In this document: positions 1 to 64,000 of the stretch, in pieces
How positions within the stretch are numbered: position 1 is the first letter of the stretch
How the letters are laid out: the number at the start of each line of letters is the position of its first letter
NCBI GenBank assembly: GCA_041665365.1
Contig: JBAYIY010000003.1
Span: 4,260-68,259, forward strand
Direction: 5' to 3'
Length of the DNA: 64,000 nt
Source: Patescibacteria group bacterium
GTDB taxonomy: Bacteria > Patescibacteriota > Patescibacteriia > UBA9570
Translations under genes and position numbers: made by a program
The notes under the pieces: model-generated
Database searches by the model: none
What the model saw: the letters and a program-made list of their open reading frames with translations, nothing else
Told to the model about the DNA's origin: nothing

Positions 1-426
1 AAGTTAAACCCGCAGATTTTAGAAATTCGCCGGAAGAATGTCTTGTTAGTGGATGATAGTATTGTGCGCGGTAATACTTCGCGGGAGATTATTAAAATGT
101 TGCGCGAGGCTGGGGCTAAAAAAGTTTATATGGTATCAGCGGCACCACCGGTTATATCACCGTGTGTGTATGGCGTCGATATGCCCACGCGACAAGAATT
201 AGTGGCTAACCAAGTGGGCGGCAGCATTGAAGCGATTCGTAAATATATTGGGGCAGATTTTTTACTTTATCAAACCATTGCTGATTTAATTGAGGCGGTA
301 AAAATAGACAAAGGTCCGGCGCAAGATTTCTGTACCGCCTGTTGGACCAAACAGTATCCTACCCCAGACGTCACACCAGCGGTGTTACGCAAAATTGAGC
401 AACAACGCTTACGCGATAAATCATGA
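1..426 (+). CDS. purF: amidophosphoribosyltransferase, C-terminal part (truncated at window edge)
   Basis: The PRTase motif VLLVDDSIVRGNTSREI and the C-terminal tail resemble PurF; the gene is followed by purD and purN. Confidence 0.8.
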   Translation, partial: KLNPQILEIRRKNVLLVDDSIVRGNTSREIIKMLREAGAKKVYMVSAAPPVISPCVYGVDMPTRQELVANQVGGSIEAIRKYIGADFLLYQTIADLIEAVKIDKGPAQDFCTACWTKQYPTPDVTPAVLRKIEQQRLRDKS

Positions 427-1745
427 ATATAAATGTTGCCATTATTGGGAGTGGTGCCAGAGAACATGCGCTGGCCTGGAAATTAGCGCAACAACCGGAT
501 GTAATATTATTCAATTTTGGTGCAACTGATAATCCTGGTTTGAAACAACTCTGTCAGGCGGTTATGTTAGGTGATGTTAATGATGTCACGGCGGTGCTGA
601 CTTGGTGCCAAGAACAACATGTCACGATAGTTTGGATTGGGCCAGAGGCACCTTTAGCAAGTGGTCTAGTGAATGCTTTAGAGGCGTTTGGGATTGCCTG
701 TATTGGGCCAACCCAAGAATTAGCTCAACTGGAATCATCCAAAGCCTATACCCGGAAGTTATTGGAAAAATATGATATTAACGCTTCACCGGCTTTTAAA
801 GTATTTACCACATTAGATGGTATTAGTGACTACATGTGGTCGTATCATGATAATGTGGTGATTAAACCGGATGGTTTAACTGGCGGTAAGGGTGTGCGGG
901 TGCTGGGGGAGCAACTTAAAACTCGTGAAGAGGCACTACAATATTGTACAGAATTATTTTCAACTGGCAGTGAGCGAGTTGTTATTGAAGAAAAGCTTGT
1001 GGGGCAAGAATTTTCTTTAATGAGTTTTTGTGATGGAAAACATTTAATCCATATGCCGGCTGTGCAAGATCATAAACGAGCGCAGGTAGGCGACTTAGGT
1101 TCAAACACTGGCGGCATGGGGTCTTATACCGATGTTAATCATAGTCTGCCATTTCTTAATGAACATGATATTAAACTTGCCCAGCAGATTAATGAGAAAA
1201 CAATTCAGGCTATTCAAGAAGATTGCGGCGAAGAATATAAAGGAATTCTGTATGGTGGTTTTATGGCCGTACGCGACGGTGTTCGTTTAATCGAATATAA
1301 TGTACGCTTTGGTGACCCTGAAGTGATGAACTTACTGGCGTTGTTAGATACACCGCTCATTGCTATTACCCAAGCCATTGTTAATCGATCGTTAGATCGA
1401 CTGACGGTAAAATTTTTACCATTAGCGTCAGTGTGTAAATATGTTGTACCAGCCGGGTATCCAGAGCATCCGGTTAAGGATCAATTGATTGATGTGTCGC
1501 GAGTTGATACTAAACAAGTGCAGCTGTTTTATGGAGCGGTCAATACTACCACCCAAGGTTTACAGCTGGCTGGTTCACGCGCGATCGGTTTAGTATCTAC
1601 CGGTACTACTTTGGCTGAAGCTGAGATAAAAGTAGAGCAAGAAATTAAAAAAATTACTGGGCCTGTTTTCCATCGAGCGGATATTGGTACAGCCGCTTTA
1701 GTTTCTAGCCGTGTGCAAATGTTAAAAACCATTCGTTATGCTTAA
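423..1745 (+). CDS. purD: phosphoribosylamine--glycine ligase
   Basis: N-terminus MNINVAIIGSGAREHALAWKL and ATP-grasp regions are typical of GAR synthetase; 4-nt overlap with purF. Confidence 0.9.
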   Translation: MNINVAIIGSGAREHALAWKLAQQPDVILFNFGATDNPGLKQLCQAVMLGDVNDVTAVLTWCQEQHVTIVWIGPEAPLASGLVNALEAFGIACIGPTQELAQLESSKAYTRKLLEKYDINASPAFKVFTTLDGISDYMWSYHDNVVIKPDGLTGGKGVRVLGEQLKTREEALQYCTELFSTGSERVVIEEKLVGQEFSLMSFCDGKHLIHMPAVQDHKRAQVGDLGSNTGGMGSYTDVNHSLPFLNEHDIKLAQQINEKTIQAIQEDCGEEYKGILYGGFMAVRDGVRLIEYNVRFGDPEVMNLLALLDTPLIAITQAIVNRSLDRLTVKFLPLASVCKYVVPAGYPEHPVKDQLIDVSRVDTKQVQLFYGAVNTTTQGLQLAGSRAIGLVSTGTTLAEAEIKVEQEIKKITGPVFHRADIGTAALVSSRVQMLKTIRYA

Positions 1746-2280
1746 TATTGCTGTGCTTGGTTCAACCCAAGGCGCCGATCTTCAGGCTTTGCTTGATGCT
1801 AAGGTTAACATTGTGGTGGTGTTATCCAATAAACCGTTAGCCGGTATTTTAGATAAAGCTCGGCAAGCTGGGGTCGAGGCTTTATCGTTTGAGGATAATT
1901 TTGAAGAGCAAGCCTTAGTAGTCTTAAAAAGACGCCAGGTTGATTTGATTTTATTGATTGGTTTCATGAAAATTTTATCACCTAATTTTATAAAACAATT
2001 TGAGCATAAAATATTAAATATTCATCCTTCATTACTACCTAAATATGCCGGTGGTATGAACATGAACATACATGCCGAAGTATTAAAGAATAAAGACGCA
2101 GTCACCGGTTGTACTTTACATTATGTCACAACCGAGGTGGATGCCGGCCCGATCTATGGTCAAGAAGCCGTGCCGGTGCTACCAGATGATACTCCAGAAA
2201 CTCTTAAAGCCCGCGTCCAACAAGCCGAACAGAAATTATTATTACGAGCCATTAATGAATTATCCATCTTACTGGTTTGA
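1738..2280 (+). CDS. purN: phosphoribosylglycinamide formyltransferase
   Basis: Formyl-transferase motifs (NIHPSLLP, ~180 aa) and an 8-nt overlap with purD. Confidence 0.85.
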   Translation: MLNIAVLGSTQGADLQALLDAKVNIVVVLSNKPLAGILDKARQAGVEALSFEDNFEEQALVVLKRRQVDLILLIGFMKILSPNFIKQFEHKILNIHPSLLPKYAGGMNMNIHAEVLKNKDAVTGCTLHYVTTEVDAGPIYGQEAVPVLPDDTPETLKARVQQAEQKLLLRAINELSILLV

Positions 2281-4303
2281 AGCCATACCAGATAAATTAC
2301 ACTTTCCAAAATTGACGGGTGATAAAACTGTTGATGTAGTTGTAGTCGGTGGGGGCATGTCCGGTATATTGACCGCCTATCTTTTAACCAAACAAGGCAA
2401 AACTGTTGTTGTGTTGGAACAAAACCATATTGGTACCGGTGATACAGGATTTACCACGGCTTTTTTGAATCGTATTCCAGATACTGACATAGTAAAATTA
2501 ACCACTAAATATGGTATTAATCGGGTGAGAGATATTTATGAAACCTATAGTGCCGCGCAGAAATTATTATTTAAACTCATTCAAGCTGAACAGATCGACT
2601 GTGATTTTATGTCTGCACCGTCACGGCATTATTCTAATATACCAAACAGTGCCGCTTTGCTCGCTGAATGGAATATTGTTAAACAACTTGATCACCAGGC
2701 GGAATGGAAAGATAATAATATACAATTTAATCAAGAAGGCTCATGGCACATTCGTAAATTCATTTTTGCCTTAGCCAAAAAATTACAAATTTACGAACAG
2801 ACAGTTGTTACTGGTATAAAAGTAAATAAAAAAAACGTACTTGTAAATACTAGTGAGGGGGAAGTTACTGCACAGAAAGTTATTGTCACCACAGGTTTAC
2901 CGGCCACACTGACGGAATGGCATCATTTATTTGAAACTAGATTATCCTATGTGATTGCCTTACAGTATGATAAACCTGTCACCTTGGCGGATGGGCAATT
3001 TTGGGACAGTGCTGAGCCGTATCATTATTATCGCAAGGTAAATGAGCGCACCATCATTTTAGGTGGTGCGGATCGATATGGTTGGCAGCCACAACCGGCG
3101 CAGACTCCATATCAGCAGTTAGAAGATTGGGCAAAACAAAACTTATCAGGAAATTTTACTGTCACGCACCGCTGGTCGGGCAGTTTGTTTGAAACTAGTG
3201 ATGGTTTACCATATATTACGCCGCATCCCTATTATCCAAAACAGGTGTGGTTGGCCTGTGGATTTTCTGGAAATGGTATGGTGGGCAGTGCCGTAGCGGC
3301 GCAGCTAATCAGTCAGGAAATAGTGTCGAAGAACTTTACATTGCAACGTACTAAACAAACATTAGCTCGCCTGACCACTTCAAACCCTATGACACAAGGT
3401 TGGTGGAAATGGCCAACCCGGTTATTGTTATTTTTAATTTATGGTGTTGCCTTAATCACTCCGGCGGTAATATTTTATCAAGATCGCGGTGGCTTTGGTT
3501 GGCAGATAAACATTTTTCCCTTGGTTGGTTTGTACGCCTTTACATTGGTGTGGGCACAAATCGTATTGGGAGCGGGGATGTGGGTATGGCGCCGGGTATT
3601 TACTTGGATTGAACCGTATCATCGTGCCGAGGGTGTGGTGGCTTTATTATTTGCTTTACTTCATCCTATTCTAATTCTTTATAGTTATGGTTTATCCAGC
3701 TATTTAGATCGTATACCGTTTCTGTATTTAGGTTATTTTCAGTTAATATTATTATGTAGCACAGTCGGTACAGCCATTTTGATGAAATGGAAAAGACTAA
3801 AACACATTTGGTTATATATTCATCTAGCGAACTATGTTGTATTTACTTCAGTCTGGATTCACAGTTGGTTTATCGGCAGCGATGTACGCTTTAGTAATTT
3901 GAAATATCTCTGGATGTTTTATGCTATAACCGCGCTGGGGGCGGTGGGGTTACGGTTATATAATTATTTCAAACCAGTGAGTGCTCGGGTTAAAACCAGT
4001 GGCTGGGTGCAGGCGGCTAAAATTTCTGCAGTGCTAATGGGGCAACCATATTTAGCTCGCGTTGGTCAATTACAAGTTGCCATATTCAACATCAAAGGTC
4101 AGTATTATGCCATCGATAATGTTTGTAGTCATGCCGGTGGGCCACTTTGCCAAGGCTCATTGAACGGAACGACCATTCAATGTCCTTGGCATGAATCAAA
4201 GTTTGATGTTGTTACCGGCCATGTTGTTACCGGTCCAGCACGACGCGACCAGCGTCGGTTTGCCACAAAAGTAGTGGGAGATAGTATCTATATTAAGTCT
4301 TAG
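2255..4303 (+). CDS. three-domain fusion: FAD-dependent (DAO-family) oxidoreductase, multi-His transmembrane domain resembling the ferric-reductase/YedZ(MsrQ) family, C-terminal Rieske [2Fe-2S] domain
   Basis: Dinucleotide-binding motif VVVVGGGMSGILTAY..VLEQ; ~6 predicted TM helices with conserved His residues; C-terminal CSHAGGPL..CPWHESKF Rieske box. The start was chosen at ATG 2255 (MNYPSYW) rather than ORF-track 2123, which lies deep inside purN. Confidence 0.6.
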   Translation: MNYPSYWFEAIPDKLHFPKLTGDKTVDVVVVGGGMSGILTAYLLTKQGKTVVVLEQNHIGTGDTGFTTAFLNRIPDTDIVKLTTKYGINRVRDIYETYSAAQKLLFKLIQAEQIDCDFMSAPSRHYSNIPNSAALLAEWNIVKQLDHQAEWKDNNIQFNQEGSWHIRKFIFALAKKLQIYEQTVVTGIKVNKKNVLVNTSEGEVTAQKVIVTTGLPATLTEWHHLFETRLSYVIALQYDKPVTLADGQFWDSAEPYHYYRKVNERTIILGGADRYGWQPQPAQTPYQQLEDWAKQNLSGNFTVTHRWSGSLFETSDGLPYITPHPYYPKQVWLACGFSGNGMVGSAVAAQLISQEIVSKNFTLQRTKQTLARLTTSNPMTQGWWKWPTRLLLFLIYGVALITPAVIFYQDRGGFGWQINIFPLVGLYAFTLVWAQIVLGAGMWVWRRVFTWIEPYHRAEGVVALLFALLHPILILYSYGLSSYLDRIPFLYLGYFQLILLCSTVGTAILMKWKRLKHIWLYIHLANYVVFTSVWIHSWFIGSDVRFSNLKYLWMFYAITALGAVGLRLYNYFKPVSARVKTSGWVQAAKISAVLMGQPYLARVGQLQVAIFNIKGQYYAIDNVCSHAGGPLCQGSLNGTTIQCPWHESKFDVVTGHVVTGPARRDQRRFATKVVGDSIYIKS

Positions 4304-6165
4304 TTCAGCGTACTGAAAGGAACTAATTTAGAATATCTGCCACCCAAATAGGTACCAACAGCGCGCACGTGAACCTTATAGGCAGTGGCGGCGGTGAGGC
4401 CTTTAACGGTGAGTTGGTGTTTGGTTGTGATAACCTGTTTTTTTAGTTTGTTACCATGTTTAATTTGCAACACATAAAGATCGGCTCCGGCAACAGTGCG
4501 CCAACGAATTTGTGCTCCTTTGCTTGTTTCTTTTGAAACTGTCACATGTTTTACTTTGGCTGGAGCAGTCAGAGCAGTACCGCTTGGCGAATAACTAGTC
4601 GTACCAACATCGTTAACATAGACAGCACCAATTAGTTCAGCTTCTTGACCATCCGGATTAATCACATCAACATTTTGAAAACCACCGGATCCACCACTGG
4701 GTAGCAAACCAACTATGGCAGTATCGGTCACGGTTAGATCAATTAATGGTACACCGCCAATGGCTGCGACTGCACCATCCACAAAGCCGGAGCCACTAAT
4801 GGTAATAGTGGTAGCCGTACTATCATCAGCTGTTTCCGGTGACACTGAATAAATAGTTGGAGCTGTATCTGTCGTCACAACTAAGGCATTTGCTACAGTC
4901 GTTTGTTTACCACTGGGTGAAGTAACGCGAATGCCATATGTACCGTTACTTAATGAACTTGGTACAGTGACTTGAATTTCTGTACTGCTCACAACAGCCA
5001 CGGTATCAGCTTCAACAATAGAACGGATGGCAGCACTACTGGATGAACCAGGTATAAACGATACAGTTGAGTTGGCTAAGAAATTATTGCCATATAACCA
5101 AACTAAACCACTTGGTTGCGCAGTGGCTTGGCCGGGTCCACCATAAAAGCTGGCTGTTCCACTGACAGTAGTAGCATCTGGGCAGGTTTGGCCAGCTGGT
5201 AGTTTTACCCAAAGTATATAGTAACCAGCATTCAAGAAGACACCACTGTTAATGCCGGCTGTTCCAGAAGTCACATAATCATCAGACCCAAATGGGGTAA
5301 TGTACCAATCACCAGAACTTTCCACCTGGACTTGTTGAGCACGATATAAATACATTTTAGCCGGTGTCGCTATAGCACCACCACTATCACCACCGCAACT
5401 TTCACTGGCTTGAGCAGTTTGAGAATCGAAAGATGGTTTAACGGAAGCATCATCAGTAATGCGCACATCATCAATCAGCCAGCCGCGAAAACCATTATAT
5501 TTTTCATCCATCGTATCAAAACTGAATTTGAGTTTTATGGTACTACCAACGTACTCCGACAAATCAGCTTGCGTATGAATCCATTGTCCAATTTCACCCA
5601 AACCGCCAGAGCTATATGGTTTAAATGATTCACCATCAACATCATTAATTGGGTTCATACCAACTACTTTAGCCCAAGTGACGCCATCATCGGTCGTAAC
5701 GTAGGTATCCATTAAATCATAACGATCAACATCGACACCTTCTATTTCCCACCAGCTCCAAAAAGTTAAGTCAGCATTAGCAGCTGTTGTTAGATCAATT
5801 GATTGGCTGACTAGTTCTCCAGAATTTGATAGAGCTGACCAGCCACCATTTTTTTCCACTTGATCAGCCAAAGTCCAGTCACCTAAAAATGTGCCATCTG
5901 CACTACTGCCATACCACCAGACATAATCACCCGAATAGGCCGATGGTAAGTAGCCAAAATCAGGCAATGATACCAAAGCTGGGTTAATGTCACTTGAAAT
6001 GGCCACATCATTTGGATTAGCCTGGAGGTGCCATTGGCCAGTACTGGTCCAATTACCCACGCCACTTTCCATATCGTCAAAAAATAATGTCGCGGCACTG
6101 ACTGGTTGTGAGCTTAAGCTAAGAGCCAAGCCACAAATGATACCGAGCAAAAGTCCTTTTTTCAT
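4300..6165 (-). CDS. secreted surface protein with IPT/TIG-like and C-terminal fibronectin type III domains
   Basis: N-terminal signal peptide MKKGLLLGIICGLALSLSSQPVSAA; Ig-like/TIG repeats; C-terminal FN3-like segment (..WRTVAGADLYVLQ..YKVHVRAVG). Confidence 0.55.
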   Translation of the reverse strand: MKKGLLLGIICGLALSLSSQPVSAATLFFDDMESGVGNWTSTGQWHLQANPNDVAISSDINPALVSLPDFGYLPSAYSGDYVWWYGSSADGTFLGDWTLADQVEKNGGWSALSNSGELVSQSIDLTTAANADLTFWSWWEIEGVDVDRYDLMDTYVTTDDGVTWAKVVGMNPINDVDGESFKPYSSGGLGEIGQWIHTQADLSEYVGSTIKLKFSFDTMDEKYNGFRGWLIDDVRITDDASVKPSFDSQTAQASESCGGDSGGAIATPAKMYLYRAQQVQVESSGDWYITPFGSDDYVTSGTAGINSGVFLNAGYYILWVKLPAGQTCPDATTVSGTASFYGGPGQATAQPSGLVWLYGNNFLANSTVSFIPGSSSSAAIRSIVEADTVAVVSSTEIQVTVPSSLSNGTYGIRVTSPSGKQTTVANALVVTTDTAPTIYSVSPETADDSTATTITISGSGFVDGAVAAIGGVPLIDLTVTDTAIVGLLPSGGSGGFQNVDVINPDGQEAELIGAVYVNDVGTTSYSPSGTALTAPAKVKHVTVSKETSKGAQIRWRTVAGADLYVLQIKHGNKLKKQVITTKHQLTVKGLTAATAYKVHVRAVGTYLGGRYSKLVPFSTLN

Positions 6166-6222
6166 ATTTTTTCTCCCCCTTAATTTTTAAAAACTTATCT
6201 CTTTACTTCAGTATAGGATAAC

Positions 6223-6251
6223 TTGTTTAATCTGGCTAGTTCCGCTATGCT
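6223..6251 (+). promoter_or_regulatory. candidate sigma70-type promoter of purH (TTGTTT-17-TATGCT), positioned for a leaderless transcript
   Basis: -35 at 6223-6228, -10 at 6246-6251, start codon at 6258. Confidence 0.3.
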
Positions 6252-6257
6252 GGGCAC

Positions 6258-7760
6258 ATGATTAAACGCGCCTTAGTTAGTGTTTCTGATAAAACTGGCA
6301 TTGAAGAATTGGCTCGTGAATTGATCGAATTAGGAGTAGAAATTGTCTCCACTGGTGGTACCGCGAAACGTCTCGCGGACGCTGGCGTGACTGTGCGCAC
6401 CATTGATGATCTGACCGGCTTTCCAGAAATGATGGATGGCCGCGTAAAAACTCTCCACCCCAATGTGCATGGTGGTATTTTAGCGGTGCGGGATAATCCG
6501 GTGCACATGGCTGCGGCGAAAGAACATCATATTGAAATGATAGATTTGGTAGTAGTGAATCTATATCCATTTGAGTCTAAACCTAGTATTGAAAATATTG
6601 ATATCGGTGGGCCAGCCATGGTGCGGTCAGCGGCGAAGAATTATCACGATGTTATCGTAGTAGTTGACCCATTAGATTATTCTATAGTATTAGATGAACT
6701 CAAACAAAATCAAACTGTGTCTGAACAAACTCGTTACTACTTAATGCAAAAAGCCTTTGCGCATACGGGGTACTATGATTCTATGATTGCTAATTACATG
6801 AATCAAACCCGCGTGTTTACGACCGAACTCAGTTTTGGTTATCGTAAAGTGGCCAATTTACGGTACGGCGAAAATCCACATCAAGCCGCTGCGTATTATG
6901 CCGAACCTTTATTTCATGGCAGCAGTATTGTGCAAGCCGATATTTTACAAGGTAAGCAATTATCCTATAACAACATCATGGATGCTGATGCTGCCTTACG
7001 TTTGATCGTTGAATTTCATCAACCCGCCGCAGCGATTATTAAACACACTAATCCGTGTGGTACGGCAGTAGCTGATAATATTACAACCGCTTTTACTAAA
7101 GCTTATGAAACAGACAGCCTATCGGCTTTTGGTGGGGTCGTGGCTTTAAATCGAACGTGTACGGTGGAGATTGCAGAATTATTGAGTAAAGTTTTTGTGG
7201 AAATAATTCTGGCGCCGGATTTTGAAGACAAAGCCGTTGAGGTGATGAATAAAAAACCCAATGTGCGCTTGTTAAAACTAGGTGCTTTAACTCCACCGGA
7301 CGGAACTTGGGAAACGCGCAAAATATTAGGTGGTGCCTTAGTGCAAGACACCGACACAAAAATTATTACTGAGCATAATTTGTCTTTTGTCACTGATAAT
7401 AAACCTACCAAAGAGCAGGTATCAGATTTATTATTTGCTTGGACAGTATGTAAACATGTTAAATCCAATGCGATTGTTCTAGCACAAAATGGGGTAACCT
7501 TAGGAGTAGGCGCCGGTCAGATGTCTCGGATAGAGGCTGTTAATATTGCTTTACAAAAAGCTGGCGATAAAACCCAAGGAGCCGTGCTGGCGTCGGATGC
7601 CTTTTTCCCCTTTAGAGATTCCGTTGATGCTTTAGCCAAAGCCGGAGTTAGTGCCATTATTCAACCGGGTGGTTCAGTGAAAGATCTTGCCGTGATTGAA
7701 GCAGCTAATGAGCATAATATTGCCATGGTATTTACCGGGCACAGAGCCTTTTTACATTAA
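6258..7760 (+). CDS. purH: bifunctional AICAR transformylase / IMP cyclohydrolase
   Basis: MGS-like N-terminus (VSVSDKTGIEELAREL..GGT) and AICARFT domain; 500 aa. Confidence 0.9.
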   Translation: MIKRALVSVSDKTGIEELARELIELGVEIVSTGGTAKRLADAGVTVRTIDDLTGFPEMMDGRVKTLHPNVHGGILAVRDNPVHMAAAKEHHIEMIDLVVVNLYPFESKPSIENIDIGGPAMVRSAAKNYHDVIVVVDPLDYSIVLDELKQNQTVSEQTRYYLMQKAFAHTGYYDSMIANYMNQTRVFTTELSFGYRKVANLRYGENPHQAAAYYAEPLFHGSSIVQADILQGKQLSYNNIMDADAALRLIVEFHQPAAAIIKHTNPCGTAVADNITTAFTKAYETDSLSAFGGVVALNRTCTVEIAELLSKVFVEIILAPDFEDKAVEVMNKKPNVRLLKLGALTPPDGTWETRKILGGALVQDTDTKIITEHNLSFVTDNKPTKEQVSDLLFAWTVCKHVKSNAIVLAQNGVTLGVGAGQMSRIEAVNIALQKAGDKTQGAVLASDAFFPFRDSVDALAKAGVSAIIQPGGSVKDLAVIEAANEHNIAMVFTGHRAFLH

Positions 7761-7761
7761 T

Positions 7762-9513
7762 ATGTCTCACCAATACATTGCCGTTATCGATTTTGGTTCA
7801 CAATTTGCTCATCTGATTGCGCGCCGGATTCGGCAGCATGGCGTGCTAGCGAAAATATTTACACCCGATACAAATCCTACTGAATACGCTGATGCCAAAG
7901 GTATAATTTTATCCGGTGGGCCCAAGAGTACTATTGCGGAAGATGCTGTGCCATATAATCATCGTTTGTTCGATATTAAGGTACCGATTTTAGGTTTATG
8001 TTACGGACATCAATTAATTGCCCTGCATTTTGGTGGTCAAGTGGCCAAAGGTAAAACCAAAGAGTACGGTCAGGCTGATCTAACAATCACTCAGCCCGAT
8101 GTTATTTTTACCAGTCTATCTAAAAAACAAAGAGTTTGGATGAGCCATTGGGATGTAGTTACCCAAGTTCCGGCTGGTTTTACAGTGATTGGTCGAACAG
8201 CAGATTGCGACATGGCCGCCATGGTTAACCCCACCAAAAAAATCTGGAGTTTTCAATACCATCTGGAAGTGCATCACACCACACATGGTTTAAAAATGTT
8301 GGAGAATTTCTTGTTTAAAATTTGTCAGGTGCGCGCCGATTGGAATATAGCGAAGATTGAACAAGAGATTATTAAAGATATTAAAAAAACTATACCAAAC
8401 CATAAACAAGTCTTTGTGTTGTTATCCGGCGGAGTCGATTCGACTGTAACTTTTGCTTTGTTAGAAAAAGCCTTGGGCAAGAAACGGGTTTATGGTTTAC
8501 ATATCGATAATGGTTTTATGCGCTTAAATGAAAGTAAGCAAGTTCTTTTCGCTTTGAAAAAAGCCGGTTTCGGTAATATGCATATGGTGGATGCCTCAGA
8601 GCGGTTTTTGCAATCTGTGGCTGGTATGACTGATCCAGAAAAAAAACGTCAGGCCATTGGTGAAATGTTTATTGAGATTGCCAATGAAGAAATAAAAAAA
8701 ATGTTGTTGTTGGATAATTATATATTGGGTCAAGGTACAATTTATCCAGATACGATCGAATCTGGTGGTACCAAACACGCTGATAAAATTAAAACTCATC
8801 ATAATCAAATAGATTTGATTAAACAAATGATTAAAGATGGGAAAGTAATTGAACCATTACGCAATCTTTATAAAGATGAAGTGCGCGCGATCGGTAAAAG
8901 ACTGGGCATAGCCACGAGTTTATTACAACGTCAACCTTTTCCCGGGCCTGGTTTAGCGATTCGCACATTATGTTCCGATGGTCAGAATCCGGTAGTCGCT
9001 GCCGGGATTTTGCCAATGAAATCAGTGGGCGTACAGGGTGATGAACGATCCTACAAACATCCCGCCATTATTACTAAACCAAAAACTTGGTCGCAACTCA
9101 ATGAATTATCTGTGCGTTTAACCAATGAAGTGTTTCATATTAATCGTGTGCTTTGGCTGGTAGCAGGTAAAAATATCTCACAAGCCAAAATGCATCCCGC
9201 TTATCTAACTAAAGCTAGATTGGATTTATTAAGACAAGCCGATGACATTGTACAACGAGTCATGCGGCAAGATAAACTCACCAAAGATATTTGGCAATTT
9301 CCCGTAGTACTGGTGCCGTTTGGCAGAAATCAGACCGGTGAAACCATAGTTTTACGACCAATTCAATCACAAGAAGCTATGACGGTAAATTTTTACCCCA
9401 TGCCCAGAGCGAGTTTAAAGAAGATAACCAAACAGTTATTAAAACTTCCAAAGGTTGAGTATGTTTGTTATGATGTCACCAATAAACCACCTGCTACCAT
9501 TGAGTGGGAATAA
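7762..9513 (+). CDS. guaA: GMP synthase (glutamine-hydrolysing)
   Basis: Class I GATase N-terminus (IAVIDFGSQFAHLIARRIR..LGLCYGHQ) and ATP-PPase P-loop (LLSGGVDSTV). The start was moved to ATG 7762 (MSHQYIAV), which abuts the purH stop. Confidence 0.9.
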   Translation: MSHQYIAVIDFGSQFAHLIARRIRQHGVLAKIFTPDTNPTEYADAKGIILSGGPKSTIAEDAVPYNHRLFDIKVPILGLCYGHQLIALHFGGQVAKGKTKEYGQADLTITQPDVIFTSLSKKQRVWMSHWDVVTQVPAGFTVIGRTADCDMAAMVNPTKKIWSFQYHLEVHHTTHGLKMLENFLFKICQVRADWNIAKIEQEIIKDIKKTIPNHKQVFVLLSGGVDSTVTFALLEKALGKKRVYGLHIDNGFMRLNESKQVLFALKKAGFGNMHMVDASERFLQSVAGMTDPEKKRQAIGEMFIEIANEEIKKMLLLDNYILGQGTIYPDTIESGGTKHADKIKTHHNQIDLIKQMIKDGKVIEPLRNLYKDEVRAIGKRLGIATSLLQRQPFPGPGLAIRTLCSDGQNPVVAAGILPMKSVGVQGDERSYKHPAIITKPKTWSQLNELSVRLTNEVFHINRVLWLVAGKNISQAKMHPAYLTKARLDLLRQADDIVQRVMRQDKLTKDIWQFPVVLVPFGRNQTGETIVLRPIQSQEAMTVNFYPMPRASLKKITKQLLKLPKVEYVCYDVTNKPPATIEWE

Positions 9514-9530
9514 TTATTAACAAGGGAACT

Positions 9531-10430
9531 ATGTATAAATATATTGCCAGTATCTTGTTCGCAGCCACAGTGGCTGTGCCAGCTTTAGCTAATACACAAC
9601 CGGCCGCAGTGCAGAATGTGGCTGTTGAAAAAAAATTTGCCCATCGGGTAAAACTCGATTGGTCAGATAGTCAGTTAGATACTGTGACCGGTTATCAAGT
9701 GCGCGTCATGAAACAGGCCAATAATCAGTTAGTGAAAAAAGTCCGGACACCAGAATCACAAGTTGTGGTTACAGAGTTACAACCAAACACGGCCTACAAA
9801 ATGCGTATTCGTACTATTGCCAGTGGTGAACTCGGTGATTATTCCGAACCAGTTGAAGTCACAACTAAACCGGTGGCATCTATTACTGTCACAGTTGATG
9901 GGTCTAATGTCAGTTGGGTAGTAGACGGTGATGCGGTGAATGGTTTCAAAGTAGTCTGGTCAAAAAATGAGCATCCAACTTATCCAACCAGAACGGGGGA
10001 TCAATATCAATATGTTAGTGCTGATACTAGTTTGGCTACTTTAACCAGTTTTGATGGTGCCGGTACTTATTATGTGCGGGTGTGTAATTATACTGGTAGT
10101 GGCTGTGGTGTTTATTCCAATGAAGTTACGGTTACTCTAGAGGCAACCAATGAAGTTGAAAGTATAGTTTTGAGTTATGTTGAGGGCAAGAAAGTATCTT
10201 GGGTAGCCGATGGTTATTCTGAGAATGGTTATAAATTAGTCTGGTCAAAGAATCCCCATCCAGAATATCCCACCCGCGATGGTGATTCATACACCTATTA
10301 TGGTGCCGATGCGACCTATGGTTATCTTAATGTCACTGAAGCCGGTACTTATTACGCTCGGGTTTGCACTTATGTAAATGGTGCCTGTGGCGTTTATTCC
10401 AATGAATTAACCTTGGATTTGGTAGAATAA
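9531..10430 (+). CDS. secreted protein: FN3 domain followed by two tandem ~95-aa repeats
   Basis: Signal peptide; FN3-like segment (..YQVRVMK..YKMRIRT); repeats VSWVVDG..VVWSKNEHPTYPTR..GTYYVRVCNYTGSGCGVYSNE and VSWVADG..LVWSKNPHPEYPTR..GTYYARVCTYVNGACGVYSNE. Confidence 0.55.
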   Translation: MYKYIASILFAATVAVPALANTQPAAVQNVAVEKKFAHRVKLDWSDSQLDTVTGYQVRVMKQANNQLVKKVRTPESQVVVTELQPNTAYKMRIRTIASGELGDYSEPVEVTTKPVASITVTVDGSNVSWVVDGDAVNGFKVVWSKNEHPTYPTRTGDQYQYVSADTSLATLTSFDGAGTYYVRVCNYTGSGCGVYSNEVTVTLEATNEVESIVLSYVEGKKVSWVADGYSENGYKLVWSKNPHPEYPTRDGDSYTYYGADATYGYLNVTEAGTYYARVCTYVNGACGVYSNELTLDLVE

Positions 10431-10455
10431 AAAATAGGAAACAAATATAAATAAA

Positions 10456-10503
10456 CAAAACTAACGTAGGGGTAATTCATGAATTACCCCTACGTTAGTT
10501 TTG
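10456..10503. repeat. 48-bp perfect palindrome CAAAACTAACGTAGGGGTAATTCA|TGAATTACCCCTACGTTAGTTTTG; intergenic copy of the IHELPL palindrome family
   Basis: Read directly from the sequence; its 30-bp core is identical to the in-CDS copy at 54484-54525. Confidence 0.7.
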
Positions 10504-10522
10504 TGTCTCTACTGGTTTTGAT

Positions 10523-10597
10523 ATATATTTGTTCTTGACCGATTAGAAAATTCATGATATCGTCATCTTGAAAGCGCTGAAAAGGGCGCTTTTTGTG
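10523..10597 (+). repeat. ~70-bp direct repeat, copy 1 (promoter-like TTGACC plus hairpin AGCGCTGAAAAGGGCGCT-T5); flanks the higBA-like module
   Basis: Near-identical (about 5 mismatches) to 11202-11275. Confidence 0.6.
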
Positions 10598-10602
10598 TTG
10601 TT

Positions 10603-10905
10603 ATGGAATTACATACCAAACCAATTGTTGAGGATTTTATTCAAAACCTAGAAACGTCTACAATGGCTAAAGTTTCTAGAACAATTGATTTATTAGAAAA
10701 ATTTCAATACTCATTAGGAATGCCGCATAGCAAAAGAATTGGCCGTAATATTTTTGAGTTACGAATTAGAGGTAAACAGGAAGTCAGATTAGTTTATACA
10801 TTTAAAGATGATTTTATCATTTTGTTTTATGGATTTATTAAGAAATCTAATCAAATTAATCAACGAAACCTAAACAATATCTACCATTTATTTGACAGTT
10901 TATAA
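10603..10905 (+). CDS. type II toxin, RelE/ParE superfamily (HigB/Gp49-like)
   Basis: 100 aa; motif ..GRNIFELRIRGKQEVRLVYTF.DDFIILFYGFIKKS is typical of HigB/Gp49 toxins; an HTH antitoxin follows. Confidence 0.6.
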   Translation: MELHTKPIVEDFIQNLETSTMAKVSRTIDLLEKFQYSLGMPHSKRIGRNIFELRIRGKQEVRLVYTFKDDFIILFYGFIKKSNQINQRNLNNIYHLFDSL

Positions 10906-10929
10906 CGTATAAGTTATAATCATTCTTAT

Positions 10930-11199
10930 ATGGAATATAAGAAATTTAAAGAAAGAGTATTACGTGATCCTGAGGTAAGAAAAGCCTACGATGCACTGGG
11001 ACCAGAGTTTGCTTTAATTGAATCTTTAATCTCTAAACGTATAGCCAAACAACTCACTCAAACAGCTTTGGCTAAAAAAATTAACACTAAACAATCTGCC
11101 ATCGCTCGGTTGGAGTCTGGGAAGTATAATCCCAGTTTAGCTTTTCTGAATAAAGTAGCCGTAGCATTAGATACCAGAGTAAAAATAACTATTGAGTAA
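10930..11199 (+). CDS. XRE-family HTH antitoxin (HigA-like)
   Basis: 89 aa; HTH motif LTQTALAKKINTKQSAIARLESGK; immediately downstream of the toxin. Confidence 0.65.
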   Translation: MEYKKFKERVLRDPEVRKAYDALGPEFALIESLISKRIAKQLTQTALAKKINTKQSAIARLESGKYNPSLAFLNKVAVALDTRVKITIE

Positions 11200-11201
11200 C
11201 T

Positions 11202-11275
11202 ATATTTCTTGACCGATCATAAAATTTATGATATCGTCATCTTGAAAGCGCTGAAAAGGGCGCTTTTTGCGTAGA
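11202..11275 (+). repeat. ~70-bp direct repeat, copy 2 (upstream of ftsK)
   Basis: Matches 10523-10597. Confidence 0.6.
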
Positions 11276-11308
11276 CGGCACCTTGAAAATATGATATAGT
11301 CCGAACCT

Positions 11309-13486
11309 ATGGCGAAGAAATCGAAAAGTGGAAAAGCTCGAGCTAGTGAGCCAATGATGGATCAAACCACCCGTCGTGGCGTGTTAAGTATCATTATTCT
11401 GGCCTTAGCTCTCATTACGATCTTGAGTTTATTCGGATTAGCCGGAACCATCGGTGTTTATTTCAATACCGGATTAACCACCGTAGTGGGATTAGGTCGA
11501 TATATAGTACCGATTTTGCTACTCATTGTTGTTTATCATTTATTGGCACCAAAAGACGCCGAATTGGAATTATCTCCATTATTTATCACAGGCATGGTAA
11601 TAATGGCGGTGGGTATCTTTGGCCTAATTGATATTGTTCAACCGCAAGCTGGTGGTTATGTGGGTACGGCTTTAACCTACCTGTTCAGAACTATGGCTAG
11701 TGTGGGGGTGGCGGTGGTAATATTCGTAGCCTTCATTCTCATTTCTATCCTGATTGTCTTTAATGCTTCATTGTTGAATATTATTCAGCACATTCCAGCA
11801 CGTACCATGTTAGGTAAGACACTGCGGTTTGTGGTTGCCTTTTTTGGTAGTGCTCGACAAAGATTAGCCATTGCTAAAGAAGAAGCCATGACTGAGGTCG
11901 AAGCAGTGGAGGAAATTCATGAATTGCCAACTGATGAACCTGAACCAGATTACACAGAAAATAGTGTCGATGCATTGGATGAAGAGATCATTGATACAGA
12001 AGAAGGTAAACAAATGAAACTAGTGCGCATACCAAAACATCATCGCAAGATCGATTTACCTTTAGATTTATTATCTAGTAATAAAGGTAAGCCGACCAGT
12101 GGTGATATTGAACACAATAAAGAGATAATTGTGCGCACACTGCAAAACTTTGGGATTGATGTTGAATTAGGCCCGGTCAGTGTTGGGCCAACTGTGACAC
12201 AATATAGTTTTCGTCCAGCCTCAGGTGTAAAAGTATCCCAAGTTGTTTCATTGCAAAATGATTTAGCTTTGGCCTTAGCGGCTCATCCAATTAGGATCGA
12301 AGCACCAATTCCTGGGAAATCATTAATTGGCGTGGAAGTACCAAATATTAAGGCAGCTCAAGTGGGGTTGCGAGAACTACTTGAATCAGATGAGTTTAGA
12401 CAACGTAAAACCAATCTAACTTTAGTGTTTGGTAAAGATGTCTCTGGTAAAGCCTTTGTTGGTGATCTAGCTGCCATGCCGCATATGTTAATTGCTGGTG
12501 CCACCGGTTCTGGAAAATCGGTTTGTATGAACACAGTGCTGATCAGTTTGCTTTATCAGAACGGACCCGATGATTTGAAGATCGTGTTAGTTGATCCAAA
12601 ACGAGTTGAGTTTAGTATGTACAATGACATTCCGCATTTACTGACACCAGTTATTACGGATGTGCAAAAAACCATCAATGCCTTACAGTGGACGGTAAAC
12701 GAAATGGATCGTAGATACGAAGTCCTCGCTCAAGCTAAAAAGCGTGATATTGCTGGCTATAATACAGCTCATCCTGAGCAAACTTTACCTTATATAGTGT
12801 TTGTGATTGATGAATTAGCTGATCTGATGGCCACAGCACCACGTGAGGTTGAAGCCGCGATTGTTCGTTTAGCTCAAATGGCTCGGGCAGTAGGTATTCA
12901 TTTGGTATTGGCTACGCAACGTCCGTCGGTTGATGTTATCACTGGGTTAATCAAAGCCAATATCACAACGCGCTGTGCCTTTTCAACCGCATCGGTGGTT
13001 GATTCACGCACCATTCTTGATATGTCTGGTGCCGAAAAACTATTAGGACGAGGGGACATGCTTTATATGAGTACCGACTCATCTAAGCCGCGTCGTTTAC
13101 AAGGTGCCTTTGTATCGGAAGAAGAGATTAGTCACGTGGTCACTTACTTAAAAGACAATGGTAAGCCGGATTACGATACTGAGGTGGTGGAACGGGGCAA
13201 GACCGGTGCCTTACCACAAGCCTTTATGGATAGCGAGGCCGATGATGAATTATTACCCGCTGCCAAAAAGGTGATTGTCGATTCACAGAAAGCCTCAGCA
13301 TCTTTACTGCAAAGACGTCTGCGGGTAGGGTATGCCCGAGCGGCGCGCTTACTGGATATTTTGGAAGAGCAAGGTTTTATTGGCCCGGCTGATGGTGCTA
13401 AACCACGTGAAATCATGTCCGTGTCTACTGACACAGATATTCCCACACCTGAAGCAGTTGACGAAGATGACACTACCAACGTTTAA
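11309..13486 (+). CDS. ftsK: DNA translocase FtsK/SpoIIIE
   Basis: N-terminal TM helices, an acidic linker, Walker A (GATGSGKSVCMN) and a gamma domain. Confidence 0.9.
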   Translation: MAKKSKSGKARASEPMMDQTTRRGVLSIIILALALITILSLFGLAGTIGVYFNTGLTTVVGLGRYIVPILLLIVVYHLLAPKDAELELSPLFITGMVIMAVGIFGLIDIVQPQAGGYVGTALTYLFRTMASVGVAVVIFVAFILISILIVFNASLLNIIQHIPARTMLGKTLRFVVAFFGSARQRLAIAKEEAMTEVEAVEEIHELPTDEPEPDYTENSVDALDEEIIDTEEGKQMKLVRIPKHHRKIDLPLDLLSSNKGKPTSGDIEHNKEIIVRTLQNFGIDVELGPVSVGPTVTQYSFRPASGVKVSQVVSLQNDLALALAAHPIRIEAPIPGKSLIGVEVPNIKAAQVGLRELLESDEFRQRKTNLTLVFGKDVSGKAFVGDLAAMPHMLIAGATGSGKSVCMNTVLISLLYQNGPDDLKIVLVDPKRVEFSMYNDIPHLLTPVITDVQKTINALQWTVNEMDRRYEVLAQAKKRDIAGYNTAHPEQTLPYIVFVIDELADLMATAPREVEAAIVRLAQMARAVGIHLVLATQRPSVDVITGLIKANITTRCAFSTASVVDSRTILDMSGAEKLLGRGDMLYMSTDSSKPRRLQGAFVSEEEISHVVTYLKDNGKPDYDTEVVERGKTGALPQAFMDSEADDELLPAAKKVIVDSQKASASLLQRRLRVGYARAARLLDILEEQGFIGPADGAKPREIMSVSTDTDIPTPEAVDEDDTTNV

Positions 13487-14141
13487 TCAGCGAGCGGTTA
13501 CCAATAGTGAAACGCTTGGTCAAAAATTGCGTCGTGTGCGTGAACAAAGTCGTTTCACTATTGCCGATATTAGCCAGCGTTTACAGATTAAAGCCGAATA
13601 CTTAACTGCGATTGAAGAGAGTCGGTATACAGATTTACCCAGTGCCGTATTTGTAAAAAATTATGTTCAGCGCTACGTAAAAATATTAGGAGTGAGTTTT
13701 ACTACAGTAGAACCATTGCTATTATCTGAACTAAAAGTTTACGAACGTCAACCAACCATTCCAACCTTAAAACGGTATTTGACCCAACGGCCATTACGTA
13801 TCTGGACAGTTGTCTTTGGGCTGTTAATGCTCTTCGTTGTGCTCGCCATTGGCACATATTTCGCACTGGAAATTAGCCATAGTATTGAGCCACCGGTAGT
13901 AACTTTAGAGACAATGCCGCCTAAAGTTGCCTACGTCGATCGAGTAATAACTGTGGCTGGACAAACCGTTCCGGAAGCGGTAGTGTCTATAAACGAACAA
14001 GTGATTCCAGTATTACCAGATGGTCGTTTTAGCCAACTAATGTCTCTCCAAGAAGGTAATAATATATTAAAAATTGAAGTTAAAACAAAACGCAGTCAGT
14101 CAAACATTCAGTACGTTCAAGTTTACGTTGATAAAAAATAA
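13467..14141 (+). CDS. membrane protein with N-terminal XRE-type HTH (RodZ-like architecture)
   Basis: HTH (LGQKLRRVREQSRFTIADISQRLQI), a single TM helix and a C-terminal extracytoplasmic domain. The start was chosen at ATG 13467; the upstream part of the ORF overlaps ftsK. Confidence 0.45.
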   Translation: MTLPTFNQRAVTNSETLGQKLRRVREQSRFTIADISQRLQIKAEYLTAIEESRYTDLPSAVFVKNYVQRYVKILGVSFTTVEPLLLSELKVYERQPTIPTLKRYLTQRPLRIWTVVFGLLMLFVVLAIGTYFALEISHSIEPPVVTLETMPPKVAYVDRVITVAGQTVPEAVVSINEQVIPVLPDGRFSQLMSLQEGNNILKIEVKTKRSQSNIQYVQVYVDKK

Positions 14142-14172
14142 TTAGGTAATTAATCAAACGACAATAAAATTT

Positions 14173-15231
14173 ATGACAAAAGCAACTAAAGTATCAGCTA
14201 ATAATCCAAGACAAAAAGCAGCCGAAACCGCCATTCAGCAGATCCGTGAGCGGTTCGGTGACAGTGCTATTATGAAGATGGGCGAGGCTAGCCAAATGCA
14301 AGTAGAAGCAATTCCAACTGGTTGTATCTCGCTAGATTTAGCCTTAGGCATTGGTGGCGTACCCAAAGGACGCGTGATCGAATTATATGGTCCTGAAGCA
14401 TCCGGAAAAACTACCTTGGCTCAACACATTGTGGCTGAAGTGCAGAAAAAAGGTGGTCTAGCTGCCTTTGTGGATGCGGAACATGCCCTCGACCCGGAAT
14501 ATGCCAAACGCATTGGTGTTAATGTCGAAGAATTATTAATTTCACAGCCAGATAGTGGTGAACAAGCCTTAGACATTGTAGAAACCTTAGTGCGGTCTGG
14601 TGGGGTAGACGTTATAGTGATTGATTCGGTCGCAGCGTTAACGCCAAAAGCTGAAATAGAAGGAGAGATGGGCGATATACAGATGGGTGCTCAGGCTCGC
14701 TTAATGAGCAAAGCATTACGTAAACTTACCCCGATTGTCAGTAAAAGTGGTACAACGGTAATATTTATTAATCAGGTTCGCCAAAAGATTGGTGTAATAT
14801 TTGGCAACCCAGAAACCACGACCGGTGGTACGGCCTTGAAGTTTTATGCCTCAGTGCGCATTGAAGTGCGGCGCTCAGCTCAAATTAAACAAGGGGATAG
14901 AATTATTGGTAACCGTGTTAAAGCCAAGATTGTAAAAAATAAAGTGGCCGCACCATTTAGAACTACTGAGTTTGATATCATGTACAACGAAGGTATTTCT
15001 TTGGCGGGTGATCTACTCGAAACTGGTGTCCAGTTTGGAGTGATCGAGAAATTAGGCAACAGCTATGTGTATAAAGAAGATAAATTAGGGGTGGGTCGTG
15101 AAACGGCCAAACAGTATTTACGGGAACGGCCAGAATTGATGGCTAAAATTAAAGTCGATATTTATTTAGCAGTCGCCCAAGGTGAAAAAGGTGCCATGGA
15201 TACGCCTGACCCTCAAGACGACGAGAAATAA
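14173..15231 (+). CDS. recA: recombinase RecA
   Basis: ..[20 protein letters not shown].. and full-length RecA similarity. Confidence 0.95.
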
Positions 15232-15239
15232 AAAAAAAT

Positions 15240-15268
15240 GCACGGGACGAATAATATTCGTCCCGTGC
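15240..15268. terminator. bidirectional rho-independent terminator (14-bp perfect stem GCACGGGACGAATA / TATTCGTCCCGTGC)
   Basis: Flanked by an A8 run upstream and T-rich sequence downstream; lies between the convergent recA and 15294..15614. Confidence 0.65.
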
Positions 15269-15293
15269 ATTTATGCGATTTGCCGGTGTGGAT

Positions 15294-15614
15294 TTAAAAA
15301 TTGAATTTCCGGCTGAGGTCGTAAGCGACTGGGATTTTCCAATATTTGCCTTGTAGTGTATTGACGACGGCAATAACATCTAATACTAAGACAACGACGC
15401 CCAATAACCAGCCGATTACTGGAATGACAGAAATGAGTAAGGCCACGAACATTACAGCTCCTTGGCGAGCATGTTCTTGGCAGAACTTACTATCCTTTTT
15501 GGCTAACATTGGAATCAAGAACAAGATGCCAACATAGCTTAAACAAGCCATGACTTTGTTTTCCTCAACATCTTTGGGGTCAAACTTGACCTCGCTCATA
15601 TTTTTGTTATCCAT
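15294..15614 (-). CDS. small membrane protein, DUF4870-like
   Basis: 106 aa; two hydrophobic helices; ..ACLSYVGILFLIPMLAKKDSKFCQEHARQGAVMF.. resembles the DUF4870 family. Confidence 0.45.
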   Translation of the reverse strand: MDNKNMSEVKFDPKDVEENKVMACLSYVGILFLIPMLAKKDSKFCQEHARQGAVMFVALLISVIPVIGWLLGVVVLVLDVIAVVNTLQGKYWKIPVAYDLSRKFNF

Positions 15615-15662
15615 AATAATTTGGATTGATTACATTTATTAATAATAATTATTATAACACGT

Positions 15663-17584
<1,922 letters not shown>

Positions 17585-17634
17585 ACGTTTTAGTGGTTAG
17601 AGACATACCATGGTATGTCTTTACAAATTAGCTA

Positions 17635-17661
17635 GTTAGCACTCTCGGTATTTGAGTGCTA
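17635..17661 (-). promoter_or_regulatory. CIRCE operator (HrcA binding site): TTAGCACTC-N9-GAGTGCTAA, perfect consensus
   Basis: Exact match to the CIRCE consensus in the groES 5' region. Confidence 0.85.
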
Positions 17662-17664
17662 AAG

Positions 17665-17694
17665 TAGTGTAGCGAAAGGGGTTACTCCCTGTCA
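17665..17694 (-). promoter_or_regulatory. candidate groESL promoter TTGACA-18-TACACT (minus strand), immediately upstream of CIRCE
   Basis: Reverse complement of 17689-17694 is TTGACA and of 17665-17670 is TACACT. Confidence 0.5.
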
Positions 17695-18863
17695 AGCCGG
17701 TAAAACCAGCCAATAATTACGCACCAAATGAGGGTTAAACTGGGAATGGTCCAGAAATAATGATCAGTTATACCCAGTAATAATATCGCTAATAATAAGT
17801 ATGCGGCTGGTTTGGAAATGAGCTGGTTTTTATGTAAGATAACGGGGTATAAAATGAACCAATACCAAATAATAGCACCAAATACTCCCAGTTCGCCCAG
17901 AATCATCAGTGTGACATTATGAATTGGAGTTACTGTTTCACTGGTATATTGACCAATGCCAATACCGAGTGGCCAACGTTGTTTAAATACGGTGCTAAAT
18001 TCTTGTATTTGGTCTTGTCGTTCAGTGATAGAATTTTGTTCAACATAATTGGTCGCTGTTATACGGCTATTTATTAGTGGCCAATAAATAATCAAACAAA
18101 TAATTAATACTCCCAGACTACTAATAAGAAAATAAGGATCAATTTTTTTAGCGATAATCATTATTACCAGCATGACACACCAGACTAATAAAGCTGTTCG
18201 AGAAAAAGTTAAAATTAAACCTAATGTCATTACCGCACCAGGTACAGCTAGCCACCAGTATTTTTTCGAGAGATAAGCCGTTGCTATTAAGCATAATAAT
18301 ATTAAACCGCCGGTGATATTAGGGTGAGGCATTAGGCCATAAGCCCGTAACCAACGACCGGAATCTGTTAATACCACCGCCACACCAGAGGTAGCTGGTA
18401 GTTGACTGGCTACCCCGAGCCATTTATTCGGAATAACTTCCTGAAAAATGAATTGACTAATATTTGTAAAAGATTGGATACAACCAATTAAAGTAAAAGT
18501 ACCAAGCAACCAATCAGATTTTAGCGGAGATGTAGCGATAATGGCCATGAGCCATAAACCAAGAGCGAGATGTAGCCAATAATACAAGGCTAGATTTTGA
18601 TCGTGACCAAAATAGCTTGAGCCCGCCGCCACTATTAAAATGGCACATCCCAACAAACTGGCTAATAAATTTGGCTGTAGGGTTGTTTGGTGATACCAGT
18701 ACCATAACCACAACAAACCAACTATGACAATTAATATATCAAAACCATACAGAGCGATAATCGCGAACTGGTTTTGTGAAATTGTTAATATTAGGCGTGT
18801 TTGAAAGGGCAAAAAAAATATTAGGGTATATATGGCGACTTGAAGAACAACTGGTAGTTTCAT
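17682..18863 (-). CDS. polytopic membrane protein, O-antigen ligase/polymerase-like
   Basis: About 10 TM helices; family assignment is by overall topology only; start chosen at MKLPVV. Confidence 0.4.
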   Translation of the reverse strand: MKLPVVLQVAIYTLIFFLPFQTRLILTISQNQFAIIALYGFDILIVIVGLLWLWYWYHQTTLQPNLLASLLGCAILIVAAGSSYFGHDQNLALYYWLHLALGLWLMAIIATSPLKSDWLLGTFTLIGCIQSFTNISQFIFQEVIPNKWLGVASQLPATSGVAVVLTDSGRWLRAYGLMPHPNITGGLILLCLIATAYLSKKYWWLAVPGAVMTLGLILTFSRTALLVWCVMLVIMIIAKKIDPYFLISSLGVLIICLIIYWPLINSRITATNYVEQNSITERQDQIQEFSTVFKQRWPLGIGIGQYTSETVTPIHNVTLMILGELGVFGAIIWYWFILYPVILHKNQLISKPAAYLLLAILLLGITDHYFWTIPSLTLIWCVIIGWFYRLDRE

Positions 18864-18894
18864 CTTCTTATCATAACACAATCTAACCAGAATA

Positions 18895-18938
18895 CACCTT
18901 CCCAACCTTCCTATTGTAGGAAGGAGTAAGAAAGAAAA
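18895..18938 (+). repeat. member of the nested-hairpin repeat family (CACCTTCCCAACCTTCCTATTGTAGGAAGGAGTAAGAAAGAAAA)
   Basis: Shares the leader CACCT.CCCAACC, a hairpin, and the AGTAAGAAAGAAAA tail with copies at 28091, 43441 and 53382. Confidence 0.45.
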
Positions 18939-18978
18939 TGTAAACGGAATGGTGTGTTGCGGGGGTCCTTCGATAAAC

Positions 18979-19257
18979 TCAGGACGAGCTTTTTTTACTC
19001 AATTCCTTAAGTAGGACAATATTTTGTTGAATTAAGGCCATTTTTTTAGCACGTGACCAGCCTTTTATTTGTATTTCTCGTTTATGAGCCATGTCTCTAG
19101 AAGGATATTGTTCTTGATATACCATTCGTATGATGGTGAATTTTTTCGTAAAAAAAGAATCATGGTTTTTGTGTTCAAGAAGACGTTTTTTTATGTTATT
19201 CGTAATACCAGTATAAAATACAGTGTTATCGCATAACAAAATATATAATGTATACAT
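18979..19257 (-). CDS. GIY-YIG nuclease family protein (standalone, UPF0213-like)
   Basis: ..YILLCDNTVFYTGITNNIKKRLLEH.. and ..IQIKGWSRAKK.. motifs; 92 aa. Confidence 0.7.
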   Translation of the reverse strand: MYTLYILLCDNTVFYTGITNNIKKRLLEHKNHDSFFTKKFTIIRMVYQEQYPSRDMAHKREIQIKGWSRAKKMALIQQNIVLLKELSKKSSS

Positions 19258-19431
19258 AAAAGTACATAAGTTAAATAATGGTATTAATATTGATATTTTT
19301 CGTCCTCAACTAACCAAGGTATACTCCTGAAATGGCAATATCATTTGGCTAATTGGAGATATTTTTCTTCTATCCCTTCGACAAGCTCAGGATTGAAAGT
19401 TCACACTGAGCGAGCGAAGCGAGTCGAAGTG

Positions 19432-19503
19432 TTGCGGGGGCGGGATTCGAACCCGCGACCTGATGGTTATGAGCCACCCGAGCTTCCACTGCTCCACCCC
19501 GCG
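19432..19503 (-). tRNA. tRNA-Met (anticodon CAT), initiator-like (C1:A72 mismatch)
   Basis: Reverse complement CGCGGGGTGGAGCAGTGGAAGCTCGGGTGGCTCATAACCATCAGGTCGCGGGTTCGAATCCCGCCCCCGCAA folds as a cloverleaf and closely resembles E. coli tRNA-fMet; CCA is not encoded. Confidence 0.8.
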
Positions 19504-19517
19504 ATAAATGTGGCACT

Positions 19518-19546
19518 ATTGTACTGTGGACTAATCGTTATGTCAA
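19518..19546 (-). promoter_or_regulatory. candidate tRNA promoter TTGACA-17-TACAAT (minus strand)
   Basis: Consensus hexamers lie about 14 nt upstream of the tRNA 5' end. Confidence 0.5.
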
Positions 19547-19564
19547 TGTGCTATACTACACAAT

Positions 19565-21466
19565 ATGTCGGAGTTTGAAAAACAAATATTTGCTAATGCC
19601 AACCAGGATTACGACGCCGCCTTTGCCAAATTATTTGGGGCGTATTGCCATGATGTTTTTCGAGTCGCTGTGGCAGCCTCATACTATTCAGTTGATCCAG
19701 CTATTGATTTAACGCGGGAAGTGTTTGCTGAGGCCTATAAATATATCCATGCTTTTTCACCACAACAGGGTAGTTTTCATTTACATCTCATGATGGTTTT
19801 GGTGAAAGTTTTACGCAAGCGATCCACCCCTGTCCCGTCCACTCACGAAATCATACCGAAATATTTAAAACACAGATTACGGCCAGATGCCGCTCGACTG
19901 TGGTATGCCATTCAGCATTTACCGTTTGATCTCTGGTTGGTATGTGAACTATTTTATGGTGGACATTTTACACCTCCAGAAATAGCTTATATTTTAAATC
20001 AACCAGTTAGTCAAATACAAACTTTACTAGGCCAAGTACATCATTATTTACGCCAAGTAACGCCGACTTATCATGAACATTTGATAAAAATATATAAACG
20101 GCGCAACCGATTTGCTGTGTTAAAACCAAATCAACAAGTCCGTTTGATGCGTTTGCTCTTAGAACGAAAGCGCATGCGAATGACTTTTATTCAACGCAGT
20201 GTTTGGCAACGCTTAGCTCGACCGAGAAATATATTAATTTTAGCAATAACTGGTGGATTAATCGGTGCAATGATTGTAGCTCTATTATATCGTGAGCCGG
20301 CTCGACAATTATTTACGCAAAATAATTTACCAACTACAAACCAAGTATCCAGTCTATTTACTAGTGTAGTAACAGATCGTCGACCCAGTTTCTTATATAA
20401 GTCAGGTGACTTACCAAAAGTTGAGGTTGTGCGTGAATCATTAGTAACCGTTACTGAAAAATTATATGGTACCAAATATGTTAGTGATCAAACTCAGCCA
20501 ACTGATGCTGATGGTTTAACACCGCAGTTTAGTTTTGCTTTCGCTGAGGATAAATATATCCAGGTTAGTACGGCTTATACTTACATGGTGCCCGAAAAAT
20601 TATCTGAAGATACGTTGCAATATGCGGCCTTAAAACATTTTGTTTCGCTCCCATTGAATCAATTTACTTATGTGAACGGTACATATTATATCCCGGAAGA
20701 TCCTACTCAATTTCGGCCGTTATTTATCTCCTTTAATAATAACGGTGCAATTGATTATCAAATGCGACAAGTCGCGATTTGTGATTTACCCAATTTAACT
20801 GAACCAATTGCTGATACGCAAGCGCAATCATTTGGCTATGAGTTTTTAAAAGCTCATAAATTTATTGAAGCCGATGAAGCTGATTTAGAGATTGAACGAA
20901 TGAGTAGTGAAAATCGTACTGTACCACTCGATGCCTTTTGTAAAAATGGTGATACCAAACCCGTGCAAGATCGTTTATTAGTGTATTTTACTCCACAAAC
21001 CTCATTGAAATTTGGCACAGCAGCGAATGATCAATTACCACTGCGGTTGCCCGGTGTGGCGGTGCAATTACATGGTAAACATATTACTAATCTACGGGTC
21101 GATCCATTATTTTTACTTTTACAATCAGCGGTGCGCGGTTCAGACGTGACCTTGAAACCCCTCAGTCAAGCGATGACAGAGTTACAGAAATATCACTATC
21201 CCAATGAAGCGGAGCTAGGTGAAGCACAGCGTCATGCTACAGTCTTTCCACAATGGAATCATAGTCACGGGTCAGATCGATTTACGCAAATGGCTGTGAG
21301 CACAGTGGCCTTAGAATATGTTTATGATGAACTCAATCACACCATCGAACCTTATTATATTTTTACTGGTATGGGTACTGATGGTAATGGTAAAACTATT
21401 TCAGCACGGTGGTATGTGACAGCTTCTACAACTGATGTTGAATTAAGGGGACCGTACAGGGAATAG
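19565..21466 (+). CDS. membrane-anchored protein with N-terminal sigma-70/ECF-like domain and ~370-aa C-terminal extracytoplasmic domain
   Basis: Sigma region-2/region-4-like segments (..DLTREVFAEAYKYIHAF..; ..LWLVCELFYGGHFTPPEIAYILNQPVSQIQTLLGQ..), then one TM helix (ILILAITGGLIGAMIVALLY) and a large C-terminal domain. Confidence 0.4.
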   Translation: MSEFEKQIFANANQDYDAAFAKLFGAYCHDVFRVAVAASYYSVDPAIDLTREVFAEAYKYIHAFSPQQGSFHLHLMMVLVKVLRKRSTPVPSTHEIIPKYLKHRLRPDAARLWYAIQHLPFDLWLVCELFYGGHFTPPEIAYILNQPVSQIQTLLGQVHHYLRQVTPTYHEHLIKIYKRRNRFAVLKPNQQVRLMRLLLERKRMRMTFIQRSVWQRLARPRNILILAITGGLIGAMIVALLYREPARQLFTQNNLPTTNQVSSLFTSVVTDRRPSFLYKSGDLPKVEVVRESLVTVTEKLYGTKYVSDQTQPTDADGLTPQFSFAFAEDKYIQVSTAYTYMVPEKLSEDTLQYAALKHFVSLPLNQFTYVNGTYYIPEDPTQFRPLFISFNNNGAIDYQMRQVAICDLPNLTEPIADTQAQSFGYEFLKAHKFIEADEADLEIERMSSENRTVPLDAFCKNGDTKPVQDRLLVYFTPQTSLKFGTAANDQLPLRLPGVAVQLHGKHITNLRVDPLFLLLQSAVRGSDVTLKPLSQAMTELQKYHYPNEAELGEAQRHATVFPQWNHSHGSDRFTQMAVSTVALEYVYDELNHTIEPYYIFTGMGTDGNGKTISARWYVTASTTDVELRGPYRE

Positions 21467-21471
21467 AAACA

Positions 21472-21585
21472 TTCCGGAGTTTACCCACTCACTGGAATGT
21501 ACCCCCTAGCCCCCTTGCAGGGGGAACAAGATTTTTTCTCACACTTTTTCTTAGCCCCCTGCAAGGGGGTTGGGGGTAAATTCCG
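21472..21585. mobile_element. MITE-like ~100-bp hairpin-rich repeat, copy A (TIRs TTTACCC(C)C/GGGGGTAAA; internal GCCCCCTTGCAGGGGG and GCCCCCTGCAAGGGGG hairpins)
   Basis: About 90% identical to 48769-48872; fills the gap between two convergent stop codons. Confidence 0.6.
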
Positions 21586-21586
21586 T

Positions 21587-22477
21587 TTAAGAGATCAGTT
21601 CTTTCATTGTCTGTTCCCATCTCTTCTGCAATTCTGGTCTTGGATCATAAGTATGAAATTTCAGAATATCATCTGAGAGTACCACAACGCTCGATTCTAT
21701 CGGCCCACTAAGTTGTTTGAGTTGTTTAGGCATGAACCACAGTTGGAGTTTTTTTAATAATCTTTCCCATAACCACAGGCGATCTGGCAGGTGACTAGAA
21801 CCAACTGTGCGATTAGGGTACATTTGATAGGCTGGTGTATTAGGTAAAACTTGTTTGATCCAATCATATTGTAGATTTTTAAACAAATGTTGTGGGTCAT
21901 AAATGGGTAGGAGTTGCGCTAACCAATAGGCCTCTAATAAATCACCATCGTTGTTTCTCAACTGGTCTAGTTTGGTTAAACCAGTTGGTGTGACATAAAA
22001 ACTTAAACATATAGCATCTTTGGTATGATTTGGTTTAGGACGAACATTAAGTAGTTTGGCTAATAAAGTTGTATAAAATCTGGTTGACCAGATATGATCA
22101 GGAGCAGTGACAATCAGGATATCAACATCACTATTACATTGTACATTGTGATAGGCTAATGTGTTTACTAAAGCCATGGCTCTAACGCCGGGCAACATGG
22201 TTAACCAACCTAATAAGCGGCGGCGTTTATTCCATTTTCGTTCAGATTCTTGGTAACGTTGTTGTCGTATAACACTTAAATTTTCACGCCCCTGAAACAT
22301 AACAAAACCACCGTGTTCTATTAATTGTGGTAGTTGTTTGGCTACAGTCATCGTTTCACTTAATGAAGTTTGAGGTGACCGCCATAAATAGCGATAAATT
22401 TCTGGATAGGTGAGGGGAAAATCAAATGAATCAAAATACACTAGTGTTGCCAGAATCGATTGTTGTAGTGGTGTCAT
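21587..22477 (-). CDS. hypothetical protein, possible nucleotidyltransferase fold
   Basis: Weak: ..NSDVDILIV.. is a Dx(D/E)-like motif preceded by a putative wHTH; assignment is tentative. Confidence 0.3.
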   Translation of the reverse strand: MTPLQQSILATLVYFDSFDFPLTYPEIYRYLWRSPQTSLSETMTVAKQLPQLIEHGGFVMFQGRENLSVIRQQRYQESERKWNKRRRLLGWLTMLPGVRAMALVNTLAYHNVQCNSDVDILIVTAPDHIWSTRFYTTLLAKLLNVRPKPNHTKDAICLSFYVTPTGLTKLDQLRNNDGDLLEAYWLAQLLPIYDPQHLFKNLQYDWIKQVLPNTPAYQMYPNRTVGSSHLPDRLWLWERLLKKLQLWFMPKQLKQLSGPIESSVVVLSDDILKFHTYDPRPELQKRWEQTMKELIS

Positions 22478-25302
22478 AAGCGCCGTAAAAACTGCGCGGT
22501 GTAGGAGTTCTTTACCAGTTTCACTTGTTCTGGAGTACCTTCAGCAATAATTTCGCCACCACCATCACCACCCTCGGGGCCTAAATCTATCAACCAATCA
22601 GAACATTTTATAACATCTAAATTATGTTCGATAATCAATACACTGTTACCTTTATCAACTAACTTATGTAACACACTAAGTAATCTTTTGACATCGGCAA
22701 AGTGTAAACCAGTGGTTGGTTCATCTAGAATGTATAAAGTTTTACCAGTGGCGCGGCGTGATAATTCTGTGGCCAGCTTAATTCTTTGGGCTTCACCACC
22801 AGATAGGGTTGTAGCATTTTGTCCGAGTTGAATATAACCCAAACCGACATCTAATAAGGTATGTAATTTTTCATGAATCGCTGGAATATGAGTAAAAAAC
22901 TGGACAGCCTCTTCAACCGTCATTTCCAAAACATCAGCGATCGTTTTACCTTTATAGTGAATTTCTAAAGCCTGTAAATTGTATCTTTTACCCTGACATT
23001 CATCGCACTTTACATAAACATCTGGTAATAATTGCATAGCAATGCATTGGACACCATCACCTTCACACGCCTCGCACCGGCCACCCTTCACATTAAAAGA
23101 GAACCGGCCAGCTTTATAACCGCGCATTTTGGCCTCTGGTACTTGCGTGAATAAATCACGAATGGCAGTAAAGACCCCGGTGTAGGTGGCGGCATTAGAA
23201 CGTGGGGTTCGACCAATGGGGGATTGATCAATATGAATGACTTTATCGAGATGTTCCAAGCCGGTTATTTCACGATGTTTACCGGGATGATCTTTGGCAT
23301 TAAAAAAATGTTGCGCCAGTGCTTTGGCGAGAATATCGATCATGAGTGTAGATTTACCTGAACCAGATACGCCGGTGATACACACTAATTTTCCTAATGG
23401 AATAGACACATCAATATTTTTTAAATTAAATTCTTGCGCCCCAAAAATTTTAATGGCCTTACCGTTGCCTGAGCGATATTTTTTAGGTGGAGAGATTGTC
23501 TCTTTGCCAGATAAATACAAACCAGTCAGAGAATGTTTATTTTTCTTAATGACGGTCGGTGTACCTTCCGCGACAACTTCACCACCATGGCTACCGGCGC
23601 CTGGGCCAATATCAATCACATGATCAGCGGCTTCAATGGTGTCGGCATCATGTTCGACCACAATTACGGTGTTACCTAAATCACGCAAGGTTTTTAAAGT
23701 AGCAATCAAACGAGCGTTATCACGTTGGTGCAAACCAATTGACGGTTCATCTAGTATATAAATCACCCCCATGAGGGCTGAACCAATTTGGGTGGCTAAC
23801 CGAATGCGTTGGGCTTCACCGCCAGACAAGGTGGCAGCGGCGCGATCTAAAGTTAGGTAATCTAAACCGACATTATGTAAAAACTCTATCCGTTCTTTAA
23901 CTTCTTTCACAATGGGGGAAGCAATTTTTTGTTCGCGTTGCGTTAATTCATAACTGGAAAAAGTTGTACGCAATTGGCTAATACTTAAGGCACACAAACT
24001 AGCAATATCAGCAGCATGAATGGTAACTCCGAGTACGGCTGGTTTTAATCTTTTGCCAGAACAGGTTGGACACAGTGAGATGCGCATGTACCGTTCGATT
24101 TCACCGCGCATGTAATCAGATTCAGTTTCTTTGTAGCGGCGTTCTAAATTCGGAATGACACCTTCATAGGAGGTATAAAAACCTTTAACTTTACCAGGTG
24201 CATAAGGGGCATTGATATCATAACTATTATCTCCAGAACCAAATAACACGGTTTGCAGAGCAGCGGCTGATAAATCTTTCACTGGATCATGAATCGAAAA
24301 ACCTTGGGCTTGTGCCACGGTTTCTAAAATACGCATCATCCAGGTTTGATTAGCCGAGGTGCGTGACCACGGGCGAATGGCTCCTTCGGAAATAGATAAG
24401 CGTTTATTTGGAATAATCAAATCAGGATCCACTTCAAGTTTGGTGCCTAAACCGGTACATTCTGGGCAAGCGCCATGGGGGCTATTAAACGAAAAATTAC
24501 GCGGTTCCAGTTCTTCCATATTAAAACCACAGTTGGGGCAAGCGAACCGTTCGGAAAATATTTGATCACGTTCAACTGTGGTATCGTGAATAATCACTAA
24601 GCCGTTTCCTAAATCTAAGGCCGTTTCCAAAGATTCAGCGAGGCGTTCTTTATCCAAGTCTGCCGTGATGGTGAGGCGATCAATCACAATATCAATAGCG
24701 TGTTTTTTCTTTTTATCTAAAGTCATGTCTTCAGCTTCTTCAATCGGAAGCATCAGACCATCAATTCGTAAGCGGCTGTAACCAGATTTTTTGGCTGTGT
24801 CTATGACATTACGGTGTTCACCTTTTTTATCACGAATCACCGGAGCTACGATCATTACTTTGTGATCGATTGGTAAATGAGTGACCGCTTCAATAATTTG
24901 TTTAACCGTTTGTTTACAAACCACTGTGCCATCATTTGGGCAATGGGGGATACCGATACGGGCATAGAGTAAGCGCAGATAATCATAGATTTCAGTGACT
25001 GTGCCAACGGTGGAACGGGGATTGTGTGACGTAGTTTTTTGATCAATTGAGATGGCCGGTGACAAACCAGAAATTTGATCAACGTCTGGTTTATCCATTA
25101 AACCCAAAAACTGGCGCGCATAGGCTGATAAGCTTTCCACATAACGGCGTTGCCCCTCAGCGTAAATAGTATCAAACGCCAAAGATGATTTTCCTGAGCC
25201 GGATAATCCGGTAATCACCACCAATTGATTACGCGGAATATCAACAGAAATATTTTTTAAATTGTGTACCCGCGCTCCCCGGATAGAGATGAAATTATCC
25301 AT
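22474..25302 (-). CDS. uvrA: excinuclease ABC subunit A
   Basis: Two ABC ATPase modules (GLSGSGKSS, GVSGSGKST) and zinc-finger Cys clusters; start chosen at MDNFISIRGA. Confidence 0.95.
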   Translation of the reverse strand: MDNFISIRGARVHNLKNISVDIPRNQLVVITGLSGSGKSSLAFDTIYAEGQRRYVESLSAYARQFLGLMDKPDVDQISGLSPAISIDQKTTSHNPRSTVGTVTEIYDYLRLLYARIGIPHCPNDGTVVCKQTVKQIIEAVTHLPIDHKVMIVAPVIRDKKGEHRNVIDTAKKSGYSRLRIDGLMLPIEEAEDMTLDKKKKHAIDIVIDRLTITADLDKERLAESLETALDLGNGLVIIHDTTVERDQIFSERFACPNCGFNMEELEPRNFSFNSPHGACPECTGLGTKLEVDPDLIIPNKRLSISEGAIRPWSRTSANQTWMMRILETVAQAQGFSIHDPVKDLSAAALQTVLFGSGDNSYDINAPYAPGKVKGFYTSYEGVIPNLERRYKETESDYMRGEIERYMRISLCPTCSGKRLKPAVLGVTIHAADIASLCALSISQLRTTFSSYELTQREQKIASPIVKEVKERIEFLHNVGLDYLTLDRAAATLSGGEAQRIRLATQIGSALMGVIYILDEPSIGLHQRDNARLIATLKTLRDLGNTVIVVEHDADTIEAADHVIDIGPGAGSHGGEVVAEGTPTVIKKNKHSLTGLYLSGKETISPPKKYRSGNGKAIKIFGAQEFNLKNIDVSIPLGKLVCITGVSGSGKSTLMIDILAKALAQHFFNAKDHPGKHREITGLEHLDKVIHIDQSPIGRTPRSNAATYTGVFTAIRDLFTQVPEAKMRGYKAGRFSFNVKGGRCEACEGDGVQCIAMQLLPDVYVKCDECQGKRYNLQALEIHYKGKTIADVLEMTVEEAVQFFTHIPAIHEKLHTLLDVGLGYIQLGQNATTLSGGEAQRIKLATELSRRATGKTLYILDEPTTGLHFADVKRLLSVLHKLVDKGNSVLIIEHNLDVIKCSDWLIDLGPEGGDGGGEIIAEGTPEQVKLVKNSYTAQFLRRL

Positions 25303-25346
25303 ATGAATCGCGAGTAGTATACGCCCGTGATATACTATGGTCAAGC

Positions 25347-26528
25347 ATGCGCACTGTTATAGCTCAACAATTAAAGACTTTACCCAAACAACCGGGTGTA
25401 TATTTGTTCAAAAACCGGTTTGGTAATGTTCTGTATGTCGGCAAAGCCAAAGTTTTACAACAACGGGTGCGGTCATATTTTCGCGCACAGACCGACTTAT
25501 CTGATTTAAAGTTATTAATGATTCCACAGATTGATGTGATTGATACCATTCCGGTAGCGACAGAGACGGACGCGATTGTTTTAGAAGACCAACTGATTAA
25601 AGATTATCAGCCACGCTTTAATACTTTAGCCAAAGACGATAAAAGTTTTTTATATATTCATATTACCGCCGAAACTACTCCGCGTATCCTGGCCGTCCGG
25701 CGGCCAGATTTAGCGAGTGGAGGAATTTTTTACGGACCATATCCGTATGCAAAAAATATCCGATCGCTGTTACTTTTAATACATAAAATTTTCCCGGATA
25801 CTCAACAAATCGATCGGGTGATTGCCTTGTTAGAGGGTAAATTGTCTAACTTAATTCCAGACTTACAGACCGCCATGCAGCAGGCAGCGCGCCAAAAACA
25901 CTTTGAACGAGCCGCCCATTTACGCGATCAAATCCGAGCTGTGCAACAATTAAAAATGTTACGCAAAACACCGCGCCAATACTTGTTAGAAAGAATGCAA
26001 ACTACATCTTTGGATATAATGATCGGCCTGAAGGAATTATCACACGCCTTACATTTACCAGAATCTTTGCACCGCATTGAAGTGTATGACATCTCGCACC
26101 ACCAGGGGCGATATATGGTTGGTTCGATGATTGTGTTTATTGATGGCTTACCGGATAAAGCCGAGTATCGTCGATTTAAAATTAAAAGTGTGTTAACCGG
26201 TCAATCGGATGATTTTAAAAGTTTACGGGAAGTGGTGCAGCGCAGATTAAAACGTGATTGGTCATTACCGGATTTGGCGATTATGGACGGCGGTAAGGGG
26301 CAACTTAGTGCGGTGGCACCATTGTGGCAATTAGCCGGAGTGCCAGTAGCAGCTTTAGCCAAAAAACGGGAAGAATTATTTTTACCCGGTATACCTTTGC
26401 CGGTATTATTATCAGCCGGGAGTCAGGGTTTATTTTTAGTACAAAGAATGCGCGATGAAGCGCACCGGTTTGCGATTAGTTATTATCGTTTATTGCACAG
26501 CCGGGCTATGCGCCAGGCAGGGAAATAA
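25347..26528 (+). CDS. uvrC: UvrC-like excinuclease subunit, short form (GIY-YIG plus RNase H-like endonuclease domain; no C-terminal (HhH)2)
   Basis: GIY-YIG motif (GVYLFKNRFGNVLYVGKAKVLQQRVRSYF) and C-terminal UvrC endonuclease motifs; 393 aa; divergent from uvrA. Confidence 0.7.
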   Translation: MRTVIAQQLKTLPKQPGVYLFKNRFGNVLYVGKAKVLQQRVRSYFRAQTDLSDLKLLMIPQIDVIDTIPVATETDAIVLEDQLIKDYQPRFNTLAKDDKSFLYIHITAETTPRILAVRRPDLASGGIFYGPYPYAKNIRSLLLLIHKIFPDTQQIDRVIALLEGKLSNLIPDLQTAMQQAARQKHFERAAHLRDQIRAVQQLKMLRKTPRQYLLERMQTTSLDIMIGLKELSHALHLPESLHRIEVYDISHHQGRYMVGSMIVFIDGLPDKAEYRRFKIKSVLTGQSDDFKSLREVVQRRLKRDWSLPDLAIMDGGKGQLSAVAPLWQLAGVPVAALAKKREELFLPGIPLPVLLSAGSQGLFLVQRMRDEAHRFAISYYRLLHSRAMRQAGK

Positions 26529-27249
26529 TATCCTCAGCGGTCGCGCCGATCATGAGTAATTCAGCATCAGTGACAGTTAATTCTTCAGTACCAGATCGAA
26601 TAACTATACCATTACCAGTGTTAGACCGGAGGATAGTGGGTTGCTTATTTAATAAAGGTTGAACGGCGGGTAAAGCTGATAATTTTGTCATTAAACCAGA
26701 GGCTGGTTTTTGTAGAGGCAATTCATGAATTGCCTCTACAGGTTGTTGAGTGGGTTCAGGTTGTTCAAATGTGGCTAAAGCTGTTTTAGTGGCTTGAACT
26801 TTCTTTTGCAGATCAGTGAGTTGATCGGCATAGCGTTGGTTAATATGATCCATTTCATCCAACAGACCCTGGCGATCTAACCCACCGGCGGAATAATTAT
26901 CAAAAGCTTTTTTCTCATCGATTTTTTGTAATCTAACCACTTCTTTGAGTTGGGTATTTTGTTTTTGTAAAACCTCTTTTAACTGAGCGATCTGTGCGGT
27001 GTTATCTGGCACAGCGGCCGTTTGACGATCCAGTTCAAACAATTCACGTTCTAGTGCCTGTTGGCGGGTTTCACTACCTTGGATTTTAGAAATCCAATCT
27101 TTCATGTTACCCAAAAGAGTATTCTCTTCTTGTTGTAATTTTTCTAGTTCAGCTTGTACCGCACTCCGGCGATCCGGCGTAGCCGAAACTGGTGTCACAG
27201 GTGGAACTGGTTGTAACTTAACGTTGGGGGATAAAGTTATATCTGGCAT
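26506..27249 (-). CDS. hypothetical coiled-coil protein
   Basis: Heptad-rich central region; contains an in-frame palindrome copy encoding AIHELPL. Confidence 0.4.
   Translation of the reverse strand: MPDITLSPNVKLQPVPPVTPVSATPDRRSAVQAELEKLQQEENTLLGNMKDWISKIQGSETRQQALERELFELDRQTAAVPDNTAQIAQLKEVLQKQNTQLKEVVRLQKIDEKKAFDNYSAGGLDRQGLLDEMDHINQRYADQLTDLQKKVQATKTALATFEQPEPTQQPVEAIHELPLQKPASGLMTKLSALPAVQPLLNKQPTILRSNTGNGIVIRSGTEELTVTDAELLMIGATAEDIISLPGA
26711..26740. repeat. 30-bp perfect palindrome TGTAGAGGCAATTCA|TGAATTGCCTCTACA inside a CDS (IHELPL family, diverged copy)
   Basis: Read from the sequence; differs from the 54484 copy by symmetric compensatory changes. Confidence 0.55.
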
Positions 27250-27259
27250 AATGTTTAGC

Positions 27260-28042
27260 CTACTCTAAAGTGAAGTCCTTTAAAAGGTTACTAACTGTTT
27301 TATCAAAAATCACACTTGATCCAGTTGGGGCATACTGACCAAGAATTGTTACCACGTATTGTTCAGACTGAGCAGTTGTGACGGGGAAATAATGCACTAT
27401 GATGGGATTATGATTGGCGTCATAGGCATGTTGCGTAGCGCCGTTGCGCGCAGCGACAGCCGTAGGGGATGATACCGCAATGGTGCCGTCATAAGTGGGG
27501 GCGGCTTGTTCGAGCCAAGTGGAAAAATCGGCTAAGTCATTTTTTGTCACCGTGATAGTCATAGTAGTAGCATCGATGCCAGTGTGTGTGTAGCGCACGG
27601 AATTGGTGGCTTGATCGGTTAACGTCCAACTGATCGGTAAGGCCAGGGTCATTTCACCAGCCGATGTCAGAACTTGTCTTTTTTCTATTGTGTTCAGCAT
27701 AAATAAACCGCTGTTATCCTTGGCTAAGGCAGACATTTCTAGGAAAGTGGCTTGGGCATAGCCGGCCACAACAATTAACGCCAAGGCGCCAACAAACACA
27801 ATACTATATATATTAATCAGGTTATGTCGCATCGACCAGGTTTTAACTTTATGTTTATGATGGGTCTGGTGTTTGGGTGCTGACGCGGGTGGCTCGGCCG
27901 GCACATGCGGTGACACCTGATAGATGTCTAATGGGCTGACGGCCGACTTTTTTTTACGACTAACACGAGCCCGGGTTTTTTTGGCGGTGGGTGCAATTTT
28001 TTTCTTAGGTGTGGTTTTTTTCTTTGTAGTTTTTCTTTTCAT
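27260..28042 (-). CDS. hypothetical membrane protein with Lys-rich cytoplasmic N-terminus
   Basis: MKRKTTKKKTTPKKK.. basic tail, one TM helix and a C-terminal extracytoplasmic domain. Confidence 0.4.
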   Translation of the reverse strand: MKRKTTKKKTTPKKKIAPTAKKTRARVSRKKKSAVSPLDIYQVSPHVPAEPPASAPKHQTHHKHKVKTWSMRHNLINIYSIVFVGALALIVVAGYAQATFLEMSALAKDNSGLFMLNTIEKRQVLTSAGEMTLALPISWTLTDQATNSVRYTHTGIDATTMTITVTKNDLADFSTWLEQAAPTYDGTIAVSSPTAVAARNGATQHAYDANHNPIIVHYFPVTTAQSEQYVVTILGQYAPTGSSVIFDKTVSNLLKDFTLE

Positions 28043-28090
28043 AGAACAATATGAGAATTGTACAACGGATGTTTTTTTGAGGCAAGGGGG

Positions 28091-28192
28091 AGACCTCTCC
28101 TCCCCAACCCTCCTCTCCTTCGTTAGGAGAGGAGGGAGTAAGAAAGAAAACCCCCTCTCCTTCTGAAGGAGAGGGGCAGGGGGAGAGGTCTC
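28091..28192. repeat. composite nested-hairpin repeat R1 (outer IR GAGACCTCTCC/GGAGAGGTCTC enclosing two hairpins and the AGTAAGAAAGAAAA motif)
   Basis: Related to 53382-53510 (the hairpin CCCCTCTCCTTCTGAAGGAGAGGGG is identical); overlaps the uvrD stop codon. Confidence 0.55.
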
Positions 28193-30230
28193 ATTCCTCT
28201 TGCACCAGTTCTTTGGGTATATCCTTTAAAAATCTCGATGGGGCAGTAATTTGAGTAGCCCCATAGACCGTGCGCTGGGCAGCATAAATAAAATAGGCAC
28301 GGCGCTTAGCACGAGTCAGAGCGACATAACACAAGCGGCGTTCTTCTTCCATTTCAGCGGGTTGAAAAATACTGCGGGCATGGGGAAACAAACCTTCTTC
28401 CATACCACAAATAAACACCGTATCAAATTCTAAACCTTTGGCTGCATGCACTGTCATCATATTAACCGCATTAGAGTCATCATTAACCTCGTCTTGATCT
28501 GACACTAAGGTGATATCTTCCAACATGGCTATAATACCATCGGCTCCTAATTTATTATCAAACCGTTTGGTCACCGATTTTAATTCATCAATATTTTCTA
28601 GTCGGCTCAAGTCTTCCGGTAATTTAGTATTATATTGATCTTTGAAGTGGGTTAGTGACACAATTAGATCTAATGATTCAGATGGCGTTAGGGTAGAAAT
28701 TTTTTGGTTGATGGTTTTCATTAGATTTTGAAATTTCAAAAATGCCTCATGTTGTTGGGTGCGTAGTTCAGGTAACGAATCAGGTGTAATGTCTAAATAG
28801 GTGACACCTAAACTGCGGCACTGGGCTTCAATTTTTTTCCAACTATTCGCACCCAAACTGCGCGCTGGTACATTCACAATTCGTTCCACACTCACCCAAT
28901 CTTGGGGGTTAACCACTGATCTTAAATATGCTACCAAATCTTTAATTTCCCGCCGTTCATAAAATTTAATACCACCAATAATGTGATACGGTATATTATA
29001 GCGTAAAAAAGTTTCTTCTAAGGCACGGGATTGAGCATTAGTGCGATACAGTAACACATATTTACGTAAATCAATTTGATGTAATTGTTTTTGAATCGTG
29101 CGTTGTAAAGAAAATGTTTGGCTGGACATGATTTTATCTAATATTCCCGGGGTTGGTTGGGCATCTTCATCAATATAATGTACCTCATCCTGTTCGGTGA
29201 CTGTTTGGGTGGGATTGAATATTTCTTGAATGATATATTCACCTTCTTGTTTTTCATCGCTCACGGCTTTGATGGTGATTTTGTGGCCGCGCTCATTGTC
29301 TGTCCATAGGGCTTTGTCTTTTTGTTTGACATTATATTTAATAATTTCATTGGCGGCTTCTAGAATATGTTGGGTGGATCGATAATTTTGCTCTAATAAT
29401 ATTACAGTGGGGTTTTTATAATCGGTTTCAAAATCCAAAATATTTTGTAGATTAGCACCTCTCCAACTATAGATGGATTGTGCATCATCCCCGACCACAC
29501 AGATGTTATGATATTTTTCCGCTAGCAGGTGGACTAATTTATACTGCGCCTGATTAGTATCTTGATATTCATCCACTAATATATAATGAAAAGCCTCTTG
29601 GTATTTTTTTAATACTTCAGGGTAGTCAGTAAAAATCCGCACAGTTAAACCAATTAGATCATCAAAGTCTAAAGCATTATGATCTTGTAAGGCCTTTTGG
29701 TAAGTGTTATAAACCCCGGCCGCCGTGCGTTCCATGACATTACCGGCTTGAGTGGAAAAATCGGCTGGGGAGATTAAATCATTTTTAGCTTGAGAAATCA
29801 TGTGTTTCATTAAACCTGGTGCAATCACTTTAGTATCTAGACCTTGATCTTTCATCACTTTTTTTATGAGAGAATCGGTATCTGCTGTGTCATAGATCAC
29901 AAAAGTCTTTTTGTAACCCAATGACTCTATTTCACGTCTAAGAATTTGGACACAGACCGAATGAAACGTTCCCATGATGGGATAATATTTAATCTTACTA
30001 CCCAAGAGTTTTTGTAAACGCGTGCGCATTTCTTTAGCTGCTTTATTGGTAAAGGTAACAGCTAAAATATTTTGTGGGGCGGCTTTTTTCTTGGCAATAA
30101 TATAGGCCATGCGGTGAATCAAAGTTTTAGTTTTACCGGAACCAGCGCCTGCCAAAATTAACACCGGCCCATCCGTGGCTTCCACCGCCGCGCGTTGTTT
30201 ATCATTTAATGAAGCTAACAATTCATGCAT
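28191..30230 (-). CDS. uvrD: ATP-dependent DNA helicase UvrD/PcrA family
   Basis: SF1 helicase motifs (..LILAGAGSGKTKTLIHR.., ..VTFTNKAAKEM..); 679 aa. Confidence 0.9.
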   Translation of the reverse strand: MHELLASLNDKQRAAVEATDGPVLILAGAGSGKTKTLIHRMAYIIAKKKAAPQNILAVTFTNKAAKEMRTRLQKLLGSKIKYYPIMGTFHSVCVQILRREIESLGYKKTFVIYDTADTDSLIKKVMKDQGLDTKVIAPGLMKHMISQAKNDLISPADFSTQAGNVMERTAAGVYNTYQKALQDHNALDFDDLIGLTVRIFTDYPEVLKKYQEAFHYILVDEYQDTNQAQYKLVHLLAEKYHNICVVGDDAQSIYSWRGANLQNILDFETDYKNPTVILLEQNYRSTQHILEAANEIIKYNVKQKDKALWTDNERGHKITIKAVSDEKQEGEYIIQEIFNPTQTVTEQDEVHYIDEDAQPTPGILDKIMSSQTFSLQRTIQKQLHQIDLRKYVLLYRTNAQSRALEETFLRYNIPYHIIGGIKFYERREIKDLVAYLRSVVNPQDWVSVERIVNVPARSLGANSWKKIEAQCRSLGVTYLDITPDSLPELRTQQHEAFLKFQNLMKTINQKISTLTPSESLDLIVSLTHFKDQYNTKLPEDLSRLENIDELKSVTKRFDNKLGADGIIAMLEDITLVSDQDEVNDDSNAVNMMTVHAAKGLEFDTVFICGMEEGLFPHARSIFQPAEMEEERRLCYVALTRAKRRAYFIYAAQRTVYGATQITAPSRFLKDIPKELVQEE

Positions 30231-30311
30231 AGACTGGATAGCATAGCATTACTTTAATTTCATTGACAAATTCACCCGATAGTATTAAATAATCTGACAT
30301 CTGGAGGGAAG

Positions 30312-30629
30312 ATGAAAGAAAAGAGGGGACGCGGTCGGCCTTCTATGGGCAATGAAGCCCGAAACGTCAACGCGGTGGCGAGAGTCACCGCAATGACGTT
30401 GGAAAAGGTTGACCAGGCCGCTGCAGCAGCCGGTGTGTCACGTTCCACCTGGATCGCCGACACCATCGAGCGGGCGTTGTACCCGCCCGTCGTCGGCGAA
30501 GATTGTACTGGGCTCCCGGGTGAGCCCGAGGACAATCACGTCGACCTTGGAGTCGACGTTTCAATTTGTGAGGGAGAGTGTATGGGAGAAGAAACTCCCA
30601 TTCGCTATCTTGATAATGATGAGGAATAG
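30312..30629 (+). CDS. ribbon-helix-helix (CopG/Arc-like) DNA-binding protein encoded in a GC-rich (~58%) foreign segment
   Basis: ..RGRPSMGNEARNVNAVARVTAMTLEKVDQAAAAAGVSRSTWIADTIERAL.. matches the RHH pattern; the frame was chosen on that basis because all six frames are open in this GC-rich stretch. Confidence 0.5.
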   Translation: MKEKRGRGRPSMGNEARNVNAVARVTAMTLEKVDQAAAAAGVSRSTWIADTIERALYPPVVGEDCTGLPGEPEDNHVDLGVDVSICEGECMGEETPIRYLDNDEE

Positions 30630-30677
30630 GCTTGGGTTGAGTACAAAACACTCCCCAAGCCTAAGTTACATAGTGTA

Positions 30678-30706
30678 TTGACACTGTCATGACAGTATGA
30701 TATGGT
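30678..30706 (+). promoter_or_regulatory. candidate promoter TTGACA-17-TATGGT with embedded 12-bp palindromic operator CTGTCATGACAG; positioned for a leaderless dinJ transcript
   Basis: Hexamers and palindrome read directly; start codon at 30713. Confidence 0.4.
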
Positions 30707-30712
30707 GGGTGT

Positions 30713-30997
30713 ATGAACAACATGGATACAATTCAAATTAGAATTGACACAAAAACCAAACAATCCGCTCAGCATGTGTTAGATGAGTTGGGATTAGATA
30801 TGACCTCAGCTATTCGGGTTTATTTAAAACAAATCGTTTTGCAAACTAGTTTACCTTTACGTTTGTTAACGAGTAATGGTTTAACACCAAATGAAGAGCA
30901 GGCTATTCTTGCCGCTTCAACTGAAGCGAAGACAGGGATGAATGTGACGAAACCAATGTCGGTTAAGGCAGCTCTAAAATATTTGGATACCTTATAA
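30713..30997 (+). CDS. dinJ: DinJ/RelB-family antitoxin
   Basis: 94 aa; ..IQIRIDTKTKQSAQHVLDELGLDMTSAIRVYLKQIV..SLPLRL.. matches DinJ; start/stop overlaps the toxin (ATAATG). Confidence 0.7.
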   Translation: MNNMDTIQIRIDTKTKQSAQHVLDELGLDMTSAIRVYLKQIVLQTSLPLRLLTSNGLTPNEEQAILAASTEAKTGMNVTKPMSVKAALKYLDTL

Positions 30998-31257
30998 TGT
31001 ACATTCAGTATCATAAAAAATTTGAGAAACGGTTTACCAAACTAACACCCCAACTCAAACAGAAAGTGAAAAAATGTATTGAACGGTTTGATCAAAATCC
31101 ATTTGATACCCAATTAAGGAATCATGCATTGACTGGAAAATTAATAGGTAAAAGAGCCATTTCTGTAATGGGTGACATGAGGATTATCTTTGAAGAGCAA
31201 AATAATTATGTTTTAGTTATAATGTTAGATGTCGGAACACATAATCAAGTTTATTAA
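30997..31257 (+). CDS. yafQ: YafQ/RelE-family mRNA interferase toxin
   Basis: 86 aa; ..HALTG...G.RA...GDMRIIFEE....VLVIMLDVGTHNQVY matches the YafQ C-terminus. Confidence 0.7.
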   Translation: MYIQYHKKFEKRFTKLTPQLKQKVKKCIERFDQNPFDTQLRNHALTGKLIGKRAISVMGDMRIIFEEQNNYVLVIMLDVGTHNQVY

Positions 31258-31268
31258 AAAATAAATAT

Positions 31269-31652
31269 ATGTACGACGATAACGACCCAAATATAACTTG
31301 GCAGGATCGGTGGGAAGGCGGCGCTCGAGAAGAACGTGTGCATTACCAACAAATGACACCAGATCAACTACTGCAGTGTCTGAACCAACATGATTTTGGT
31401 AGTTATTACAGTCTCTGGTATGTCATTGGAACACAAACCACGCAAGCTGATAAATTTATTTGGCCACTATATGACGTGATTGCCTCTTCGGCTGATTTTT
31501 TAACCCGTTATCATGCCGCTACTAATTTGGCTAAATTACTAAATTGGCCAGACGATCATTCCATTATTAAACAAATTAAATTAAGCCAAGAGCGCCCAAC
31601 TGTGGAGCTAGTAAGCAGTCTTAAAGAGGTATTGACACAAATACCCAAATAA
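31269..31652 (+). CDS. hypothetical protein
   Basis: ORF only; no recognisable motif. Confidence 0.3.
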   Translation: MYDDNDPNITWQDRWEGGAREERVHYQQMTPDQLLQCLNQHDFGSYYSLWYVIGTQTTQADKFIWPLYDVIASSADFLTRYHAATNLAKLLNWPDDHSIIKQIKLSQERPTVELVSSLKEVLTQIPK

Positions 31653-31673
31653 ACTAGTATCACCTCACTGTTT

Positions 31674-31898
31674 ATGAATCTTGCTTTGATTCTCTCAATC
31701 GCACAAGTTATCGTCGTCGTTATGCTGGTGGCAGCCGTGCTTTTGCAGCAAAAAGGCGTTGGGCTGGGTTCTAGTTTTGGTGGTGGTGATAGTGTGTTTA
31801 CGACCCGCCGTGGTCCTGAAAAAGTCATCTTTAATGCCACGATCGTTTTATCTAGTTTGTTCCTTGGGTTAGGCATTGCTGCCTTTCTTCTCCAATAG
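31674..31898 (+). CDS. secG: preprotein translocase subunit SecG
   Basis: 74 aa; two TM helices; ..LLQQKGVGLGSSFGGGDSVFTTRRGPEK.. is the SecG signature. Confidence 0.75.
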   Translation: MNLALILSIAQVIVVVMLVAAVLLQQKGVGLGSSFGGGDSVFTTRRGPEKVIFNATIVLSSLFLGLGIAAFLLQ

Positions 31899-31930
31899 AA
31901 TTCAATAGTTTTTTTATCAAATAATTTTGT

Positions 31931-33679
31931 ATGTCTGAAAATCGTCAATCACGATTAGTACTCGGTGTGCCTAAACGACGGCTGCCAACCATGGCGCAAT
32001 TGCGCTATATCAACAACTTACTAACCTTCAAACAACAAATCACAGTGTTGCTTTGTTCAGTTGTATTTGTGGCCGCATTAATTTTTATGGGGGTATATCG
32101 TTATTTAAGTACGACTCATGTTATACCTGAGTATGGCGGTTCATACGTGGAAGCGTTAGTTGGACAGCCACAATATATCAATCCGATTTTGGCGCAAACG
32201 AATGATGTTGATCAAGATTTATCACGCTTGATGTTTTCCGGTATGTTTAGGCAAACTAAAGAGCAGAAACTCGAACCTGATTTAGTCACCGCTTACACTA
32301 TTTCTGACGATCAACTAACTTACACTTTTACAATTCGGCAAGACGCTAAATGGCATGATGGTGAAGCGCTCACCGCCAGCGATGTTATGTTTACCATTCA
32401 AGCCATTCAGGATCCAAATTATCAGAGCCCATTAGAGTCAAGTTTAAGAGGTGTGCAAGCTGAGAAAGTTGATGACAACACTATCAAGCTAACCTTAAAA
32501 GAGCCATTTGCACCATTTTTATCTAGTTTAACTTTTGGTATTTTACCTGAACATATTTGGTTTGATGCTTACAAAGTATCTTCACAAAATATTACCCTAT
32601 CTGAATACAACATCAGACCGATTGGTTCTGGACCATTTATGTTTGATTCGTTAGTCAAAGATGGTAGCGGTGTATTAAAATCATATAAGTTAAAACCGTT
32701 TAAACAGTACTATGGTCAAAAACCATATCTCTCCGCGCTGAGTTTTTCATTTTATAGTGATTTAGATTCAGCCGAGCAAGCCTTACAGCATAAAGAAGTT
32801 GATGGCCTCGGTTTTATAACTCCAGAACAAAAAATTACACTACAAAATAAAGTAAATAATCTTAATTATTACCGTTTACAATTACCCCAATACACAGCGA
32901 TTTTCTTTAATCAAAAGAAATCTGATGTCTTAGCGTCTGACTCGGTGCGTCAAGCGATGGTGTGGGGAGTTGATCGTACCACTATTATTGATCAGGCTCT
33001 CAGTGGTGAAGGCGAGCCGATTTATACACCAATTTTACCGGGTTATTTAGGCTATAATACTGAAGTTGAAAAATATGGCTTTGATTTAGAAAAAGGTAAA
33101 CAAATCTTAGAAGACAATGATTGGAAAATACCAGAAGGTGAGCAATACAGAAAAAAGGGCGATCAAGTATTAGAATTTGGTATTGCCACAGTTAATCAAC
33201 CGGAATTTTTGGCGACACTTAAAGTGCTGCAAGATAATTGGGCAGCTATGGGCATGAAAGTAAACGTTAATGTCTATGAACCAGCCGATATCCAAGAACA
33301 GATTATCAAACCACGTGCTTACGAAGCGCTCTTGTTTGGTGCGATCATCGGGAGTGATCCTGATCCATATGCTTTTTGGCATTCCACGCAAATGTCTCAT
33401 CCTGGTTTAGCTTTGGCCGTGTTTTATCAAAAAAATATCGACGATTTATTGGAAACCGCGCGTAAAACCAGTGATGAAGAACAACGGCGGTTAAAATATT
33501 TTAACTTTCAAAACATTTTAGCAGAAGAAATTCCGGCCATATTCTTATACAATCCTTATTATACCTACGCTATGAACAATAGTGTTAAAGGTATCACTTC
33601 ACAATATATTTCACTACCCTCCGATCGGTTTGTGGATATCCTTAACTGGCATATCAAAACCAAACGGATTAAAAATTAA
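31931..33679 (+). CDS. ABC transporter substrate-binding protein, family 5 (oligopeptide/nickel-type), N-terminally membrane-anchored
   Basis: N-terminal TM anchor; ..NPILAQTNDVDQDLSRLMFSGMF.. resembles the SBP_bac_5 signature region; ~580 aa. Confidence 0.6.
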   Translation: MSENRQSRLVLGVPKRRLPTMAQLRYINNLLTFKQQITVLLCSVVFVAALIFMGVYRYLSTTHVIPEYGGSYVEALVGQPQYINPILAQTNDVDQDLSRLMFSGMFRQTKEQKLEPDLVTAYTISDDQLTYTFTIRQDAKWHDGEALTASDVMFTIQAIQDPNYQSPLESSLRGVQAEKVDDNTIKLTLKEPFAPFLSSLTFGILPEHIWFDAYKVSSQNITLSEYNIRPIGSGPFMFDSLVKDGSGVLKSYKLKPFKQYYGQKPYLSALSFSFYSDLDSAEQALQHKEVDGLGFITPEQKITLQNKVNNLNYYRLQLPQYTAIFFNQKKSDVLASDSVRQAMVWGVDRTTIIDQALSGEGEPIYTPILPGYLGYNTEVEKYGFDLEKGKQILEDNDWKIPEGEQYRKKGDQVLEFGIATVNQPEFLATLKVLQDNWAAMGMKVNVNVYEPADIQEQIIKPRAYEALLFGAIIGSDPDPYAFWHSTQMSHPGLALAVFYQKNIDDLLETARKTSDEEQRRLKYFNFQNILAEEIPAIFLYNPYYTYAMNNSVKGITSQYISLPSDRFVDILNWHIKTKRIKN

Positions 33680-33686
33680 TGTTTTT

Positions 33687-35486
33687 ATGATGCAACAGCA
33701 GTCACATCCGCATTACTTTAGGCGGAAACCTCGCACTATTCAGCGCACAGTTAGTCGTGCTAATGGTGGGCAAAGATTTGTTCAATCACCCAGTGTCGCT
33801 CCGGTGGCAGTGGGCGTAGGCAAACATAAATTACGCGTCGCCATTGTCGGTGGCGCGGAAGAAGTTGGTCGTAATATGACCATGATTGAATATGGCAAAG
33901 ATGTCATATTAATCGATTGTGGTTTACAGTTCCCGGAAGAAGATCAACCGGGCATTGATTACATTATTCCTAATGTGTCATACCTGAAAGGTCGTGAGCA
34001 AGATGTTAAAGGGATCGTTATTACCCATGGTCATTATGATCATATTGGCGGTATACCACATCTGTCACCCGTCCTGCATCATCCACCGATTTACGGTACT
34101 AAACTAACCAACGGTATTATCATGAAGCGGCAGGATGATTTTCCAGATAAAGGCAAAATTGATTTACGGGAAATTAATCCAGATCAACCCATTCAGCTAG
34201 GGATATTTAAATTAGAATTTTTCCGGGTCAATCATAATATTCCAGATTGTGTTGGTATTATTGTGCATACACCAGAAGGCACTTTAGTGCATACTGGTGA
34301 TTTCAAGTTTGATTTACAACCCATCATGGATGAGATCACAGATTTTGCTAAAATGGCCGTGCTTGGTCAACAAGGTGTTTTAGCCTTGTTATCTGATTCA
34401 ACCAATGCTCCATCGGCTGGCCATCAGATTTCCGAAACGGTGATTGGTTATACCTTGGATGAAATTTTCCGCAAAGCTAAAGGGCGCGTAATTGTTGGTA
34501 CGTTTGCTTCACTGTTAAACCGGTTACAACAAGTCATTTGGATTTCGGAAAAGTATGGTCGTAAGATTGTCATTGAAGGTTTCAGCATGAAGAGTAACAT
34601 TGAAATTGCCAAAGAGCTAGGCTACCTGAAAGTGAATCCAAAAACTATTATCACGCCACAGGAAGCCGTGCGATTGCCAGAAGATAAACTCACTATTATG
34701 TGTACCGGCGCCCAAGGGGAGAGTAACGCGGCACTGATGCGCATTGCCACCCGTGAGCACAGATTTTTCCGGATCCAAAAAGGTGACATGGTGATCTTTT
34801 CCTCATCGGTCATTCCTGGCAACGAACGCACCGTGCAACGTTTAAAGGATACCTTACTGAAGGAAGGTGCTAAGGTGATTCATTACGAAATGATGGATGT
34901 GCATGCCGGTGGTCACGCCAAAGCCGAAGATTTGAAATTACTCTATACCTTACTAGATCCAAAATACATTGTGCCAGTGGAAGGTAATCGTTGTTTGTTG
35001 GAAGCCAATAAAACAGTAGCCCTCGAAATGAAATGGCCAGACGAGCATGTTTTCGTGACAACGAACGGTCAGATTATGGAATTTTCTGGTGGTGAAGGTA
35101 GATTAACCAAAGAAAAAATCCCCAGTGATTATGTGATGGTAGATGGGTTAGGTGTCGGTGATGTGCAAGAAGTGGTGCTACGTGATCGCCAATTAATGAG
35201 TGAAGATGGCATGTGCATTATTGTTGTGACGATTAAAACTCAAACCGGCGAAGTGATTGGCGCACCAGAAATTATCACGCGTGGGTTTATCAACATTAAA
35301 GATGCCAAACATTTAATTGATGAAACCCGTGAAAAAGTAAAACGCATTTGCCAGCAAAAACATCCTGAAGCGGCGGCCACTAATCCGCAATTCATTAAAA
35401 ACAAGTTACGTGATGATATCGGGCAATTCTTATTTCAACGCACCCAACGCCGTCCCATGATTTTACCGGTGGTGGTTGAGGTGTAA
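33687..35486 (+). CDS. rnj: ribonuclease J
   Basis: Metallo-beta-lactamase motif (ITHGHYDHIGG), beta-CASP and C-terminal domains. The start was moved to ATG 33687 because the ORF-track start overlaps the upstream gene. Confidence 0.85.
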   Translation: MMQQQSHPHYFRRKPRTIQRTVSRANGGQRFVQSPSVAPVAVGVGKHKLRVAIVGGAEEVGRNMTMIEYGKDVILIDCGLQFPEEDQPGIDYIIPNVSYLKGREQDVKGIVITHGHYDHIGGIPHLSPVLHHPPIYGTKLTNGIIMKRQDDFPDKGKIDLREINPDQPIQLGIFKLEFFRVNHNIPDCVGIIVHTPEGTLVHTGDFKFDLQPIMDEITDFAKMAVLGQQGVLALLSDSTNAPSAGHQISETVIGYTLDEIFRKAKGRVIVGTFASLLNRLQQVIWISEKYGRKIVIEGFSMKSNIEIAKELGYLKVNPKTIITPQEAVRLPEDKLTIMCTGAQGESNAALMRIATREHRFFRIQKGDMVIFSSSVIPGNERTVQRLKDTLLKEGAKVIHYEMMDVHAGGHAKAEDLKLLYTLLDPKYIVPVEGNRCLLEANKTVALEMKWPDEHVFVTTNGQIMEFSGGEGRLTKEKIPSDYVMVDGLGVGDVQEVVLRDRQLMSEDGMCIIVVTIKTQTGEVIGAPEIITRGFINIKDAKHLIDETREKVKRICQQKHPEAAATNPQFIKNKLRDDIGQFLFQRTQRRPMILPVVVEV

Positions 35487-35501
35487 AAAACACGAACCGT
35501 T

Positions 35502-35539
35502 GTCCGGTAGAGACATGCCATAGCATGTCTCTACCGGAC
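35502..35539. terminator. bidirectional terminator hairpin (17-bp perfect stem GTCCGGTAGAGACATGC / GCATGTCTCTACCGGAC)
   Basis: Lies between the convergent rnj and serpin genes; followed by an A-rich tract. Confidence 0.65.
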
Positions 35540-35547
35540 AAAAACAT

Positions 35548-36813
35548 TTATTTCAATGGATCAACCATTCTACCCATGAATAAAATATTTCCGCTTTGGT
35601 TGTCAAGAATAATAAAAACAAACGGATGATCAGCGCGAAACACCGGTATTTCAGTTTGTGCGGCTGACAATGACGTAGTTACACCAGTCGCAGCGGCAGC
35701 TTCAGTGCCGGCTTCATTTACATCAATAAACGCTTGATGAATGACCGATTGGATAAATAAATCTTTAGTTCCATCCATACCAGAAAAATCAGCGTTTGTA
35801 GAAAAAGCCGTTGGCATGCCCATGGCCTTTAAGGTGTCATTCAAAGTATATTTTGTATCCAGGGTGAATTTTGGTAGATAGACATCAACTAGTTGTTCAT
35901 TCAGGCTAGCTTTCCAAGCATCAAGTTGTTTTACAGAGAGTGATGATTCTAATATTGAGAGATCATTGGTTTTGGGTAGTAAAACCAACATCGATAATTG
36001 TTTACCTTGATAGGGGAGTTCAAGCACCTGAGTGGTAACATCAGCCACATAGCGAAATTTTGTTGCGGTGTTGGTTTGCTGCATCATGGGAACGCGCACA
36101 GTTTCAGTAGAGGAGATATTAAAATTCTCTTCGCTGGTGTCAGTTTGGTTAAACTGTGTTAACCACTCACCTTTAAAATATACCGCATTGGTTAATACCA
36201 ATTTGGTTATTTCAGAAATTGTACCATTCGGAAAAAGATCTTTAATTTTATCATTGGTTTTGTCTGCCACCCAGGTGTTAATAGTATTCCTGGATGCTTC
36301 TGGATTATTGGCAAAATCCAAATTGGTGGCTTCACCGCCAAAGTATTGGTGTACTGTATTTAAATAATCAGCCTGCAATTTATAATCTTGTTGTACCCAT
36401 AAAGCATTGGCGACATTAAATTGATAATCAGTGTTAGTAGTGGTCAGTCGATCATTCAGTGCTTGATAGGCAATGCGCCGATCAGTTTCATCAGTTGGAA
36501 ATTGAAAGACCGCTTGCATTTCTTTAGCAGTGTTACCTCGAGCGCCTTCATAAACCATGGCAAACGCTGTAGACAAACTATATGGGGAAAAGAACACATT
36601 ACCAGAATCATTTTTTAATTGATTATAAAGATTAAAGGCAAATCCATTATTTACATCAACCACGGCCGTAGCACAAGCCAAGGCTTTATTATTATTGGTT
36701 GTGGCACTGGGAGATTTAATAAATGGGTTGTTTTTACTAAAATAAATTAAAACATCAGCACAAACAATAGCAACTAGGGCAAGTACCATAATGACCAGAA
36801 TTTTCTTTTTCAT
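35548..36813 (-). CDS. serpin-family protease inhibitor with N-terminal signal anchor
   Basis: ..FFSPYSLSTAFAMVYEGARGNTAKEM.. and the C-terminal serpin signature ..FRADHPFVFIILD...GNILFMGRMVDP. Confidence 0.85.
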   Translation of the reverse strand: MKKKILVIMVLALVAIVCADVLIYFSKNNPFIKSPSATTNNNKALACATAVVDVNNGFAFNLYNQLKNDSGNVFFSPYSLSTAFAMVYEGARGNTAKEMQAVFQFPTDETDRRIAYQALNDRLTTTNTDYQFNVANALWVQQDYKLQADYLNTVHQYFGGEATNLDFANNPEASRNTINTWVADKTNDKIKDLFPNGTISEITKLVLTNAVYFKGEWLTQFNQTDTSEENFNISSTETVRVPMMQQTNTATKFRYVADVTTQVLELPYQGKQLSMLVLLPKTNDLSILESSLSVKQLDAWKASLNEQLVDVYLPKFTLDTKYTLNDTLKAMGMPTAFSTNADFSGMDGTKDLFIQSVIHQAFIDVNEAGTEAAAATGVTTSLSAAQTEIPVFRADHPFVFIILDNQSGNILFMGRMVDPLK

Positions 36814-36850
36814 AACCGTAATTCTATCCTAATGAAACCTACGATGCAAC

Positions 36851-36879
36851 TTGACGAAAGGGATTTTTTTTGCTACAAT
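36851..36879 (+). promoter_or_regulatory. candidate strong promoter TTGACG-17-TACAAT for the downstream giant surface-protein gene
   Basis: Hexamers read directly; they lie inside the first codons of the ORF-track call, which argues that the true start is downstream. Confidence 0.45.
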
Positions 36880-36901
36880 ACACCTTAATAATCCTTCAAT
36901 C

Positions 36902-39900
36902 ATGATTGTTTTGATCAAACAACAAATAAAAAACCAAGAAAACCAGCCCAGATCGATCTTTTCTGGTCTGTGGTTATTGTTAATGCATGTGTTATTGGGT
37001 GTTTATCACGTCATATTGATCATGTTTTTCCCGGCCAGCACCAGTTTTGCCAAAGTGAATGATTTATCTAGCAATGGGTATAAAACATCATATATAAGAC
37101 ACTGTCGTTTGCAACACAATGTTCGGTTCGGTACCTTAGCCTATTCACTGGTGTTGGTAACTATCATAACGATGATTCAGGCCACTGTCTCGATTATTAA
37201 CCCAGAACAATTTGGTCAATCAGCTTATGCCGCCACCTTTGAAGTAAACACAAATGAATTCACCAGTGACGGTAGTTGTGACCCACTAGGTGGCGGTGGT
37301 TTAGATTGTACTATCCGTGAAGCCATTGCTTTAGCTGGTCCAAATGACAGCATCACTTTTGATAATAATTATACTATTACTACAACTATCCCTCTTAATA
37401 TCTTGAATGCTGGATTAACAATTGATGGAGCCGCGGCCGGAGGAACGGTGACAATAAATTGTAATAATGTAGCCAATTTTGGTTTTGTAGTATCGGCTGA
37501 TGATGTTACGCTAAAAAATATTACAATCGAGAATTGCACAAATGACTCTATCATATTAAAAAATAGCGGTTTTTTAGTCGATGCCGTGACAGTATCGAGT
37601 GGTAATAATCGTGGTATTTATGTTGAACCTGCTGTAACTAGCGGTACTATCATGGGGAGTACATTAACTGAAAATCTAGTCGGAATTTTTGTGATAAATA
37701 GTTCTGGTCTTACTATTACGGGCAATACAGTTGAGCAGAGCACTTTGCAGGGTATGCAAATAAATGGTGTGACTGGTTCTGTCATCACCGCTAATACAAT
37801 AACCAACAATAGTGATGTTGGTCTTAGTTTATTACCGAACAGTGATAGCAATACTATTACTAATAATACAATTACCAATAATAGTGGTAGTGCCGGTTTA
37901 GCCATTGATACTTCAGACAGTAACTTGATTACTGGTAACACCATCACTGGTAACACAACGAGAGGGATGTATTTCACGAGTAGCTCTAATAATCAAGTAA
38001 GTGGTAATACAATCAGTGGAGCAGATGCTGTGGTGGTTGATGCTGGTTCAACTGATAATATCATTGGTGCCAGTTTAACTAGTCCGGATACGACGGGTAA
38101 TAACATAACTAGCACAACAGATGGTATTGAGTATATTAGTGCTACCACTAAGGACAACTATCATAGAAAAAATAGTTTCGTTTCTGTTGGAGCAAGTTTT
38201 GTTGCCAATACCAGTGGTGCCCAAAGTGATAGTTCAACTCCAGTAATTACTGCTTGGTATAATGATGGCATTTATGGTACAGCCAGTGCTGATAGTACGG
38301 TTGATATTTACGATGCAGCAAATTATATTACTAGCACTACAGCCAACTCAGCTGGTTTATGGTCGATCACAGATAGTTCATTATCTGAACAGACTACTCT
38401 GGCGGTGATGGCCACAGTCCAAGCTGCCGGCTCAAGTGATTTTGCTACTACTACAGCGCAAACTCCTTTAGCCATTTCTAGTGTTGTCACTGAGCCATCC
38501 ACTAATTTGGCTACAATCAGTTGGGGAACTAATTTGTTGGCAACCAGTACACTGCGTTATGCGCCGGCTAATGGTGGAGCCGAGGCCGTGACTGTCACCC
38601 TAGCTGATGCTAGTACTACTTTTAGTACAGCGTTATCTGGTTTAGCTCCAGCTTCACAATATGATTGTACCATTACCGGTACGGCTGAATATCTTACTGA
38701 TAATACAGCTAGTGGTGATTGTACTTTCACAACTAGCTCAGCTTCAGCGACCGAAACAACCTATGCTGATACGGTTGTAAAAAATGTGACTGTGATAGAT
38801 GCTTATGATAATCATACTACTATCACTGGAGCGGCTGATCAGAGTGAGATTTTTCCGTATGGTAAATTAACCTTTGTTTTTAAAGATACAGAGTTACAAT
38901 TAAATGATTACCGCTTACATTTTGTCTTACATGAAGCTAAGCAAAATGCGACCGATATTATTAATAAAAAGAAAGCCTTTGATAGTAATGGTCGAGCTGA
39001 GTTCAATGTCAAGAAACAACAACTAGCACTCGAAAAAACTTATGCCGTATTTTCTGGGTTAGTAGCTAGTAATGGGACGTATTTAAATACAGATGGCTTA
39101 GCTAGACAATTCACCTTTAGTTTAATTGACGCGCCACAATTATTAGCACCAAGTGAACGAGTTTACAATGGTATGCCAGAGCGATTTGTAGTGGCATCAG
39201 CCGCACCTAGCGTGACCGTATATTTAGAAAATCAGGCCGGTGTGGAGCAGTTTCATTGTACCGCTACTATGGTGGATAATGTTGGTGCCTGTACGCCACC
39301 CTTCGGTGTGGCCTTGGGGGATTATACTGTGCGTTTAGTTGATGCGCGCGGTGGTGTGGTCACAAAATCATTATATATTACAGCTCAAGCTCCCGATAAT
39401 GTTATCAACACAGATGATCGATCTGATAATTACAACAAACGTTTGATTACCACCGGTCAGCCAACCTTAGTTGGTATTATTCCAACTGGAGAAAAAGTTG
39501 AGATATCCATTCCGCAAATTAATGGTGCCATGTTAGCCGATGTGGCAGATAGTACCGGGCCAATCACGACCTGGTCATTCACTTTACGTTTAACCACTTT
39601 ACCATTAGGTGAAACCGATATTAAAGTGAATGATCAAACCATCTTAGTGTATCGTGTGCCTGGGGCGGTGCAACCAGCCGTGATTAGTCCAGATAATAAT
39701 AGTGCAGCACCAATTGCACCACGGATTCAAGTAATTAGTCCGGATGATCATGAATTAGAGATCTTGAACAGTGCCGGTGTGCAGCTGTTCAGAAATGGTT
39801 ATACCAATGGTGGTTTAGTAGTTGATTTACGTGCCTGGTATACCTTGCCTGGTACTTATACTATTACATTACGCAATCGTAATACTATAAATTTAATTTC

Positions 39901-40666
39901 TAAGAGTGTTTCTTTTACCTTTACTATTACCGCACCTGTTAGCGTGACAACTACCACGCCAGAACCAACCATAATTGAACCGATTGTAACTCCAATTACA
40001 ACTCCAATCGTAACTGAACCGATAGTTGATGTCGTTAAAGTTGAAACGGATTTACAACAAGTTGCCACAGAAACACAACAACCGCCAGTTTTTCCAACTA
40101 TTACTACGCAGCATGTTGTCGTCGACGATACCTTTAAAGCTTTAATCACAAAAGAAGTGAGTATCGGTACAGTGGTGGATTTTGCACCTGATGAAAACAC
40201 TGTTGTAACACCGGGAGAATTACCGATCATCACTCATACCGTGGAAGTATCACTTTGGGATTGGCTGACCGGTCGCACATCAACTTCAGTTGATAAAACT
40301 AACGTGGTGTTGTGTGGCACGGTAAAATTACCAGAGGAAGTGAAGACTGAGCCAGCCTATATGATTGTGTCGGTCTTTTCAGCACCAGTGGTAAAAATTG
40401 CCCAAGTTAATCATAACGGTCAGTGGAGTATGACGGTGCCGGCAGAATTATTAACCACGGGTGAGCATACCGTGTTTGCTGCCTTGGATGTAAATGGCAC
40501 ACAATCCGATCAAGTTGAAATTGCCCGGTTCGTGATTCAACGGCAACAACGTCTGTCGAATACAACTTGGTTAGTGATTATCAATGTAGTGGTGGTACTC
40601 ATTGCTGGATTATCTATTTGGTTGATTCGATTACGTCAGAAGCGAATGAATAATTCAACTTTATGA
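36902..40666 (+). CDS. giant surface protein: N-terminal signal anchor, right-handed parallel beta-helix repeat region, Ig-like domains, C-terminal TM anchor
   Basis: Repeats (NNTITNNSGSAGLAIDTSDSNLITGNTITGNTTRGMYF..) are typical of pectate-lyase-like beta-helices; C-terminal hydrophobic anchor plus basic tail (LIRLRQKR); the start at 36902 is uncertain. Confidence 0.5.
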   Translation: MIVLIKQQIKNQENQPRSIFSGLWLLLMHVLLGVYHVILIMFFPASTSFAKVNDLSSNGYKTSYIRHCRLQHNVRFGTLAYSLVLVTIITMIQATVSIINPEQFGQSAYAATFEVNTNEFTSDGSCDPLGGGGLDCTIREAIALAGPNDSITFDNNYTITTTIPLNILNAGLTIDGAAAGGTVTINCNNVANFGFVVSADDVTLKNITIENCTNDSIILKNSGFLVDAVTVSSGNNRGIYVEPAVTSGTIMGSTLTENLVGIFVINSSGLTITGNTVEQSTLQGMQINGVTGSVITANTITNNSDVGLSLLPNSDSNTITNNTITNNSGSAGLAIDTSDSNLITGNTITGNTTRGMYFTSSSNNQVSGNTISGADAVVVDAGSTDNIIGASLTSPDTTGNNITSTTDGIEYISATTKDNYHRKNSFVSVGASFVANTSGAQSDSSTPVITAWYNDGIYGTASADSTVDIYDAANYITSTTANSAGLWSITDSSLSEQTTLAVMATVQAAGSSDFATTTAQTPLAISSVVTEPSTNLATISWGTNLLATSTLRYAPANGGAEAVTVTLADASTTFSTALSGLAPASQYDCTITGTAEYLTDNTASGDCTFTTSSASATETTYADTVVKNVTVIDAYDNHTTITGAADQSEIFPYGKLTFVFKDTELQLNDYRLHFVLHEAKQNATDIINKKKAFDSNGRAEFNVKKQQLALEKTYAVFSGLVASNGTYLNTDGLARQFTFSLIDAPQLLAPSERVYNGMPERFVVASAAPSVTVYLENQAGVEQFHCTATMVDNVGACTPPFGVALGDYTVRLVDARGGVVTKSLYITAQAPDNVINTDDRSDNYNKRLITTGQPTLVGIIPTGEKVEISIPQINGAMLADVADSTGPITTWSFTLRLTTLPLGETDIKVNDQTILVYRVPGAVQPAVISPDNNSAAPIAPRIQVISPDDHELEILNSAGVQLFRNGYTNGGLVVDLRAWYTLPGTYTITLRNRNTINLISKSVSFTFTITAPVSVTTTTPEPTIIEPIVTPITTPIVTEPIVDVVKVETDLQQVATETQQPPVFPTITTQHVVVDDTFKALITKEVSIGTVVDFAPDENTVVTPGELPIITHTVEVSLWDWLTGRTSTSVDKTNVVLCGTVKLPEEVKTEPAYMIVSVFSAPVVKIAQVNHNGQWSMTVPAELLTTGEHTVFAALDVNGTQSDQVEIARFVIQRQQRLSNTTWLVIINVVVVLIAGLSIWLIRLRQKRMNNSTL

Positions 40667-41208
40667 AACGGTTGTTATTATTACTCTGTGCATTATCATT
40701 TTACCCGGCTAGTTTAGCGGCTGCGACCGCTGGCAGTGTGCATGTCGTGGCTCACGCCAACGATGCGGCTGCGCTTGAGATAGTCGATCGCACAACCATC
40801 GTGAAACAAATCGATTATCTTGGTTTAGATTCAACCAGTCAACCCGTCACAACAGAAATTGAGTTTAGTGGGACAGCGGCGACACCACAAGCTACAGTTA
40901 AGGTTTCTATTCCGGCGGCTGACATTGCGCAATTAACCGAAGTAGACAGCGCTGGTAAATGGAGTATAGCTTTACCAACTCAAGCACTGACACCAGGGAA
41001 TTATTATGCTTATGTATCAGCCGCAGATATAACTGAGACCAATAAAACTCTAGGTTTACCCGTAGCCTATTTCACCGTGTTGAATAATCAATCATTGTCG
41101 GTGGCAACCTGGATATTTTTAGTCACCAGTGGATTAGCCATTTTTGCTTTATTATTGGCGATTACTTTACAATTGCGTTATAATGCTGAACATCATCCCG
41201 TTTTATGA
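40663..41208 (+). CDS. secreted protein with C-terminal TM anchor (resembles the C-terminal module of the upstream giant protein)
   Basis: Signal peptide MKRLLLLLCALSFYPASLAAA; C-terminal TM helix. Confidence 0.4.
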   Translation: MKRLLLLLCALSFYPASLAAATAGSVHVVAHANDAAALEIVDRTTIVKQIDYLGLDSTSQPVTTEIEFSGTAATPQATVKVSIPAADIAQLTEVDSAGKWSIALPTQALTPGNYYAYVSAADITETNKTLGLPVAYFTVLNNQSLSVATWIFLVTSGLAIFALLLAITLQLRYNAEHHPVL

Positions 41209-42185
41209 CAATTTTTTCCGGTATTCAACCGTCTGGCTCAATTCATTTAGGAAATTATATCGGCGCTATTCGACAATGGGTTGAACTTCAAACCAGTGCG
41301 CAGCCGTGTCTTTATTGCATTGTGGATTATCATGCTATCACTGTCCGACAAGATCCTGACACACTCAATGAAAATATTCGGTCACTGGCCGCCATGTATC
41401 TGGCCGTCGGTTTAGATCCAACAAAAGTTATCTTATTTAAACAATCAGATGTATCAGCGCATACTGAACTAGCCTGGATCTTGAACACGCTAACCTATAT
41501 GGGTGAACTGGAGCGCATGACGCAATACAAAGATAAAATCAAACAACACAAAAAAAACAATAATGTTGGTTTATTTACTTATCCAGTCTTGATGGCAGCC
41601 GATATATTATTATATCAAACTGAGGCTGTGCCCGTCGGGGAAGATCAATCGCAACACGTTGAATTAACTCGTGATATCGCGCAACGCTTTAATGAACGTT
41701 ATGGTGATACATTTATCGTACCGAAAGTGTTGCAACCTACTGTCGGAACACGGATTATGAGTCTAGATGATCCAACTAAAAAGATGAGTAAATCCGCCAC
41801 TAGCCCGTTAGGTTATATCAGTTTAACTGATACGCCAGAGGTGATTACAAAAAAAATAAAAAAGGCCGTCACTGATTCCGGTACGGACATTATTGCCAGC
41901 GATGATAAACCGGCTCTTAAAAACCTCTTAACTATCTATTCAGTATTGTCCGGTAAAACTATCACTCAACTCGAAACACTTTACGCCAAGCAAGGTTATG
42001 GTAAATTCAAAACTGATTTAGCCGAAGTAATAGTGAATTGGGTAAAACCAATTCAAGCACGTTATCAAACTTTAATGGTAGATCAAGTTAGTTTAGATCA
42101 AATCTTACAGCACGGCGCTGACCAAGCGAAAATTTTGGCAGATAAAACATTGCGCGATGTCAAAAGTAAAATCGGCCTCAACTAA
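41205..42185 (+). CDS. trpS: tryptophan--tRNA ligase
   Basis: Class I HIGH-like (PSGSIHLGNY) and KMSKS motifs; 326 aa. Confidence 0.9.
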   Translation: MTIFSGIQPSGSIHLGNYIGAIRQWVELQTSAQPCLYCIVDYHAITVRQDPDTLNENIRSLAAMYLAVGLDPTKVILFKQSDVSAHTELAWILNTLTYMGELERMTQYKDKIKQHKKNNNVGLFTYPVLMAADILLYQTEAVPVGEDQSQHVELTRDIAQRFNERYGDTFIVPKVLQPTVGTRIMSLDDPTKKMSKSATSPLGYISLTDTPEVITKKIKKAVTDSGTDIIASDDKPALKNLLTIYSVLSGKTITQLETLYAKQGYGKFKTDLAEVIVNWVKPIQARYQTLMVDQVSLDQILQHGADQAKILADKTLRDVKSKIGLN

Positions 42186-43464
42186 AATCCCGACCATCCT
42201 AATTTTTGGGTTAGGCGGTTATGTGCATGGCAGTGGTACTGCCGCGGCTCTGTATTTTGCTAAACAGGGCTATCATGTGATTGTGACCGATCAAAAATCT
42301 GCCGATCTATTACATCAAGGCACAATAAAAAAATTAAATAAATACCCCAATGTTGAGTTAGTGTTGGGAAAACATCGTAAAACCGATATTAGACGAGCTG
42401 ATTTGATAGTTCGTAATCCGGGTGTGTCGGATCAATCACCCTTTATGCAGTATGCCCACCAATTAAAAAAACCGATTACAAATGATGTGGGTATTTTCTT
42501 GGATGAATTAAAAGAGCAGTTCGGGCCAGATGGTGTGACGGTGGTTGGTATCACCGGAACGCGCGGTAAAAGTACCACTACGGCTTTAATTGGCCACATG
42601 CTACAAGCACGGGTGGGCGGAAACATTGGTTTGTCACCCTTAACTTTTCTCAATAAAATCAAAGCTAATGATGTAGTAGTGTTAGAGCTATCTAGTTGGT
42701 TATTACGTGATTTACATCTACCTAGTTTGTCTGTCGCAGTAGTAACAAACATGTTGCGCGATCACATGAATTATTACAAAAACATGTCATTGTATCAGGC
42801 CGATAAAGAACGCATCTTTTTAGGCCAAGCACCCTACCATCATGCTGTAGTAAATGCGACTGATAGTAGAGTTCGTCAGATGGCAAAAAAAACTAAAGCG
42901 CAATTACATTGGTTTAATAAAACCAGTATTAAGGGAGTACAATTATTAGGTGAACATAATCAATTTAATATTGGGGCGGCTTGGCAAGTAGGGAAAGTAT
43001 TTGGTTTAACCGATAAACAATTAGTTGCAGCTGTTAAATCATTTAAACCATTAGCGAATCGTTTAGAAGTAATTCGCGTACATAACGGTCGGACATTTAT
43101 CAACGATACTACAGCCACAACTCCAGATGCGACTATTGCAGCACTGTTATCATTTAAGAAAAAAGTGATTTTAATTGCTGGTGGCAACTCTAAACAGTTA
43201 TCATTAACAGCCCTGCGTAAATTAATCCCTCAACATGTAAAAAAACTGATTTTATTACCCGGTAATGCCAATCATGATTTTCCTCCTGGTATTACTGTGT
43301 CTACCATGGCGCAAGCCGTGCGTACTGCCTGGCAGTTATCCAAACCCGGCGATATTATTTTATTATCGCCGGGTGTGACCTGGTTACCCTTAATGAATGA
43401 ATTTAAACGCGGTGAAGAGTTTGTTAAGGAGGTAAAAAAACACCTCCCCAACCCTCCTATATAG
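42157..43464 (+). CDS. murD: UDP-N-acetylmuramoylalanine--D-glutamate ligase
   Basis: Mur ligase P-loop (GITGTRGKSTTTALIGHML) and N-terminal Rossmann-like region; start uncertain (overlaps trpS). Confidence 0.8.
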   Translation: MSKVKSASTKIPTILIFGLGGYVHGSGTAAALYFAKQGYHVIVTDQKSADLLHQGTIKKLNKYPNVELVLGKHRKTDIRRADLIVRNPGVSDQSPFMQYAHQLKKPITNDVGIFLDELKEQFGPDGVTVVGITGTRGKSTTTALIGHMLQARVGGNIGLSPLTFLNKIKANDVVVLELSSWLLRDLHLPSLSVAVVTNMLRDHMNYYKNMSLYQADKERIFLGQAPYHHAVVNATDSRVRQMAKKTKAQLHWFNKTSIKGVQLLGEHNQFNIGAAWQVGKVFGLTDKQLVAAVKSFKPLANRLEVIRVHNGRTFINDTTATTPDATIAALLSFKKKVILIAGGNSKQLSLTALRKLIPQHVKKLILLPGNANHDFPPGITVSTMAQAVRTAWQLSKPGDIILLSPGVTWLPLMNEFKRGEEFVKEVKKHLPNPPI

Positions 43465-43512
43465 GAGGGAGTAAGAAAAAATCTTAACCCCTTCCTAAAT
43501 AGGAAGGTGTAT
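43441..43512 (+). repeat. nested-hairpin repeat family member (CACCTCCCCAACCCTCCTATATAGGAGGGAGTAAGAAAAAA plus a second hairpin CCTTCCTAAATAGGAAGG)
   Basis: Shares leader, hairpin and AGTAAGAAA tail with the other copies; its 5' part encodes the last 8 residues and the stop codon of murD. Confidence 0.5.
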
Positions 43513-43519
43513 TCCGGCA

Positions 43520-44248
43520 TTATAAATGCGCGTAGCGTTTGATTTGTTCAAGAAAGGGCATCTTTTCTCCACTACATTCAAAGATGTAACTAGGAGGAGT
43601 ATTGTGTAATTTTGGTTCGGCCTGTTGCATAACTCGTAGAGTTTGACGTGCCACGGCTTCATTTGAATCGATCACTTTAACATCTGGTCCAACCAGGCGT
43701 TGAATTCGTCCCTTTATTAGGGTGTAATGGGTACAGCCTAAGACAACAATGTCAGCCTCGCCAATTGGTTTGAGATAGTGTTTTAGTTGTTCTTCGGTTA
43801 AACGGTGAAATTCAATGGCGGTGGCTAAACCAATGCAGGGAATTTTTTTCACGTTTTTATCGGGCGCAAATTCAGCAATCAATTGGTCAGTATAAGGTGA
43901 TTCAGTTGTGACCACCGTAGCCAATAAAGCAATCTGACCATTTTTAGTTAGAGCCGCGGCTGTTTTAATAACTGGCACAACTCCAATAATAGATTTTGGT
44001 ACATGCGCACGAAAAAAATCTAAATCGTTCACTGAAGCAGTATTGCAGGCCAGCACAATAACATCACAAGTTTTGGCTAATTTTTTTAAACCGTTTAAGG
44101 TAATGTGCCGAATTTCATCTGGAGTGCGTTCACCAAATGGAAAAAAAGCTGTATCGGCATAATAGGTGATACTTTCGGTTGGTAGAACTTGTTTGATAGT
44201 ATTGAAGATGCCGAGACCGCCAATACCTGAATCATAGACGCCGATCAT
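43520..44248 (-). CDS. murI: glutamate racemase
   Basis: MIGVYDSGIGGL.. and ..LACNTAS.. motifs. Confidence 0.9.
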   Translation of the reverse strand: MIGVYDSGIGGLGIFNTIKQVLPTESITYYADTAFFPFGERTPDEIRHITLNGLKKLAKTCDVIVLACNTASVNDLDFFRAHVPKSIIGVVPVIKTAAALTKNGQIALLATVVTTESPYTDQLIAEFAPDKNVKKIPCIGLATAIEFHRLTEEQLKHYLKPIGEADIVVLGCTHYTLIKGRIQRLVGPDVKVIDSNEAVARQTLRVMQQAEPKLHNTPPSYIFECSGEKMPFLEQIKRYAHL

Positions 44249-44268
44249 AGTTGGATCAGTTTAACATG

Positions 44269-45783
44269 TTAATGAATAATCAGACTAGTGCCAGTCATGT
44301 CAACTGGTTTTGGTTCACCCAGGATATCTAAAATAGTGGCCGCGCAATCTTTTAAAGTGCCATCATCGCGCAATTTAGCTTGTTTATGTTGGTCATCAAT
44401 TAAAATAAATGGGACAAATGAATCCGTGTGAAAGGTATGTGGGCAGTTATAGGTGGGATCCCACATGACTTCGGCATCACCATGATCGGCGGTTATTATC
44501 ATCACACCATCATGGACTTTTAATTCTTGATAGATGATATGTAAAGCGCGATCAATCGCTTCCACCCCTAAAATGGTGGCGGGTTTGTTACCGGTATGGC
44601 CGAGCATATCGGCATTGGGAAAATTCATCACATACACATCAAAAGCATCACTTTTTAAGTGTTTCACAGCCTCAGCGGCAATGGCCTCAGCTTGCATTGC
44701 TGGCTTTAAATCATAGGTGGCAATTTTATCTGATGGAATCAGGACACGTTCTTCACCTGGAAATGGATCTTCGCGCATGACATTAAATATTTTGGTCACA
44801 TAAACCCATTTTTCTGTCTCAGTGAGACGGAGTTGTGAATAACCACGTTTACTCAATACTTCACCTAGAATATTTTTCGCGGCCAGTTCAACACGCGCCA
44901 ATGCGGCTGGGGCGGGCATATCAGTATAATATTCACTCATGCCCACATAATGTAACTTTGGTACAGTGCGCCGAGTAAAATGTTTAAACCCTGGTTCTAT
45001 TAAAGCTTGTGTAATTTCAATTTCCCGATCGATGCGAAAATTAAAATTTATCACCACATCACCATCACGCATTATGCCATCGGGATTAATAATTGTCGGT
45101 TGAATAAATTCATCAGTTTCACCGCGCGCATAAGCCGTTGTAATAGCAGCATCGGCGGAGTTTGCCTGGTGTAAACCTTCGCCTAGAACTAATAATTTAT
45201 AAGCCGCTTCAATCCGTTCCCAACGATGATCGCGATCCATCACCCACCAGCGGCCTTGTAGTGTCGCCACATCATTACCCAATTTGGCCACATATTGACG
45301 CGCGGAAGTTGGCGGCACATCACGTCCGTCTGTAATGGCATGAATAAACACATCCTTCACTCCACCAGCTTTGGCCATGGCGACTAATTCATGACAGGCT
45401 GTGTCGTAAGTATGTACACCACCATCGGAGATTAAACCCATAAGGTGTAAACGGCCAGTTCCGGTAACCGCTTGTTGGATGGCTTTTAATAGAACGGGAT
45501 TCTTGCGAATATCTCCTGTCGCAATGGCCTGCAGTAATTGCATTTGAGGCAACAATAAGTTGCGTCCGGCTCCCATAATTAAATGACCCATCTCGGTTGA
45601 ACCAGGGTGACCTTGTGGTAGACCAATGTGTGGACCAGCCGCACCAATCGGTTTGTTGGGATAGTTCGCTAGAAAAGAGTCGATCGTGGGAGTTTTCGCT
45701 AAAAAAATCGCATTATGAGCATCATCGGTACCAATACCCCAGCCATCGAGAATAATAAACATCACCGGACGTTTACTTTTCAT
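44269..45783 (-). CDS. gpmI: 2,3-bisphosphoglycerate-independent phosphoglycerate mutase
   Basis: ..FIILDGWGIG.. N-terminus and full-length iPGM similarity; 504 aa. Confidence 0.9.
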   Translation of the reverse strand: MKSKRPVMFIILDGWGIGTDDAHNAIFLAKTPTIDSFLANYPNKPIGAAGPHIGLPQGHPGSTEMGHLIMGAGRNLLLPQMQLLQAIATGDIRKNPVLLKAIQQAVTGTGRLHLMGLISDGGVHTYDTACHELVAMAKAGGVKDVFIHAITDGRDVPPTSARQYVAKLGNDVATLQGRWWVMDRDHRWERIEAAYKLLVLGEGLHQANSADAAITTAYARGETDEFIQPTIINPDGIMRDGDVVINFNFRIDREIEITQALIEPGFKHFTRRTVPKLHYVGMSEYYTDMPAPAALARVELAAKNILGEVLSKRGYSQLRLTETEKWVYVTKIFNVMREDPFPGEERVLIPSDKIATYDLKPAMQAEAIAAEAVKHLKSDAFDVYVMNFPNADMLGHTGNKPATILGVEAIDRALHIIYQELKVHDGVMIITADHGDAEVMWDPTYNCPHTFHTDSFVPFILIDDQHKQAKLRDDGTLKDCAATILDILGEPKPVDMTGTSLIIH

Positions 45784-47144
45784 GCGCGAATCAAGGTTAA
45801 CAATTCTTTAGTTTTTTCATCCAGTAATTGCGCGGATCTAGCCTCAAGATTTAAGCGTAATAATGGTTCGGTATTAGACGCTCGTACATTAAACCAGTAA
45901 TCTTCATACTCAATGGTGATACCATCTAACTCTGAGATTTTTTTCGCCTGTGGTCCATAAGTATTTTTAATGTTTGCCATGACCTGTAATGGGTGGGTGA
46001 CAGTTGAGTTTATTTCTCCGGAATGGAAATATTTGCGTAATGGCCGCACTTGGTCAGCGATCGTAGCTGATTCACGACTGAATAACTGTAAGAGTTTTAA
46101 TACTACAATACATGGTGCTTCAAATGTGCCGTGGGGTAATTTTACAAAGAAATGGCCAGATGACTCACCGGCAAAAACGGCGCCTTCTCTTAGGGCTTGT
46201 TCTTTAATCAATGAGTGGCCAACTTTGGTAACCGATGGTTTACCACCATATTGTTCGATCATATCCTGGGTGATGCGACCGGGTCTAATATCGTAACAAA
46301 TCGTACTGCCAGGAAATTGTTCCAGAAAAACTTTGGCTAATAATCCACGCACCATGGCTGGTTCAATTAATTTACCCTCATTGTCGATGAAAAAAATCCG
46401 ATCACCATCACCATCCGTGGCAATACCCAGGTCGGCTTTTTCTTCCACAACTCGTTTCATTAAGGCGAGATTATTTTCCTCTTTGAACGGATCAGCTTCA
46501 TGGGCTGGAAAGGTACCATCCAAATTAAAATTCATCATGATAAGTTCACACGGGAGATGCTTGAATAATTCTGTGAGATAAGTTGCCCCCATGGCATTAG
46601 CCGCATCGGCCACAATCTTAAATGGTTTTATATTATTAGTACCAGCAAACTGAATGGCCTCAGCCACATCATTTATGACAATATCAGCACGGGTTTCGAC
46701 GTGACCAGTATTTTTTTTATTATTATAATCAACGTTTTTCGAAACGGCATCACGTAATGTCATAATGCCGGTATCTTTACTGACCGGGACACCACCGGCC
46801 CGCACCATTTTTAGACCATTGTATTGTGGGGGATTGTGTGAGGCCGATACCATCAAACCACCATCATAACCATACTTTGCAACAGCAAAATAGAAAGCCG
46901 GCGTTGAGACTAACCCAACATCAACTACTATTTGGCCTTCATCTAACAAACCCTGAATGACCGCCTGCTTCAAACTAGGTGATGATAGACGCATGTCCGC
47001 GCCGACGACTAATTTTAATTGACGATTATTTTGTTCAGCCGAAATTAATTGAGATAAAGACCGGGCAGTTTTATAGGCGATATCCTCGGTTAATTCCGAA
47101 CCATAAACGCCACGAATATCGTAGGCTTTAAAGATTTCTCCCAT
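45780..47144 (-). CDS. phosphohexomutase (phosphoglucosamine mutase / phosphomannomutase family)
   Basis: Active-site motif VSASHNP, a metal-binding loop and ~450 aa length. Confidence 0.8.
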   Translation of the reverse strand: MGEIFKAYDIRGVYGSELTEDIAYKTARSLSQLISAEQNNRQLKLVVGADMRLSSPSLKQAVIQGLLDEGQIVVDVGLVSTPAFYFAVAKYGYDGGLMVSASHNPPQYNGLKMVRAGGVPVSKDTGIMTLRDAVSKNVDYNNKKNTGHVETRADIVINDVAEAIQFAGTNNIKPFKIVADAANAMGATYLTELFKHLPCELIMMNFNLDGTFPAHEADPFKEENNLALMKRVVEEKADLGIATDGDGDRIFFIDNEGKLIEPAMVRGLLAKVFLEQFPGSTICYDIRPGRITQDMIEQYGGKPSVTKVGHSLIKEQALREGAVFAGESSGHFFVKLPHGTFEAPCIVVLKLLQLFSRESATIADQVRPLRKYFHSGEINSTVTHPLQVMANIKNTYGPQAKKISELDGITIEYEDYWFNVRASNTEPLLRLNLEARSAQLLDEKTKELLTLIRA

Positions 47145-48237
47145 ATTGTTGTATCAAGCTACCCATGGCCCAAGCCATTGCCACTACCATCACGACACAA
47201 CTTAATAACCAACCAAAGAAACCAAACCAACTCATCACGCCAGTTACTAGATATAACATACTAAAACCTAACATAAACTGTCCGAAAGAAGATTTGGCTT
47301 GTGGTAACAGCAGATAACCTAGACCAGAACCAGCTAATACTTTTGCCCACATCAGTACAACCAATAAAACTAAACCACTCATGGTGGCTAATGGTAAGCC
47401 AACTAAGGTTATAGCTAAGGTAAGTAAAACAGCCGGTGCTAGAACTAATATGCCAATACCATATAGTAGACTTTTGCCCGGCGCTGTTTTCATGCGCTGT
47501 ATAACGGTGTTGCTATTTTTCGGGAATAATTTAAGAAGCACAATTCCTAATATTACATAACCCAACCAACCAAGCATGAGTTTAATAACCTGAAAGACGG
47601 TGACCAAGGGTTTTTTTACATCTGGTTTTGGTGCGGTTTGGTTATTATTTTGTTCTTCAGGTTTAGTGTGATGCACTTCACCTAATATGCTGGCCGTGTT
47701 GCCTGTGTTTAATTCATTGGCTGTGACAGTGACATCACCGTTCACAGTGCCGTTAACATCCAGGGTGTTAGATTGCACAGTAACGTCTTGTCCAACATGG
47801 GCAGTTTTAGCAATGGTAACTTGATTACCAAATACAACTAAATTTCGTCCGACTGACTGTTTTATGGTAACAGTGCTACCAGCGGCTCTAAGACTTCCAT
47901 TAACATCGCCATCAACTATCACTGTTCCACCAGCTACAAATAAATCTCCTTCAATTGTGCCAGTTACCGTCACGGTATTACCAGCGACGAAAACATCATT
48001 CAAATAATGTTTATCCAAAACCACATCTTGGTTAGCATACAAGTACATGTGTTCAACCGTGTCTAAGTTTTCTTCTTTCACTGCACCAGTTGTGTTTTTA
48101 ACTTGTTCATTAATTGGGTCAGTTTCAGCTGCCAACATAGCATCGGCTGGAGTGAGCGTAAATAAAACAATGCCTCCTAATACAAGTGCAATAAAAGCAC
48201 TGATTAATGGGATAGATTGGGTCACTTTAAATTTCAT
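47128..48237 (-). CDS. membrane protein with beta-helix-like V/G/T-rich repeats (DUF4097/bactofilin-like) and a C-terminal multi-TM domain
   Basis: ..FVAGNTVTVTGTIEGDLFVAGGTVIVDGDVNGSLRAAGSTVTI.. repeats followed by about 5 TM helices. Confidence 0.35.
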   Translation of the reverse strand: MKFKVTQSIPLISAFIALVLGGIVLFTLTPADAMLAAETDPINEQVKNTTGAVKEENLDTVEHMYLYANQDVVLDKHYLNDVFVAGNTVTVTGTIEGDLFVAGGTVIVDGDVNGSLRAAGSTVTIKQSVGRNLVVFGNQVTIAKTAHVGQDVTVQSNTLDVNGTVNGDVTVTANELNTGNTASILGEVHHTKPEEQNNNQTAPKPDVKKPLVTVFQVIKLMLGWLGYVILGIVLLKLFPKNSNTVIQRMKTAPGKSLLYGIGILVLAPAVLLTLAITLVGLPLATMSGLVLLVVLMWAKVLAGSGLGYLLLPQAKSSFGQFMLGFSMLYLVTGVMSWFGFFGWLLSCVVMVVAMAWAMGSLIQQYGRNL

Positions 48238-48278
48238 ACTAGTGTTAGTTTATATGAATCAAGTGGGCGTACTATACA

Positions 48279-48350
48279 CCAGTGAGGGGGTATTGGCAAC
48301 CTGGAATTTATCTCTTTAGTCTTACCCCCAACCCCCTTGCAGGGGGCTTA
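48279..48350. repeat. partial/rearranged copy C of the MITE-like element (one arm CTTACCCCCAACCCCCTTGCAGGGGGCTTAG plus an inverted left-end fragment CCAGTGAGGGGGTA)
   Basis: Matches the reverse complement of the right arm of copies A and B. Confidence 0.45.
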
Positions 48351-48386
48351 GATTAATGATAAAGTTCTTTTAAGAAGCGCCGCCTT

Positions 48387-48800
48387 GTGAGGGGGCGTTT
48401 TATGTACTTAAAAGAACCTACTCAAAATCAGATTAAATTACAACATAAACTACAATTGTTAGCACGTAAGTTACGAAATAATCCTACTCAAGCTGAAGTG
48501 GTGTTATGGAACAGATTAAAAGAAAAACAACTTGGTTGTAAGTTCAGACAGCAATATCCACTCTTTCAATTCATTGTAGATTTTTATTGTTCATCTCATC
48601 GATTAATCATTGAGGTCGATGGTTTAATCCATGAACAACAACGTGATTATGATCAGTTACGTGATCAGATAATGATGCGACATGGTTACTCAGTGATGAG
48701 ATTCGCGAATGCTGAAATCATGAATGATCTAGATAAGGTAATCGACAAGATTAAGGAGAAACTAAATGGATTTACCCCCTCACTGGAATTTACCCCCTAG
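48387..48800 (+). CDS. DUF559 domain protein (Vsr-like PD-(D/E)xK endonuclease fold)
   Basis: ..LARKLRNNPTQAEVVLWNRLKEKQLGCKFRQQYPLFQFIVDFYCSSHRLIIEVDG..HEQQRDYD..RD..GY.VMRF matches the DUF559 signature; the last 10 codons and the stop lie inside the MITE-like element. Confidence 0.75.
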   Translation: MRGRFMYLKEPTQNQIKLQHKLQLLARKLRNNPTQAEVVLWNRLKEKQLGCKFRQQYPLFQFIVDFYCSSHRLIIEVDGLIHEQQRDYDQLRDQIMMRHGYSVMRFANAEIMNDLDKVIDKIKEKLNGFTPSLEFTP

Positions 48801-48872
48801 CCCCCTTGCAGGGGGAATAAGATATTTAAACCACTTTTTCTTAGCCCCCTGCAAGGGGGTTGGGGGTAAAGT
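48769..48872. mobile_element. MITE-like ~100-bp hairpin-rich repeat, copy B
   Basis: About 90% identical to copy A; supplies the 3' end of the DUF559 ORF and lies between convergent stop codons. Confidence 0.6.
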
Positions 48873-48876
48873 TAGA

Positions 48877-49533
48877 TTATTGGCAAACCGTCACGATATT
48901 CCTATTACCCTCACCTAACTCATTTTTTATAACCCGTAAACCGGCGTGTTTACACAACTCAGCCAATTCTGTAAAGGTGAATTTATGATAGTAACGCTTG
49001 GCTAATACCTGGCCCTGACCGTTTTTCCACGGGACTAAATAATCACCCGGATCATAACCGGCACCAGCCACCGGGTAACTCTCTGGAATATTCCAGTTAA
49101 GCATAAATAAAACTCCACTTGGTTTTAAAACTCTGGTCATCTCCTGAAGGGCGGCTTGGCGATAAACGTCTGAAGGAATGTGCTGTAAACTAGCCACAGC
49201 TGCTACTACATCAAAAGATTGATCTGGATAAGGTAATTTCAGCATCGAACCATAATCAAAGTGATATAGCGGATGTAGTTTTTTAGCATGATCCAACAAT
49301 TGACGAGACAGGTCTAAACCGGTATAGTCAACCGCCGGAATGGCAGCAATTAGCCGGCCATTACCACAACCTATATCCAACAGTTTAATTTCCCCTACCA
49401 TCACATTTATGATATCAACCAGGTATTTAAATTCATCCCATTGGTACGAGCGGGTATGAGAAAATTGATCAGCAATATTATTATAATCCTGCTCTAATTG
49501 TTTAATAATTTGATCAGCGAATGAAACAAGCAT
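48877..49533 (-). CDS. class I SAM-dependent methyltransferase
   Basis: Motif I LDIGCGNGRL; ..SFDVVAAVASLQHI..; ..VLKPSGVLFM. Confidence 0.75.
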   Translation of the reverse strand: MLVSFADQIIKQLEQDYNNIADQFSHTRSYQWDEFKYLVDIINVMVGEIKLLDIGCGNGRLIAAIPAVDYTGLDLSRQLLDHAKKLHPLYHFDYGSMLKLPYPDQSFDVVAAVASLQHIPSDVYRQAALQEMTRVLKPSGVLFMLNWNIPESYPVAGAGYDPGDYLVPWKNGQGQVLAKRYYHKFTFTELAELCKHAGLRVIKNELGEGNRNIVTVCQ

Positions 49534-51062
49534 TACAAGAATTAATTCAATTAGCTATTGAGCGCAGTGTAGCAGATGCGCCAGCTTTGCGTACAGTCAA
49601 AGCCGAGATTTCCAAGAAATATAAAATGGCTATGCCCACTAATGCTGAATTATTGGCGGAATTAAAAAATTTAAAAATCACCGATGCCCGGTTGCAAAAA
49701 TTGTTGCAAATTTGTAGTGTGCGCACATTATCTGGTATCGCACCCATTACGGTTTTAACCAAACCATATCCTTGCCCGGGTAAATGTATTTATTGTCCGG
49801 CTGAGCAAAACATGCCGAAGAGTTATATTGATACTGAACCGGGAGCCATGCGCGCCTTAGGCTTACAATTTGATCCGTATTTACAAGTGACCAAACGGAT
49901 TGAAGCGTTGGAACAAAATGGGCACATTCCGGAAAAGTGCGAGTTAATTGTATTAGGTGGTACGTGGACAGCCTATCAAGCAGATTATCAAGAATGGTTT
50001 ATGAAACGCTGTTACGATGGGTTTAATTTTGATGAAGTGGGGGCGGCTACGTTAGATGAAGCTAAGACTAAAAATGAGACAGCCCAGTATCGGGTAATTG
50101 GTTGCACTTTAGAAACCAGACCAGATCATATCACTCAGGCTGAGGTGAAACGTCTGCGCTGGTTTGGAGCCACACGGATGCAGTTAGGTGTGCAGAGTTT
50201 AAATAAACATGTGCTTGAATTGAATCGACGGGAACAAACTAACGAACAAGTGCAAACCGCGACTAAATTATTAAAAGAAGCCGGTTTGAAAATCACTTAT
50301 CACATGATGCAGAACTTACCCGGTTCCGTACCCGAGAGTGATCTGCAAGATATTAAAACCATTTTTTCTCATCCGGGTTATCAACCGGATCATATTAAAA
50401 TTTATCCCTGTGTGGTAGTGAAATCAGCTCCGTTGTATCGTGATTGGCAAGCCGGTCGGTTTAAATCTTATACTCCGGAAGTGTTGCTGAATTTATTGGT
50501 AGATATAAAACAACAGGTGCCGGCGTATGTGCGCATTGAAAGATTAGTGCGCGATATTCCAGAAAATTCTATCGTGGGCGGCAATGTAGTGACTAACTTG
50601 CGCCAGATTATGCAGCAAAAGGGAGTACAGTGTGTTTGCATTCGCTGCCGTGAACCGCGCAATGATTTAAGTGGCTTAGATCAAGCTGAGTTGGTCACGC
50701 GTGACTATGACTCGGCTGATGGGACAGAGTATTTTATCTCTTTTGAAAATACAGAGCACACAAAGATATTTGGATTTGTCAGATTACGCTTACAACACCG
50801 CACGCAACATTGGTATGAAGTCTTACAAGATGCCGCCATCATTCGAGAGTTGCATGTTTATGGCCAACTCGTACCGGTAGCTGAGGATGGCACAGCTATT
50901 CAGCATAAAGGGATGGGTAGAAAATTAATGGAACAAGCTGAGACCATTGCTCAGAATCATGGGTTTAAAAAAATTGTTGTGATTGCTGGTGTGGGGGTAC
51001 GGAAATACTATGAAAAGTTGGGTTATCAGCTCGACCAGGAGTATATGGTCAAAAAGTTTTAG
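49521..51062 (+). CDS. ELP3-family radical SAM plus GNAT acetyltransferase (tRNA uridine(34) modification homolog)
   Basis: Radical SAM region (..YPCPGKCIYCP..) with ELP3-like architecture and a C-terminal GNAT fold (..HKGMGRKLMEQAE..); 513 aa. Confidence 0.75.
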   Translation: MKQALQELIQLAIERSVADAPALRTVKAEISKKYKMAMPTNAELLAELKNLKITDARLQKLLQICSVRTLSGIAPITVLTKPYPCPGKCIYCPAEQNMPKSYIDTEPGAMRALGLQFDPYLQVTKRIEALEQNGHIPEKCELIVLGGTWTAYQADYQEWFMKRCYDGFNFDEVGAATLDEAKTKNETAQYRVIGCTLETRPDHITQAEVKRLRWFGATRMQLGVQSLNKHVLELNRREQTNEQVQTATKLLKEAGLKITYHMMQNLPGSVPESDLQDIKTIFSHPGYQPDHIKIYPCVVVKSAPLYRDWQAGRFKSYTPEVLLNLLVDIKQQVPAYVRIERLVRDIPENSIVGGNVVTNLRQIMQQKGVQCVCIRCREPRNDLSGLDQAELVTRDYDSADGTEYFISFENTEHTKIFGFVRLRLQHRTQHWYEVLQDAAIIRELHVYGQLVPVAEDGTAIQHKGMGRKLMEQAETIAQNHGFKKIVVIAGVGVRKYYEKLGYQLDQEYMVKKF

Positions 51063-51079
51063 TGTGCTAGAATAGGCAG

Positions 51080-52327
51080 ATGTTAGAACATTTACGCCAC
51101 CAAGACCCGGAGCTGGCCGGTTATATCACCAGTGAATTAGATCGACAGCGTCATAATTTAGAGTTAATTCCCTCGGAGAATTTTGTCTCATTGTCGGTGT
51201 TAGAAGCGTTAGGGAGTATTTGTACTAATAAATATTCAGAAGGCTATCCCGGTAAACGTTATTACGGTGGTAATCAATTTATCGACAAAATTGAGCAATT
51301 AGCCATTGATCGAGCCAAGCAGATTTTTGGCGCCGAGCATGTGAACGTGCAGCCATTATCTGGTGCACCGGCTAACTTAGCGGTTTATACAGCTTTGCTA
51401 CAACCAGGCGATACAGTGTTGGGGATGGATCTTACGCATGGTGGCCACCTTACACACGGGCACCCGGTGACCTTCATGGCTAAAGTATATAATTTCATTC
51501 GTTATAAAACTAAACCGGATGGTTTAATTGATTTCGATCAAGTGCGTGCCTTAGCCTTAGAACATAAACCAAAATTAATTCTGGCCGGTTTTTCAGCCTA
51601 TTCACGTGAGTTGGAGTATGAAAAATTCCAAGCTATTGCCGATGAAGTTGGTGCTATGACCATGGCCGATATTGCACACATTGCCGGTTTGATTGCGGCC
51701 GGTGAATTAAAAAACCCGGTACCGATTTTTGATGTTGTCACTACTACCACACATAAAACATTACGCGGTCCACGCGGTGGTATGATTATGTGTAAAGCCA
51801 AACATGCTGCGGCTATAAACAAAGCGGTGTTTCCTGGTGTGCAAGGTGGCCCGCATGAACATCAAATTGCGGCCCTGGCTGTGGCGCTTAAAGAAGCGAT
51901 GACACCAGAGTTTAAACAATATGCTAAGCAAATTCGTTTAAATGCGCAGGTGTTATGTACTGAACTTAAAGCCGGAGGTTTAACTATTATGCATGGTGGT
52001 AAAACAGATAATCATTTGCTTGTGGCTGATGTTACTCCCTTAGGTATTACCGGTAAAATCGCGCAGACGGTATTGGATGAAGTAAACATCACGTTAAACA
52101 TGAACACCATTCCAGACGATCCACGTGGGCCAATGGATCCATCCGGTATTCGTTTAGGTTCGCCACCAATGACAACGCGCGGTATGAAAGAACCAGAGAT
52201 GAAAATCATCGCTGAGTTGATTCTAAAGACATTGAAGAATCATAATAACGAGACAATTAAACAAGAGGTTAAACAAGCCGTGATTGCGTTAACCGATAAG
52301 TTTCCGCTGTACCCGGAGTTAGGTTAA
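51080..52327 (+). CDS. glyA: serine hydroxymethyltransferase
   Basis: ..LELIPSENFVS..; a PLP-site T(T)THKTLRGPRGG-type region; full-length SHMT similarity. Confidence 0.95.
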   Translation: MLEHLRHQDPELAGYITSELDRQRHNLELIPSENFVSLSVLEALGSICTNKYSEGYPGKRYYGGNQFIDKIEQLAIDRAKQIFGAEHVNVQPLSGAPANLAVYTALLQPGDTVLGMDLTHGGHLTHGHPVTFMAKVYNFIRYKTKPDGLIDFDQVRALALEHKPKLILAGFSAYSRELEYEKFQAIADEVGAMTMADIAHIAGLIAAGELKNPVPIFDVVTTTTHKTLRGPRGGMIMCKAKHAAAINKAVFPGVQGGPHEHQIAALAVALKEAMTPEFKQYAKQIRLNAQVLCTELKAGGLTIMHGGKTDNHLLVADVTPLGITGKIAQTVLDEVNITLNMNTIPDDPRGPMDPSGIRLGSPPMTTRGMKEPEMKIIAELILKTLKNHNNETIKQEVKQAVIALTDKFPLYPELG

Positions 52328-52328
52328 T

Positions 52329-53384
52329 ATGAGTTTACAAATTGGTATTGTTGGCTTGCCGAACGTGGGGAAATCCACTTTGTTTAAGGCGCTGACAAAA
52401 ATTCAGGTTGATGCCAGTAATTATCCATTTTGCACCATTGACCCGAATGTGGGTGTAGTGGCTGTGCCGGATGAACGCTTACAAAAATTAAGTGATTTAT
52501 CGCACTCGGCGAAAATGGTTCCGGCGGTGATTGAGTTTGTGGATATTGCTGGGTTAGTGGCTGGTGCCTCAAAAGGGGAAGGGTTAGGCAATAAATTTTT
52601 AGCCAACATTCGTGAAGTTGATGCCATCATTCAAGTAGTGCGCGAGTTTACTGACAATAATGTGGTGCATGTCCATGGTAAGGTTGATCCTAAAACTGAT
52701 ATTGAGGTAATCAATTTAGAATTGATTATGGCGGATTTACAACAAATCCAAAATGCGACGGAAAAGTTAGGTAAAAAAGTGCGGGCGCAAGATAAAGGAG
52801 CGGTCGCAGAATTGGCGGTTTTGGAAAAAATTAAAACCGCTCTTGAAGCCGGCCAATTAGCCAACACAGTGGCATTAGATGCAGAGAAAGAAGAACCATT
52901 GATTAAACACCATAGTTTATTAACACGAAAACCAATTTTGTATGTGGTTAATGTTGATGAAGCGGTGCAGGCCAAAATTATCATTCCCGGAGCGGTGACA
53001 ATATCGGCGAAAATAGAATCGGAATTAGTGGAGCTTTCGGCTGATGATGCTAAAATGATGATGGATGAATTAGGTATGACAGAAACCGGTTTGGAAAAAT
53101 TAATTACCGCGTGTTATAAATTATTAGATTTACAATCATTCTTGACCACTGGTGAAGATGAAACCAGAGCTTGGACAATTAAACGCGGCACCAAAGCCCC
53201 CCAAGCCGCCGGTGTGATTCATTCTGATTTTGAACAAAAATTTATTCGCGCTGAAGTGATTAATTGGCAAAAATTACTCGAAGCCGGTGGTTATCCAACT
53301 GCGCGTGATAAAGGTTGGCTACGCATGGAAGGCAAAAATTATGTGATGCAGGATGGGGATGTGGTGGAGTTTCATCATGCTTAG
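52329..53384 (+). CDS. ychF: redox-regulated ATPase YchF (Obg-like GTPase family)
   Basis: [15 protein letters not shown]-loop and a TGS-like C-terminal domain. Confidence 0.9.
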
Positions 53385-53510
53385 ACCTCTCCCCTAACCC
53401 CTCTCCTTCTGAAGGAGAGGGGAATAAGAAAAATAATGTTGAATCTATTTTTGTGTTCTTACTCCCTACTCTCCTGATGAAGGAGAGGAGGGCTGGGGAG
53501 GAGAGGTCTA
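53382..53510. repeat. composite nested-hairpin repeat R2 (outer IR TAGACCTCTCC/GGAGAGGTCTA; shares hairpin CCCCTCTCCTTCTGAAGGAGAGGGG with R1)
   Basis: The outer inverted repeats contain the TAG stops of both convergent genes (ychF and the methyltransferase). Confidence 0.55.
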
Positions 53511-54611
53511 GGTTCGTTTCAAAAAATAAATTTTCCGTAACACCCTAGCCTGATCGCGACCATAGAAAATCGGTTTATGAAATACCGTGAAGCCGGCTTG
53601 TTTAATGGCTTGGTCTAAATCCATTTGGAGTATACCCTGAGATTGTTTCCAAGCTGGTAGTGCTAACACCATACGGCCAGTTGGTTTTAACAACTTAGAT
53701 AATTCTATAAAAACTTTACTATAAAAATCCGTGAGTTGTTGTTTGATTTGGTTAATGTTATGTAACTGTACCGGGCCAAGTGTACCTTCTCCCACAATAA
53801 CATCAACAGCTTGATTTGATAAATGATCTTTTAATTTTAAAACATCCGCACAGATTAATTTGGCTTCAGGTAATTTTGCCCATGATAAATTGGCTTGCGT
53901 ATCGGCAATACACTGTGGGGAAATATCACTGCCAACTACAGAGGTATAACCTAATTGTAATGCTTCTTGCACAACTGTGCCGGAACCACAAAATGGATCC
54001 AAAATGGTATTAGATTTCATCGGACGGGCAATATTTAGCATCATTCTGGCTACTTTGGGTGGCAGCATGCCGGAAAAACTATCTCGCTTAGGGCGGCCAT
54101 AATCGTTCTGAGAAAAGGTTTTAAAATCTTGCACTGCAGTAGTGCGACCGAAAATGGTTTTATCTTTATAGAGAGCCACAATAAAATCGGTTTGATCGCG
54201 TAACAAGTGTTCTTTGGTGACAATGACTGATGATAAATTAGTTTCATTACTCACCACAAATCTAACCGATCGACCACCCTCACGTAATTTTTTTTTCCAA
54301 GTTAAACCCAATTCCCGTAGTTGATGGTTTTTATCATTAATCATACTAGCTGATATTGTCTCATCACCGGCATACACACTGAACCCAAATACCAATTTAT
54401 GATCAGCCGGAATCTGTTCTAATAATTGATAAATTTCATCAATGTTTCCATCAATCTGGTCGGCAATTTTAACCGTACCACCCAAATCCCGTAGGGGTAA
54501 TTCATGAATTACCCCTACGGGATTTATCAACACAACCTGTCCACCGGTGTAATCCACACCCAATTCCAAAGCGGACAATTCTGGGGTGTTTCCTAAGACA
54601 GCAAGTTTCAT
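53508..54611 (-). CDS. class I SAM-dependent RNA methyltransferase, Trm11/RlmL-like (N2-guanine type) with a putative N-terminal THUMP-like region
   Basis: Motif I ..ILDPFCGSGTVVQEA.. is typical of THUMP-associated N2-G methyltransferases; its N-terminal region carries the in-frame palindrome (..PVGVIHELPLR..). Confidence 0.55.
   Translation of the reverse strand: MKLAVLGNTPELSALELGVDYTGGQVVLINPVGVIHELPLRDLGGTVKIADQIDGNIDEIYQLLEQIPADHKLVFGFSVYAGDETISASMINDKNHQLRELGLTWKKKLREGGRSVRFVVSNETNLSSVIVTKEHLLRDQTDFIVALYKDKTIFGRTTAVQDFKTFSQNDYGRPKRDSFSGMLPPKVARMMLNIARPMKSNTILDPFCGSGTVVQEALQLGYTSVVGSDISPQCIADTQANLSWAKLPEAKLICADVLKLKDHLSNQAVDVIVGEGTLGPVQLHNINQIKQQLTDFYSKVFIELSKLLKPTGRMVLALPAWKQSQGILQMDLDQAIKQAGFTVFHKPIFYGRDQARVLRKIYFLKRT
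54484..54525. repeat. 42-bp perfect palindrome AAATCCCGTAGGGGTAATTCA|TGAATTACCCCTACGGGATTT inside a CDS, in frame
   Basis: Read from the sequence; encodes NPVGVIHELPLRDL in the methyltransferase. Confidence 0.65.
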
Positions 54612-55543
54612 AACCGGTGTGTCTTATACCAGTTTACAAATTGTGTCAAACCGACTTGGAGTGATGTGGTTGGCGAATAGTCTAATAATCTTCGAGCTTT
54701 ACTGATATCAGCTAGAGTGTGTTGCATCTCGCCAGTTTGGCTGGGTTGTGGCTCGATCACGGCGGTTTGACCGGTAATATTTTCTAAAGTTTTGATAAAG
54801 TCATTCAATGATACAGCTTGGTGGTTACCTAAATTAATTATTTCAAAATCTAACGGGTGATTGATAGCCGCCATAATTCCAGAAATAATATCCTGAATGT
54901 AAGTATAATCGCGGCTGGTAGTACCGTCACCGAATTTATGAATCGGTTTATGGTTTAACACGGCTTCAGTAAATAAATATGGGGCCATATCCGGGCGGCC
55001 CCTTTCGCCATACACGGTAAAGAATCTCAATATGGTGGTGGGTAATATTTTTTTGGATAGGTACTGTTCAGCTTGTAATTTGTAGACGGCATAAGGTGAT
55101 ACAGGAGATAGATTAGTGATTGATTCTGAGAAGGGGGGAGTGATGTTACCATACACCGCCGAGGTTGAGCCAAAAATAAATTGTTTCACCCCAAACTGTT
55201 TGGCTAAATCGACTAATTGTTTTGTCCCTTCATAATTGACTCTTTTATATAACGCCGGATTCTGCACAGACGGACGCACCCCAGCGCGCGCCCCCAAATG
55301 AATCACCACGTCAGGCTGATGGGTTTCAAATATTTTTTCTAAACTTACTCGATCACAAATGTCGGTTTTATAGAAAGTATAATTTTTGTAAGCTGAAAAT
55401 AATTCCAAATTTTGTATTTTAAACACCGGATTATAATAATCATTCATTTCATCGACATTAACAATTACATGACCAGCTTGGTGTAGCGCTTGAATGAGGT
55501 GTGAACCAATAAACCCAGCGCCACCGGTAACTAGGATAATCAT
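54608..55543 (-). CDS. NAD-dependent epimerase/dehydratase (SDR family, UDP-sugar 4-epimerase-like)
   Basis: ..[13 protein letters not shown].. Rossmann motif and a YxxxK-type catalytic region; 311 aa. Confidence 0.8.
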   Translation of the reverse strand: MIILVTGGAGFIGSHLIQALHQAGHVIVNVDEMNDYYNPVFKIQNLELFSAYKNYTFYKTDICDRVSLEKIFETHQPDVVIHLGARAGVRPSVQNPALYKRVNYEGTKQLVDLAKQFGVKQFIFGSTSAVYGNITPPFSESITNLSPVSPYAVYKLQAEQYLSKKILPTTILRFFTVYGERGRPDMAPYLFTEAVLNHKPIHKFGDGTTSRDYTYIQDIISGIMAAINHPLDFEIINLGNHQAVSLNDFIKTLENITGQTAVIEPQPSQTGEMQHTLADISKARRLLDYSPTTSLQVGLTQFVNWYKTHRL

Positions 55544-55545
55544 AT

Positions 55546-55782
55546 TTAACTTTTAGCCGGTTCAGTTATTTTGGCTATTATGGCCAGTATCATTACAAGC
55601 AACATAAAAGACCAGGGACCAAAAGCGCGGGTGGGGGCTAAGATCTGATCTTCATAATAGGGATCACCTAACAAAGTAGTGTCACCTAACAAAGCTAAAT
55701 AAATCACCCACAGTGATAACGACACCAATAGTATTACTATCAGGTTAACGCAGACTATATATACGATAGGTTTGGTTTTCAT
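55546..55782 (-). CDS. small two-TM membrane protein, hypothetical
   Basis: ORF with two hydrophobic helices; overlaps the 3' end of the upstream gene by 38 nt. Confidence 0.3.
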   Translation of the reverse strand: MKTKPIVYIVCVNLIVILLVSLSLWVIYLALLGDTTLLGDPYYEDQILAPTRAFGPWSFMLLVMILAIIAKITEPAKS

Positions 55783-57310
55783 ATATTTGGGGGAATGAAG
55801 CTGGCTGAGCGGTTTGCCAAATAATGTCAGCTTGAGAGCCTTTCGGCATGATTAAATAACTTAAGTGGTATTGTTGTGCGGCTGGGTAAGCTTCAGGTGA
55901 ATTTGGTTTGGCTATAATATTATAGAATGCTTGGACACGCAAATATTCTGCACTAGTCTGGTCAGTAAATACGGTTTTGTATAAAGAGCTATTAGCTTTA
56001 AATGATTTTAAATTGCGATGATTCAAATTATACCAAGGATATGATGCAATTGGTCCATCGTACCACAAGGGGGCAAACGTAATTTCTCGATTGGCCGCGG
56101 CCATAATACCCACTAGCACACCATCATTAGGTTGGTTGGTATTTAACCACTGCACCGCTGTGATAAATTCAGCTTGTGGTTTGAATCTATTACTCCAACC
56201 GGTGATATCGTCTTTTATGTAAACAACGGTATGCGCTAATTGAGCACTCCAGATTAATAAGACACATCCTAACCATAACCACGCCGGCCATTTAATCATC
56301 GTGCGTAATTGTTCAATCCCAACGGCAGCTAATAAGACTACTCCCAACCAACAGTAAGCCACAAATCTATCCGGTAATAGTATCCAACCAATCACAGATA
56401 GATGACCCATAATTAGGGGAACAACTAACCAACTAATCATCAAACCATACACCGCTGATCTTTTATCTTTATAAAATAACAAACCAATTACGGCCAGTGC
56501 CGCTAAACCATAACCAAGAAAGGCCGGGTGATCGTACAGTGGGTGATCATAGCCGGAGTAAGCGCCACTCTTAAACAAATTAACCGCCTCATGCAGTGAC
56601 ACTGGCAATATCTCAAACTGCCACACCAAGCCAAAACCAACTAAACCTAAAATACCAATCACCAGTTTCCATTTCCAGTTAGGCAGATACCATAAATAAA
56701 ACCACACGGCACAGGTAACGCCAGCTACGCCAAAACTCAATGAGTGAATATAGCCTAATAATCCAGTGACCGGTATAACCAAAAACCATAACCACCAGTT
56801 TTTTGTAGTAACAATCAGGGCTAGTGATAAAACTAAAATGCTAATCAAACAATACCCAATTAAATTTTGTGGGGTTAGAATCTCAGCGCGCAATACAATT
56901 GGTACCAAACTGGTACTTAAACCAGTTATAGTAGCCACCAACAATGAACGTGATGTGACCCAACCAATTGCCCATAGCACACCAGCTAGTGTCATTAAAG
57001 TTAACACTAATACAACCGGCACTAAGTGATAGCCGGGTACATGGGTTAGTTTGATGATTCCGGCCAGGAAATATTGCAAACCTGGATAGGTACTAGAGGT
57101 CCAACAGATATTAAAATTATAACCTAAATCTCCGGTGTGTCCTGTACTGAATTGGCCGGTATCAGCTAAAGTCTGCGCGCCACACGACCAACCACCAGCA
57201 TCCGGCGTGGTTAAAAACCAACCATACATGAGGTACGGTAAAACACCAACCAAGCCAGCTTGAACCAGCACAAGCACCAGTGAGATAATTACCTTAAATG
57301 GTTTCGACAT
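55745..57310 (-). CDS. polytopic integral membrane protein, possible GT-C-type glycosyltransferase (ArnT/PMT-like)
   Basis: About 12-13 TM helices and ~520 aa, embedded in a glycan-synthesis operon; family assignment is by architecture and context only. Confidence 0.4.
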   Translation of the reverse strand: MSKPFKVIISLVLVLVQAGLVGVLPYLMYGWFLTTPDAGGWSCGAQTLADTGQFSTGHTGDLGYNFNICWTSSTYPGLQYFLAGIIKLTHVPGYHLVPVVLVLTLMTLAGVLWAIGWVTSRSLLVATITGLSTSLVPIVLRAEILTPQNLIGYCLISILVLSLALIVTTKNWWLWFLVIPVTGLLGYIHSLSFGVAGVTCAVWFYLWYLPNWKWKLVIGILGLVGFGLVWQFEILPVSLHEAVNLFKSGAYSGYDHPLYDHPAFLGYGLAALAVIGLLFYKDKRSAVYGLMISWLVVPLIMGHLSVIGWILLPDRFVAYCWLGVVLLAAVGIEQLRTMIKWPAWLWLGCVLLIWSAQLAHTVVYIKDDITGWSNRFKPQAEFITAVQWLNTNQPNDGVLVGIMAAANREITFAPLWYDGPIASYPWYNLNHRNLKSFKANSSLYKTVFTDQTSAEYLRVQAFYNIIAKPNSPEAYPAAQQYHLSYLIMPKGSQADIIWQTAQPASFPQIYENQTYRIYSLR

Positions 57311-58205
57311 AATCGGCTACTCCGGTAGCAAAACTCCAATGTGGTTTCCAACCTAAATCACGTCTGGCCTTAGTGGCATTGATATAGGTATGCATCACTT
57401 CGCCAGCGCGGATATTTTTGAAATGTGGTTTGCCGGATTGTGGGAAGTGTTGAGCTATAGTGGTATAAACAACTTGATCAGAAATTGGTTTACCTAAACC
57501 TAGATTATAGATTTGATCATTACCTGATTGTAAAGCTAATATATTAGCCGCCACAACATCTGGTATATAAATATAATCGCGCGTTTTGTCACCTTGACCA
57601 AAGATAGTAGTTGGTTGATGTTGGGACAATTGTTGTGCAAAAATAGCTACGACACCAGCTTCACCGTGTGGATCTTGTCTGACACCAAAAACGTTACCAT
57701 AACGGAAAATAGTGTAATGCAAACCAAAGGCACGGTGATAGTATTGGATCCAGTTTTCTCCCAATTGTTTAGAGGCAGCATAGGCTGAGATTGGTTCTAA
57801 CGGTGCAGTTTCTTTAGTAGGCAACTGTTTGGCGTTACCATAAATGGTGCCGCCAGTTGAGGCAAAGATAATTTTTTTTGTACCGGCTAAAGTAGCACAG
57901 CGTAAAACATTGGCTGTACCTAAAACATTCACATCTAAAGTAGTATCAGGATCACGCATCGATATCACCACTTCTGAGAGCGCGGCATGATGATTCACTA
58001 CGTCAGGTTTCTCCGTAATAAAAATCTGTTGTAACTTAGTTTGATTGCGCACATCGACTCGATAAAATCTTGCGGCTGGATGCACATTCTTTTTAAAACC
58101 ATGTTGTAAACTATCTACTACAATCACGTGATGGCCAGCCTGGACGTAGGCATCAACAATATGGGAACCAATAAACCCGGCTCCACCGGTCACTAATATG
58201 CGCAT
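57294..58205 (-). CDS. NAD-dependent epimerase/dehydratase (GalE-like)
   Basis: [15 protein letters not shown].. Rossmann motif; start chosen at MRILVTGG. Confidence 0.8.
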   Translation of the reverse strand: MRILVTGGAGFIGSHIVDAYVQAGHHVIVVDSLQHGFKKNVHPAARFYRVDVRNQTKLQQIFITEKPDVVNHHAALSEVVISMRDPDTTLDVNVLGTANVLRCATLAGTKKIIFASTGGTIYGNAKQLPTKETAPLEPISAYAASKQLGENWIQYYHRAFGLHYTIFRYGNVFGVRQDPHGEAGVVAIFAQQLSQHQPTTIFGQGDKTRDYIYIPDVVAANILALQSGNDQIYNLGLGKPISDQVVYTTIAQHFPQSGKPHFKNIRAGEVMHTYINATKARRDLGWKPHWSFATGVADYVETI

Positions 58206-58268
58206 AGTAGCGTTAGGATACCACGACTTGCCAATCAAGGCTATATATGTAATAGTATGGGCTCATTT

Positions 58269-58931
58269 ATGATTACCGCTGCGGTTATTCCGGCTCGAAA
58301 TGAAGCAAAACGCATTAGAAGTGTGGTCGAACAAACGCGCTTACATGTTGATTATGTTGTAATAGTGGACGATGGTTCAAATGATGGTACGGCTGATATG
58401 ATTAATGATTTAGGGGAAACAGTGGTTGTTTTGCAGCATGATGTTAACTTAGGTAAGGGAGCGGCTTTAAAAACCGGCTGTGATGCAGCATTATTACTGA
58501 AAGCTGATGTGATTGTCACACTCGATGCCGATGGGCAGCATAATCCGGCTAGTATTCCTGGCATGATTAAACAATTACAAGATGACAAACTCGATATTGT
58601 CTTTGGTATGCGTCAGTTTAATAGTAAAATGCCCATGATGATGCTCATTGGTAATCAATTCTTATCAAAACTGATTAGTTTCTTATTTAAAGTAATGATT
58701 CATGACACGCAATCCGGCTATCGTGTGTTTACTGCGCATGCTTATAAAGATTTACGTTGGCACAGCACTGGCTATGAAGCCGAAACCGAGATGATCGTGC
58801 GCACGGGGGATCATCATTTACATTATGCCGAATTCGATATCGCTACGATTTATCACGATAATTATAAAGGCACTACAGTCTTTGATGGTATTAAGATTTT
58901 ATTACAAATTCTAAGGTGGAAATTCATCTAA
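58269..58931 (+). CDS. family 2 glycosyltransferase (polyprenyl-phosphate sugar synthase, DPM1/GtrB-like)
   Basis: ..VIPARNE..IVDDGSNDGT.. and the LDADGQHNP motif; 220 aa. Confidence 0.8.
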   Translation: MITAAVIPARNEAKRIRSVVEQTRLHVDYVVIVDDGSNDGTADMINDLGETVVVLQHDVNLGKGAALKTGCDAALLLKADVIVTLDADGQHNPASIPGMIKQLQDDKLDIVFGMRQFNSKMPMMMLIGNQFLSKLISFLFKVMIHDTQSGYRVFTAHAYKDLRWHSTGYEAETEMIVRTGDHHLHYAEFDIATIYHDNYKGTTVFDGIKILLQILRWKFI

Positions 58932-58934
58932 AAT

Positions 58935-59264
58935 ATGACTAATATTCAAATTATTGCCAGCGTCTTCGGATTAGTAATGATGTATCTATCTTTTTTACAT
59001 TATAAGCGGCATGAGTTTAATCGCTATCAGTTTGTTATCTGGGAAATACTCTGGCTAGGCTTTGCTTTAGTGACACTATTACCGAATCGATTTAATTTTG
59101 TGACCGAAAAATTGGGTATTGCGCGCGCGTTTGATTTATTTTCTATCATTGCTTTTGTAATTATACTGTTTTTAACCTTTCATAATTATTTATTAGTGAC
59201 AAAATTAGAAAAAAGGTTAGAAAACCGGGTGCGGGATAAAGCCCTGGAACCATTAAAAAAATAA
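58935..59264 (+). CDS. DUF2304-family small membrane protein
   Basis: 109 aa, 3 TM helices, located immediately downstream of the GtrB-like GT2 (the canonical context for DUF2304). Confidence 0.55.
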
Positions 59265-59266
59265 CT

Positions 59267-60328
59267 ATGACACCTATGAAAACAGCCTTAATTATTGGTA
59301 TTACCGGACAAGATGGTTCTTATTTAGCTGAGTTATTACTAGCCAAGGGTTATACTGTACATGGTACTATTCGGCGTGCCAGTACGTTTAACACGGGGAG
59401 GATCGACCATCTTTATCAAGACCCACACGTGCATGGCGTGAATTTGTTTTTGCATTATAGCGATTTAAGTGACGGTAGTAATCTAGCTCGTTTGATTCGT
59501 GAATTAAAACCAGATGAAATATATAATTTAGGTGCCCAAAGTCATGTGCGGGTGAGTTTTGATATTCCGGAATACACCGGTGAGGTCACTGGCTTAGGCA
59601 CATTAAAAATTCTCGATGCCATTCGTGATGCCGGTGATAAAATAAAGTTTTATCAAGCCTCTAGTTCGGAAATGTTTGGTTTAGTGCAAGCTGTGCCCCA
59701 AACCGAAACGACACCGTTTTATCCGCGGTCACCCTATGCGGTGGCTAAAGTATATTCCTATTGGATTACGCGCAATTATCGCGAAGCTTATAATTTATTT
59801 GCCTGCAACGGCATTTTATTTAATCACGAATCACCGCGCCGTGGTGAAACATTTGTCACCCGTAAAATTACTCGCGCTCTAGCCAAAATTAAATTAGGCA
59901 TCGATGAAAAATTATATTTAGGTAACATCGATGCGAAACGGGATTGGGGTTATGCCAAGGATTATGTCGAAGCGATGTGGTTAATGATGCAACAAGATAA
60001 ACCGGATGATTATGTGGTAGCCACTAATGAAACTCACACGGTGCGTGAATTTATCGAAGTGGCCGGTAAAGAGTTGGGCATGGACATTACTTGGCAAGGC
60101 TCCGGTGTAAACGAAAAAGGGATTGATACTAAAACTGGTAAAGAAATTATCAACATTGATCCAAAATATTTTCGGCCGACTGAAGTAGATTTATTAATCG
60201 GTGATTATAGTAAGGCAAAAAAAATCTTGGGTTGGGAACCAAAAGTGAGATTTACTGAATTAGCTAAAATTATGGCTTTAGCTGATTACGATTATTTTGC
60301 TAAAGAAAAAGGACATTTAGCTGCATGA
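59267..60328 (+). CDS. gmd: GDP-mannose 4,6-dehydratase
   Basis: ..[36 protein letters not shown].. and full-length GMD similarity. Confidence 0.9.
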
Positions 60329-61257
60329 TGGAACTCACTGCAAAAATATACGTAGCCGGTCACCGTGGTTTAGTGGGCAGTGCGATCATGCGGCAGCTCA
60401 CAACGTTAGGCTACACAAACCTGATTACAAAAACGCACAGTGAATTAGACTTACTCAATCAAGCCCAGGTTAAGGCTTTTTTTGAGACAGAAAAACCAGA
60501 TTATGTTTTTATGGCGGCTGCCAAAGTAGGCGGGATTCAGGCTAATAATTTATATCGAGCAGATTTTATTTACCAAAATATTCAAATTCAAAATAATGTC
60601 ATTTGGAGTGCCTATCAAGCCGGTGTCAAAAAACTATTATTTTTAGGCAGTAGTTGTATTTATCCAAAACTTTGCCCACAACCAATTAAAGAAGAGTATC
60701 TTTTAACTGGCGCATTGGAAGCCACTAATGAGCCTTATGCCATAGCCAAGATTGCCGGTATAAAATTATGTGAAGCATTAAATGTGCAATATGGTACCAA
60801 CTACATCTCCGTAATGCCAACTAACATGTATGGCCCGGGTGATAATTATGATCTGAACAATTCCCACGTGTTGCCCGCGTTGATTCGTAAGTTTGTTGAA
60901 GCGAAACAATCTCAGGCACCGACTGTCACTGTTTGGGGTACTGGCACACCGCGCCGTGAGTTAATGCACGTTGATGATTTAGCTAATGCCGTTGTGTTTT
61001 TAATGAATAATTATGACGGTAAAGACATTGTTAATATCGGTACCGGTATAGATCACACGATCATGGCCATTGCCCAACTGGTAAAAACAGCCGCCGGTTT
61101 TGTCGGGGAAATTGTGTTGGACAATACTAAACCAGATGGTACACCCCAGAAATTGTTAGATGTGTCGCGGATAAATAAGTTGGGTTGGCAGGCAAAAATT
61201 GAATTGAAAGAGGGAATTAGACAAAGTGTTGATTGGTATAATAAAGAAATGATATGA
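60325..61257 (+). CDS. fcl: GDP-L-fucose synthase (GDP-4-keto-6-deoxymannose 3,5-epimerase/4-reductase)
   Basis: ..[14 protein letters not shown].., ..[10 protein letters not shown].., ..[12 protein letters not shown] motifs. Confidence 0.9.
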
Positions 61258-62210
61258 ATAGAATCGATTCAAAACGTATTTTAATTACTGGAGGTGCTGG
61301 TTTTATTGGGTCACATCTCTGTCGTAGTTTATTATCTGATGGACACGATATATTGTGTGTTGATAATTTTTATACGGGTAGTAAGCGTAATGTGCTCGAT
61401 TTAATCGGTCATCCACATTTTGAGTTGCTACGTCATGATGTTACTTTTCCACTCTATGTTGAAGTTGATGAAATTTACAATTTAGCTTGTCCAGCTTCTC
61501 CAATTCATTATCAGTTTGATCCAGTGCAAACTACAAAGACATCAGTTCATGGTGCCATTAATATGTTGGGACTAGCAAAAAGAGTAAAGGCTAAAATTTT
61601 TCAGGCCTCTACTTCTGAAATCTATGGTGATCCCAGTGTTCATCCTCAAACTGAGGCGTATTGGGGAAATGTCAACACGACTGGCCTTCGTGCTTGTTAT
61701 GATGAAGGTAAACGGTGTGCTGAAACTTTATTTTTTGATTATTATCGACAACATCACTTAGATATTAGAGTGGCTAGAATTTTTAATACCTATGGCCCTA
61801 ACATGCATCCACGTGATGGGCGAGTTGTATCTAACTTTATTGTTCAAGCGTTAACGAATCAACCCCTCACGTTATATGGGGACGGCTCTCAAACGAGGAG
61901 TTTTCAGTATGTTGACGATTTGGTTAATGGCATGATTGCTATGATGAACAACACAGAGCAATTTATTGGTCCGGTTAATTTAGGAAATCCGCAAGAGTTT
62001 ACTATTCGTCAATTAGCTGACTTAGTTCTCAAGTTTATTCCAGAGAGTCATAGTCAACTTGAATTTAAATCACTTCCGGAAGATGATCCCAAACAACGTC
62101 AGCCAAATATTCAACTCGCTCGCACTAAATTACAGTGGGAACCTACCATATCTTTGCAAGAAGGATTAGTAAAAACAATTAGCTATTTTAAGGAACTATT
62201 AAAAGTCTAA
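61254..62210 (+). CDS. uxs: UDP-glucuronate decarboxylase (UDP-xylose synthase)
   Basis: ..[60 protein letters not shown] is nearly collinear with UXS-family sequences. Confidence 0.85.
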
Positions 62211-62212
62211 TC

Positions 62213-62644
62213 ATGTTGCGAACTGTACAAAATTTTATTACAGCAGTACGTCAAAGATATGGAAGCTTTCCAATTTTTTTTGTGATTGGCGGCAGTTGTG
62301 GTCTATTAGATTTGGCTATTTTATATACATTAACAGATGTTTTTAAAATATGGTATTTATATGCGGGTGTTATTTCGTTTCTGATCATCTCTATTATTAG
62401 TTTTTTCTTACATAAGACAATTTCATTTAACAGTGCGTCAACAAACTATCGGCAGCAGTATATTCAATTTCTATTTGTTATCACAGTGGGTATTGTTATT
62501 AACAACTCTGTATTGTATATTTGCACCAGTCTATTGGGCATATGGTATCTGACATCTCGCATTATTTCATCCTTAGTGGCCATGATCTGGAATTATTGGT
62601 TTAATTCACGCATAGTGTTTACTAGTCCTATGCAACATTTATGA
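62213..62644 (+). CDS. gtrA: GtrA-family membrane protein (polyprenyl-phosphate sugar flippase-associated)
   Basis: 143 aa; 4 TM helices; GtrA-like N-terminal segment and C-terminal ..WNYWFNSRIVF motif. Confidence 0.7.
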   Translation: MLRTVQNFITAVRQRYGSFPIFFVIGGSCGLLDLAILYTLTDVFKIWYLYAGVISFLIISIISFFLHKTISFNSASTNYRQQYIQFLFVITVGIVINNSVLYICTSLLGIWYLTSRIISSLVAMIWNYWFNSRIVFTSPMQHL

Positions 62645-63351
62645 AAATAGTTTCAATCATTATCCCTGTCTACAATGAAGTCAAGACGATACCGGCTATT
62701 ATCCAGGCAGTAGAGCAGGCTTCAGTGGGTCATTTGCAAAAAGAGATTATTCTGGTTGATGATTGTTCAACCGATGGTAGTCGAGCGCTACTTGAATCTT
62801 ATCAAACCAGTCATCGAGTATTTTTTCATAAAGTTAATACTGGAAAAGGTGCAGCCCTGCATACAGGACTGGTTCAGGCTAGTGGCGATATCATCATCAT
62901 TCAGGATGCCGATTTAGAATATGACCCAACTGAGTATGAAGAATTATTGGCTCCCATATTGAAAGGTAAAGCAGATGTTGTGTTTGGTTCACGCTTCATG
63001 GGTGGTAAACCACACCGCATTTTGTATTATTGGCATTTTATTGGGAATAAAATGTTAACTACATTTTCAAATATGTGTACAAATTTGAATCTGACAGACA
63101 TGGAGACCTGTTATAAAGTGTTTACTCGATCGGTTTCAGACTTGATCGTGCCTAAGCTCACTTCAAAACGTTTTGGATTTGAACCAGAATTTACATCGTT
63201 AGTGGCCAAATTGGTGAAACAAGATCAGTGCCGCATTTACGAAATTGGTATTTCTTACAGTGGTCGTGGTTATAGTGAGGGTAAAAAAATTGGTTGGAAA
63301 GATGGCATTGAAGCGATCTGGTGCATTATTAAATTTAATCTATTACGTTGA
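62641..63351 (+). CDS. family 2 glycosyltransferase (DPM1/GtrB-like)
   Basis: ..IIIPVYNE..LVDDCSTDGS.. and IIQDADLEYDP motifs. Confidence 0.8.
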   Translation: MKIVSIIIPVYNEVKTIPAIIQAVEQASVGHLQKEIILVDDCSTDGSRALLESYQTSHRVFFHKVNTGKGAALHTGLVQASGDIIIIQDADLEYDPTEYEELLAPILKGKADVVFGSRFMGGKPHRILYYWHFIGNKMLTTFSNMCTNLNLTDMETCYKVFTRSVSDLIVPKLTSKRFGFEPEFTSLVAKLVKQDQCRIYEIGISYSGRGYSEGKKIGWKDGIEAIWCIIKFNLLR

Positions 63352-63938
63352 TGAACAGACAACGTGCTCATTTTCAAGGTAAAGAAGCTAGTTTAGAAAG
63401 TCTATTACGTTGGTTGCGTTTAAGAAGAATTGTTCGACATATCCCTGACAATAGTGTGGTGGTTGACTTAGGGTGTGGTTATGACGCTGGTTTTTTACAT
63501 ACGATCGCATCCAAACTAAAGCGCGGCATAGGTGTAGATTTATCTGTTGGACCTAGCTCGGTTCAGCACATTGAAATGTTAGCAGCCAATCTCAATGAGC
63601 CATTGCCATTACCTGATAAAACATTTGATATCGTAGTATCGATGGCTAATTTAGAACATTTGGAAAAACCAGAGGTAGCATTGCAAGAAATGAAACGGGT
63701 TTTAAAACCAGGTGGCAAAGTATTACTAACCACACCTTCTACCTATGCTAAACCGGTGTTAGAATTTTTAGCTTATCGCTTACATGTTGTGAGTGAAGAT
63801 GAAATTCGTGATCACAAATTGTATTTCAATAAAGCCTTACTTCATCAGTATTTTAAGGAGGCCGGTTTTAATAATATTCAACATCACTATTTTCAATTTG
63901 GTATGAATAATTTCGTTTTAGCAGTAAAAGACTACTAG
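63348..63938 (+). CDS. class I SAM-dependent methyltransferase
   Basis: VVDLGCGYDAGF motif I; ..LKPGGKVLLTTP. Confidence 0.75.
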   Translation: MMNRQRAHFQGKEASLESLLRWLRLRRIVRHIPDNSVVVDLGCGYDAGFLHTIASKLKRGIGVDLSVGPSSVQHIEMLAANLNEPLPLPDKTFDIVVSMANLEHLEKPEVALQEMKRVLKPGGKVLLTTPSTYAKPVLEFLAYRLHVVSEDEIRDHKLYFNKALLHQYFKEAGFNNIQHHYFQFGMNNFVLAVKDY

Positions 63939-64000
63939 ATTAGTTTCGACAATGTTATTTACACTATTAGTTTGGCTTATCATTACAGTTATTATCTATA

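What the first reader, a model, noticed from the sequence alone, without database searches (positions are those of the whole stretch)
2255..4303. Unusual single-polypeptide electron-transfer architecture: FAD oxidoreductase + heme-type 6-TM domain + Rieske domain
FAD-dependent oxidoreductase fused to a C-terminal Rieske domain is a known arrangement (YhfW-like proteins). Here a ~250-residue polytopic segment with conserved histidines resembling the ferric-reductase/YedZ(MsrQ) heme b domain is inserted between them. The result is a self-contained FAD to heme to [2Fe-2S] chain spanning the membrane. I am not aware of a characterised member with this order. It sits between the purF-D-N and purH-guaA genes.
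Basis: partly seen in the sequence, partly recalled or inferred. Interest (0 to 1): 0.55.

Follow-up and report, generated by a model that had tools for sequence, protein, structure and literature searches.

The report
Flavin–Rieske–dihaem membrane electron-transfer fusion protein
A single gene in a tiny Patescibacteria (CPR) genome fuses an FAD dehydrogenase, a two-haem membrane domain of the NADPH-oxidase/ferric-reductase type and a Rieske iron-sulfur domain. This looks like a self-contained wire carrying electrons from a cytoplasmic substrate to the cell surface, in organisms generally thought to lack respiratory chains.

Summary
Window 2255-4303 (+) is one intact 682-aa gene, identical to NCBI MFA6474947.1. 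It has a DAO-type FAD domain (aa 27-354), a six-helix membrane domain (385-572) and a Rieske [2Fe-2S] domain (584-681).

[quoted passage not shown] Four histidines are invariant in 38/38 full-length homologues, with exactly the NOX2 spacing: H-x13-H in TM3 and H-x12-H in TM5. That implies two stacked b haems.

Six helices and a strong positive-inside bias put both the FAD and Rieske domains in the cytoplasm. The likely path is substrate, FAD, [2Fe-2S], inner haem, outer haem, external acceptor.

Supporting evidence:
- The same membrane subfamily also occurs with an FNR-like NAD(P)H module in the Rieske position (NOX-like), with Rieske alone, and on its own.
- A second, independent fusion has the order DAO-Rieske-YedZ-like FRD.
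- Small cupredoxin lipoprotein genes lie directly next to the gene in three divergent genomes.

The substrate and the terminal acceptor are unknown, and I found no characterised member and no paper on this architecture. I rate it a new variant of a known kind, of moderate interest.

The parts
2255..4303 (+). Whole gene: 682-aa DAO-FRD-Rieske fusion protein (stop codon 4301-4303). The start overlaps the purN 3' end by 26 nt.
   Evidence: ORF list and sequence. Identical to P0001 / MFA6474947.1. Full-length alignment with 37 homologues.
2333..3316 (+). DAO-type FAD-dependent oxidoreductase domain (aa 27-354). Includes the GxGxxG dinucleotide-binding motif G32-G37 (nt 2348-2365).
   Evidence: Pfam PF01266, 131 bits, 7.8e-38. 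Foldseek against sarcosine and glycine oxidases, E about 1e-19. G32, G34 and G37 are invariant.
3407..3970 (+). Six-helix ferric-reductase-domain (FRD) type membrane domain, aa 385-572. TM1 3407-3484, TM2 3515-3598, TM3 3608-3706, TM4 3713-3778, TM5 3791-3892, TM6 3899-3970.
   Evidence: AF2 helices. Pfam PF01794 at 22.6 bits for the window; 31/38 family members match at E<=1e-3 and two checked members are above the gathering score. Positive-inside analysis. Coordinates.
3620..3664 (+). TM3 histidine pair H456 (3620-3622) and H470 (3662-3664), H-x13-H. Predicted axial ligands of the inner and outer haem b.
   Evidence: Invariant 38/38. Same spacing as NOX2 H101/H115 (PMC3591440). Codons checked.
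3821..3862 (+). TM5 histidine pair H523 (3821-3823) and H536 (3860-3862), H-x12-H. Predicted second axial ligands of the inner and outer haem b.
   Evidence: Invariant 38/38. Same spacing as NOX2 H209/H222. Codons checked.
4004..4297 (+). Rieske-type [2Fe-2S] ferredoxin domain (aa 584-681). The cluster-ligand boxes C624-x-H626 ... C643-x-x-H646 lie at nt 4124-4192.
   Evidence: Pfam PF00355, 65.8 bits. Best solved relatives are dioxygenase Rieske ferredoxins, e.g. 2qpz at 4e-15. Ligands invariant 38/38. The second box is CPWH, not CPCH, so there is no bc1-type disulfide.
1738..2280 (+). purN, the upstream neighbour. It overlaps the fusion gene start, so the two are probably co-transcribed.
   Evidence: NCBIfam TIGR00639, above cutoff. 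No promoter or terminator signal above chance.
4300..6165 (-). Convergent neighbour: a 621-aa secreted protein (InhA-like MAM, TIG, fn3). Not part of the system; a lineage-specific insertion between the fusion gene and purH.
   Evidence: Pfam. No tblastn match in the syntenic loci L005-L008.

Best explanation
The gene encodes a membrane flavo-iron-sulfur-cytochrome b that works like a NOX/ferric-reductase enzyme with a different donor module.

**Proposed mechanism**
1. A cytoplasmic DAO-family domain oxidises a small substrate at its FAD. The substrate is probably of amine or amino-acid type; its identity is unknown.
2. Electrons pass one at a time to the low-potential Rieske-type [2Fe-2S] domain. 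This domain is also cytoplasmic and follows TM6, where NOX enzymes carry their FNR-like dehydrogenase module.
3. From there electrons go to the inner haem b (H456/H523), then across the membrane to the outer haem b (H470/H536).
4. Finally they reach an extracytoplasmic one-electron acceptor. In some relatives this is probably a cupredoxin lipoprotein. In the window's organism the acceptor is unidentified; a copper protein encoded elsewhere, O2 or Fe(III) are all possible.

**Shown:** domain identities, invariant cofactor ligands, six-helix N-in/C-in topology, modular relatives and gene neighbourhoods.

**Inferred:** cofactor occupancy, the order and direction of electron flow, the substrate and the acceptor.
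For: - **Domains and ligands.**
- **Histidine spacing.** H-x13-H in TM3 and H-x12-H in TM5 are invariant in 38/38 and identical to NOX2 H101/115/209/222.
- **FRD membership.** Thirty-one of 38 members hit Pfam Ferric_reduct at E<=1e-3. P0005 (31.7 bits) and P0013 (29.3 bits) exceed the 28-bit gathering score.
- **Topology.** There are six helices, and K+R counts are 13.8 inside versus 3.7 outside.
- **Modularity of the same membrane subfamily.** P0132 is TM + FAD_binding_6 + NAD_binding_1, i.e. NOX-like, and matches the TM profile at 6e-72. There are also TM-Rieske proteins of about 330 aa, and many stand-alone forms.
- **TM-Rieske neighbour.** One TM-Rieske gene is followed by a Pyr_redox_2 flavoprotein gene, the class that reduces Rieske ferredoxins.
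- **Independent second fusion.** DAO-Rieske-YedZ-like FRD proteins have 7 TM helices. One carries an extra C-terminal DM13 domain predicted to lie outside.
- **Cupredoxin neighbours.** Lipoprotein cupredoxin genes sit immediately beside the fusion gene in L019 (10 nt upstream), L020 (72 nt downstream) and L017 (divergent). One lies 4.5 kb away in L002. Others lie beside stand-alone FRD genes in L033 and L051. None was found in any locus retrieved only through its Rieske match, apart from L061.
- **Rieske type.** The domain is the ferredoxin type, which in dioxygenase systems carries electrons from a flavoprotein to the next acceptor (established knowledge).
Against: - There is no biochemical evidence for any member.
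- The window's own Pfam Ferric_reduct score is below the gathering threshold (22.6 < 28).
- A profile of the membrane domain finds nothing among PDB sequences. Foldseek of the membrane model gives only weak matches to STEAP1, Dcytb and STEAP2 (E 0.4-0.9, TM about 0.5).
- The relative placement of the three domains is uncertain (pTM 0.64), and cofactor distances could not be measured.
- No partner gene is universally conserved, and no cupredoxin is present in the 64-kb window.
- From general knowledge, CPR bacteria usually lack haem biosynthesis, so haem would have to be scavenged.
- The window protein lacks about 16 residues in two outer loops that all homologues retain.
Confidence: 0.6

Rival explanations
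1. One reading: electrons follow the domain order FAD, haem, [2Fe-2S], with the Rieske domain on the far (outer) side of the membrane as the terminal centre.
For: The domain order in the polypeptide. Membrane-anchored Rieske domains exported by Tat do exist in other systems (PMC5449189).
Against: - An even number (6) of TM helices returns the chain to the starting side.
- Positive-inside bias is 13.8 versus 3.7.
- There is no twin-arginine motif before TM6; the loop consensus is GSDVxxxxLRYLW.
- P0132 carries a cytoplasmic NAD(P)H-binding module at the same position.
- Type B proteins keep DAO and Rieske adjacent, before the membrane domain.
Confidence: 0.05
2. Inward electron flow: an external donor such as a reduced cupredoxin or Fe(II) feeds the haems, then the Rieske centre, then FAD, which reduces a cytoplasmic substrate. 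This would be electron uptake rather than disposal.
For: The architecture is symmetric with respect to direction. Cupredoxin genes are neighbours in some genomes.
Against: - From general knowledge, cupredoxins have high potentials (about +200 to +400 mV). Rieske ferredoxins of the dioxygenase type and flavins are much lower, so inward flow would be steeply uphill.
- DAO-family enzymes are substrate dehydrogenases or oxidases.
- All characterised FRD proteins (NOX, FRE, STEAP, MsrQ) carry electrons outward (PMC3591440).
Confidence: 0.1
3. A true NOX analogue whose outer haem reduces O2 directly to superoxide, for signalling, attack on the host or O2 scavenging. No protein partner would be needed.
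For: The four-histidine NOX-like motif. The membrane domain is closest to a NOX-like FRD-FNR protein. Most loci, including the window, have no adjacent acceptor gene. Oxidative-stress genes (SelR, a peroxiredoxin-like redoxin) lie near related genes.
Against: CPR bacteria are generally regarded as anaerobic fermenters (PMC5220378 abstract). Cupredoxin adjacency in several genomes points to a protein acceptor. NOX O2-site residues could not be tested.
Confidence: 0.15
4. The hydrophobic segment is only a membrane anchor or linker without haem. The protein would then be a membrane-tethered YhfW-like DAO-Rieske enzyme.
For: The window's Ferric_reduct score is below Pfam's threshold. There is no PDB sequence hit. 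From general knowledge, haem biosynthesis is usually absent in CPR.
Against: - About 25 invariant positions lie in the membrane domain, including four histidines at exact NOX spacing and register.
- Thirty-one of 38 members hit PF01794.
- The domain exists as a conserved stand-alone family and in a NOX-like fusion.
- A preprint reports PF01794 in 1427 of 7645 CPR genomes, next to cytochrome b5-like haem proteins (10.1101/2021.11.17.468889).
Confidence: 0.05
5. Assembly or frameshift artefact joining two or three separate genes.
For: None found.
Against: It is one uninterrupted ORF. Thirty-seven independent full-length homologues from many assemblies share the same order. About 18 species representatives carry it.
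Confidence: 0.01

Closest known systems
NOX / FRE flavocytochromes, including bacterial 'long-form' FRD proteins (csNOX5, SpNOX)
   Same: Six-TM FRD core with H-x13-H (TM3) and H-x12-H (TM5), implying two stacked b haems. N- and C-termini are cytoplasmic. A cytoplasmic redox module follows TM6 and feeds the inner haem. Electron flow is outward.
   Different: The FNR-like FAD/NAD(P)H dehydrogenase module that defines NOX and FRE is absent. A Rieske [2Fe-2S] domain occupies its place, and the flavin sits in an unrelated DAO-fold domain at the N-terminus. The donor is therefore presumably an organic substrate rather than NAD(P)H.
MsrQ (YedZ) with the cytosolic flavin reductase Fre or quinol, and periplasmic MsrP
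   Same: An FRD-superfamily membrane cytochrome b that relays cytoplasmic or membrane electrons to an extracytoplasmic partner protein. The type B relatives (DAO-Rieske-FRD) have a YedZ-like domain: Arg replaces the inner TM3 histidine and three histidines remain.
   Different: The window's domain has all four histidines. It is fused to its donor, and no MsrP-like molybdoenzyme is nearby.
STEAP2-4 metalloreductases
   Same: An N-terminal cytoplasmic dehydrogenase domain is fused in front of an FRD membrane domain. STEAP1 and STEAP2 are the top, though weak, structural matches of the membrane model.
   Different: STEAP uses an F420-oxidoreductase-like NADPH domain, a membrane-embedded FAD and a single haem. 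It has no iron-sulfur domain.
YhfW-like soluble DAO-Rieske fusion proteins (about 510 aa; widespread; function unknown)
   Same: Homologous DAO and Rieske domains, about 30-37% identical, in the same N-to-C order. The membrane domain is an insertion exactly in their interdomain linker.
   Different: YhfW-like proteins have no membrane domain. B. subtilis YhfW is described only as a predicted oxidoreductase of unknown function (PMC7317962).
Three-component Rieske dioxygenase electron-transfer chains (flavoprotein reductase, Rieske ferredoxin, terminal acceptor)
   Same: The Rieske domain is most similar to these low-potential ferredoxins (2qpz, 5bok, CarAc). The logic flavin to [2Fe-2S] to next acceptor is the same.
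   Different: The acceptor here is a membrane dihaem domain, not an oxygenase. The flavoprotein has a DAO fold and is not an NADH-dependent reductase.
Proteus L-amino acid deaminase (membrane-bound DAO-fold flavoenzyme)
   Same: A DAO-fold dehydrogenase among the structural matches (5i39, 5hxw). From general knowledge, it hands electrons to a membrane cytochrome b rather than to O2.
   Different: It is a separate protein that uses the host respiratory chain. It has no Rieske or FRD domain.

Membership tests
Ferric reductase domain (FRD) superfamily, Pfam PF01794 | Six transmembrane helices with cytoplasmic N- and C-termini | tested here: met
   AF2 models show six helices. The positive-inside count is 13.8 versus 3.7.
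Ferric reductase domain (FRD) superfamily, Pfam PF01794 | Haem-ligand histidines in TM3 and TM5 with NOX2 spacing (H101/H115, H209/H222) | tested here: met
   H456-x13-H470 and H523-x12-H536 are invariant in 38/38. The reference spacing is from PMC3591440.
Ferric reductase domain (FRD) superfamily, Pfam PF01794 | Profile HMM score above Pfam's gathering threshold (28 bits) | tested here: inconclusive
   The window protein scores 22.6 bits (E 1.1e-4), below the cutoff. Homologues P0005 (31.7) and P0013 (29.3) are above it. Thirty-one of 38 members match at E<=1e-3.
Ferric reductase domain (FRD) superfamily, Pfam PF01794 | Binds b-type haem | not testable with these tools
   Needs spectroscopy of expressed protein.
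NOX / FRE enzymes proper | C-terminal FNR-like dehydrogenase module with FAD- and NAD(P)H-binding motifs | tested here: not met
   There are no FAD_binding_6/8 or NAD_binding_1/6 hits; a Rieske domain follows TM6. The paralogous P0132 does have this module.
YedZ / MsrQ family | Three conserved histidines, with Arg replacing the inner TM3 histidine | tested here: not met
   The window family has His at that position (H456, 38/38). Type B relatives show the YedZ pattern RRxLG.
DAO family FAD-dependent oxidoreductases, Pfam PF01266 | N-terminal GxGxxG FAD-binding fold and a full-length HMM match above threshold | tested here: met
   131 bits against a cutoff of 27.9, profile positions 1-352 of 353. 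G32, G34 and G37 are invariant. Foldseek E is about 1e-19 to sarcosine and glycine oxidases.
DAO family: glycine oxidase (ThiO) subtype | Equivalog-level score and the carboxylate-binding Arg in the C-terminal H-[FY]-R-N-G motif (motif recalled from memory) | tested here: not met
   TIGR02352 scores 51.7 bits against a cutoff of 250.8. The corresponding motif here is GFSGNG, with no Arg (read from the sequence).
Rieske [2Fe-2S] ferredoxin-type domain, Pfam PF00355 | CxH...CxxH cluster ligands and an HMM score above threshold | tested here: met
   C624, H626, C643 and H646 are invariant. The score is 65.8 bits against a cutoff of 20.3. The nearest solved relatives are dioxygenase ferredoxins.
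High-potential bc1/b6f-type Rieske proteins | Disulfide-forming cysteines in both ligand boxes (CxHxGC ... CxCH) | tested here: not met
   The boxes read CSHAGG and CPWH (sequence). The bc1 and b6f Rieske subunits are only weak matches.
Dual Sec/Tat-inserted membrane Rieske proteins | Twin-arginine motif before the last TM helix and an extracytoplasmic Rieske domain | tested here: not met
   The TM5-TM6 loop is GSDVRFSNL (family consensus GSDVxxxxLRYLW) with no RR. It has a mean K+R of 0.58.
YhfW-like DAO-Rieske fusion family | Homologous DAO domain followed by a homologous Rieske domain in one chain | tested here: met
   Hundreds of proteins of about 510 aa align to both ends at 29-37% identity and 50-56% coverage. 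The membrane domain aligns as an insertion in their linker.

The most novel reading that the evidence does not exclude
These proteins would be a quinone-independent, single-polypeptide transmembrane electron-transport chain specific to ultra-small CPR bacteria (and possibly DPANN-like archaea). Oxidation of a cytoplasmic amine or amino-acid substrate would be wired through FAD, a Rieske cluster and two b haems to an extracellular copper protein or oxidant. That would give otherwise fermentative cells a respiratory-like electron sink. By the Rosetta-stone argument, it would also reveal that the widespread orphan YhfW-type DAO-Rieske enzymes deliver electrons to membrane cytochromes b.
Probability: 0.35. 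Interest if true: 0.7.

Novelty: new variant of a known kind. Interest (0 to 1): 0.5.

Why it matters
- **CPR physiology.** CPR/Patescibacteria are generally described as lacking respiratory capacity (PMC5220378). A conserved, self-contained flavin/iron-sulfur/dihaem chain that ends at the cell surface would give them a way to dispose of electrons, or to reduce an external metal, O2 or a copper protein, without quinones. That would change how their energy and redox metabolism is modelled.
- **FRD modularity.** It extends the known modularity of the NOX/FRD superfamily. A Rieske centre plus a DAO-fold flavoenzyme replaces the FNR-like NADPH module.
- **Orphan family.** Two independent fusion orders give a concrete, testable hypothesis for the orphan YhfW-like DAO-Rieske family, which includes B. 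subtilis YhfW: its physiological acceptor may be a membrane cytochrome b.

Tried and rejected
- **Foldseek on the membrane model.** It gave only weak matches to STEAP1, Dcytb and STEAP2 (E 0.4-0.9). These are consistent with an FRD fold but not decisive.
- **Membrane-domain profile against PDB sequences.** No hit at E<=10.
- **hhalign of the type A and type B membrane domains.** The result was weak (E 0.003, probability 9.9%). I used it only for register: the type B Arg falls opposite H456.
- **Search for a universally conserved neighbour.** None was found. The pur synteny is kept only in the four closest loci, L005-L008. I therefore rejected a functional link to purine synthesis.
- **L024.** It first looked like a TM-Rieske gene but is a type A gene cut by the contig end.
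- **L041 and other Chloroflexia matches.** These are broken or two-domain genes, not type A.
- **Export signals.** I looked for Tat and signal-peptide features and found none.
- **Promoter and terminator scan around the gene.** Nothing above chance.
- **Literature searches for the architecture.** No paper was found. Figure 3 of Zhang et al. 2013 lists an FRD model with 'FMN' and 'Rieske' (M4) that I could not inspect further.
- **Substrate assignment.** NCBIfam matches are all far below their cutoffs.
- **Cofactor distances.** Model coordinates are not exposed, so these could not be measured.
Full report
**What is there**

Window 2255-4303 (+) lies inside an ORF that runs 2123-4303. The ATG at 2255 gives a 682-aa protein. 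That start matches the start of 37 full-length homologues and overlaps the stop of purN (2278-2280) by 26 nt. The protein is identical to NCBI MFA6474947.1, annotated only as 'FAD-dependent oxidoreductase [Patescibacteria group bacterium]', on a 180-kb contig.

Pfam finds three domains:
- DAO at aa 27-354 (131 bits).
- Ferric_reduct at 425-531 (22.6 bits, E 1.1e-4, below the 28-bit gathering score).
- Rieske at 584-667 (65.8 bits).

An AlphaFold2 model built on 38 sequences has mean pLDDT 87 and pTM 0.64. It shows six long helices between residues 385 and 572, flanked by two disordered linkers. A model of the membrane domain alone has pLDDT 89 and pTM 0.83.

**The membrane domain is a two-haem ferric-reductase domain**

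In 38 full-length homologues (35-66% identical), about 25 positions of the membrane domain are invariant. They include H456 and H470 in TM3 and H523 and H536 in TM5. The spacings, 13 and 12 intervening residues, are exactly those of NOX2 H101/H115 and H209/H222. In NOX2 the first histidine of each pair binds the cytoplasm-proximal haem and the second binds the surface-proximal haem (Zhang et al. 2013, PMC3591440).

Other evidence on the domain:
- Thirty-one of 38 members hit PF01794 at E<=1e-3, and two checked members exceed the gathering score.
- The window protein scores lower, probably because it lacks about 16 residues in the TM1-2 and TM3-4 loops that every homologue has.
- According to Zhang et al., four histidines are typical of NOX-like 'long forms', whereas YedZ/MsrQ keeps three and has Arg at the inner TM3 position. 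The window's domain is of the four-histidine type.

**Topology and wiring**

Six helices return the chain to its starting side. Across the 38 sequences, K+R totals 13.8 in the pre-TM1, TM2-3, TM4-5 and post-TM6 segments. It totals 3.7 in the TM1-2, TM3-4 and TM5-6 loops, although those loops are longer. There is no signal peptide, and no twin-arginine motif precedes TM6.

The DAO and Rieske domains are therefore both cytoplasmic, and H456/H523 form the inner haem site. The membrane domain is a clean insertion into the linker of a DAO-Rieske protein. That would leave the FAD-to-[2Fe-2S] pairing of the soluble family intact and place the haems downstream.

The Rieske domain is of the low-potential ferredoxin type:
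- Its boxes read CSHAGG ... CPWH, with no bc1-type disulfide.
- Its best solved relatives are the naphthalene, carbazole, toluene and biphenyl dioxygenase ferredoxins.
- In those systems this ferredoxin type carries electrons from a flavoprotein to the next acceptor (established knowledge).

**Relatives show a modular system**

A profile of the membrane domain was searched against 1.84 billion representative proteins. It finds 1375 proteins at E<=1e-3 and 76 at E<=1e-30. The strongest matches fall into four architectures:
- DAO-TM-Rieske, about 720-750 aa, about 15 representatives.
- TM-Rieske, about 330 aa.
- TM + FAD_binding_6 + NAD_binding_1 (P0132, 451 aa, E 6e-72). This is the classical bacterial NOX-like 'long form'.
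- Many stand-alone domains of about 215-235 aa.

The Rieske domain thus sits exactly where a NOX-like paralogue carries its cytoplasmic NAD(P)H dehydrogenase. One TM-Rieske gene is followed by a Pyr_redox_2 flavoprotein gene, the class that reduces Rieske ferredoxins.

A second fusion, type B, has the order DAO-Rieske-FRD. Its membrane domain is YedZ-like (RRxLG, three histidines), passes Pfam's threshold (36-41 bits) and has a seventh helix. In P0043 that helix is followed by a DM13 'electron transfer' domain predicted to lie outside. Type B occurs in Peribacteria (L022, L025) and in a Micrarchaeota-labelled MAG.

Two different fusion orders with two different FRD branches are a Rosetta-stone argument. 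They suggest that DAO-Rieske modules exchange electrons with FRD-type cytochromes b.

**Gene neighbourhood**

The window gene lies in the order purF-purD-purN-[gene]-(convergent secreted-protein gene)-purH-guaA. This synteny is kept only in the four closest loci (L005-L008, 51-54% identical proteins) and is absent from the more distant ones. I treat it as lineage history, not function.

Clustering of flanking ORFs from 20 loci found no universal partner, but one recurrent family: small lipoprotein cupredoxins. Their positions are:
- L019: 10 nt upstream of the fusion gene, same strand.
- L020: 72 nt downstream, same strand.
- L017: divergently adjacent.
- L002: a CuA-like cupredoxin 4.5 kb away.
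- L033 and L051: directly upstream of stand-alone FRD genes.
- L061: directly upstream of another fusion protein carrying this Rieske subtype.
- L086 and L029: 1-2 kb from two-domain DAO-Rieske genes.

Apart from L061, none of the loci retrieved only through their Rieske match, which come from other phyla, contains a cupredoxin gene. No cupredoxin is present in the 64-kb window.

MsrB (SelR) genes lie within 1 kb of type B genes in L084 and L085, and near two-domain genes in L086 and L029. A peroxiredoxin-like redoxin gene is in L086.

**Mechanism proposed**

A cytoplasmic substrate is oxidised at the DAO-domain FAD. Single electrons then pass to the Rieske cluster, to the inner haem (H456/H523), to the outer haem (H470/H536), and to an external acceptor.

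Where a cupredoxin is encoded next door, it is the obvious candidate acceptor. Its expected high potential also makes the outward direction thermodynamically natural (established knowledge). For the window's organism the acceptor is open: a copper protein encoded elsewhere, O2 as in NOX, or Fe(III) as in FRE.

The substrate is unknown:
- All NCBIfam equivalog scores are far below their cutoffs.
- The glycine-oxidase carboxylate-binding Arg motif is not conserved.
- Structural neighbours are sarcosine, glycine and N-methyltryptophan oxidases, proline dehydrogenase and L-amino-acid deaminase.

I put 0.6 on this overall mechanism. Confidence in the architecture, the ligands and the sidedness is higher, about 0.85.

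**Comparison with what is known, and novelty**

FRD domains fused to electron carriers are known in outline. Zhang et al. list Fer2, Rieske, DOMON and other add-ons. Hajjar et al. 2017 (PMC5676040) cite von Rozycki et al. 2004 on YedZ fusions. A preprint reports PF01794 in 1427 of 7645 CPR genomes.

I found no description or characterisation of the DAO-FRD-Rieske architecture. YhfW, the model two-domain relative, is still 'of unknown function'. The family is small: 38 clusters at 90% identity and about 18 of 185,579 species representatives. These are mostly Kerfeldbacteria and Andersenbacteria, plus MAGs with doubtful labels.

It is not a NOX, because the FNR module is absent. It is not an MsrQ, because it has four histidines. 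It works most like a NOX/FRE with a swapped donor module. Verdict: a new variant of a known kind, interest about 0.5.

Noticed in passing
L019 3190-3615(+), L020 8223-8597(+), L017 ~5511-5810(-), L002 3014-3508(-): Small lipoprotein cupredoxins lie directly beside the DAO-FRD-Rieske gene in three divergent genomes (Pfam Copper-bind/Cupredoxin_1, H...C-x2-H-x2-M). A CuA-like cupredoxin (C-x3-C-x3-H-x2-M) lies 4.5 kb away in a fourth. They are candidate external electron acceptors. None is in the 64-kb window.
   Followed up: yes
L033 5284-5802, L051 876-1310, L061 4588-4956, L034 10228-10713, L086 8408-9418, L029 8737-9783: Cupredoxin genes also sit immediately upstream of stand-alone FRD membrane genes (L033, L051). 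One sits 7 nt upstream of a 446-aa protein that joins an unrelated N-terminal domain to the same Rieske subtype (L061). Others lie 1-2 kb from two-domain DAO-Rieske genes (L086, L029).
   Followed up: partly
P0042, P0043, P0049, P0052, P0054, P0056, P0057; L022, L025, L084, L085: A second architecture, DAO-Rieske-FRD, has a YedZ/MsrQ-like membrane domain (Arg instead of the inner TM3 His, three His) and a seventh helix. P0043 adds a C-terminal DM13 'electron transfer' domain predicted to be extracellular. It is found in Peribacteria and in a Micrarchaeota-labelled MAG.
   Followed up: yes
L085 5301-5693, L084 5747-6133, L086 3239-3643, L029 4152-4616: MsrB (SelR, methionine-R-sulfoxide reductase) genes lie within about 1 kb of type B fusion genes and near two-domain DAO-Rieske genes. 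L086 also has a pirin and a peroxiredoxin/thioredoxin-like gene. This hints at a link to oxidative stress. No SelR gene was found near type A genes.
   Followed up: partly
P0132 (451 aa); P0121, P0125, P0136, P0161; L003 3112-3435: The same membrane-domain subfamily occurs fused to an FNR-like FAD/NAD(P)H module (NOX-like) and to a Rieske domain alone. One TM-Rieske gene is followed by a Pyr_redox_2 flavoprotein gene, which is cut by the contig end.
   Followed up: partly
window 3485-3514 and 3700-3715 (loops TM1-2 and TM3-4): The window protein lacks about 16 residues in two predicted outer loops that all 37 homologues keep (membrane segment 185 aa versus 200-205). This probably explains its sub-threshold Pfam score. 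The functional consequence is unknown.
   Followed up: partly
L021 6010-7248 (= P0124, 412 aa): A Kerfeldbacteria genome carries a version in which only the last ~40 residues of the DAO domain remain in front of the TM-Rieske part. This looks like an N-terminal truncation of a type A gene.
   Followed up: no
L007, L008 (also L009, L010, L012, L019): MAGs titled 'uncultured Gammaproteobacteria bacterium' share the purF-purD-purN-[fusion]-purH-guaA synteny with the window and with a Kerfeldbacteria MAG (L005), at 66-86% protein identity. The taxonomic labels are probably wrong and these are likely Patescibacteria. L017 is labelled 'uncultured archaeon'; its domain was not checked.
   Followed up: partly
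window 4300-6165 (-): A 621-aa secreted protein (signal peptide, InhA-like MAM, IPT/TIG and fn3 domains) is convergent with the fusion gene and overlaps it by 4 nt. It has no counterpart at this position in the syntenic loci L005-L008, so it appears to be a lineage-specific insertion into the pur cluster.
   Followed up: partly
window 7696-9513 (+): The guaA ORF as listed starts at a TTG inside purH. The NCBIfam match begins at residue 28, so the real start is probably about 80 nt further downstream.
   Followed up: no

Follow-up and report, generated by a model that had tools for sequence, protein, structure and literature searches.

The window analysed here, a 64-kb stretch of a Patescibacteria genome, carries palindromes that are very probably GTAG 'double-foot' REPs, the cognate repeat of Y1/HUH proteins of TnpA_REP/RayT subclass 2.4 (Bertels group 4). 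They are a fresh example, in a Patescibacteria genome, of a described phenomenon. A sequence-only reading of the window had proposed a family of dispersed palindromes behaving as mobile elements, and this is borne out by at least 120 loci carrying the 28-bp palindrome elsewhere, the labels of which correspond to about 18-20 phylum-level lineages and include two other Patescibacteria MAGs.

The central motif AATTCATGAATT is present in four exact copies at the sites originally described (starts 10474, 11914, 26720, and 54499), where 0.03 are expected, and a count of four was reached in none of 100 shuffled windows. The 30-mer CGTAGGGGTAATTCATGAATTACCCCTACG occurs exactly in both the intergenic copy (10465-10494) and the methyltransferase coding sequence (54490-54519), with 0 occurrences expected. 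The conserved unit is a 28-bp palindrome, GTAG[G/A]GG[C/T]AATTCATGAATT[G/A]CC[C/T]CTAC, and all three intact copies have the 5' GTAG and 3' CTAC feet (Table 1). The perfect palindromes of 42 and 30 bp within coding sequences are as first reported; the intergenic one, given as 48 bp (10456-10503), is correctly placed but is 50 bp long. Similarly, the remnant in FtsK is present but is not limited to the 17 nt assigned to it, as it matches the 28-nt consensus at 23 positions (best of 30 shuffles, 21); its hairpin is lost in the folding computation. Folded as single-stranded DNA, the intact copies reach -24.6 (the intergenic copy), -20.7, and -12.7 kcal/mol (z -11.5, -8.3, and -6.4, respectively). 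The element is a continuous palindrome of 28-50 bp whose flanks are inverted and not direct repeats, and no direct target duplication was seen around the intergenic and methyltransferase copies.

Table 1. Palindromic repeats and the protein genes that contain them (window coordinates).
Feature	Position	Strand	Details
Intergenic REP, T/A variant	10455..10504	.	50-bp perfect palindrome; 28-bp core GTAGGGGTAATTCATGAATTACCCCTAC at 10466-10493
FtsK/SpoIIIE DNA translocase, 725 aa	11309..13486	+	FtsK_4TM 44-161, FtsK_alpha 252-346
Decayed REP GTGGAGGAAATTCATGAATTGCCAACTG in FtsK linker	11906..11933	.	28-nt consensus matched 23/28
Decayed GTAGAGAC-type double-foot REP, TTAGAGACATACCATGGTATGTCTTTAC	17597..17624	.	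Intergenic, ORFs 15663-17303(-) / 17682-18905(-)
Coiled-coil protein, 247 aa	26506..27249	-	No Pfam match; conserved in Kerfeldbacteria-like genomes
REP variant GTAGAGGCAATTCATGAATTGCCTCTAC in coiled-coil CDS	26711..26740	.	30-bp perfect palindrome; core 26712-26739
Second double-foot REP family, GTAGAGACATGC-CATA-GCATGTCTCTAC	35500..35541	.	Core 35507-35534; 7-bp palindromic flanks
TRM11/UPF0020-type SAM-dependent methyltransferase, 367 aa	53508..54611	-	PF01170, PF13847; Patescibacteria/Kerfeldbacteria homologues
REP in TRM11-like methyltransferase CDS	54484..54525	.	42-bp perfect palindrome; core 54491-54518

The intergenic copy lies 25 bp past the stop of an ORF (9504-10430, plus strand), with a Gp49/HTH_3 gene pair downstream. 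A contig of another assembly stops at window position 10484, barely beyond the centre of this palindrome. The hairpin has a T-rich tail on the minus strand only, while the preceding gene is on the plus strand, and a separate terminator-like site is present at 10570-10593 (plus strand). This copy may act in terminating or stabilising transcripts. The 64 kb also contain a second double-foot REP family, represented by one intact and one decayed copy; the intact one has convergent ORFs on either side (33582-35486, plus strand, and 35548-36813, minus strand) and a predicted hairpin of -23.6 kcal/mol (z -11.9).

The proposal that the palindromy itself is maintained is supported by the covariation of the two variable pairs among 124 copies taken from other genomes. 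The first pair is G-C in 110 copies, A-T in 8, and mismatched in 6; the second is C-G in 103, T-A in 17, and mismatched in 4. The foot bases were left out of the search pattern, and GTA is found in 98 and TAC in 107 of these 124 copies. The symmetric variant at the coiled-coil site recurs in seven other genomes, and extra palindromic flanks of variable sequence accompany roughly one quarter to one third of copies. The palindrome was also detected on 14 IMG/VR (virus-catalogue) contigs and on five cyanobacterial plasmids.

The link to RayT comes from genes beside and around the palindrome. A gene of ~185 aa matching PF01797 (Y1/HUH) is present in 4 of 120 palindrome loci. The best NCBIfam match of these proteins is NF047646 (REP-associated tyrosine transposase), at 60-70 bits and thus below the equivalog cutoff of 80, and the E. 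coli TnpA_REP structure (PDB 4ER8) is a weak match. The palindrome directly adjoins the RayT-like gene in two loci (L015 and L091), lies ~175 bp downstream in another (L025), and is in frame within the gene in L089 and L091. This same REP flanks a tnpA_REP-type gene, the REPtron arrangement, in five loci of other genomes (L015, L091, L135, L137, and L219). We scanned 80 metagenomic loci encoding a RayT-like protein for GGG[G/C]...[G/C]CCC-footed palindromes. Such a palindrome lies within the gene in 47 loci (median 270 nt from the match start) and outside it, within 400 bp, in 29; the inside and outside palindromes have a common centre in 15. Palindromes of the AATTCATGAATT type occur at four RayT-like loci (L135, L136, L137, and L141).

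The RayT-like proteins are 181-200 aa long and carry MPNHFH, MPNHIH, or MPDHMH (NH[FIM]H or MPDHMH), WQRNYYE, and a motif that varies between YIINNP, YIVNNP, YIQENP, and YIESNP (YIxNNP/YIxxNP). IHELP is present in 71 of the best 120 homologues and IHESP in 28; in the homologues listed, these peptides lie between HuH and WQRNYYE. One member of this set is labelled Candidatus Paceibacterota, and its contig, which has 50% GC and belongs to the window's own ENA assembly, has the full REP-RayT-REP arrangement.

Three of the four window copies are intragenic and, as originally stated, read in frame in variable loops or linkers of their proteins. The methyltransferase copy (minus strand) translates to NPVGVIHELPLRDL, with PVGVIHELPL at residues 29-38; the coiled-coil copy (minus strand) to PVEAIHELPLQK, including PVEAIHELPLQ; and the FtsK copy (plus strand) to (V)EEIHELPT at residues ~200-208, between FtsK_4TM and FtsK_alpha. 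The sequence-only reading raised the question of a clean insertion of 10-14 codons, and the orthologue alignments do not show one in this window. In the methyltransferase, 10 residues stand in place of five variable ones, a net gain of 5 codons (15 bp) that does not correspond to simple insertion of 28 or 30 bp; the AlphaFold model places the segment in a surface coil (block pLDDT 63, elsewhere 91.8). The coiled-coil site is a hypervariable P/T-rich linker flanked by two conserved blocks, the FtsK linker is also hypervariable, and length differences cannot be assigned at either. The REP peptide is missing from 17 homologues of the coiled-coil protein, and IHE[LS]P was detected in 0 of 150 FtsK representatives. 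Since the motif is absent from the orthologues of each of the three proteins, it does not represent an anciently conserved peptide. In other phyla, GltB, GcvP, SelA, and a ResIII helicase carry the same REP in frame where domains meet, and the GcvP copy corresponds to a clean 10-residue gap relative to PDB 4LGL.

It had also been argued that a palindrome encoding the same peptide on both strands can insert without disrupting genes. This calls for correction: TAG or TGA interrupts two of the three frames, leaving VG[A/V]IHELPL, in the same frame on both strands, as the only open one. These proteins share IHELP because no other frame can be read through, whichever strand is coding, and the peptide is therefore neither independent evidence nor a special adaptation. 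Roughly two in three insertions would cut the host protein short; the in-frame copies observed are thus survivors.

The probable mechanism can be modelled on E. coli TnpA_REP and on TnpA of IS200/IS605: the hairpin would extrude where the DNA is single-stranded at the replication fork, its stem and GTAG foot would be recognised by a RayT dimer that cuts and rejoins the strand, and new copies would then be seeded at further sites. To our knowledge, the published biochemistry of TnpA_REP is that of the E. coli enzyme only. Most copies would settle between genes. An intragenic copy would survive only where its single open frame is the one read, on either strand, and where a loop or linker can accommodate ~10 additional residues. 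The copies in the methyltransferase, the coiled-coil protein, and FtsK would be such survivors, the last already decaying. We found no RayT-like gene within 77.6 kb (the window and 13.6 kb of flank) of the 180-kb contig, and for this reason we infer, rather than observe, that RayT mobilised the copies in this genome. Two observations also weigh against this explanation: only one of the four copies of this family in the window (three intact and one decayed in 64 kb) is extragenic, compared with ~85-90% of copies elsewhere, and the net gain at the methyltransferase site is 15 bp, less than one unit.

The same absence of RayT from the 77.6 kb is what would be expected if the REPs were relics or passive acquisitions without a cognate enzyme, brought by horizontal transfer or a past invasion and now decaying, or kept palindromic by template switching during replication. 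The decayed FtsK copy points the same way, as does the RayT gene with the same REP family on the 50% GC contig, which indicates that donors co-occur with this organism, and the T/A variant, for which the other matches listed come solely from Cyanobacteria and a single Obscuribacterales MAG. However, two copies with an identical 30-mer point to recent duplication inside this genome, the copies sit in core Patescibacteria genes rather than in foreign islands, and the RayT search spanned less than half of the contig. We consider it unlikely that the copies are relics or passive acquisitions.

An autonomous invader of coding regions resembling the Rickettsia palindromic elements, selected for translatability in both orientations and moved by a mechanism of its own unrelated to RayT, would account for the three in-frame intragenic copies and for a palindrome that reads identically on both strands. 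It is nevertheless highly improbable, being contradicted by the extragenic majority (only ~10% of 128 copies lie inside long ORFs) and by the direct physical linkage of the palindrome to RayT genes; two closed frames and a unit of 28-30 bp, compared with roughly 100-150 bp in Rickettsia, also disagree with it. We give hardly any credence to a protein-level role for IHELPL as a functional peptide, or to the palindrome serving as the operator to which a regulator binds, even though perfect dyad symmetry is typical of operators and one peptide is found in three proteins. The orthologue alignments contradict it, the peptide is dictated by the sole open frame, and the segment is modelled as a low-confidence surface coil. 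Identical DNA also occurs in MAGs labelled as ~18-20 phylum-level lineages, where most of it is distant from promoters, and within enzyme genes including those for GcvP and GltB.

Beyond the assignment to RayT-associated REPs, we tentatively raise a broader scenario, which on present evidence is possible but rather doubtful. A nearly invariant 28-bp REP (VGAIHELPL) and a RayT lineage may circulate horizontally as a unit across these ~18-20 lineages, including ultra-small Patescibacteria, plasmids, and virus-catalogue contigs, with the in-frame copy in RayT as the master copy and with one flank being copied in inverted form onto the other as the REP spreads (fold-back or template switching). 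If so, a master copy within the RayT frame would guarantee that enzyme and substrate travel together, and flank duplication would overwrite a few host codons while making new in-frame loops in housekeeping proteins.

Rickettsia palindromic elements are ~100-150 bp long and are not known outside Rickettsia. Like the repeats described here, they are palindromic and lie in frame at tolerant positions inside protein genes, so that the analogy drawn in the sequence-only reading stands, but the closest known class is the GTAG 'double-foot' REP of TnpA_REP/RayT subclass 2.4, of which in-frame intragenic copies are already on record (PMC6006769, PMC3733652). Identity with the Rickettsia elements is ruled out by the 28-30 bp unit, the GTAG feet, and the Patescibacteria host. 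RPE-4 and RPE-6 are placed in the CGTC and not the GTAG super-family, and CGTC REPs are described as having no dedicated transposase (PMC3733652). MITEs and PATE derivatives of IS200/IS605 are likewise small and non-autonomous, with a transposase presumed to mobilise them in trans. MITEs are given as 70-300 bp with terminal inverted repeats (PMC3733652), and MITE identity is ruled out here by a 28-30 bp unit forming one continuous hairpin without direct target duplication.

E. coli REP/BIME (TnpA_REP, PDB 4ER8) and Pseudomonas REPINs share with our repeats a hairpin and a GTAG guide, recognised there, and probably here, by a Y1/HUH protein. E. coli REPs, however, are imperfect, single-footed, species-specific, and work as inverted pairs, whereas our family has one perfect palindrome as its unit. 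The GTAG super-family comprises short GTAG-tagged stem-loops of Proteobacteria, Cyanobacteria, Chloroflexi, and PVC (Di Nocera, De Gregorio & Rocco 2013, PMC3733652). They are reported to be mostly downstream of genes, with some wholly inside ORFs of known proteins, where they are ascribed to linkers or loops, and some nested in longer palindromes, all as in our family; the tag there is unpaired and at one end, in contrast to both ends and part of the stem here. That paper distinguishes 24 numbered families. Low cross-genome similarity of REP consensus motifs has been reported (PMC12306157), whereas the same 28-mer is common to several phyla here.

The closest correspondence is with subclass 2.4 TnpA_REP (Quentin, Siguier, Chandler & Fichant 2018, PMC6006769). 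The passages of PMC6006769 dealing with subclass 2.4 do not name a sequence family with the AATTCATGAATT centre and VGAIHELPL, the terms 'Patescibacteria' and 'candidate phyla' are absent from its main text, and the present genome further differs in the absence of RayT from the 77.6 kb covered. In those same passages and Table 1, the subclass is described as ~194 aa long with NH[IFV]H, WQ, and YIxNNP, in agreement with the motifs and the 181-200 aa of our RayT-like proteins, and as patchily distributed over Cyanobacteria, Bacteroidetes, and various phyla (PMC6006769). Its REPs have GT[AG]G 5' and C[TC]AC 3' feet on a long perfect hairpin, flank a ~190-aa Y1 gene, and occur again in frame within that gene, between HuH and Y, as do the palindromes described here.

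All four palindromic sites named in the sequence-only reading are present in the window as described there. The 64 kb hold four occurrences of AATTCATGAATT, where chance would give 0.03. By comparison of copies, the repeated unit is a 28-bp core, GTAG[G/A]GG[C/T]AATTCATGAATT[G/A]CC[C/T]CTAC, with the foot GTAG at one end and its complement CTAC at the other. The earlier descriptions of two sites stand in part. The intergenic palindrome is perfect but 2 bp longer than first given, and the site in ftsK does derive from the REP but is a full-length decayed copy, not a short remnant, matching the consensus at 23 of 28 positions (maximum in shuffles, 21). Computed folding gives very stable hairpins for the intact window copies as single-stranded DNA, and no stable hairpin for the ftsK copy.

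Positions of REPs, other small repeats and RayT-like genes
Feature	Locus	Position	Remark
Intergenic REP	window	10455-10504	perfect palindrome, 50 bp
REP in ftsK	window	11906-11933	decayed; gene 11309-13486 (+)
REP in coiled-coil protein gene	window	26711-26740	perfect palindrome, 30 bp; gene 26506-27249 (-)
REP in methyltransferase gene	window	54484-54525	perfect palindrome, 42 bp; gene 53508-54611 (-)
Exact 30-mer CGTAGGGGTAATTCATGAATTACCCCTACG	window	10465-10494; 54490-54519	
End of independent contig L216	window	10484	
Lone right foot GTCTCTAC	window	10505-10512	adjoins intergenic REP
Toxin-antitoxin-like pair	window	10603-11199	Gp49 (HigB-like)/HTH_3
Near-perfect palindrome	window	15236-15272	37 bp, 18-bp arms
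Second double-foot REP family, intact	window	35500-35541	between convergent genes
Second double-foot REP family, decayed	window	17597-17624	intergenic
MITE-like repeat, ~95 bp	window	21493-21585; 48779-48870	both intergenic
GAGACCTCTCC family	window	28088-28190; 43452-43469; 53383-53510	
GAGACCTCTCC family, inner hairpin	window	28152-28176; 53398-53422	identical
RayT-like gene	L015 (Chamaesiphon)		palindrome on both sides; C/G and T/A variants both there
Truncated duplicate of RayT 5' end	L015	1617-1900	between two REP copies, upstream of intact gene
RayT-like gene	L091		REP just upstream and REP in frame within gene
RayT-like gene	L089		REP in frame within gene
RayT-like gene	L025		REP ~175 bp downstream
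RayT gene with tandem REP units	L137	1307-1984	
Region of RayT gene (homologue P0245) and REP copies	L219/L220 (ENA ERZ27249449 k141_881920; JGI Ga0172379_10002313)	5896-7370	between hsdM and hsdS

In genomes sampled at one per species, GRGGYAATTCATGAATTRCCYC was found at 120 loci at least. Both degenerate stem pairs covary strongly in the 124 copies listed (first pair, 110 G-C, 8 A-T and 6 mismatched; second pair, 103 C-G, 17 T-A and 4 mismatched), which supports the earlier point that changes are symmetric and compensatory. Just beyond the search pattern, GTA is found in 98 and TAC in 107 of these 124 copies. Every variant is its own reverse complement and leaves a single open frame, read VGVIHELPL, VGAIHELPL or VEAIHELPL, with TGA or TAG in the other two. 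The frames at the three protein sites are as previously assigned. The peptide IHELP, though present in three proteins, is not independent evidence of anything: it is forced by the only open frame, and its sharing is therefore an arithmetic consequence of an undisrupted copy. For annotation, VGAIHELPL or VGAIHESPL in a protein, or a spurious ORF that reads RRGNS*IAPT, signals a REP and not a protein motif.

The window derives from a Patescibacteria (Kerfeldbacteria-like) MAG (ENA ERZ27249449, contig k141_1012231, 180,377 bp). The loci listed are labeled as many Cyanobacteria, one Obscuribacterales MAG, two other Patescibacteria MAGs, Omnitrophota, Nitrospirota, Nitrospinota, Planctomycetota (anammox genera among them), Chloroflexota, Desulfobacterota/'Deltaproteobacteria', Zixibacteria, Acidobacteriota, Gemmatimonadota, Sumerlaeota, Glassbacteria, Stahlbacteria, Spirochaetota, Bacteroidota, Balneolaceae, Coxiellaceae and Binatia. 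MAG labels are possibly wrong for single contigs, but the breadth of the spread is clear all the same. RayT-type REPs extend to streamlined Patescibacteria. Among the matches listed, the commonest form is C/G, GGGGCAATT...AATTGCCCC (94 of 124 copies). The T/A form, as in the window, accounts for 13, all in Cyanobacteria or the Obscuribacterales MAG, and the GAGG...CCTC form for 7. The AT-rich centre is kept in contigs with 57-70% GC. The REP is also found on 14 IMG/VR contigs and five cyanobacterial plasmids, with no annotated feature over any copy. One viral-catalogue contig of 60% GC (L128, IMGVR_UViG_3300029959_001594), with eight copies over 14.8 kb, represents either host DNA dense in REPs or a phage whose host is rich in them.

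Of 128 listed copies, about 10% fall deep within long ORFs; the remainder are extragenic. In the window methyltransferase, the 28 N-terminal residues before the REP are conserved, and the REP is therefore truly internal. Where the window protein reads PVGVIHELPL, 24 orthologues with 41-63% identity across the alignment have just five residues, which vary as x-x-x-[DEPN]-[LIF]; the window gene has a net gain of five codons. In the AlphaFold model (mean pLDDT 91.8), residues 30-39 are coil and form the lowest-confidence block (pLDDT 63). The copy in the coiled-coil protein lies within a P/T-rich linker. All 17 homologues differ here in both length and sequence, and the REP peptide motif is absent from every one. 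The decayed FtsK copy falls after the 4TM region (44-161) and before the alpha domain (252-346). IHE[LS]P was detected in none of 150 representative FtsK homologues, the closest of which (66% identity) has unrelated acidic residues at this position. The alignments show that orthologues lack the motif. They do not establish the clean insertion that had been envisaged and are informative only in part, since even the nearest relatives do not exceed 66% identity and the sites are hypervariable. Elsewhere, the same REP lies in frame between domains of glutamate synthase (L004), glycine dehydrogenase (L079) and SelA (L061), and in a helicase (L081) it directly follows the ResIII domain. The glycine dehydrogenase copy corresponds to a clean 10-residue gap against Synechocystis GcvP (PDB 4LGL). 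RayT-type REPs can therefore lengthen loops of core proteins by ~10 residues, here in FtsK and a TRM11-like methyltransferase and elsewhere in GcvP, GltB and SelA.

We clustered all ORFs of the at least 120 listed loci into neighbour-gene families. One cluster is informative, a ~185-aa protein found at four of the loci listed, in four phyla; the remaining clusters are mostly generic (kinases, ABC transporters, STAND NTPases, AhpC, Fur and SmpB). The protein matches PF01797 (Y1_Tnp), and its best NCBIfam model is that of the REP-associated tyrosine transposase (NF047646, 60-70 bits, under the 80-bit equivalog cutoff); its match to E. coli TnpA_REP (PDB 4ER8) is weak. In the L025 gene, the internal position is occupied by another member of the REP super-family, a palindrome read RGVLQYAPT. 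A metagenome scan with the four RayT-like proteins as queries gave 80 loci, 47 of which have a G-rich-footed palindrome within the gene (median 270 nt from the match start) and 29 such a palindrome outside it, at most 400 bp away; the same palindrome centre occurs both inside and outside at 15. The feet GTAGGGGC...GCCCCTAC are constant among these loci while the inner stem varies by locus, being of the AATTCATGAATT type at L135, L136, L137 and L141. A protein search recovered at least 7,953 homologues, and the source records of several give the name 'REP element-mobilizing transposase RayT'. Among the best 120 of these, 71 contain IHELP and 28 IHESP, which in the homologues listed lie between the HuH motif and WQRNYYE. 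With tblastn, the four proteins found no homologue in the window or two contig extensions (77.6 kb total), nor in 14 viral loci.

One homologue labeled Candidatus Paceibacterota (P0245) is encoded on a contig with 50% GC that shares its ENA assembly with the window. The REP is repeated upstream of this gene, within it and at its 3' end, and occurs once more, in frame, in hsdS. The Paceibacterota label may be a binning error, since the contig also carries CdhD. The surrounding hsdM and hsdS are a type I restriction-modification system, followed by an OLD-family nuclease and a UvrD helicase. In the RayT genes of L137 and of the homologues P0211, P0231 and P0258, partial REP units are amplified in tandem and in frame (examples are NVGAVQNVGAVQNVGAIQNVGAIQNVGAIHELPL and runs of HELPLHESPL), so the in-gene REP is a slippage/expansion hotspot.

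With a conserved unit of 28 bp and its link to RayT, an explanation by HIP1-like or restriction-site sequences was dropped. Misassembly or a chimera is rejected as well, as copies lie within Patescibacteria genes and several sources, among them ENA, JGI, NCBI and Logan, contain the proteins. A terminator role of the intergenic REP on the strand of the upstream gene is not supported. The 37-bp palindrome without a GTAG foot that begins 5 bp past the recA stop is probably a terminator.

Perfect palindromes often continue past the core, by at least 3 bp in 30 of 95 full-core copies (1.5 expected) and by at least 6 bp in 20 (0.02 expected), with extending sequences that vary between copies. In two cases, functional coding sequence forms one arm. 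In the window methyltransferase, the arm CGGGATTT encodes R-D-L, the leucine being invariant in the family, and the opposite arm AAATCCCG is its inverted copy; at L015, the final codons and stop of RayT are mirrored on the far side of the REP. The REP may have inserted at the centre of a pre-existing palindrome, as suggested for some families by Di Nocera et al. (PMC3733652). Alternatively, fold-back or template switching may have placed an inverted copy of one flank on the opposite side. To our knowledge, how REPs are copied has never been demonstrated directly, and one REP that is near-identical across phyla and has odd inverted flanks offers a concrete test.

Other small repeats accompany these copies in the window. 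The toxin-antitoxin-like pair directly follows the intergenic REP and precedes ftsK. A contig assembled independently from the same strain (L216, Logan SRR6484324) ends just past the centre of the intergenic palindrome; REPs may therefore fragment short-read assemblies. The second double-foot family has the form GTAGAGAC...GTCTCTAC. The MITE-like repeat is bounded by the terminal inverted repeats TTTACCCCC...GGGGGTAAA and contains the hairpins CCCCCTTGCAGGGGG / CCCCCTGCAAGGGGG. Another family has the base GAGACCTCTCC...GGAGAGGTCTC, an inner hairpin CCCCTCTCCTTC-T-GAAGGAGAGGGG and a second one, CCCTCC...GGAGGG. Given the REPs and this last family, the contig is unusually rich in small palindromic repeats (the window has 14 palindromes with stems of 9 bp or more, where shuffles have 0-5). 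Rfam at gathering thresholds returned one tRNA in the window and nothing else.

The anatomy of the REP, its folding potential, covariation and distribution, the linkage of the exact REP to RayT genes in other genomes and its location in loops and linkers are shown here. By analogy with E. coli TnpA_REP and IS200/IS605 (cited in PMC6006769), the hairpin would form in single-stranded DNA and RayT would recognise the stem and GTAG foot, then cut and rejoin, giving rise to new copies; those that break genes would then be removed by selection.

The earlier observation is confirmed and its interpretation partly right. A literature search for Patescibacteria together with REPs found no relevant paper, and the literal core AATTCATGAATT was found in primer sequences only. 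A section heading of a 2025 survey (PMC12306157) describes REP consensus motifs as relatively low in similarity across genomes. Di Nocera et al. 2013 (PMC3733652) report GTAG-tagged REPs from Cyanobacteria, Chloroflexi and PVC, some embedded in longer palindromes and some wholly within ORFs of known proteins, put down to linkers or loops. For TnpA_REP subclass 2.4, Quentin et al. 2018 (PMC6006769) describe proteins of median 194 aa with the motifs NH[IFV]H, WQ and YIxNNP, present in Cyanobacteria, Bacteroidetes and various phyla, 'double foot' REPs with 5' GT[AG]G and 3' C[TC]AC, and in-frame REPs within tnpA_REP between HuH and Y. From these two descriptions, the REP class is already known, and what is new here is the host lineage and the specific sequence family. 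The subclass 2.4 REP/tnpA_REP system of Quentin et al. matches exactly what is found here.

Follow-up and report, generated by a model that had tools for sequence, protein, structure and literature searches.

In a 64-kb stretch of DNA from an uncultured member of Candidatus Kerfeldbacteria (CPR/Patescibacteria), the whole of which is referred to here as the window, a two-gene toxin-antitoxin (TA) module is enclosed by two near-identical segments directly upstream of ftsK. This arrangement raises the question of whether the repeated segment belongs to the module or to ftsK, and of how the module came to lie between two copies of it. A reading made from the sequence alone had offered two answers: an insertion of the TA genes with duplication of a promoter/terminator segment of ftsK, or a repeat-mediated cassette that could excise. 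The explanation considered best overall, and held here to be probable, is that the segment is the distal part of a native ftsK control region, that a HigBA-type pair was inserted into this region with duplication of the segment, and that crossover loss and gene conversion followed.

Anatomy of the locus upstream of ftsK

The locus reads, from left to right, fn3-domain gene (ending at 10430), palindrome, first copy of the repeat, toxin gene, antitoxin gene, second copy, proximal ftsK promoter (P2) and ftsK. Its neighbours are guaA, the fn3 gene, ftsK, a rodZ-like gene, recA and groEL, and no recombinase, transposase or integrase was found among the called neighbours. The ftsK gene (11309-13486, plus strand) encodes a DNA translocase of 725 aa and is followed by the RodZ-like HTH_25 gene and recA; by its FtsK protein the organism is a Candidatus Kerfeldbacteria-like CPR bacterium. 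It should also be noted that recA lies three genes from the TA locus. The palindrome (10448-10511), with arms of 32 nt, closely follows the fn3 stop codon, resembles a terminator acting in both directions for the upstream gene, and bounds the ftsK control region on its left side. Two Logan contigs from the same strain both end at its centre (window position 10484).

The toxin gene (10603-10905, plus strand) encodes a Gp49/HigB-like protein of 100 aa belonging to the RelE/ParE superfamily (Pfam PF05973, 6e-15; 55.4 bits with a cutoff of 23.9), and an identical protein is labelled as a RelE/ParE family toxin by NCBI. The antitoxin gene (10930-11199, plus strand) encodes an 89-aa protein with an XRE/Cro-type HTH domain (HigA-like; Pfam HTH_3, 6e-12; 45.8 bits with a cutoff of 23). 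Both proteins match chains of one solved HigB-HigA complex, the antitoxin with HigA (6AF3_B, E 0.003) and the toxin weakly with HigB (6AF3_A, E 0.12); the score of the toxin against NCBIfam TIGR02683 was under the cutoff. The two genes are co-oriented with the toxin first and a gap of 24 nt, an order also found in five homologous loci. By every available sequence criterion the module is a type II TA of HigBA type, in agreement with the sequence-only reading, which had called it HigB/HigA-like and toxin-first. The GC content of the toxin (27%) and antitoxin (36%) genes is lower than that of the neighbouring genes (40–44%), as is their GC3 (22% and 27% versus 33–37%).

The repeat search returned a 67-nt direct repeat pair (10532-10598 and 11206-11272), identical at 63 of 67 positions (94%) and with a start-to-start distance of 674 nt. 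This roughly matches the two segments of ~70-75 bp first described (10523-10597 and 11202-11275), and by eye the similarity can be followed for ~8 nt further upstream (TATATTT) with a 3-nt indel, to ~75 nt. Each half of the repeat has exactly two occurrences in the window at up to three mismatches, with none expected from shuffled sequences. The repeats were also said to flank the two-gene unit, and indeed the toxin ATG (10603) comes 4 nt past the end of copy 1, and copy 2 begins within a few nt of the antitoxin stop codon (11197-11199). Copy 2 in turn adjoins P2 (11272-11300) directly, followed by the ftsK ATG at 11309. A JGI contig from a different metagenome (L003) was 100% identical to the window across 890 nt including both repeats and, because this contig is independent, the duplication is not an assembly artefact.

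The repeated promoter-hairpin element and the other predicted promoters

The repeated element, composed of a promoter-like site, a hairpin and a T-run, was named P1hp. Its geometry is TTGAC, 17–18 nt, TAnnnn (in many copies with a TG one base before it), 7–8 nt, a GC hairpin and T5-6. Copy 1 (10523-10601, plus strand) has a -35 box TTGACC (10535-10540), a TG-extended -10 box TATCGT (10558-10563) and a hairpin GAAAGCGC-loop-GCGCTTTT (10570-10593) followed by T5. In copy 2 (11200-11275, plus strand) the -35 box TTGACC is at 11209-11214, the -10 box TATCGT at 11232-11237 and the hairpin at 11244-11267, again with T5. The TTGACC promoter-like box pointed out in the sequence-only reading was scored in both copies, as TTGACC-17-TATCGT with an upstream TG. 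The hairpin and T-run described there are present as well (GAAAGCGC/GCGCTTTT, then T5), with the consensus scan rating them terminator-like in copy 1 only. A covariance model built from 10 copies and run without filters gave two matches in the window, of 73 and 71 bits (72.8 for copy 1 and 70.9 for copy 2). A candidate third copy at 19106-19177, a weak match to the model (19.7 bits) inside a minus-strand ORF, was dismissed.

The ftsK upstream regions of related genomes were compared, with eight lineages whose FtsK proteins are 71–92% identical among themselves being referred to as the inner clade. In 13 of 13 inner-clade copies the TTGAC of the P1 -35 box is invariant, with a TAnnnn hexamer 17 nt downstream. 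The distance from TTGAC to the hairpin is 33–34 nt in 12 of 13 copies (nine lineages), the exception being copy 1 of L023 with 36 nt. The -10 boxes are poor and variable (TAAAGG, TAACCT, CAAAGG and others), for which reason P1 may be a weak promoter or no promoter at all. Judging from the position of the promoter-like site, transcription from P1 is expected to start at the foot of the hairpin.

The hairpin of the inner clade reads AAGAGCGCC-loop-GGCGC followed by T5-6. In P1hp it has a stem of 8–9 bp with four GC pairs, a 6-nt loop and T5, at ~-12 kcal/mol, and its fold z-score against shuffles (-1.8) is unremarkable by itself. It has the make-up of an intrinsic terminator as predicted from sequence, a GC-rich stem-loop directly followed by a T-run, and hairpin and T-run are kept in 16 of 16 copies examined, with a loop that varies from 5 to ~10 nt. 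The stem is mostly conserved in sequence, and a formal covariation count gave one double change, which is not above shuffles. Compensatory stem variants were seen by eye in L004 copy 1 (GTGT/ACAC), in L027 (GGGC/GCCC) and in L023 copy 1, where the stem is extended to 14 bp; it is these few variants and the T-run that argue for the predicted structure. Nothing relevant was found in Rfam, either in a permissive scan of 10300-11500 or in a scan of five related loci at the gathering threshold.

A further possible promoter (10892-10920, plus strand) was detected in the last codons of the toxin gene, with the sequence TTGACA-17-TATAAT agreeing with the consensus at 12 of 12 positions. Its spacer contains a 9+9 near-palindrome (TATAACGTA/TAAGTTATA, 10901-10918) which is likely to be the antitoxin operator; no palindrome comparable to it was seen at P1. 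The antitoxin mRNA would be leaderless because the ATG lies just 9 nt past the internal -10 box. The promoter, the palindrome and a spacing of 6–9 nt are kept in 6 of 6 TA loci, two of which are outside the ftsK context. Together these features suggest a strong, antitoxin-controlled promoter which would yield a leaderless antitoxin mRNA.

The proximal ftsK promoter P2 (11272-11300, plus strand) was predicted as TAGACG-17-TATAGT with an upstream TG, and the ftsK ATG lies 8 nt past its -10 box. The P2 block (GCACCTTGAAAAT.TG.TATAGT) is kept in six of the eight inner-clade lineages, with L015 and L023 differing by one or two bases. The spacing from the -10 box to the ATG is 8–11 nt in all eight, and it is therefore predicted that the ftsK mRNA is near-leaderless. 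A metagenome scan with the conserved P2 block GCACCTTGAAAATRTGNTATAGT returned a single contig (L011), of the same species as L004, which confirmed L004, and no new lineage.

Copy 1 of P1hp is presumed to act as promoter and 5′ hairpin/attenuator of the toxin gene, which starts without a Shine-Dalgarno sequence and, in every locus with a P1hp ahead of the toxin, 0–12 nt past the T-run. The predicted toxin would be kept low by the weak P1, by the terminator-like hairpin serving as attenuator or 5′ stem and by the missing Shine-Dalgarno sequence. The antitoxin would be made in excess from the strong internal consensus promoter on a leaderless mRNA, and this promoter is probably the autoregulated one. 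The TA transcript probably terminates at copy 2, through which ftsK also still has its native distal element; termination at the copy-2 hairpin would keep the strong internal promoter from reading into ftsK, which would retain its full P1hp-P2 control region. As to its native role at ftsK, P1hp might allow attenuated read-through to produce a leadered mRNA, insulate P2 or give rise to a tiny RNA.

Occupied and empty sites and the proposed history of the insertion

Within the inner clade, the TA genes lie between two P1hp copies in four of the eight lineages, namely the window, L004 (= L011), L015 (= L014) and L023. The other four, L005, L006, L007 (= L021) and L018, have no TA and exactly one P1hp before P2 and ftsK. 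Three more distant relatives (L024, L025 and L027, with FtsK identities of 66%, 68% and 55%) keep the synteny guaA ... ftsK-rodZ-like-recA and likewise have no TA and one P1hp-like element, with a different stem sequence (GCGCC/GGCGC in L024, AGGGC/GCCCT in L027). A relative with an FtsK identity of 45% has no P1hp and a simple promoter only. As the TA-free relatives, including the distant ones, carry a single P1hp or P1hp-like element at ftsK, these comparisons indicate that P1hp is native to the ftsK control region, is under selection there and is older than the TA.

Of the two answers given in the sequence-only reading, insertion is the one favoured by this comparison, which it had itself proposed as a check: seven TA-free lineages carry a single segment, and both repeats without intervening genes, which would have spoken against it, were seen in no relative examined. 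Its statement that the second copy forms the ftsK upstream region also agrees with the comparison, copy 2 being orthologous to the single copy of TA-free relatives. The duplicated segment would be the conserved distal promoter and 5′ hairpin of ftsK rather than a terminator belonging to the upstream gene, after which a separate palindrome (10448-10511) is found. As to the second answer, excision through recombination between the repeats agrees with the single-copy empty sites, but was not seen directly. The insertion is also not confined to the window genome: at least three further lineages show the same layout, and their repeats have diverged much more.

It is proposed that ftsK natively had a two-part control region, with P1hp as the distal and P2 as the proximal part. 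A HigBA-type pair would have entered between the two in an ancestral lineage of the inner clade, with duplication of P1hp, so that copy 1 came to front the toxin and copy 2 to lie directly past the antitoxin, ahead of P2 and ftsK. The TA-free relatives would be explained by a crossover between the direct repeats, through which the TA is deleted and one P1hp is left, and the 94% identity in the window genome by gene conversion making the two copies alike.

Whether the occupied sites go back to one gain or to several is not decided by parsimony alone. On the FtsK tree, ((L023,L015),(window,((L018,L006),(L005,(L007,L004))))), three gains (three events) are slightly preferred over one gain with three losses (four events). 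In three of the four ftsK-linked loci (L004, L015 and L023), and also in L012, a locus away from ftsK, the TGA that ends the antitoxin gene is contained in the TTGAC of the element that follows. Only in the window is the stop codon a TAA, placed 9 nt before TTGAC. L023 and L015 are sister lineages in both trees, that of the TA and that of FtsK, and TA identity declines as FtsK identity does (64% at 86%; 55–59% at 71–76%). Losses would come at little mechanistic cost, since recombination between the direct repeats yields just the one-copy state that is observed. The shared idiosyncratic junction, the agreement of the two trees and the cheap losses favour a single founding insertion with duplication, followed by later losses between the repeats and by recent gene conversion in the window genome.

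The age of the repeats was judged from the promoter part of P1hp. Copy 1 and copy 2 are 82% identical there in the window, 59% in L004, 41% in L015 and 31% in L023, against a between-genome background of 35 ± 7%. Orthologous P1hp copies are near this background (54% or less) already at 84% FtsK identity, and the near-identity of the window repeats must therefore be recent. The 94% repeat identity is more plausibly a sign of recent gene conversion (or re-integration) than a measure of how old the insertion is. Conversion may also have reshaped the 3′ end of the window antitoxin, because only the window has TAA 9 nt upstream of TTGAC. In L004 the two copies share 59% identity with each other, but 46% and 38% with the lone copy in the sister lineage L007; over ~39 positions this difference is not significant, and a duplication after the split would give this pattern as readily as conversion.

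The homologues of the module away from ftsK bear on the same question. The closest toxin homologue outside the strain (L012/L013, 59% identity) lies upstream of rpsO-pnp, with a P1hp of 59 bits ahead of it that has the inner-clade stem AAGAGCGCC/GGCGCTTTTT. In L012 the antitoxin ends in a TGA inside TTGAC, after which a different promoter (TTGACC-17-TACAAT) and the rpsO leader follow, and no second hairpin was found past the antitoxin. From this locus it appears that P1hp and TA can relocate together, the break on the right falling at the TTGAC of the -35 box. A search for rpsO and pnp in the 64-kb window, made for comparison with the L012 context, found neither. Another TA homologue (L016/L017, 63% identity) has no P1hp, and P1hp is therefore not intrinsic to the TA family.

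The main alternative, which is regarded as unlikely here, is that the TA and one P1hp excise as a circle and re-enter empty ftsK sites by homologous recombination at P1hp, for example after DNA uptake, with several gains and a recent integration in the window genome. Three gains are fewer events than one gain with three losses, and the 94% identity of the window repeats in an element evolving so fast between genomes would follow readily from a recent integration. The L012/L013 locus shows that P1hp and TA can shift together to another promoter, that of rpsO, with the right break at TTGAC. The foreign-looking composition of the TA genes and the nearness of recA point in the same direction. However, among the four ftsK-linked loci the TA proteins share only 55–64% identity, and their divergence follows that of the hosts, with no recent donor visible, and 67 nt is short for efficient RecA-dependent integration. 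The junction in common, with a stop codon contained in TTGAC, speaks for a single founding event, although spread of an allele by homologous recombination would preserve it as well. Exact-protein look-ups with FtsK, the toxin and the fn3 protein found no empty-site or circular form of the window strain; the additional contigs stop at 10484, and otherwise only the source contig and the identical L003 were returned.

A related but quite improbable idea is that the duplicated P1hp pair goes beyond a remnant of the insertion and constitutes a RecA-driven, reversible in/out TA cassette within the ftsK control region, or that it couples TA and ftsK expression through a shared P1, with the copy-2 hairpin gating read-through from the strong antitoxin promoter into ftsK. 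If this were true, an addiction module would be linked, in a reduced CPR genome, with chromosome segregation and division, and the switching of a population between states with and without the TA would be a polymorphism under regulation or selection.

It is very improbable that P1hp belongs to the TA module rather than to ftsK, with the single P1hp of TA-free genomes being a scar after TA loss. The P1hp with the stem AAGAGCGCC/GGCGCTTTTT before the L012/L013 toxin, in a context unrelated to ftsK, would fit this, but TA-free relatives down to 55% FtsK identity keep TTGAC or TTGAA, the spacing and the hairpin before ftsK, and TTGAC is invariant in the TA-free inner-clade genomes, which argues for selection independent of the TA. 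The L016/L017 homologue without P1hp also stands against it, and the second copy would be left unexplained.

Hardly any credence can be given to the repeats being a dispersed family (REP/BIME-like, MITE, integron attC or IS200/IS605-type ends) or an assembly artefact, since a hairpin and a pentamer at a fixed distance only superficially resemble attC or the ends of hairpin-guided ssDNA transposons, whereas two independent assemblies agree, the window holds two copies and the element occurs in 14 related loci solely upstream of ftsK or of the toxin. The sequence-only reading had named a widespread intergenic repeat family as the finding that would overturn it, and none is seen here. The individual candidates were rejected as follows. 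For a REP/BIME-like family there are two copies in the 64 kb covered of a 180-kb contig, with related loci carrying the element at ftsK or the toxin only. Readings of the hairpin as attC, IS200/IS605 or Xer/dif-like were set aside in view of the variable loop, the direct-repeat geometry, the retention of a full copy at empty sites (which neither transposon excision nor an unoccupied integration site would show), the missing Rfam match and the lack of a recombinase, integrase or transposase nearby. For an integron cassette, the repeat has one short hairpin and is not a whole imperfect palindrome, there are two copies, and no integrase is among the called neighbours. For a transposon or MITE, the flanking repeats are direct, ~67-75 nt long and host regulatory sequence, the empty sites of seven relatives keep a complete copy, and no transposase was found.

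Comparison with known systems

No description of this arrangement was found in the literature on TA systems in CPR bacteria and on TA modules flanked by promoter duplications. The locus presents a module that has come to lie within the regulatory region of an essential gene for cell division, in a CPR lineage that has been little studied, and provides a natural series for a chromosomal TA, with occupied sites, empty sites, a relocated copy and apparently homogenised repeats. Through duplication of the host promoter-hairpin, the newcomer and the essential gene would both keep full signals, and the repeats would ease loss of the module. A conserved, uncharacterised promoter-into-hairpin element at ftsK and an apparently heavy use of leaderless mRNAs are also documented for Kerfeldbacteria. 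The current understanding of TA systems is unchanged by these results; their value is that of a well-defined example and of a pointer to CPR promoter architecture.

The module resembles the HigBA system of S. pneumoniae (PDB 6AF3) in having the toxin first, a RelE/ParE toxin of ~100 aa and an XRE HTH antitoxin of ~90 aa. The Gp49/PF05973 branch in Pfam also includes HigB2 of Vibrio cholerae. As in HigBA systems, the genes (here 24 nt apart) are accompanied by a palindromic operator-like sequence in a promoter. However, the palindrome lies here in an internal promoter serving the antitoxin alone and not in the one before the toxin gene, whose leader is a terminator-like hairpin, and the similarity to solved HigB is marginal (E 0.12). 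The higBA operon of Rts1 (Proteus vulgaris) has a second, weaker higA promoter inside higB, and thus shares with the present module a toxin-first operon and a separate antitoxin promoter within the toxin gene. It differs in that the internal promoter here is of perfect consensus, is presumably the stronger one, would give a leaderless mRNA and contains the sole recognisable operator-like palindrome.

In the chromosomal (super)integrons of Vibrio, TA gene cassettes are flanked by near-identical attC/VCR repeats. The likeness consists of a two-gene TA tightly bracketed by direct repeats of ~70-120 nt with a palindrome, which could mediate its loss; here, however, there is no attC architecture, integrase or array, and what brackets the module is a duplicated host promoter-hairpin in two copies. 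The ftsK gene of E. coli has tandem promoters, the SOS-controlled dinH promoter and a second promoter, and two tandem promoters are likewise predicted ahead of ftsK here. The difference lies in their nature, as LexA-box evidence is lacking here, the distal promoter would run into a hairpin and T-run, and the proximal one would give a near-leaderless mRNA. Set beside these systems, the TA module itself is of the ordinary HigBA kind and its setting is unusually tidy.

Promoters and start codons of the antitoxin and ftsK genes

Within the 3' end of the toxin gene of the HigBA-type pair, a perfect consensus sigma-70 promoter was detected (10892-10920), the spacer of which contains a 9+9 near-palindrome (10901-10918). 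The antitoxin start downstream of this promoter is predicted to be leaderless, and the promoter with its spacer near-palindrome was kept in six such toxin-antitoxin loci lying in differing contexts. The ATG codons of both the antitoxin and ftsK lie just 6-11 nt 3' of a good −10 box (10915-10932 and 11272-11311, respectively), as do the ftsK starts of relatives L004 to L027, and no Shine-Dalgarno sequence was found at the two starts in the window or at the ftsK starts of these relatives. This short spacing without a Shine-Dalgarno sequence suggests that both genes are expressed from leaderless or near-leaderless mRNAs, and that such mRNAs are frequent in the Kerfeldbacteria clade to which the window belongs.

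Gene content on either side of ftsK

Downstream, a gene for a HTH_25/RodZ-like protein (13467-14141) overlaps the 3' end of ftsK, and the gene order ftsK-rodZ-like-recA-MamF/MmsF-like-groEL is kept in relatives down to 55% FtsK identity. Upstream, the interval separating guaA from the ftsK control region was found to be hypervariable among relatives (L005, L007, L015, L018, L023, L024, L025 and L027). This interval holds a fn3 protein in the window (9504-10430), while in relatives it may hold a 508-aa, 381-aa, 393-aa or 62-aa ORF, TIG- and BNR-domain proteins or a divergent sigma-factor gene; in L025 it carries nested, GC-rich palindromes over 270 nt (L025 1735-1885). The interval resembles a local hotspot of gene turnover.

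The fn3 gene contains a 71-nt direct repeat (10059-10129 and 10341-10411, 77% identical) representing a C-terminal domain that is present twice in tandem, each copy ending in ...GTYY.RVC.Y..G.CGVYSNE. Directly 3' of its stop codon lies a palindrome (10448-10511) with 32-nt arms, 91% complementary and with zero spacer, which has the appearance of a bidirectional terminator. Logan contigs L028 and L029, two sequences from the same strain, both stop at its centre (10484), indicating that this palindrome breaks short-read assemblies.

Observations on individual relatives

In L004 and its equivalent L011, a GC-rich stretch differing in composition from its surroundings lies immediately 5' of the first copy of the ftsK promoter-plus-hairpin element (L004 1-200; L011 1240-1050, minus-strand display). 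This stretch had no match in Rfam; its opposite strand, read by eye, encodes a ~64-aa ORF with four CxxC pairs that appears zinc-ribbon-like. It should also be noted that the public MAG records of L004 and L006 are titled "uncultured Gammaproteobacteria bacterium", yet carry Kerfeldbacteria-like ftsK loci, with FtsK identities of 76-77% to the window and 79-92% to named Kerfeldbacteria MAGs. The probable cause is taxonomic mislabelling or an error in binning.

Follow-up and report, generated by a model that had tools for sequence, protein, structure and literature searches.

Twelve short repeat units were identified at seven sites in the window, the term used here for the entire 64,000-nucleotide stretch of Patescibacteria DNA that was analysed, and five of the seven sites are inverted pairs, referred to as doublets (Table 1). 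All 12 perfect pyrimidine-armed hairpins of the window belong to this family, compared with 2.05±1.3 such hairpins in shuffled sequences. The dispersed, structured and REP-like character put forward in the preliminary description was upheld, and its four sites are all present at the positions given there; the family is larger, with seven sites rather than four, and includes a poly-C subfamily that had been overlooked (21480-21582, 48324-48352, 48792-48867). That description had recognised neither the mirror nature of the leader nor the family as BoxC / PIT / triplex-motif repeats, nor the placement of a DUF559 nuclease gene of the window within such a pair. The two composites, R1 (U2 and U3) and R2 (U6 and U7), retain their earlier names. 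A further family of palindromes, marked by a GTAG motif, is also present in the window.

Table 1. Repeat units of the window and the gene features adjoining them
Feature	Positions	Strand	Composition and setting
U1, single unit	18896-18938	+	third strand ACCTTCC, linker CAA, hairpin 18906-18924, tail AGTAAGAAAGAAAA; mirror 7/7; between tRNA-Met (-) and the 5' end of the Wzy_C gene (-)
U8/U9, poly-C doublet	21480-21586		75% identical to 48771-48873; extended terminal inverted repeat GGAATnTACCCCC; spans the interval from convergent gene 19565-21466 (+) to convergent gene 21587-22477 (-)
U8	21501-21531	+	ACCCCC-TAG-CCCCCT…AGGGGG-AACAAGA
U9	21544-21577	-	
U2, 11/12-bp-arm unit of R1	28091-28150	+	AGACCTCTCCTCCC-CAA-CCCTCCTCTCCT-loop-AGGAGAGGAGGG-AGTAAGAAAGAAAA; mirror 12/12
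U3, 9-bp-arm unit of R1	28151-28192	-	hairpin 28152-28176, then GTTTTCTTTCTT on the - strand; third strand overlaps the uvrD TGA
uvrD TGA	28191-28193	-	
U4	43442-43481	+	ACCTCCC-CAA-CCCTCCT-ATAT-AGGAGGG-AGTAAGAAAAAA; codes for MurD residues HLPNPPI and the stop (43462-43464)
U5, degenerate partner unit	43482-43512	-	hairpin 43490-43507, tail GGTTAAGATTTTTT; no third strand; mirror 5/7; resembles U1 lacking the linker and a single copy of CCTTCC; its end lies 8 nt from the convergent racemase stop
U10, single poly-C unit	48324-48352	+	DUF559 start codon about 50 nt further downstream
DUF559 gene (PF04480), Vsr-like PD-(D/E)XK nuclease, 132 aa	48402-48800	+	TAG stop is the linker of U11
U11/U12, poly-C doublet	48792-48867		directly 3' of DUF559; convergent methyltransferase stop (48877) about 10 nt beyond its end
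U11	48792-48822	+	
U12	48834-48867	-	
D1 repeat of the U11/U12 region	to 48873		ends 3 nt from the methyltransferase stop (48877)
U6, 9-bp-arm unit of R2	53383-53436	+	AGACCTCTCCCC-TAA-CCCCTCTCC…GGAGAGGGG-AATAAGAAAAATAA; first two bases overlapped by the ychF TAG (53382-53384)
U7, 11-bp-arm unit of R2	53445-53510	-	one stem mismatch; third strand CCTCTCCTCCC a perfect mirror; linker CAG; outer end overlapped by the methyltransferase TAG (53508-53510, - strand)

Architecture and pairing of the units

The unit plan is a hairpin, a 3-nt linker and a third strand. On the purine strand the order is pyrimidine arm, loop, purine arm, linker (2-3 nt across the units) and a G/A/T third strand mirroring the purine arm, with a first loop of 3-7 nt and arms of 5-12 nt (CCCCTCTCC, CCCTCCTCTCC, CCCTCC, CCTTCC and CCCCC in the window). 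The leader reads as the 5' arm in mirror image, not as a direct copy of it (for example CCTCTCCTCCC-CAA-CCCTCCTCTCC), and this mirror leader is the feature that identifies the repeat family. A scripted mirror test was passed by 10 of the 12 window units; U7 was matched by eye (11/11) and U5 has no third strand. Across 239 asymmetric hairpins from the window and the 80 DUF559 loci described below, the third strand was a perfect mirror in 156 and a perfect direct copy in 33, and the mirror was the better fit in 147 cases versus 14 for the direct copy. Across phyla, changes in the arm are accompanied by changes in the mirror strand, and the T-to-A substitutions in the leader are those tolerated by the purine triplex motif (rule as in PMC4666352). 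The third strand could fold back antiparallel onto the hairpin through G·G-C, A·A-T and T·A-T triads, those of the class II purine motif, and such a fold might have a role in vivo.

The arms are of low complexity, and short 5-nt-arm hairpins with a third strand also arise in shuffled sequence (0.82 per window), as would be expected if the similarity among sites were a chance effect of CT/GA composition. However, the leader CACCTYCCCAACCYTCC (up to three mismatches) has four matches in the window versus 0.22 expected from dinucleotide shuffles and the tail GGAGKRAGTAAGAAA six occurrences versus 0.34, a 25-nt inner hairpin is present in exactly two copies versus none expected from shuffles, and the collinearity of R1, R2 and the L099 doublet extends beyond 110 nt. 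The covariation of mirror strand and arm also speaks against a chance origin, which is refuted by the shuffle counts, this collinearity and the mirror-strand statistics and to which a negligible probability is assigned.

The composites are nested hairpins, as previously described. The outer inverted repeats that had been attributed to them are present, but are better read as the third strands, or leaders, of two units that meet at their tails: each composite has a second half that is itself a unit, lying on the other strand. One heterotypic doublet is represented twice, by R1 and R2, which face in opposite directions; in both, as in the L099 doublet, a 9-bp-arm unit is paired with an 11-bp-arm unit, and the three can be aligned along their length (R1 on the - strand, R2 on the + strand) with spacers of 15, 46 and 40 nt, respectively. 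The strand AGACCTCTCC occurs four times in the form of two inverted pairs, and terminal inverted repeats are present (AGACCTCTCC… / GGAATnTACCCCC). Two differing units joined tail to tail with their third strands outward form a REPIN-like composite of about 100-130 bp, and this doublet would be the unit that is copied.

Judged by architecture, the repeats are the Patescibacteria version of the BoxC / PIT / triplex-motif (TM) repeats, because they share the plan of hairpin, linker and mirror third strand; the BoxC / PIT elements of E. coli were reportedly described by Hoyne et al. in 2000. BoxC/PIT/TM repeats have been catalogued since the 1990s, in thousands of copies and hundreds of genomes, and to our knowledge they have been given no function, origin or partner protein in about 25 years.

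Insertion at gene ends and the terminator question

The outer repeats of R2 carry the stop codons of both ychF and the convergent methyltransferase gene, and the overlap of the R1 outer repeat with the uvrD TGA amounts to 2 nt, in agreement with the preliminary description. The unit at 43441 does encode the MurD tail, as the last seven codons plus the stop where eight residues had been reported. Similarity of this MurD to solved structures ends at residue 427 of 435, and the C-terminus …VKxLR* common to more than 40 MurD relatives is missing from it. The murD-racemase gap of syntenic relatives is 31-35 nt long and has no repeat unit, a plain hairpin lying there in L171, and a unit with the same AGACCTCTCC strand is carried by a relative at another location. 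Because the gap in relatives is empty of repeats and their MurD proteins end in …VKxLR*, the doublet at this junction is, by sequence comparison, identified as a lineage-specific insertion, and the earlier view of the elements as insertions is thereby sustained. No consistent target-site duplication, which together with terminal inverted repeats marks transposase-dependent MITEs, was visible at R1, R2 or the L099 doublet, there being few insertions with known empty sites. The doublets would have entered short gaps at the 3' ends of genes, taking the place of ordinary terminator hairpins and, in some cases, of the final codons, and it is probably for this reason that they now supply stop codons.

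Each of the five doublets lies directly against the 3' end of one or more genes, and a doublet occupies four of the eight convergent junctions of the window. These positions could also arise if the doublets were mainly bidirectional terminators or 3'-end mRNA stabilisers selected at convergent ends, their similarity following from that function, and they had earlier been termed mobile terminators. The presence of a plain hairpin in a relative where the window has the murD-racemase doublet would suit such a function, as would U3, downstream of uvrD, which is the best terminator-like site in 18-30 kb. Folding energies, a check proposed in the preliminary description, were likewise in line with it in that the RNA hairpins of the composites are very stable (-59 to -76 kcal/mol for the doublets, z -4.8 to -7.9), but none of them is followed by a U-run; a U-tract follows only one of the 10 doublet hairpins (U3, the only terminator-like context in the family) and no outer stem, so that a terminator role is not generally supported. 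Furthermore, other convergent junctions of the same genome have canonical A-tract / hairpin / T-tract terminators, the single units U1 and U10 lie in 5' regions, and termination does not need a conserved mirror third strand. PIT elements were inactive as promoters or terminators in E. coli tests, according to the citation of these in PMC4666352. Selection for termination or stabilisation is consequently considered an unlikely explanation of the family, and a terminator role acquired by exaptation after insertion is possible and compatible with the insertion of doublets at gene ends.

The DUF559 gene and its inverted units

The DUF559 gene of the window matches PF04480 with E = 6e-35 (119.8 bits, cut-off 20.6). 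In an alignment of 55 sequences the catalytic columns D60, E71 and G74 are invariant and D73 and H77 nearly so, and comparison with PDB 3hrl and, for the profile, with the homing endonuclease I-Bth0305I (PDB 3r3p) gave 3e-16 and 4e-7, respectively. Eighty DUF559 loci from diverse phyla were assembled, some counts being made on 74 of them. Within 150 nt of DUF559 there were 5.65 hairpins per kb; far from the gene, the same loci had 0.32 per kb outside ORFs and 0.16 per kb within ORFs. Hairpins were found on both sides of the gene in 56 of 74 loci and no nearby unit in seven of 74; a (+) unit lies upstream and a (-) unit downstream in 44 of 80, the two often being identical, loop included. Layouts (+ gene -; doublet gene doublet; + gene + -) and gene orientation vary among loci, and many DUF559 proteins have extensions that are translated units (e.g. 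PPNPLKGE, SPLPxGEG). Reciprocally, a pattern built on the units alone retrieved 523 kb of metagenome DNA with one DUF559 gene, located exactly between two matches; its protein is 54% identical to that of the window and its flanks match U6 and U7. DUF559 is thus associated with inverted units in the geometry described, a link that is new insofar as it was not found in the literature searched; a 2015 survey found no association of triplex-motif repeats with mobile elements (PMC4666352).

The window gene is flanked by the poly-C subfamily, and the 78 kb examined contained no DUF559 gene with CT-type units (R1, R2, U1, U4) as its flanks. Arm sequences common to distant and DUF559-adjacent units (40 of 57) are in moderate excess over permutations (27.2±5.2, maximum 42). 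Most true unit loci have no DUF559 nearby, which fits non-autonomous copies and equally fits independence.

The reading we prefer, at a probability of roughly 0.6, is that triplex-motif doublets have been inserted at gene ends, with a DUF559 element proposed as their partner. Two forms of one element are proposed because inverted units enclose stand-alone DUF559 genes here and in many phyla: the autonomous form would be unit, DUF559 gene and inverted unit, and the gene-less doublets would be non-autonomous derivatives or substrates. The association itself is observed, and the doublets are best read as putative non-autonomous partners by a mechanism that we infer. A unit folded in DNA that is transiently single-stranded would serve as the recognition and nicking target of the nuclease, and subsequent repair or replication restart would lead to copying, deletion or rearrangement of the element; DUF559 may in this manner bind or cut the units and drive their spread. 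Inverted doublets at gene ends are equally a property of classical REP/REPIN elements moved by RAYT (a Y1 / IS200-like transposase), and the GTAG palindromes of the window could be taken in the same sense. However, the window ORFs checked yielded no transposase, RAYT or Y1_Tnp domain, the units carry no REP GTAG head and have a mirror third strand in its place, and the gene inside the inverted pair is DUF559 at the 44 loci mentioned above, making movement by RAYT highly improbable.

Further evidence was drawn from E. coli, where TMECO #9 sits 168 nt downstream of the DUF559 gene ycjD with its third strand outward and homology with ycjD-less strains resumes about 15 nt beyond it (PMC12817139). 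The ycjD segment is polymorphic for presence or absence; TMECO-like places number 11-27 in ycjD+ and 1-15 in ycjD- strains of a spread sample, a difference confounded by phylogroup, and TMECOs persist without ycjD (10-15 in O157:H7). Five inverted pairs occur in E. coli, each of a type A and a type B unit, like the window pairing. Folding of the isolated strand as a triplex in vitro is known for the E. coli units only, and a stable triplex was undetected by in vivo DMS footprinting in E. coli (PMC4666352). The ycjD polymorphism, the retention of TMECOs by ycjD-less lineages, the constant position of DUF559 in doublet spacers and a profile akin to that of a characterised Vsr-like homing endonuclease (PMC3239194, PMC2677866) would also agree with a free-standing homing-type endonuclease gene that is a parasite of doublets already in place and inserts into their spacers, the units spreading otherwise. 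Efficient homing should, however, have filled more of the empty doublets (genes to empty doublets are 1 to 23 in K-12 and 1 to 5 in the window), and homing offers no dispersal mechanism for the doublets; the models are not told apart by the frequent, conserved heterotypic difference between flanking units, which empty doublets show too. We regard homing as rather unlikely. A broader extension of the partnership between DUF559 and the doublets, tentatively held and rated somewhat short of even odds, is that stand-alone DUF559 proteins may be the cognate enzymes of BoxC / PIT / TM repeats across bacteria, in a REPIN-RAYT-like system based on PD-(D/E)XK nicking of a folded hairpin plus third strand, the gene with two inverted units being autonomous and gene-less doublets (R1, R2, E. 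coli TMECO pairs) non-autonomous.

DUF559 is small and widespread and sits inside an inverted pair in the window, in loci of other phyla and in the metagenome locus, and it adjoins TMECO #9 in E. coli. A functional link would provide a role for DUF559, account for the spread of the repeats and the instability of their loci, and constitute a natural case of a protein reading a triplex-capable DNA fold; were DUF559 the cognate enzyme, the origin of the repeats and the reported 'genomic instability' would be explained. DUF559 is a testable enzyme candidate for the repeats, and E. coli K-12 (ycjD, 23 TMECOs) is a direct test system. For annotation, the repeats explain why many predicted proteins have unusual P/L/S/G/E-rich extensions at their N and C termini and account for gene ends rewritten by repeat insertion in the streamlined genomes of Patescibacteria.

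Comparison with known systems

Rickettsia palindromic elements (RPE) and Neisseria Correia elements are gene-end or in-frame MITEs that supply codons and stops, and they resemble the window repeats in that small inserted palindromes are incorporated into ORFs or gene ends. Their sequence family is, however, unrelated, the partners of Correia and RPE, where known, differ, and we know of no report of a third-strand triplex for these elements. Vsr-like (EDxHD) homing endonucleases of the I-Bth0305I type are similarly small selfish nuclease genes with presence/absence polymorphism; they occupy phage group I introns or fractured genes, with coding sequence as their target (PMC3239194, PMC2677866), whereas DUF559 is here free-standing in bacterial chromosomes and framed by triplex-motif repeats. 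The likeness to REP/REPIN-RAYT systems is one of architecture only and consists of inverted doublets of short structured units, many gene-less at gene ends, and a small nuclease gene flanked by inverted units; unlike those systems, the enzyme is a Vsr-like PD-(D/E)XK nuclease (DUF559) and not a Y1 HUH transposase, and a mirror third strand, known here from sequence, takes the place of the GTAG guide.

The closest comparison is with the BoxC / PIT / TMECO repeats (Holder 2015, PMC4666352), which like the window units have a pyrimidine arm, loop, purine arm, 3-nt linker and mirror purine-rich third strand, and are dispersed and intergenic with many inverted pairs of two unit types. Short loops (3-6 nt, then about 3 nt) and stems of about 6-15 nt define the BoxC / PIT / TM kind, and both are found in the window units. 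In contrast to E. coli, the host is a Patescibacteria MAG of 41% GC, the arms are of 5-12 bp and include a pure poly-C subfamily, the units have a conserved A-rich tail ((A/G)TAAGA(A)n), the doublets adjoin stop codons or overlap them and lengthen MurD, and the DUF559 link, present here, is unmentioned in PMC4666352. The published TMECO consensus, CCCTCNCCC-N3-6-GGGNGAGGG-N3-GGGNGAGGG (PMC4666352), has the same plan and is not matched by the window arms, which belong to another subfamily; TMECO is a proteobacterial subfamily and not the definition of the BoxC / PIT / TM kind. For some copies the likeness in sequence is close, U6 (GACCTCTCCCC-TAA-CCCCTCTCC) being near-identical to the TMECO reverse complement (CCCTCACCC-TAA-CCCTCTCCC).

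The repeat unit and its mirror-image third strand

The four repeat sites of the preliminary description were present in the window as described. In a shuffle comparison, the leader motif was found four times (0.22 expected) and the tail motif six times (0.34 expected), the 25-nt hairpin CCCCTCTCCTTCTGAAGGAGAGGGG occurred in exactly two copies (0 expected) and AGACCTCTCC formed two inverted pairs; with motif counts this far above chance expectation, the similarity between sites exceeds what low-complexity composition would give. Mechanical scanning of the 64 kb (41% GC) returned 12 perfect hairpins in which the 5' arm is pyrimidine-only, all 12 of them family members, against 2.05±1.3 in dinucleotide shuffles. 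A poly-C subfamily, with the plan TACCCCC-TAG/AA-CCCCC-TTGCA-GGGGG-NTAAGA, had been overlooked. At every composite site two units, one per strand, are placed tail to tail with their leaders outward, an arrangement that accounts both for the nested fold and for the "outer inverted repeats" reported earlier. Composites fold with -15.7 to -37.7 kcal/mol as DNA and, in keeping with the hairpins first proposed, with -33 to -76 kcal/mol as RNA (z -4.8 to -7.9). One composite element is present twice, as R1 and, in the opposite orientation, as R2: the minus strand of R1 is collinear with the plus strand of R2, each comprising a unit with 9-bp arms, a spacer (15 nt in R1, 46 nt in R2) and a unit with 11-bp arms. 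An Rfam search at gathering thresholds returned tRNA-Met only and no match at the repeats, extension of the source contig by 14 kb added no units, and no target-site duplications were found at R1, R2 or the metagenome locus L099 (see below).

Repeat units and neighbouring features, in window positions
Feature	Positions	Remarks
U1, repeat unit	18896-18938	
Poly-C doublet, solo	21480-21582	
R1, CT-type composite (U2, U3)	28091-28192	U2 mirror: CCTCTCCTCCC-CAA-CCCTCCTCTCC
U4/U5 doublet, MurD end	43442-43512	U4 mirror: CCTCCC-CAA-CCCTCC
U10, poly-C unit	48324-48352	
U11/U12, poly-C doublet	48792-48867	
R2, CT-type composite (U6, U7)	53382-53510	U6 mirror: CCTCTCCCC-TAA-CCCCTCTCC
DUF559 ORF	48402-48800	
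Bactofilin-like/UbiE-type junction	48237-48877	
Bidirectional intrinsic terminators	15231-15294, 35486-35548	
Second palindromic family, CGTAGGGGTAATTCATGAATTACCCCTACG	10465-10494, 26711-26740, 54490-54519	
ORFs hosting CGTAGGGGTAATTCATGAATTACCCCTACG	26506-27249 (-), 53508-54611 (-)	second is a methyltransferase, copy in N-terminal part
67-nt direct repeats, 94% identical	10532-10598, 11206-11272	terminator-like hairpin GAAAGCGCTGAAAAGGGCGCTTTTT in each

The leader is the 5' arm reversed and not complemented, that is, its mirror image; pairing with the loop-closing T-A pair explains the conserved "A" of CAC-, GAC- and TAC-. Of 239 asymmetric hairpins from the window and 80 unrelated loci, 156 have a perfect mirror strand within 1-6 nt and only 33 a perfect direct copy; compared head to head, the mirror was better in 147 and the direct copy in 14. 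A leader copied directly from the 5' arm was ruled out, and with that reading fell alternative Watson-Crick pairing, an attenuator-like switch and CACCTCC anti-SD mimicry. The mirror strand covaries with widely differing arms (e.g. CCCTTTCC, CCTCCCCC, CCCCTTCTCC and CCCCTTCCCCC), which establishes a triplex-motif architecture at the level of sequence, and arm T positions are frequently matched by A in the leader. On the purine strand the order is hairpin, linker and a G/A/T strand antiparallel to the purine arm, the plan predicted for a purine-motif intrastrand triplex with G·GC, A·AT and T·AT triads. Unit U5 (43482-43512) resembles U1 (18889-18924), with GAATACACCTTCC in common, minus the linker and one copy of CCTTCC; since CCTTCC mirrors itself, the third strand is at the same time a direct repeat of the arm, and its deletion by slippage may be possible.

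Other repeats were observed in the window. The CGTAGGGGTAATTCATGAATTACCCCTACG family has a GTAG head as in classical REPs, with one copy intergenic and two inside long ORFs; by analogy, the latter could be in-frame palindrome insertions like the Rickettsia RPEs. The 67-nt direct repeats lie on either side of a Gp49-like (HigB-type) gene and an HTH gene, an arrangement with the look of a toxin-antitoxin-like cassette.

Insertion at gene ends and the question of termination

The stop codons previously assigned to the repeats were correct. Homology of the window MurD to solved MurD structures stops at residue 427 of 435, and its C-terminus reads …FVKEVKK-HLPNPPI*, whereas more than 40 relatives with 56-71% identity, the closest of which carry the label Kerfeldbacteria, all terminate …FVxxVKxLR*. 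The source is a Patescibacteria MAG, as the NCBI protein names also state. Relatives lacking the insertion, suggested earlier as a comparison, were available at this gene: two syntenic relatives have a common order of tRNA synthetase, murD, convergent racemase and iPGM, with murD-racemase gaps of 35 and 31 nt that contain a unit in neither and a plain hairpin in one. Given the divergent C-terminus and these short, unit-free gaps, the 72-bp murD doublet is an insertion specific to this lineage, which replaced the final codons together with the hairpin formerly present between the genes. A unit with the AGACCTCTCC strand also occurs in one relative, but at another location; the family is therefore common to both lineages, and the positions are not. 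Doublets are the unit of copying, and they insert at gene ends.

The repeats had been proposed to be mobile terminators, of which insertion at gene ends was upheld and a general terminator role was not. Doublets may have taken over termination in some cases, as they are held by four of the eight convergent junctions and one took the place of a hairpin present in a relative. However, the idea is weak as a general account: a U-tract was found at U3 only, composite stems are followed by no U-run, single units are located upstream of genes, and the other convergent junctions with a gap carry canonical A-tract/hairpin/T-tract terminators instead. Termination is not the defining property of the family. 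The two gapped convergent junctions without a triplex-motif doublet hold bidirectional intrinsic terminators of textbook form (A-tract, GC hairpin, T-tract); canonical terminators are in use in this organism.

A DUF559 nuclease gene associated with the units

The ORF between U10 (+) and U11 (+)/U12 (-) encodes a DUF559/Vsr-like nuclease (PF04480, E = 6e-35) that matches PDB 3hrl at 3e-16; the family profile matches the homing endonuclease I-Bth0305I (PDB 3r3p) at 4e-7. The U11 linker is the stop codon of this gene, and the solo doublet has 75% identity to the doublet 3' of it. A role as a defence gene was not adopted, PADLOC giving only weak matches (E ~1e-3 to 6e-5) to methyl-directed restriction enzyme and DpdF models. 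A variable hot spot lies between the bactofilin-like and UbiE-type methyltransferase genes: the DUF559 element occupies this junction in the window, and 3.9 kb of small unannotated ORFs do so in a syntenic relative (L174, 16400-20300). Among named relatives, the one nearest to the window DUF559 protein (58% identity) is from a Xenococcaceae cyanobacterium (L003), where the gene is flanked by direct repeats of ~155 nt (1820-1975 and 2397-2552) and not by a simple inverted pair; each repeat contains a TACCCCCAAATTTGGGGGTTACG hairpin and a unit-like CCCCCC-AG-CCCC…GGGGG whose loop is large and structured.

An exhaustive representative search placed the DUF559 family at no fewer than 23,949 representative clusters, and many of its proteins carry N- or C-terminal extensions like translated units (PPNPLKGE, SPLPxGEG, GRGVGGEG). 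A 13-sequence DUF559 alignment, a 55-sequence one being too diverse, was used to retrieve 80 loci from species-representative genomes of Bacteroidota, Chloroflexota, Cyanobacteria, Patescibacteria, Gammaproteobacteria, Ignavibacteria and others. In these loci the density of pyrimidine-armed hairpins was 5.65 per kb up to 150 nt from the gene, against 0.32 per kb of non-ORF and 0.16 per kb of ORF DNA far from it. They flank the gene on both sides in 56 of 74 loci, most commonly (44/80) with the upstream unit on (+), the downstream one on (-) and both third strands facing outward; the paired units are often identical, including the loop and a few bases further, and form a conserved heterotypic pair in other loci. 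Distant units matched the type of the gene-adjacent ones in 40 of 57 cases (27.2±5.2 permuted), a modest excess.

Reciprocally, a pattern built from the unit alone yielded 79 metagenome stretches (523 kb in total), about half with true units and roughly half chance matches without a hairpin. Contigs of the window organism itself were not among these stretches, although the organism is present in a JGI sample. Exactly one DUF559 gene was found in the 523 kb, between two inverted matches (L099); its protein has 54% identity to that of the window, the units beside it match U6 and U2/U7, and the doublet they form is collinear with both R1 and R2. L099 as a filled version of the ychF junction was rejected, the upstream 351-aa gene being unrelated to YchF. 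A recurrent "collapsed" form was also seen in metagenome loci (L096, L104, L140, L145, L147, L157, L161, L162), comprising a single hairpin with a pyrimidine third strand 5' and, on the 3' side, a small GC hairpin (e.g. TGCCCGCAAGAGC) followed by GGGGTGAGGT; some contigs have tandem copies of this form ~155 nt apart.

The association of the units with a predicted catalytically intact Vsr-like nuclease gene is tight, oriented and cross-phylum, and constitutes the valuable lead of the analysis; a literature search, most subscription journals lying outside it, found no paper linking DUF559 to these repeats. The nuclease would recognise the unit once folded, in DNA that is extruded or briefly single-stranded, and nick it; repair or restart would then copy, delete or rearrange the element, and gene-less doublets would be non-autonomous derivatives. 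As the main alternative, DUF559 would be a parasite of homing type that exploits doublets already in place; the ratio of about one gene per many empty doublets speaks against this, though not decisively, and favours a reading like that of RAYTs (REP-associated transposases). A REP/RAYT system proper was rejected, as a Y1 transposase is absent from the window ORFs checked.

Comparison with E. coli ycjD and the BoxC/PIT/TMECO family

In E. coli K-12, copy #9 of the triplex motif TMECO lies 168 nt downstream of the DUF559 gene ycjD, third strand outward. Of 5426 complete genomes, 3375 carry the ycjD segment and the others have eefRABCD in its place (PMC12817139); between the two states, homology restarts ~15 nt beyond TMECO #9. 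In a spread sample, confounded by phylogroup, TMECO-like places numbered 11-27 in ycjD+ and 1-15 in ycjD- genomes, the latter including B2 strains with 1-3 and O157:H7 with 12; the contrast fits a DUF559-repeat link and, with phylogroup as a confounder, is suggestive. Salmonella is reported to lack TMECO, and Enterobacter asburiae LF7a and Microcystis NIES-843 are rich in triplex motifs. The ycjD 3' coding end, ~45 nt (GGAGACGGTGCTGGAGAATATTC…CTGAACCG), is duplicated ~110 nt downstream, between ycjD and TMECO #9 (L085, NC_000913.3 1351204-1351470), and a degenerate hairpin, CCCTCTCCC-TGAAA-GAGCGAGGGGG, overlaps the ycjD stop.

Judged by their sequence plan, the window repeats belong to the published BoxC/PIT/TMECO family, with the TMECO consensus CCCTCNCCC-N3-6-GGGNGAGGG-N3-GGGNGAGGG (PMC4666352). 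E. coli K-12 has 23 copies, intergenic without exception, and five inverted pairs each join a type A and a type B unit; the triplex was demonstrated in vitro, not in vivo, neither promoter nor terminator activity was detected, and the published survey, with 3610 copies across 262 proteobacterial genomes and related motifs abundant in Cyanobacteria, did not find an association with mobile elements (PMC4666352). The repeats first described here are thus real and of a kind already known, though unrecognised as such. The window repeats make up a new subfamily, found in a new phylum and distinguished by its A-rich tail and very tight packing against genes, and what is new is this variant in Patescibacteria that rewrites gene ends.
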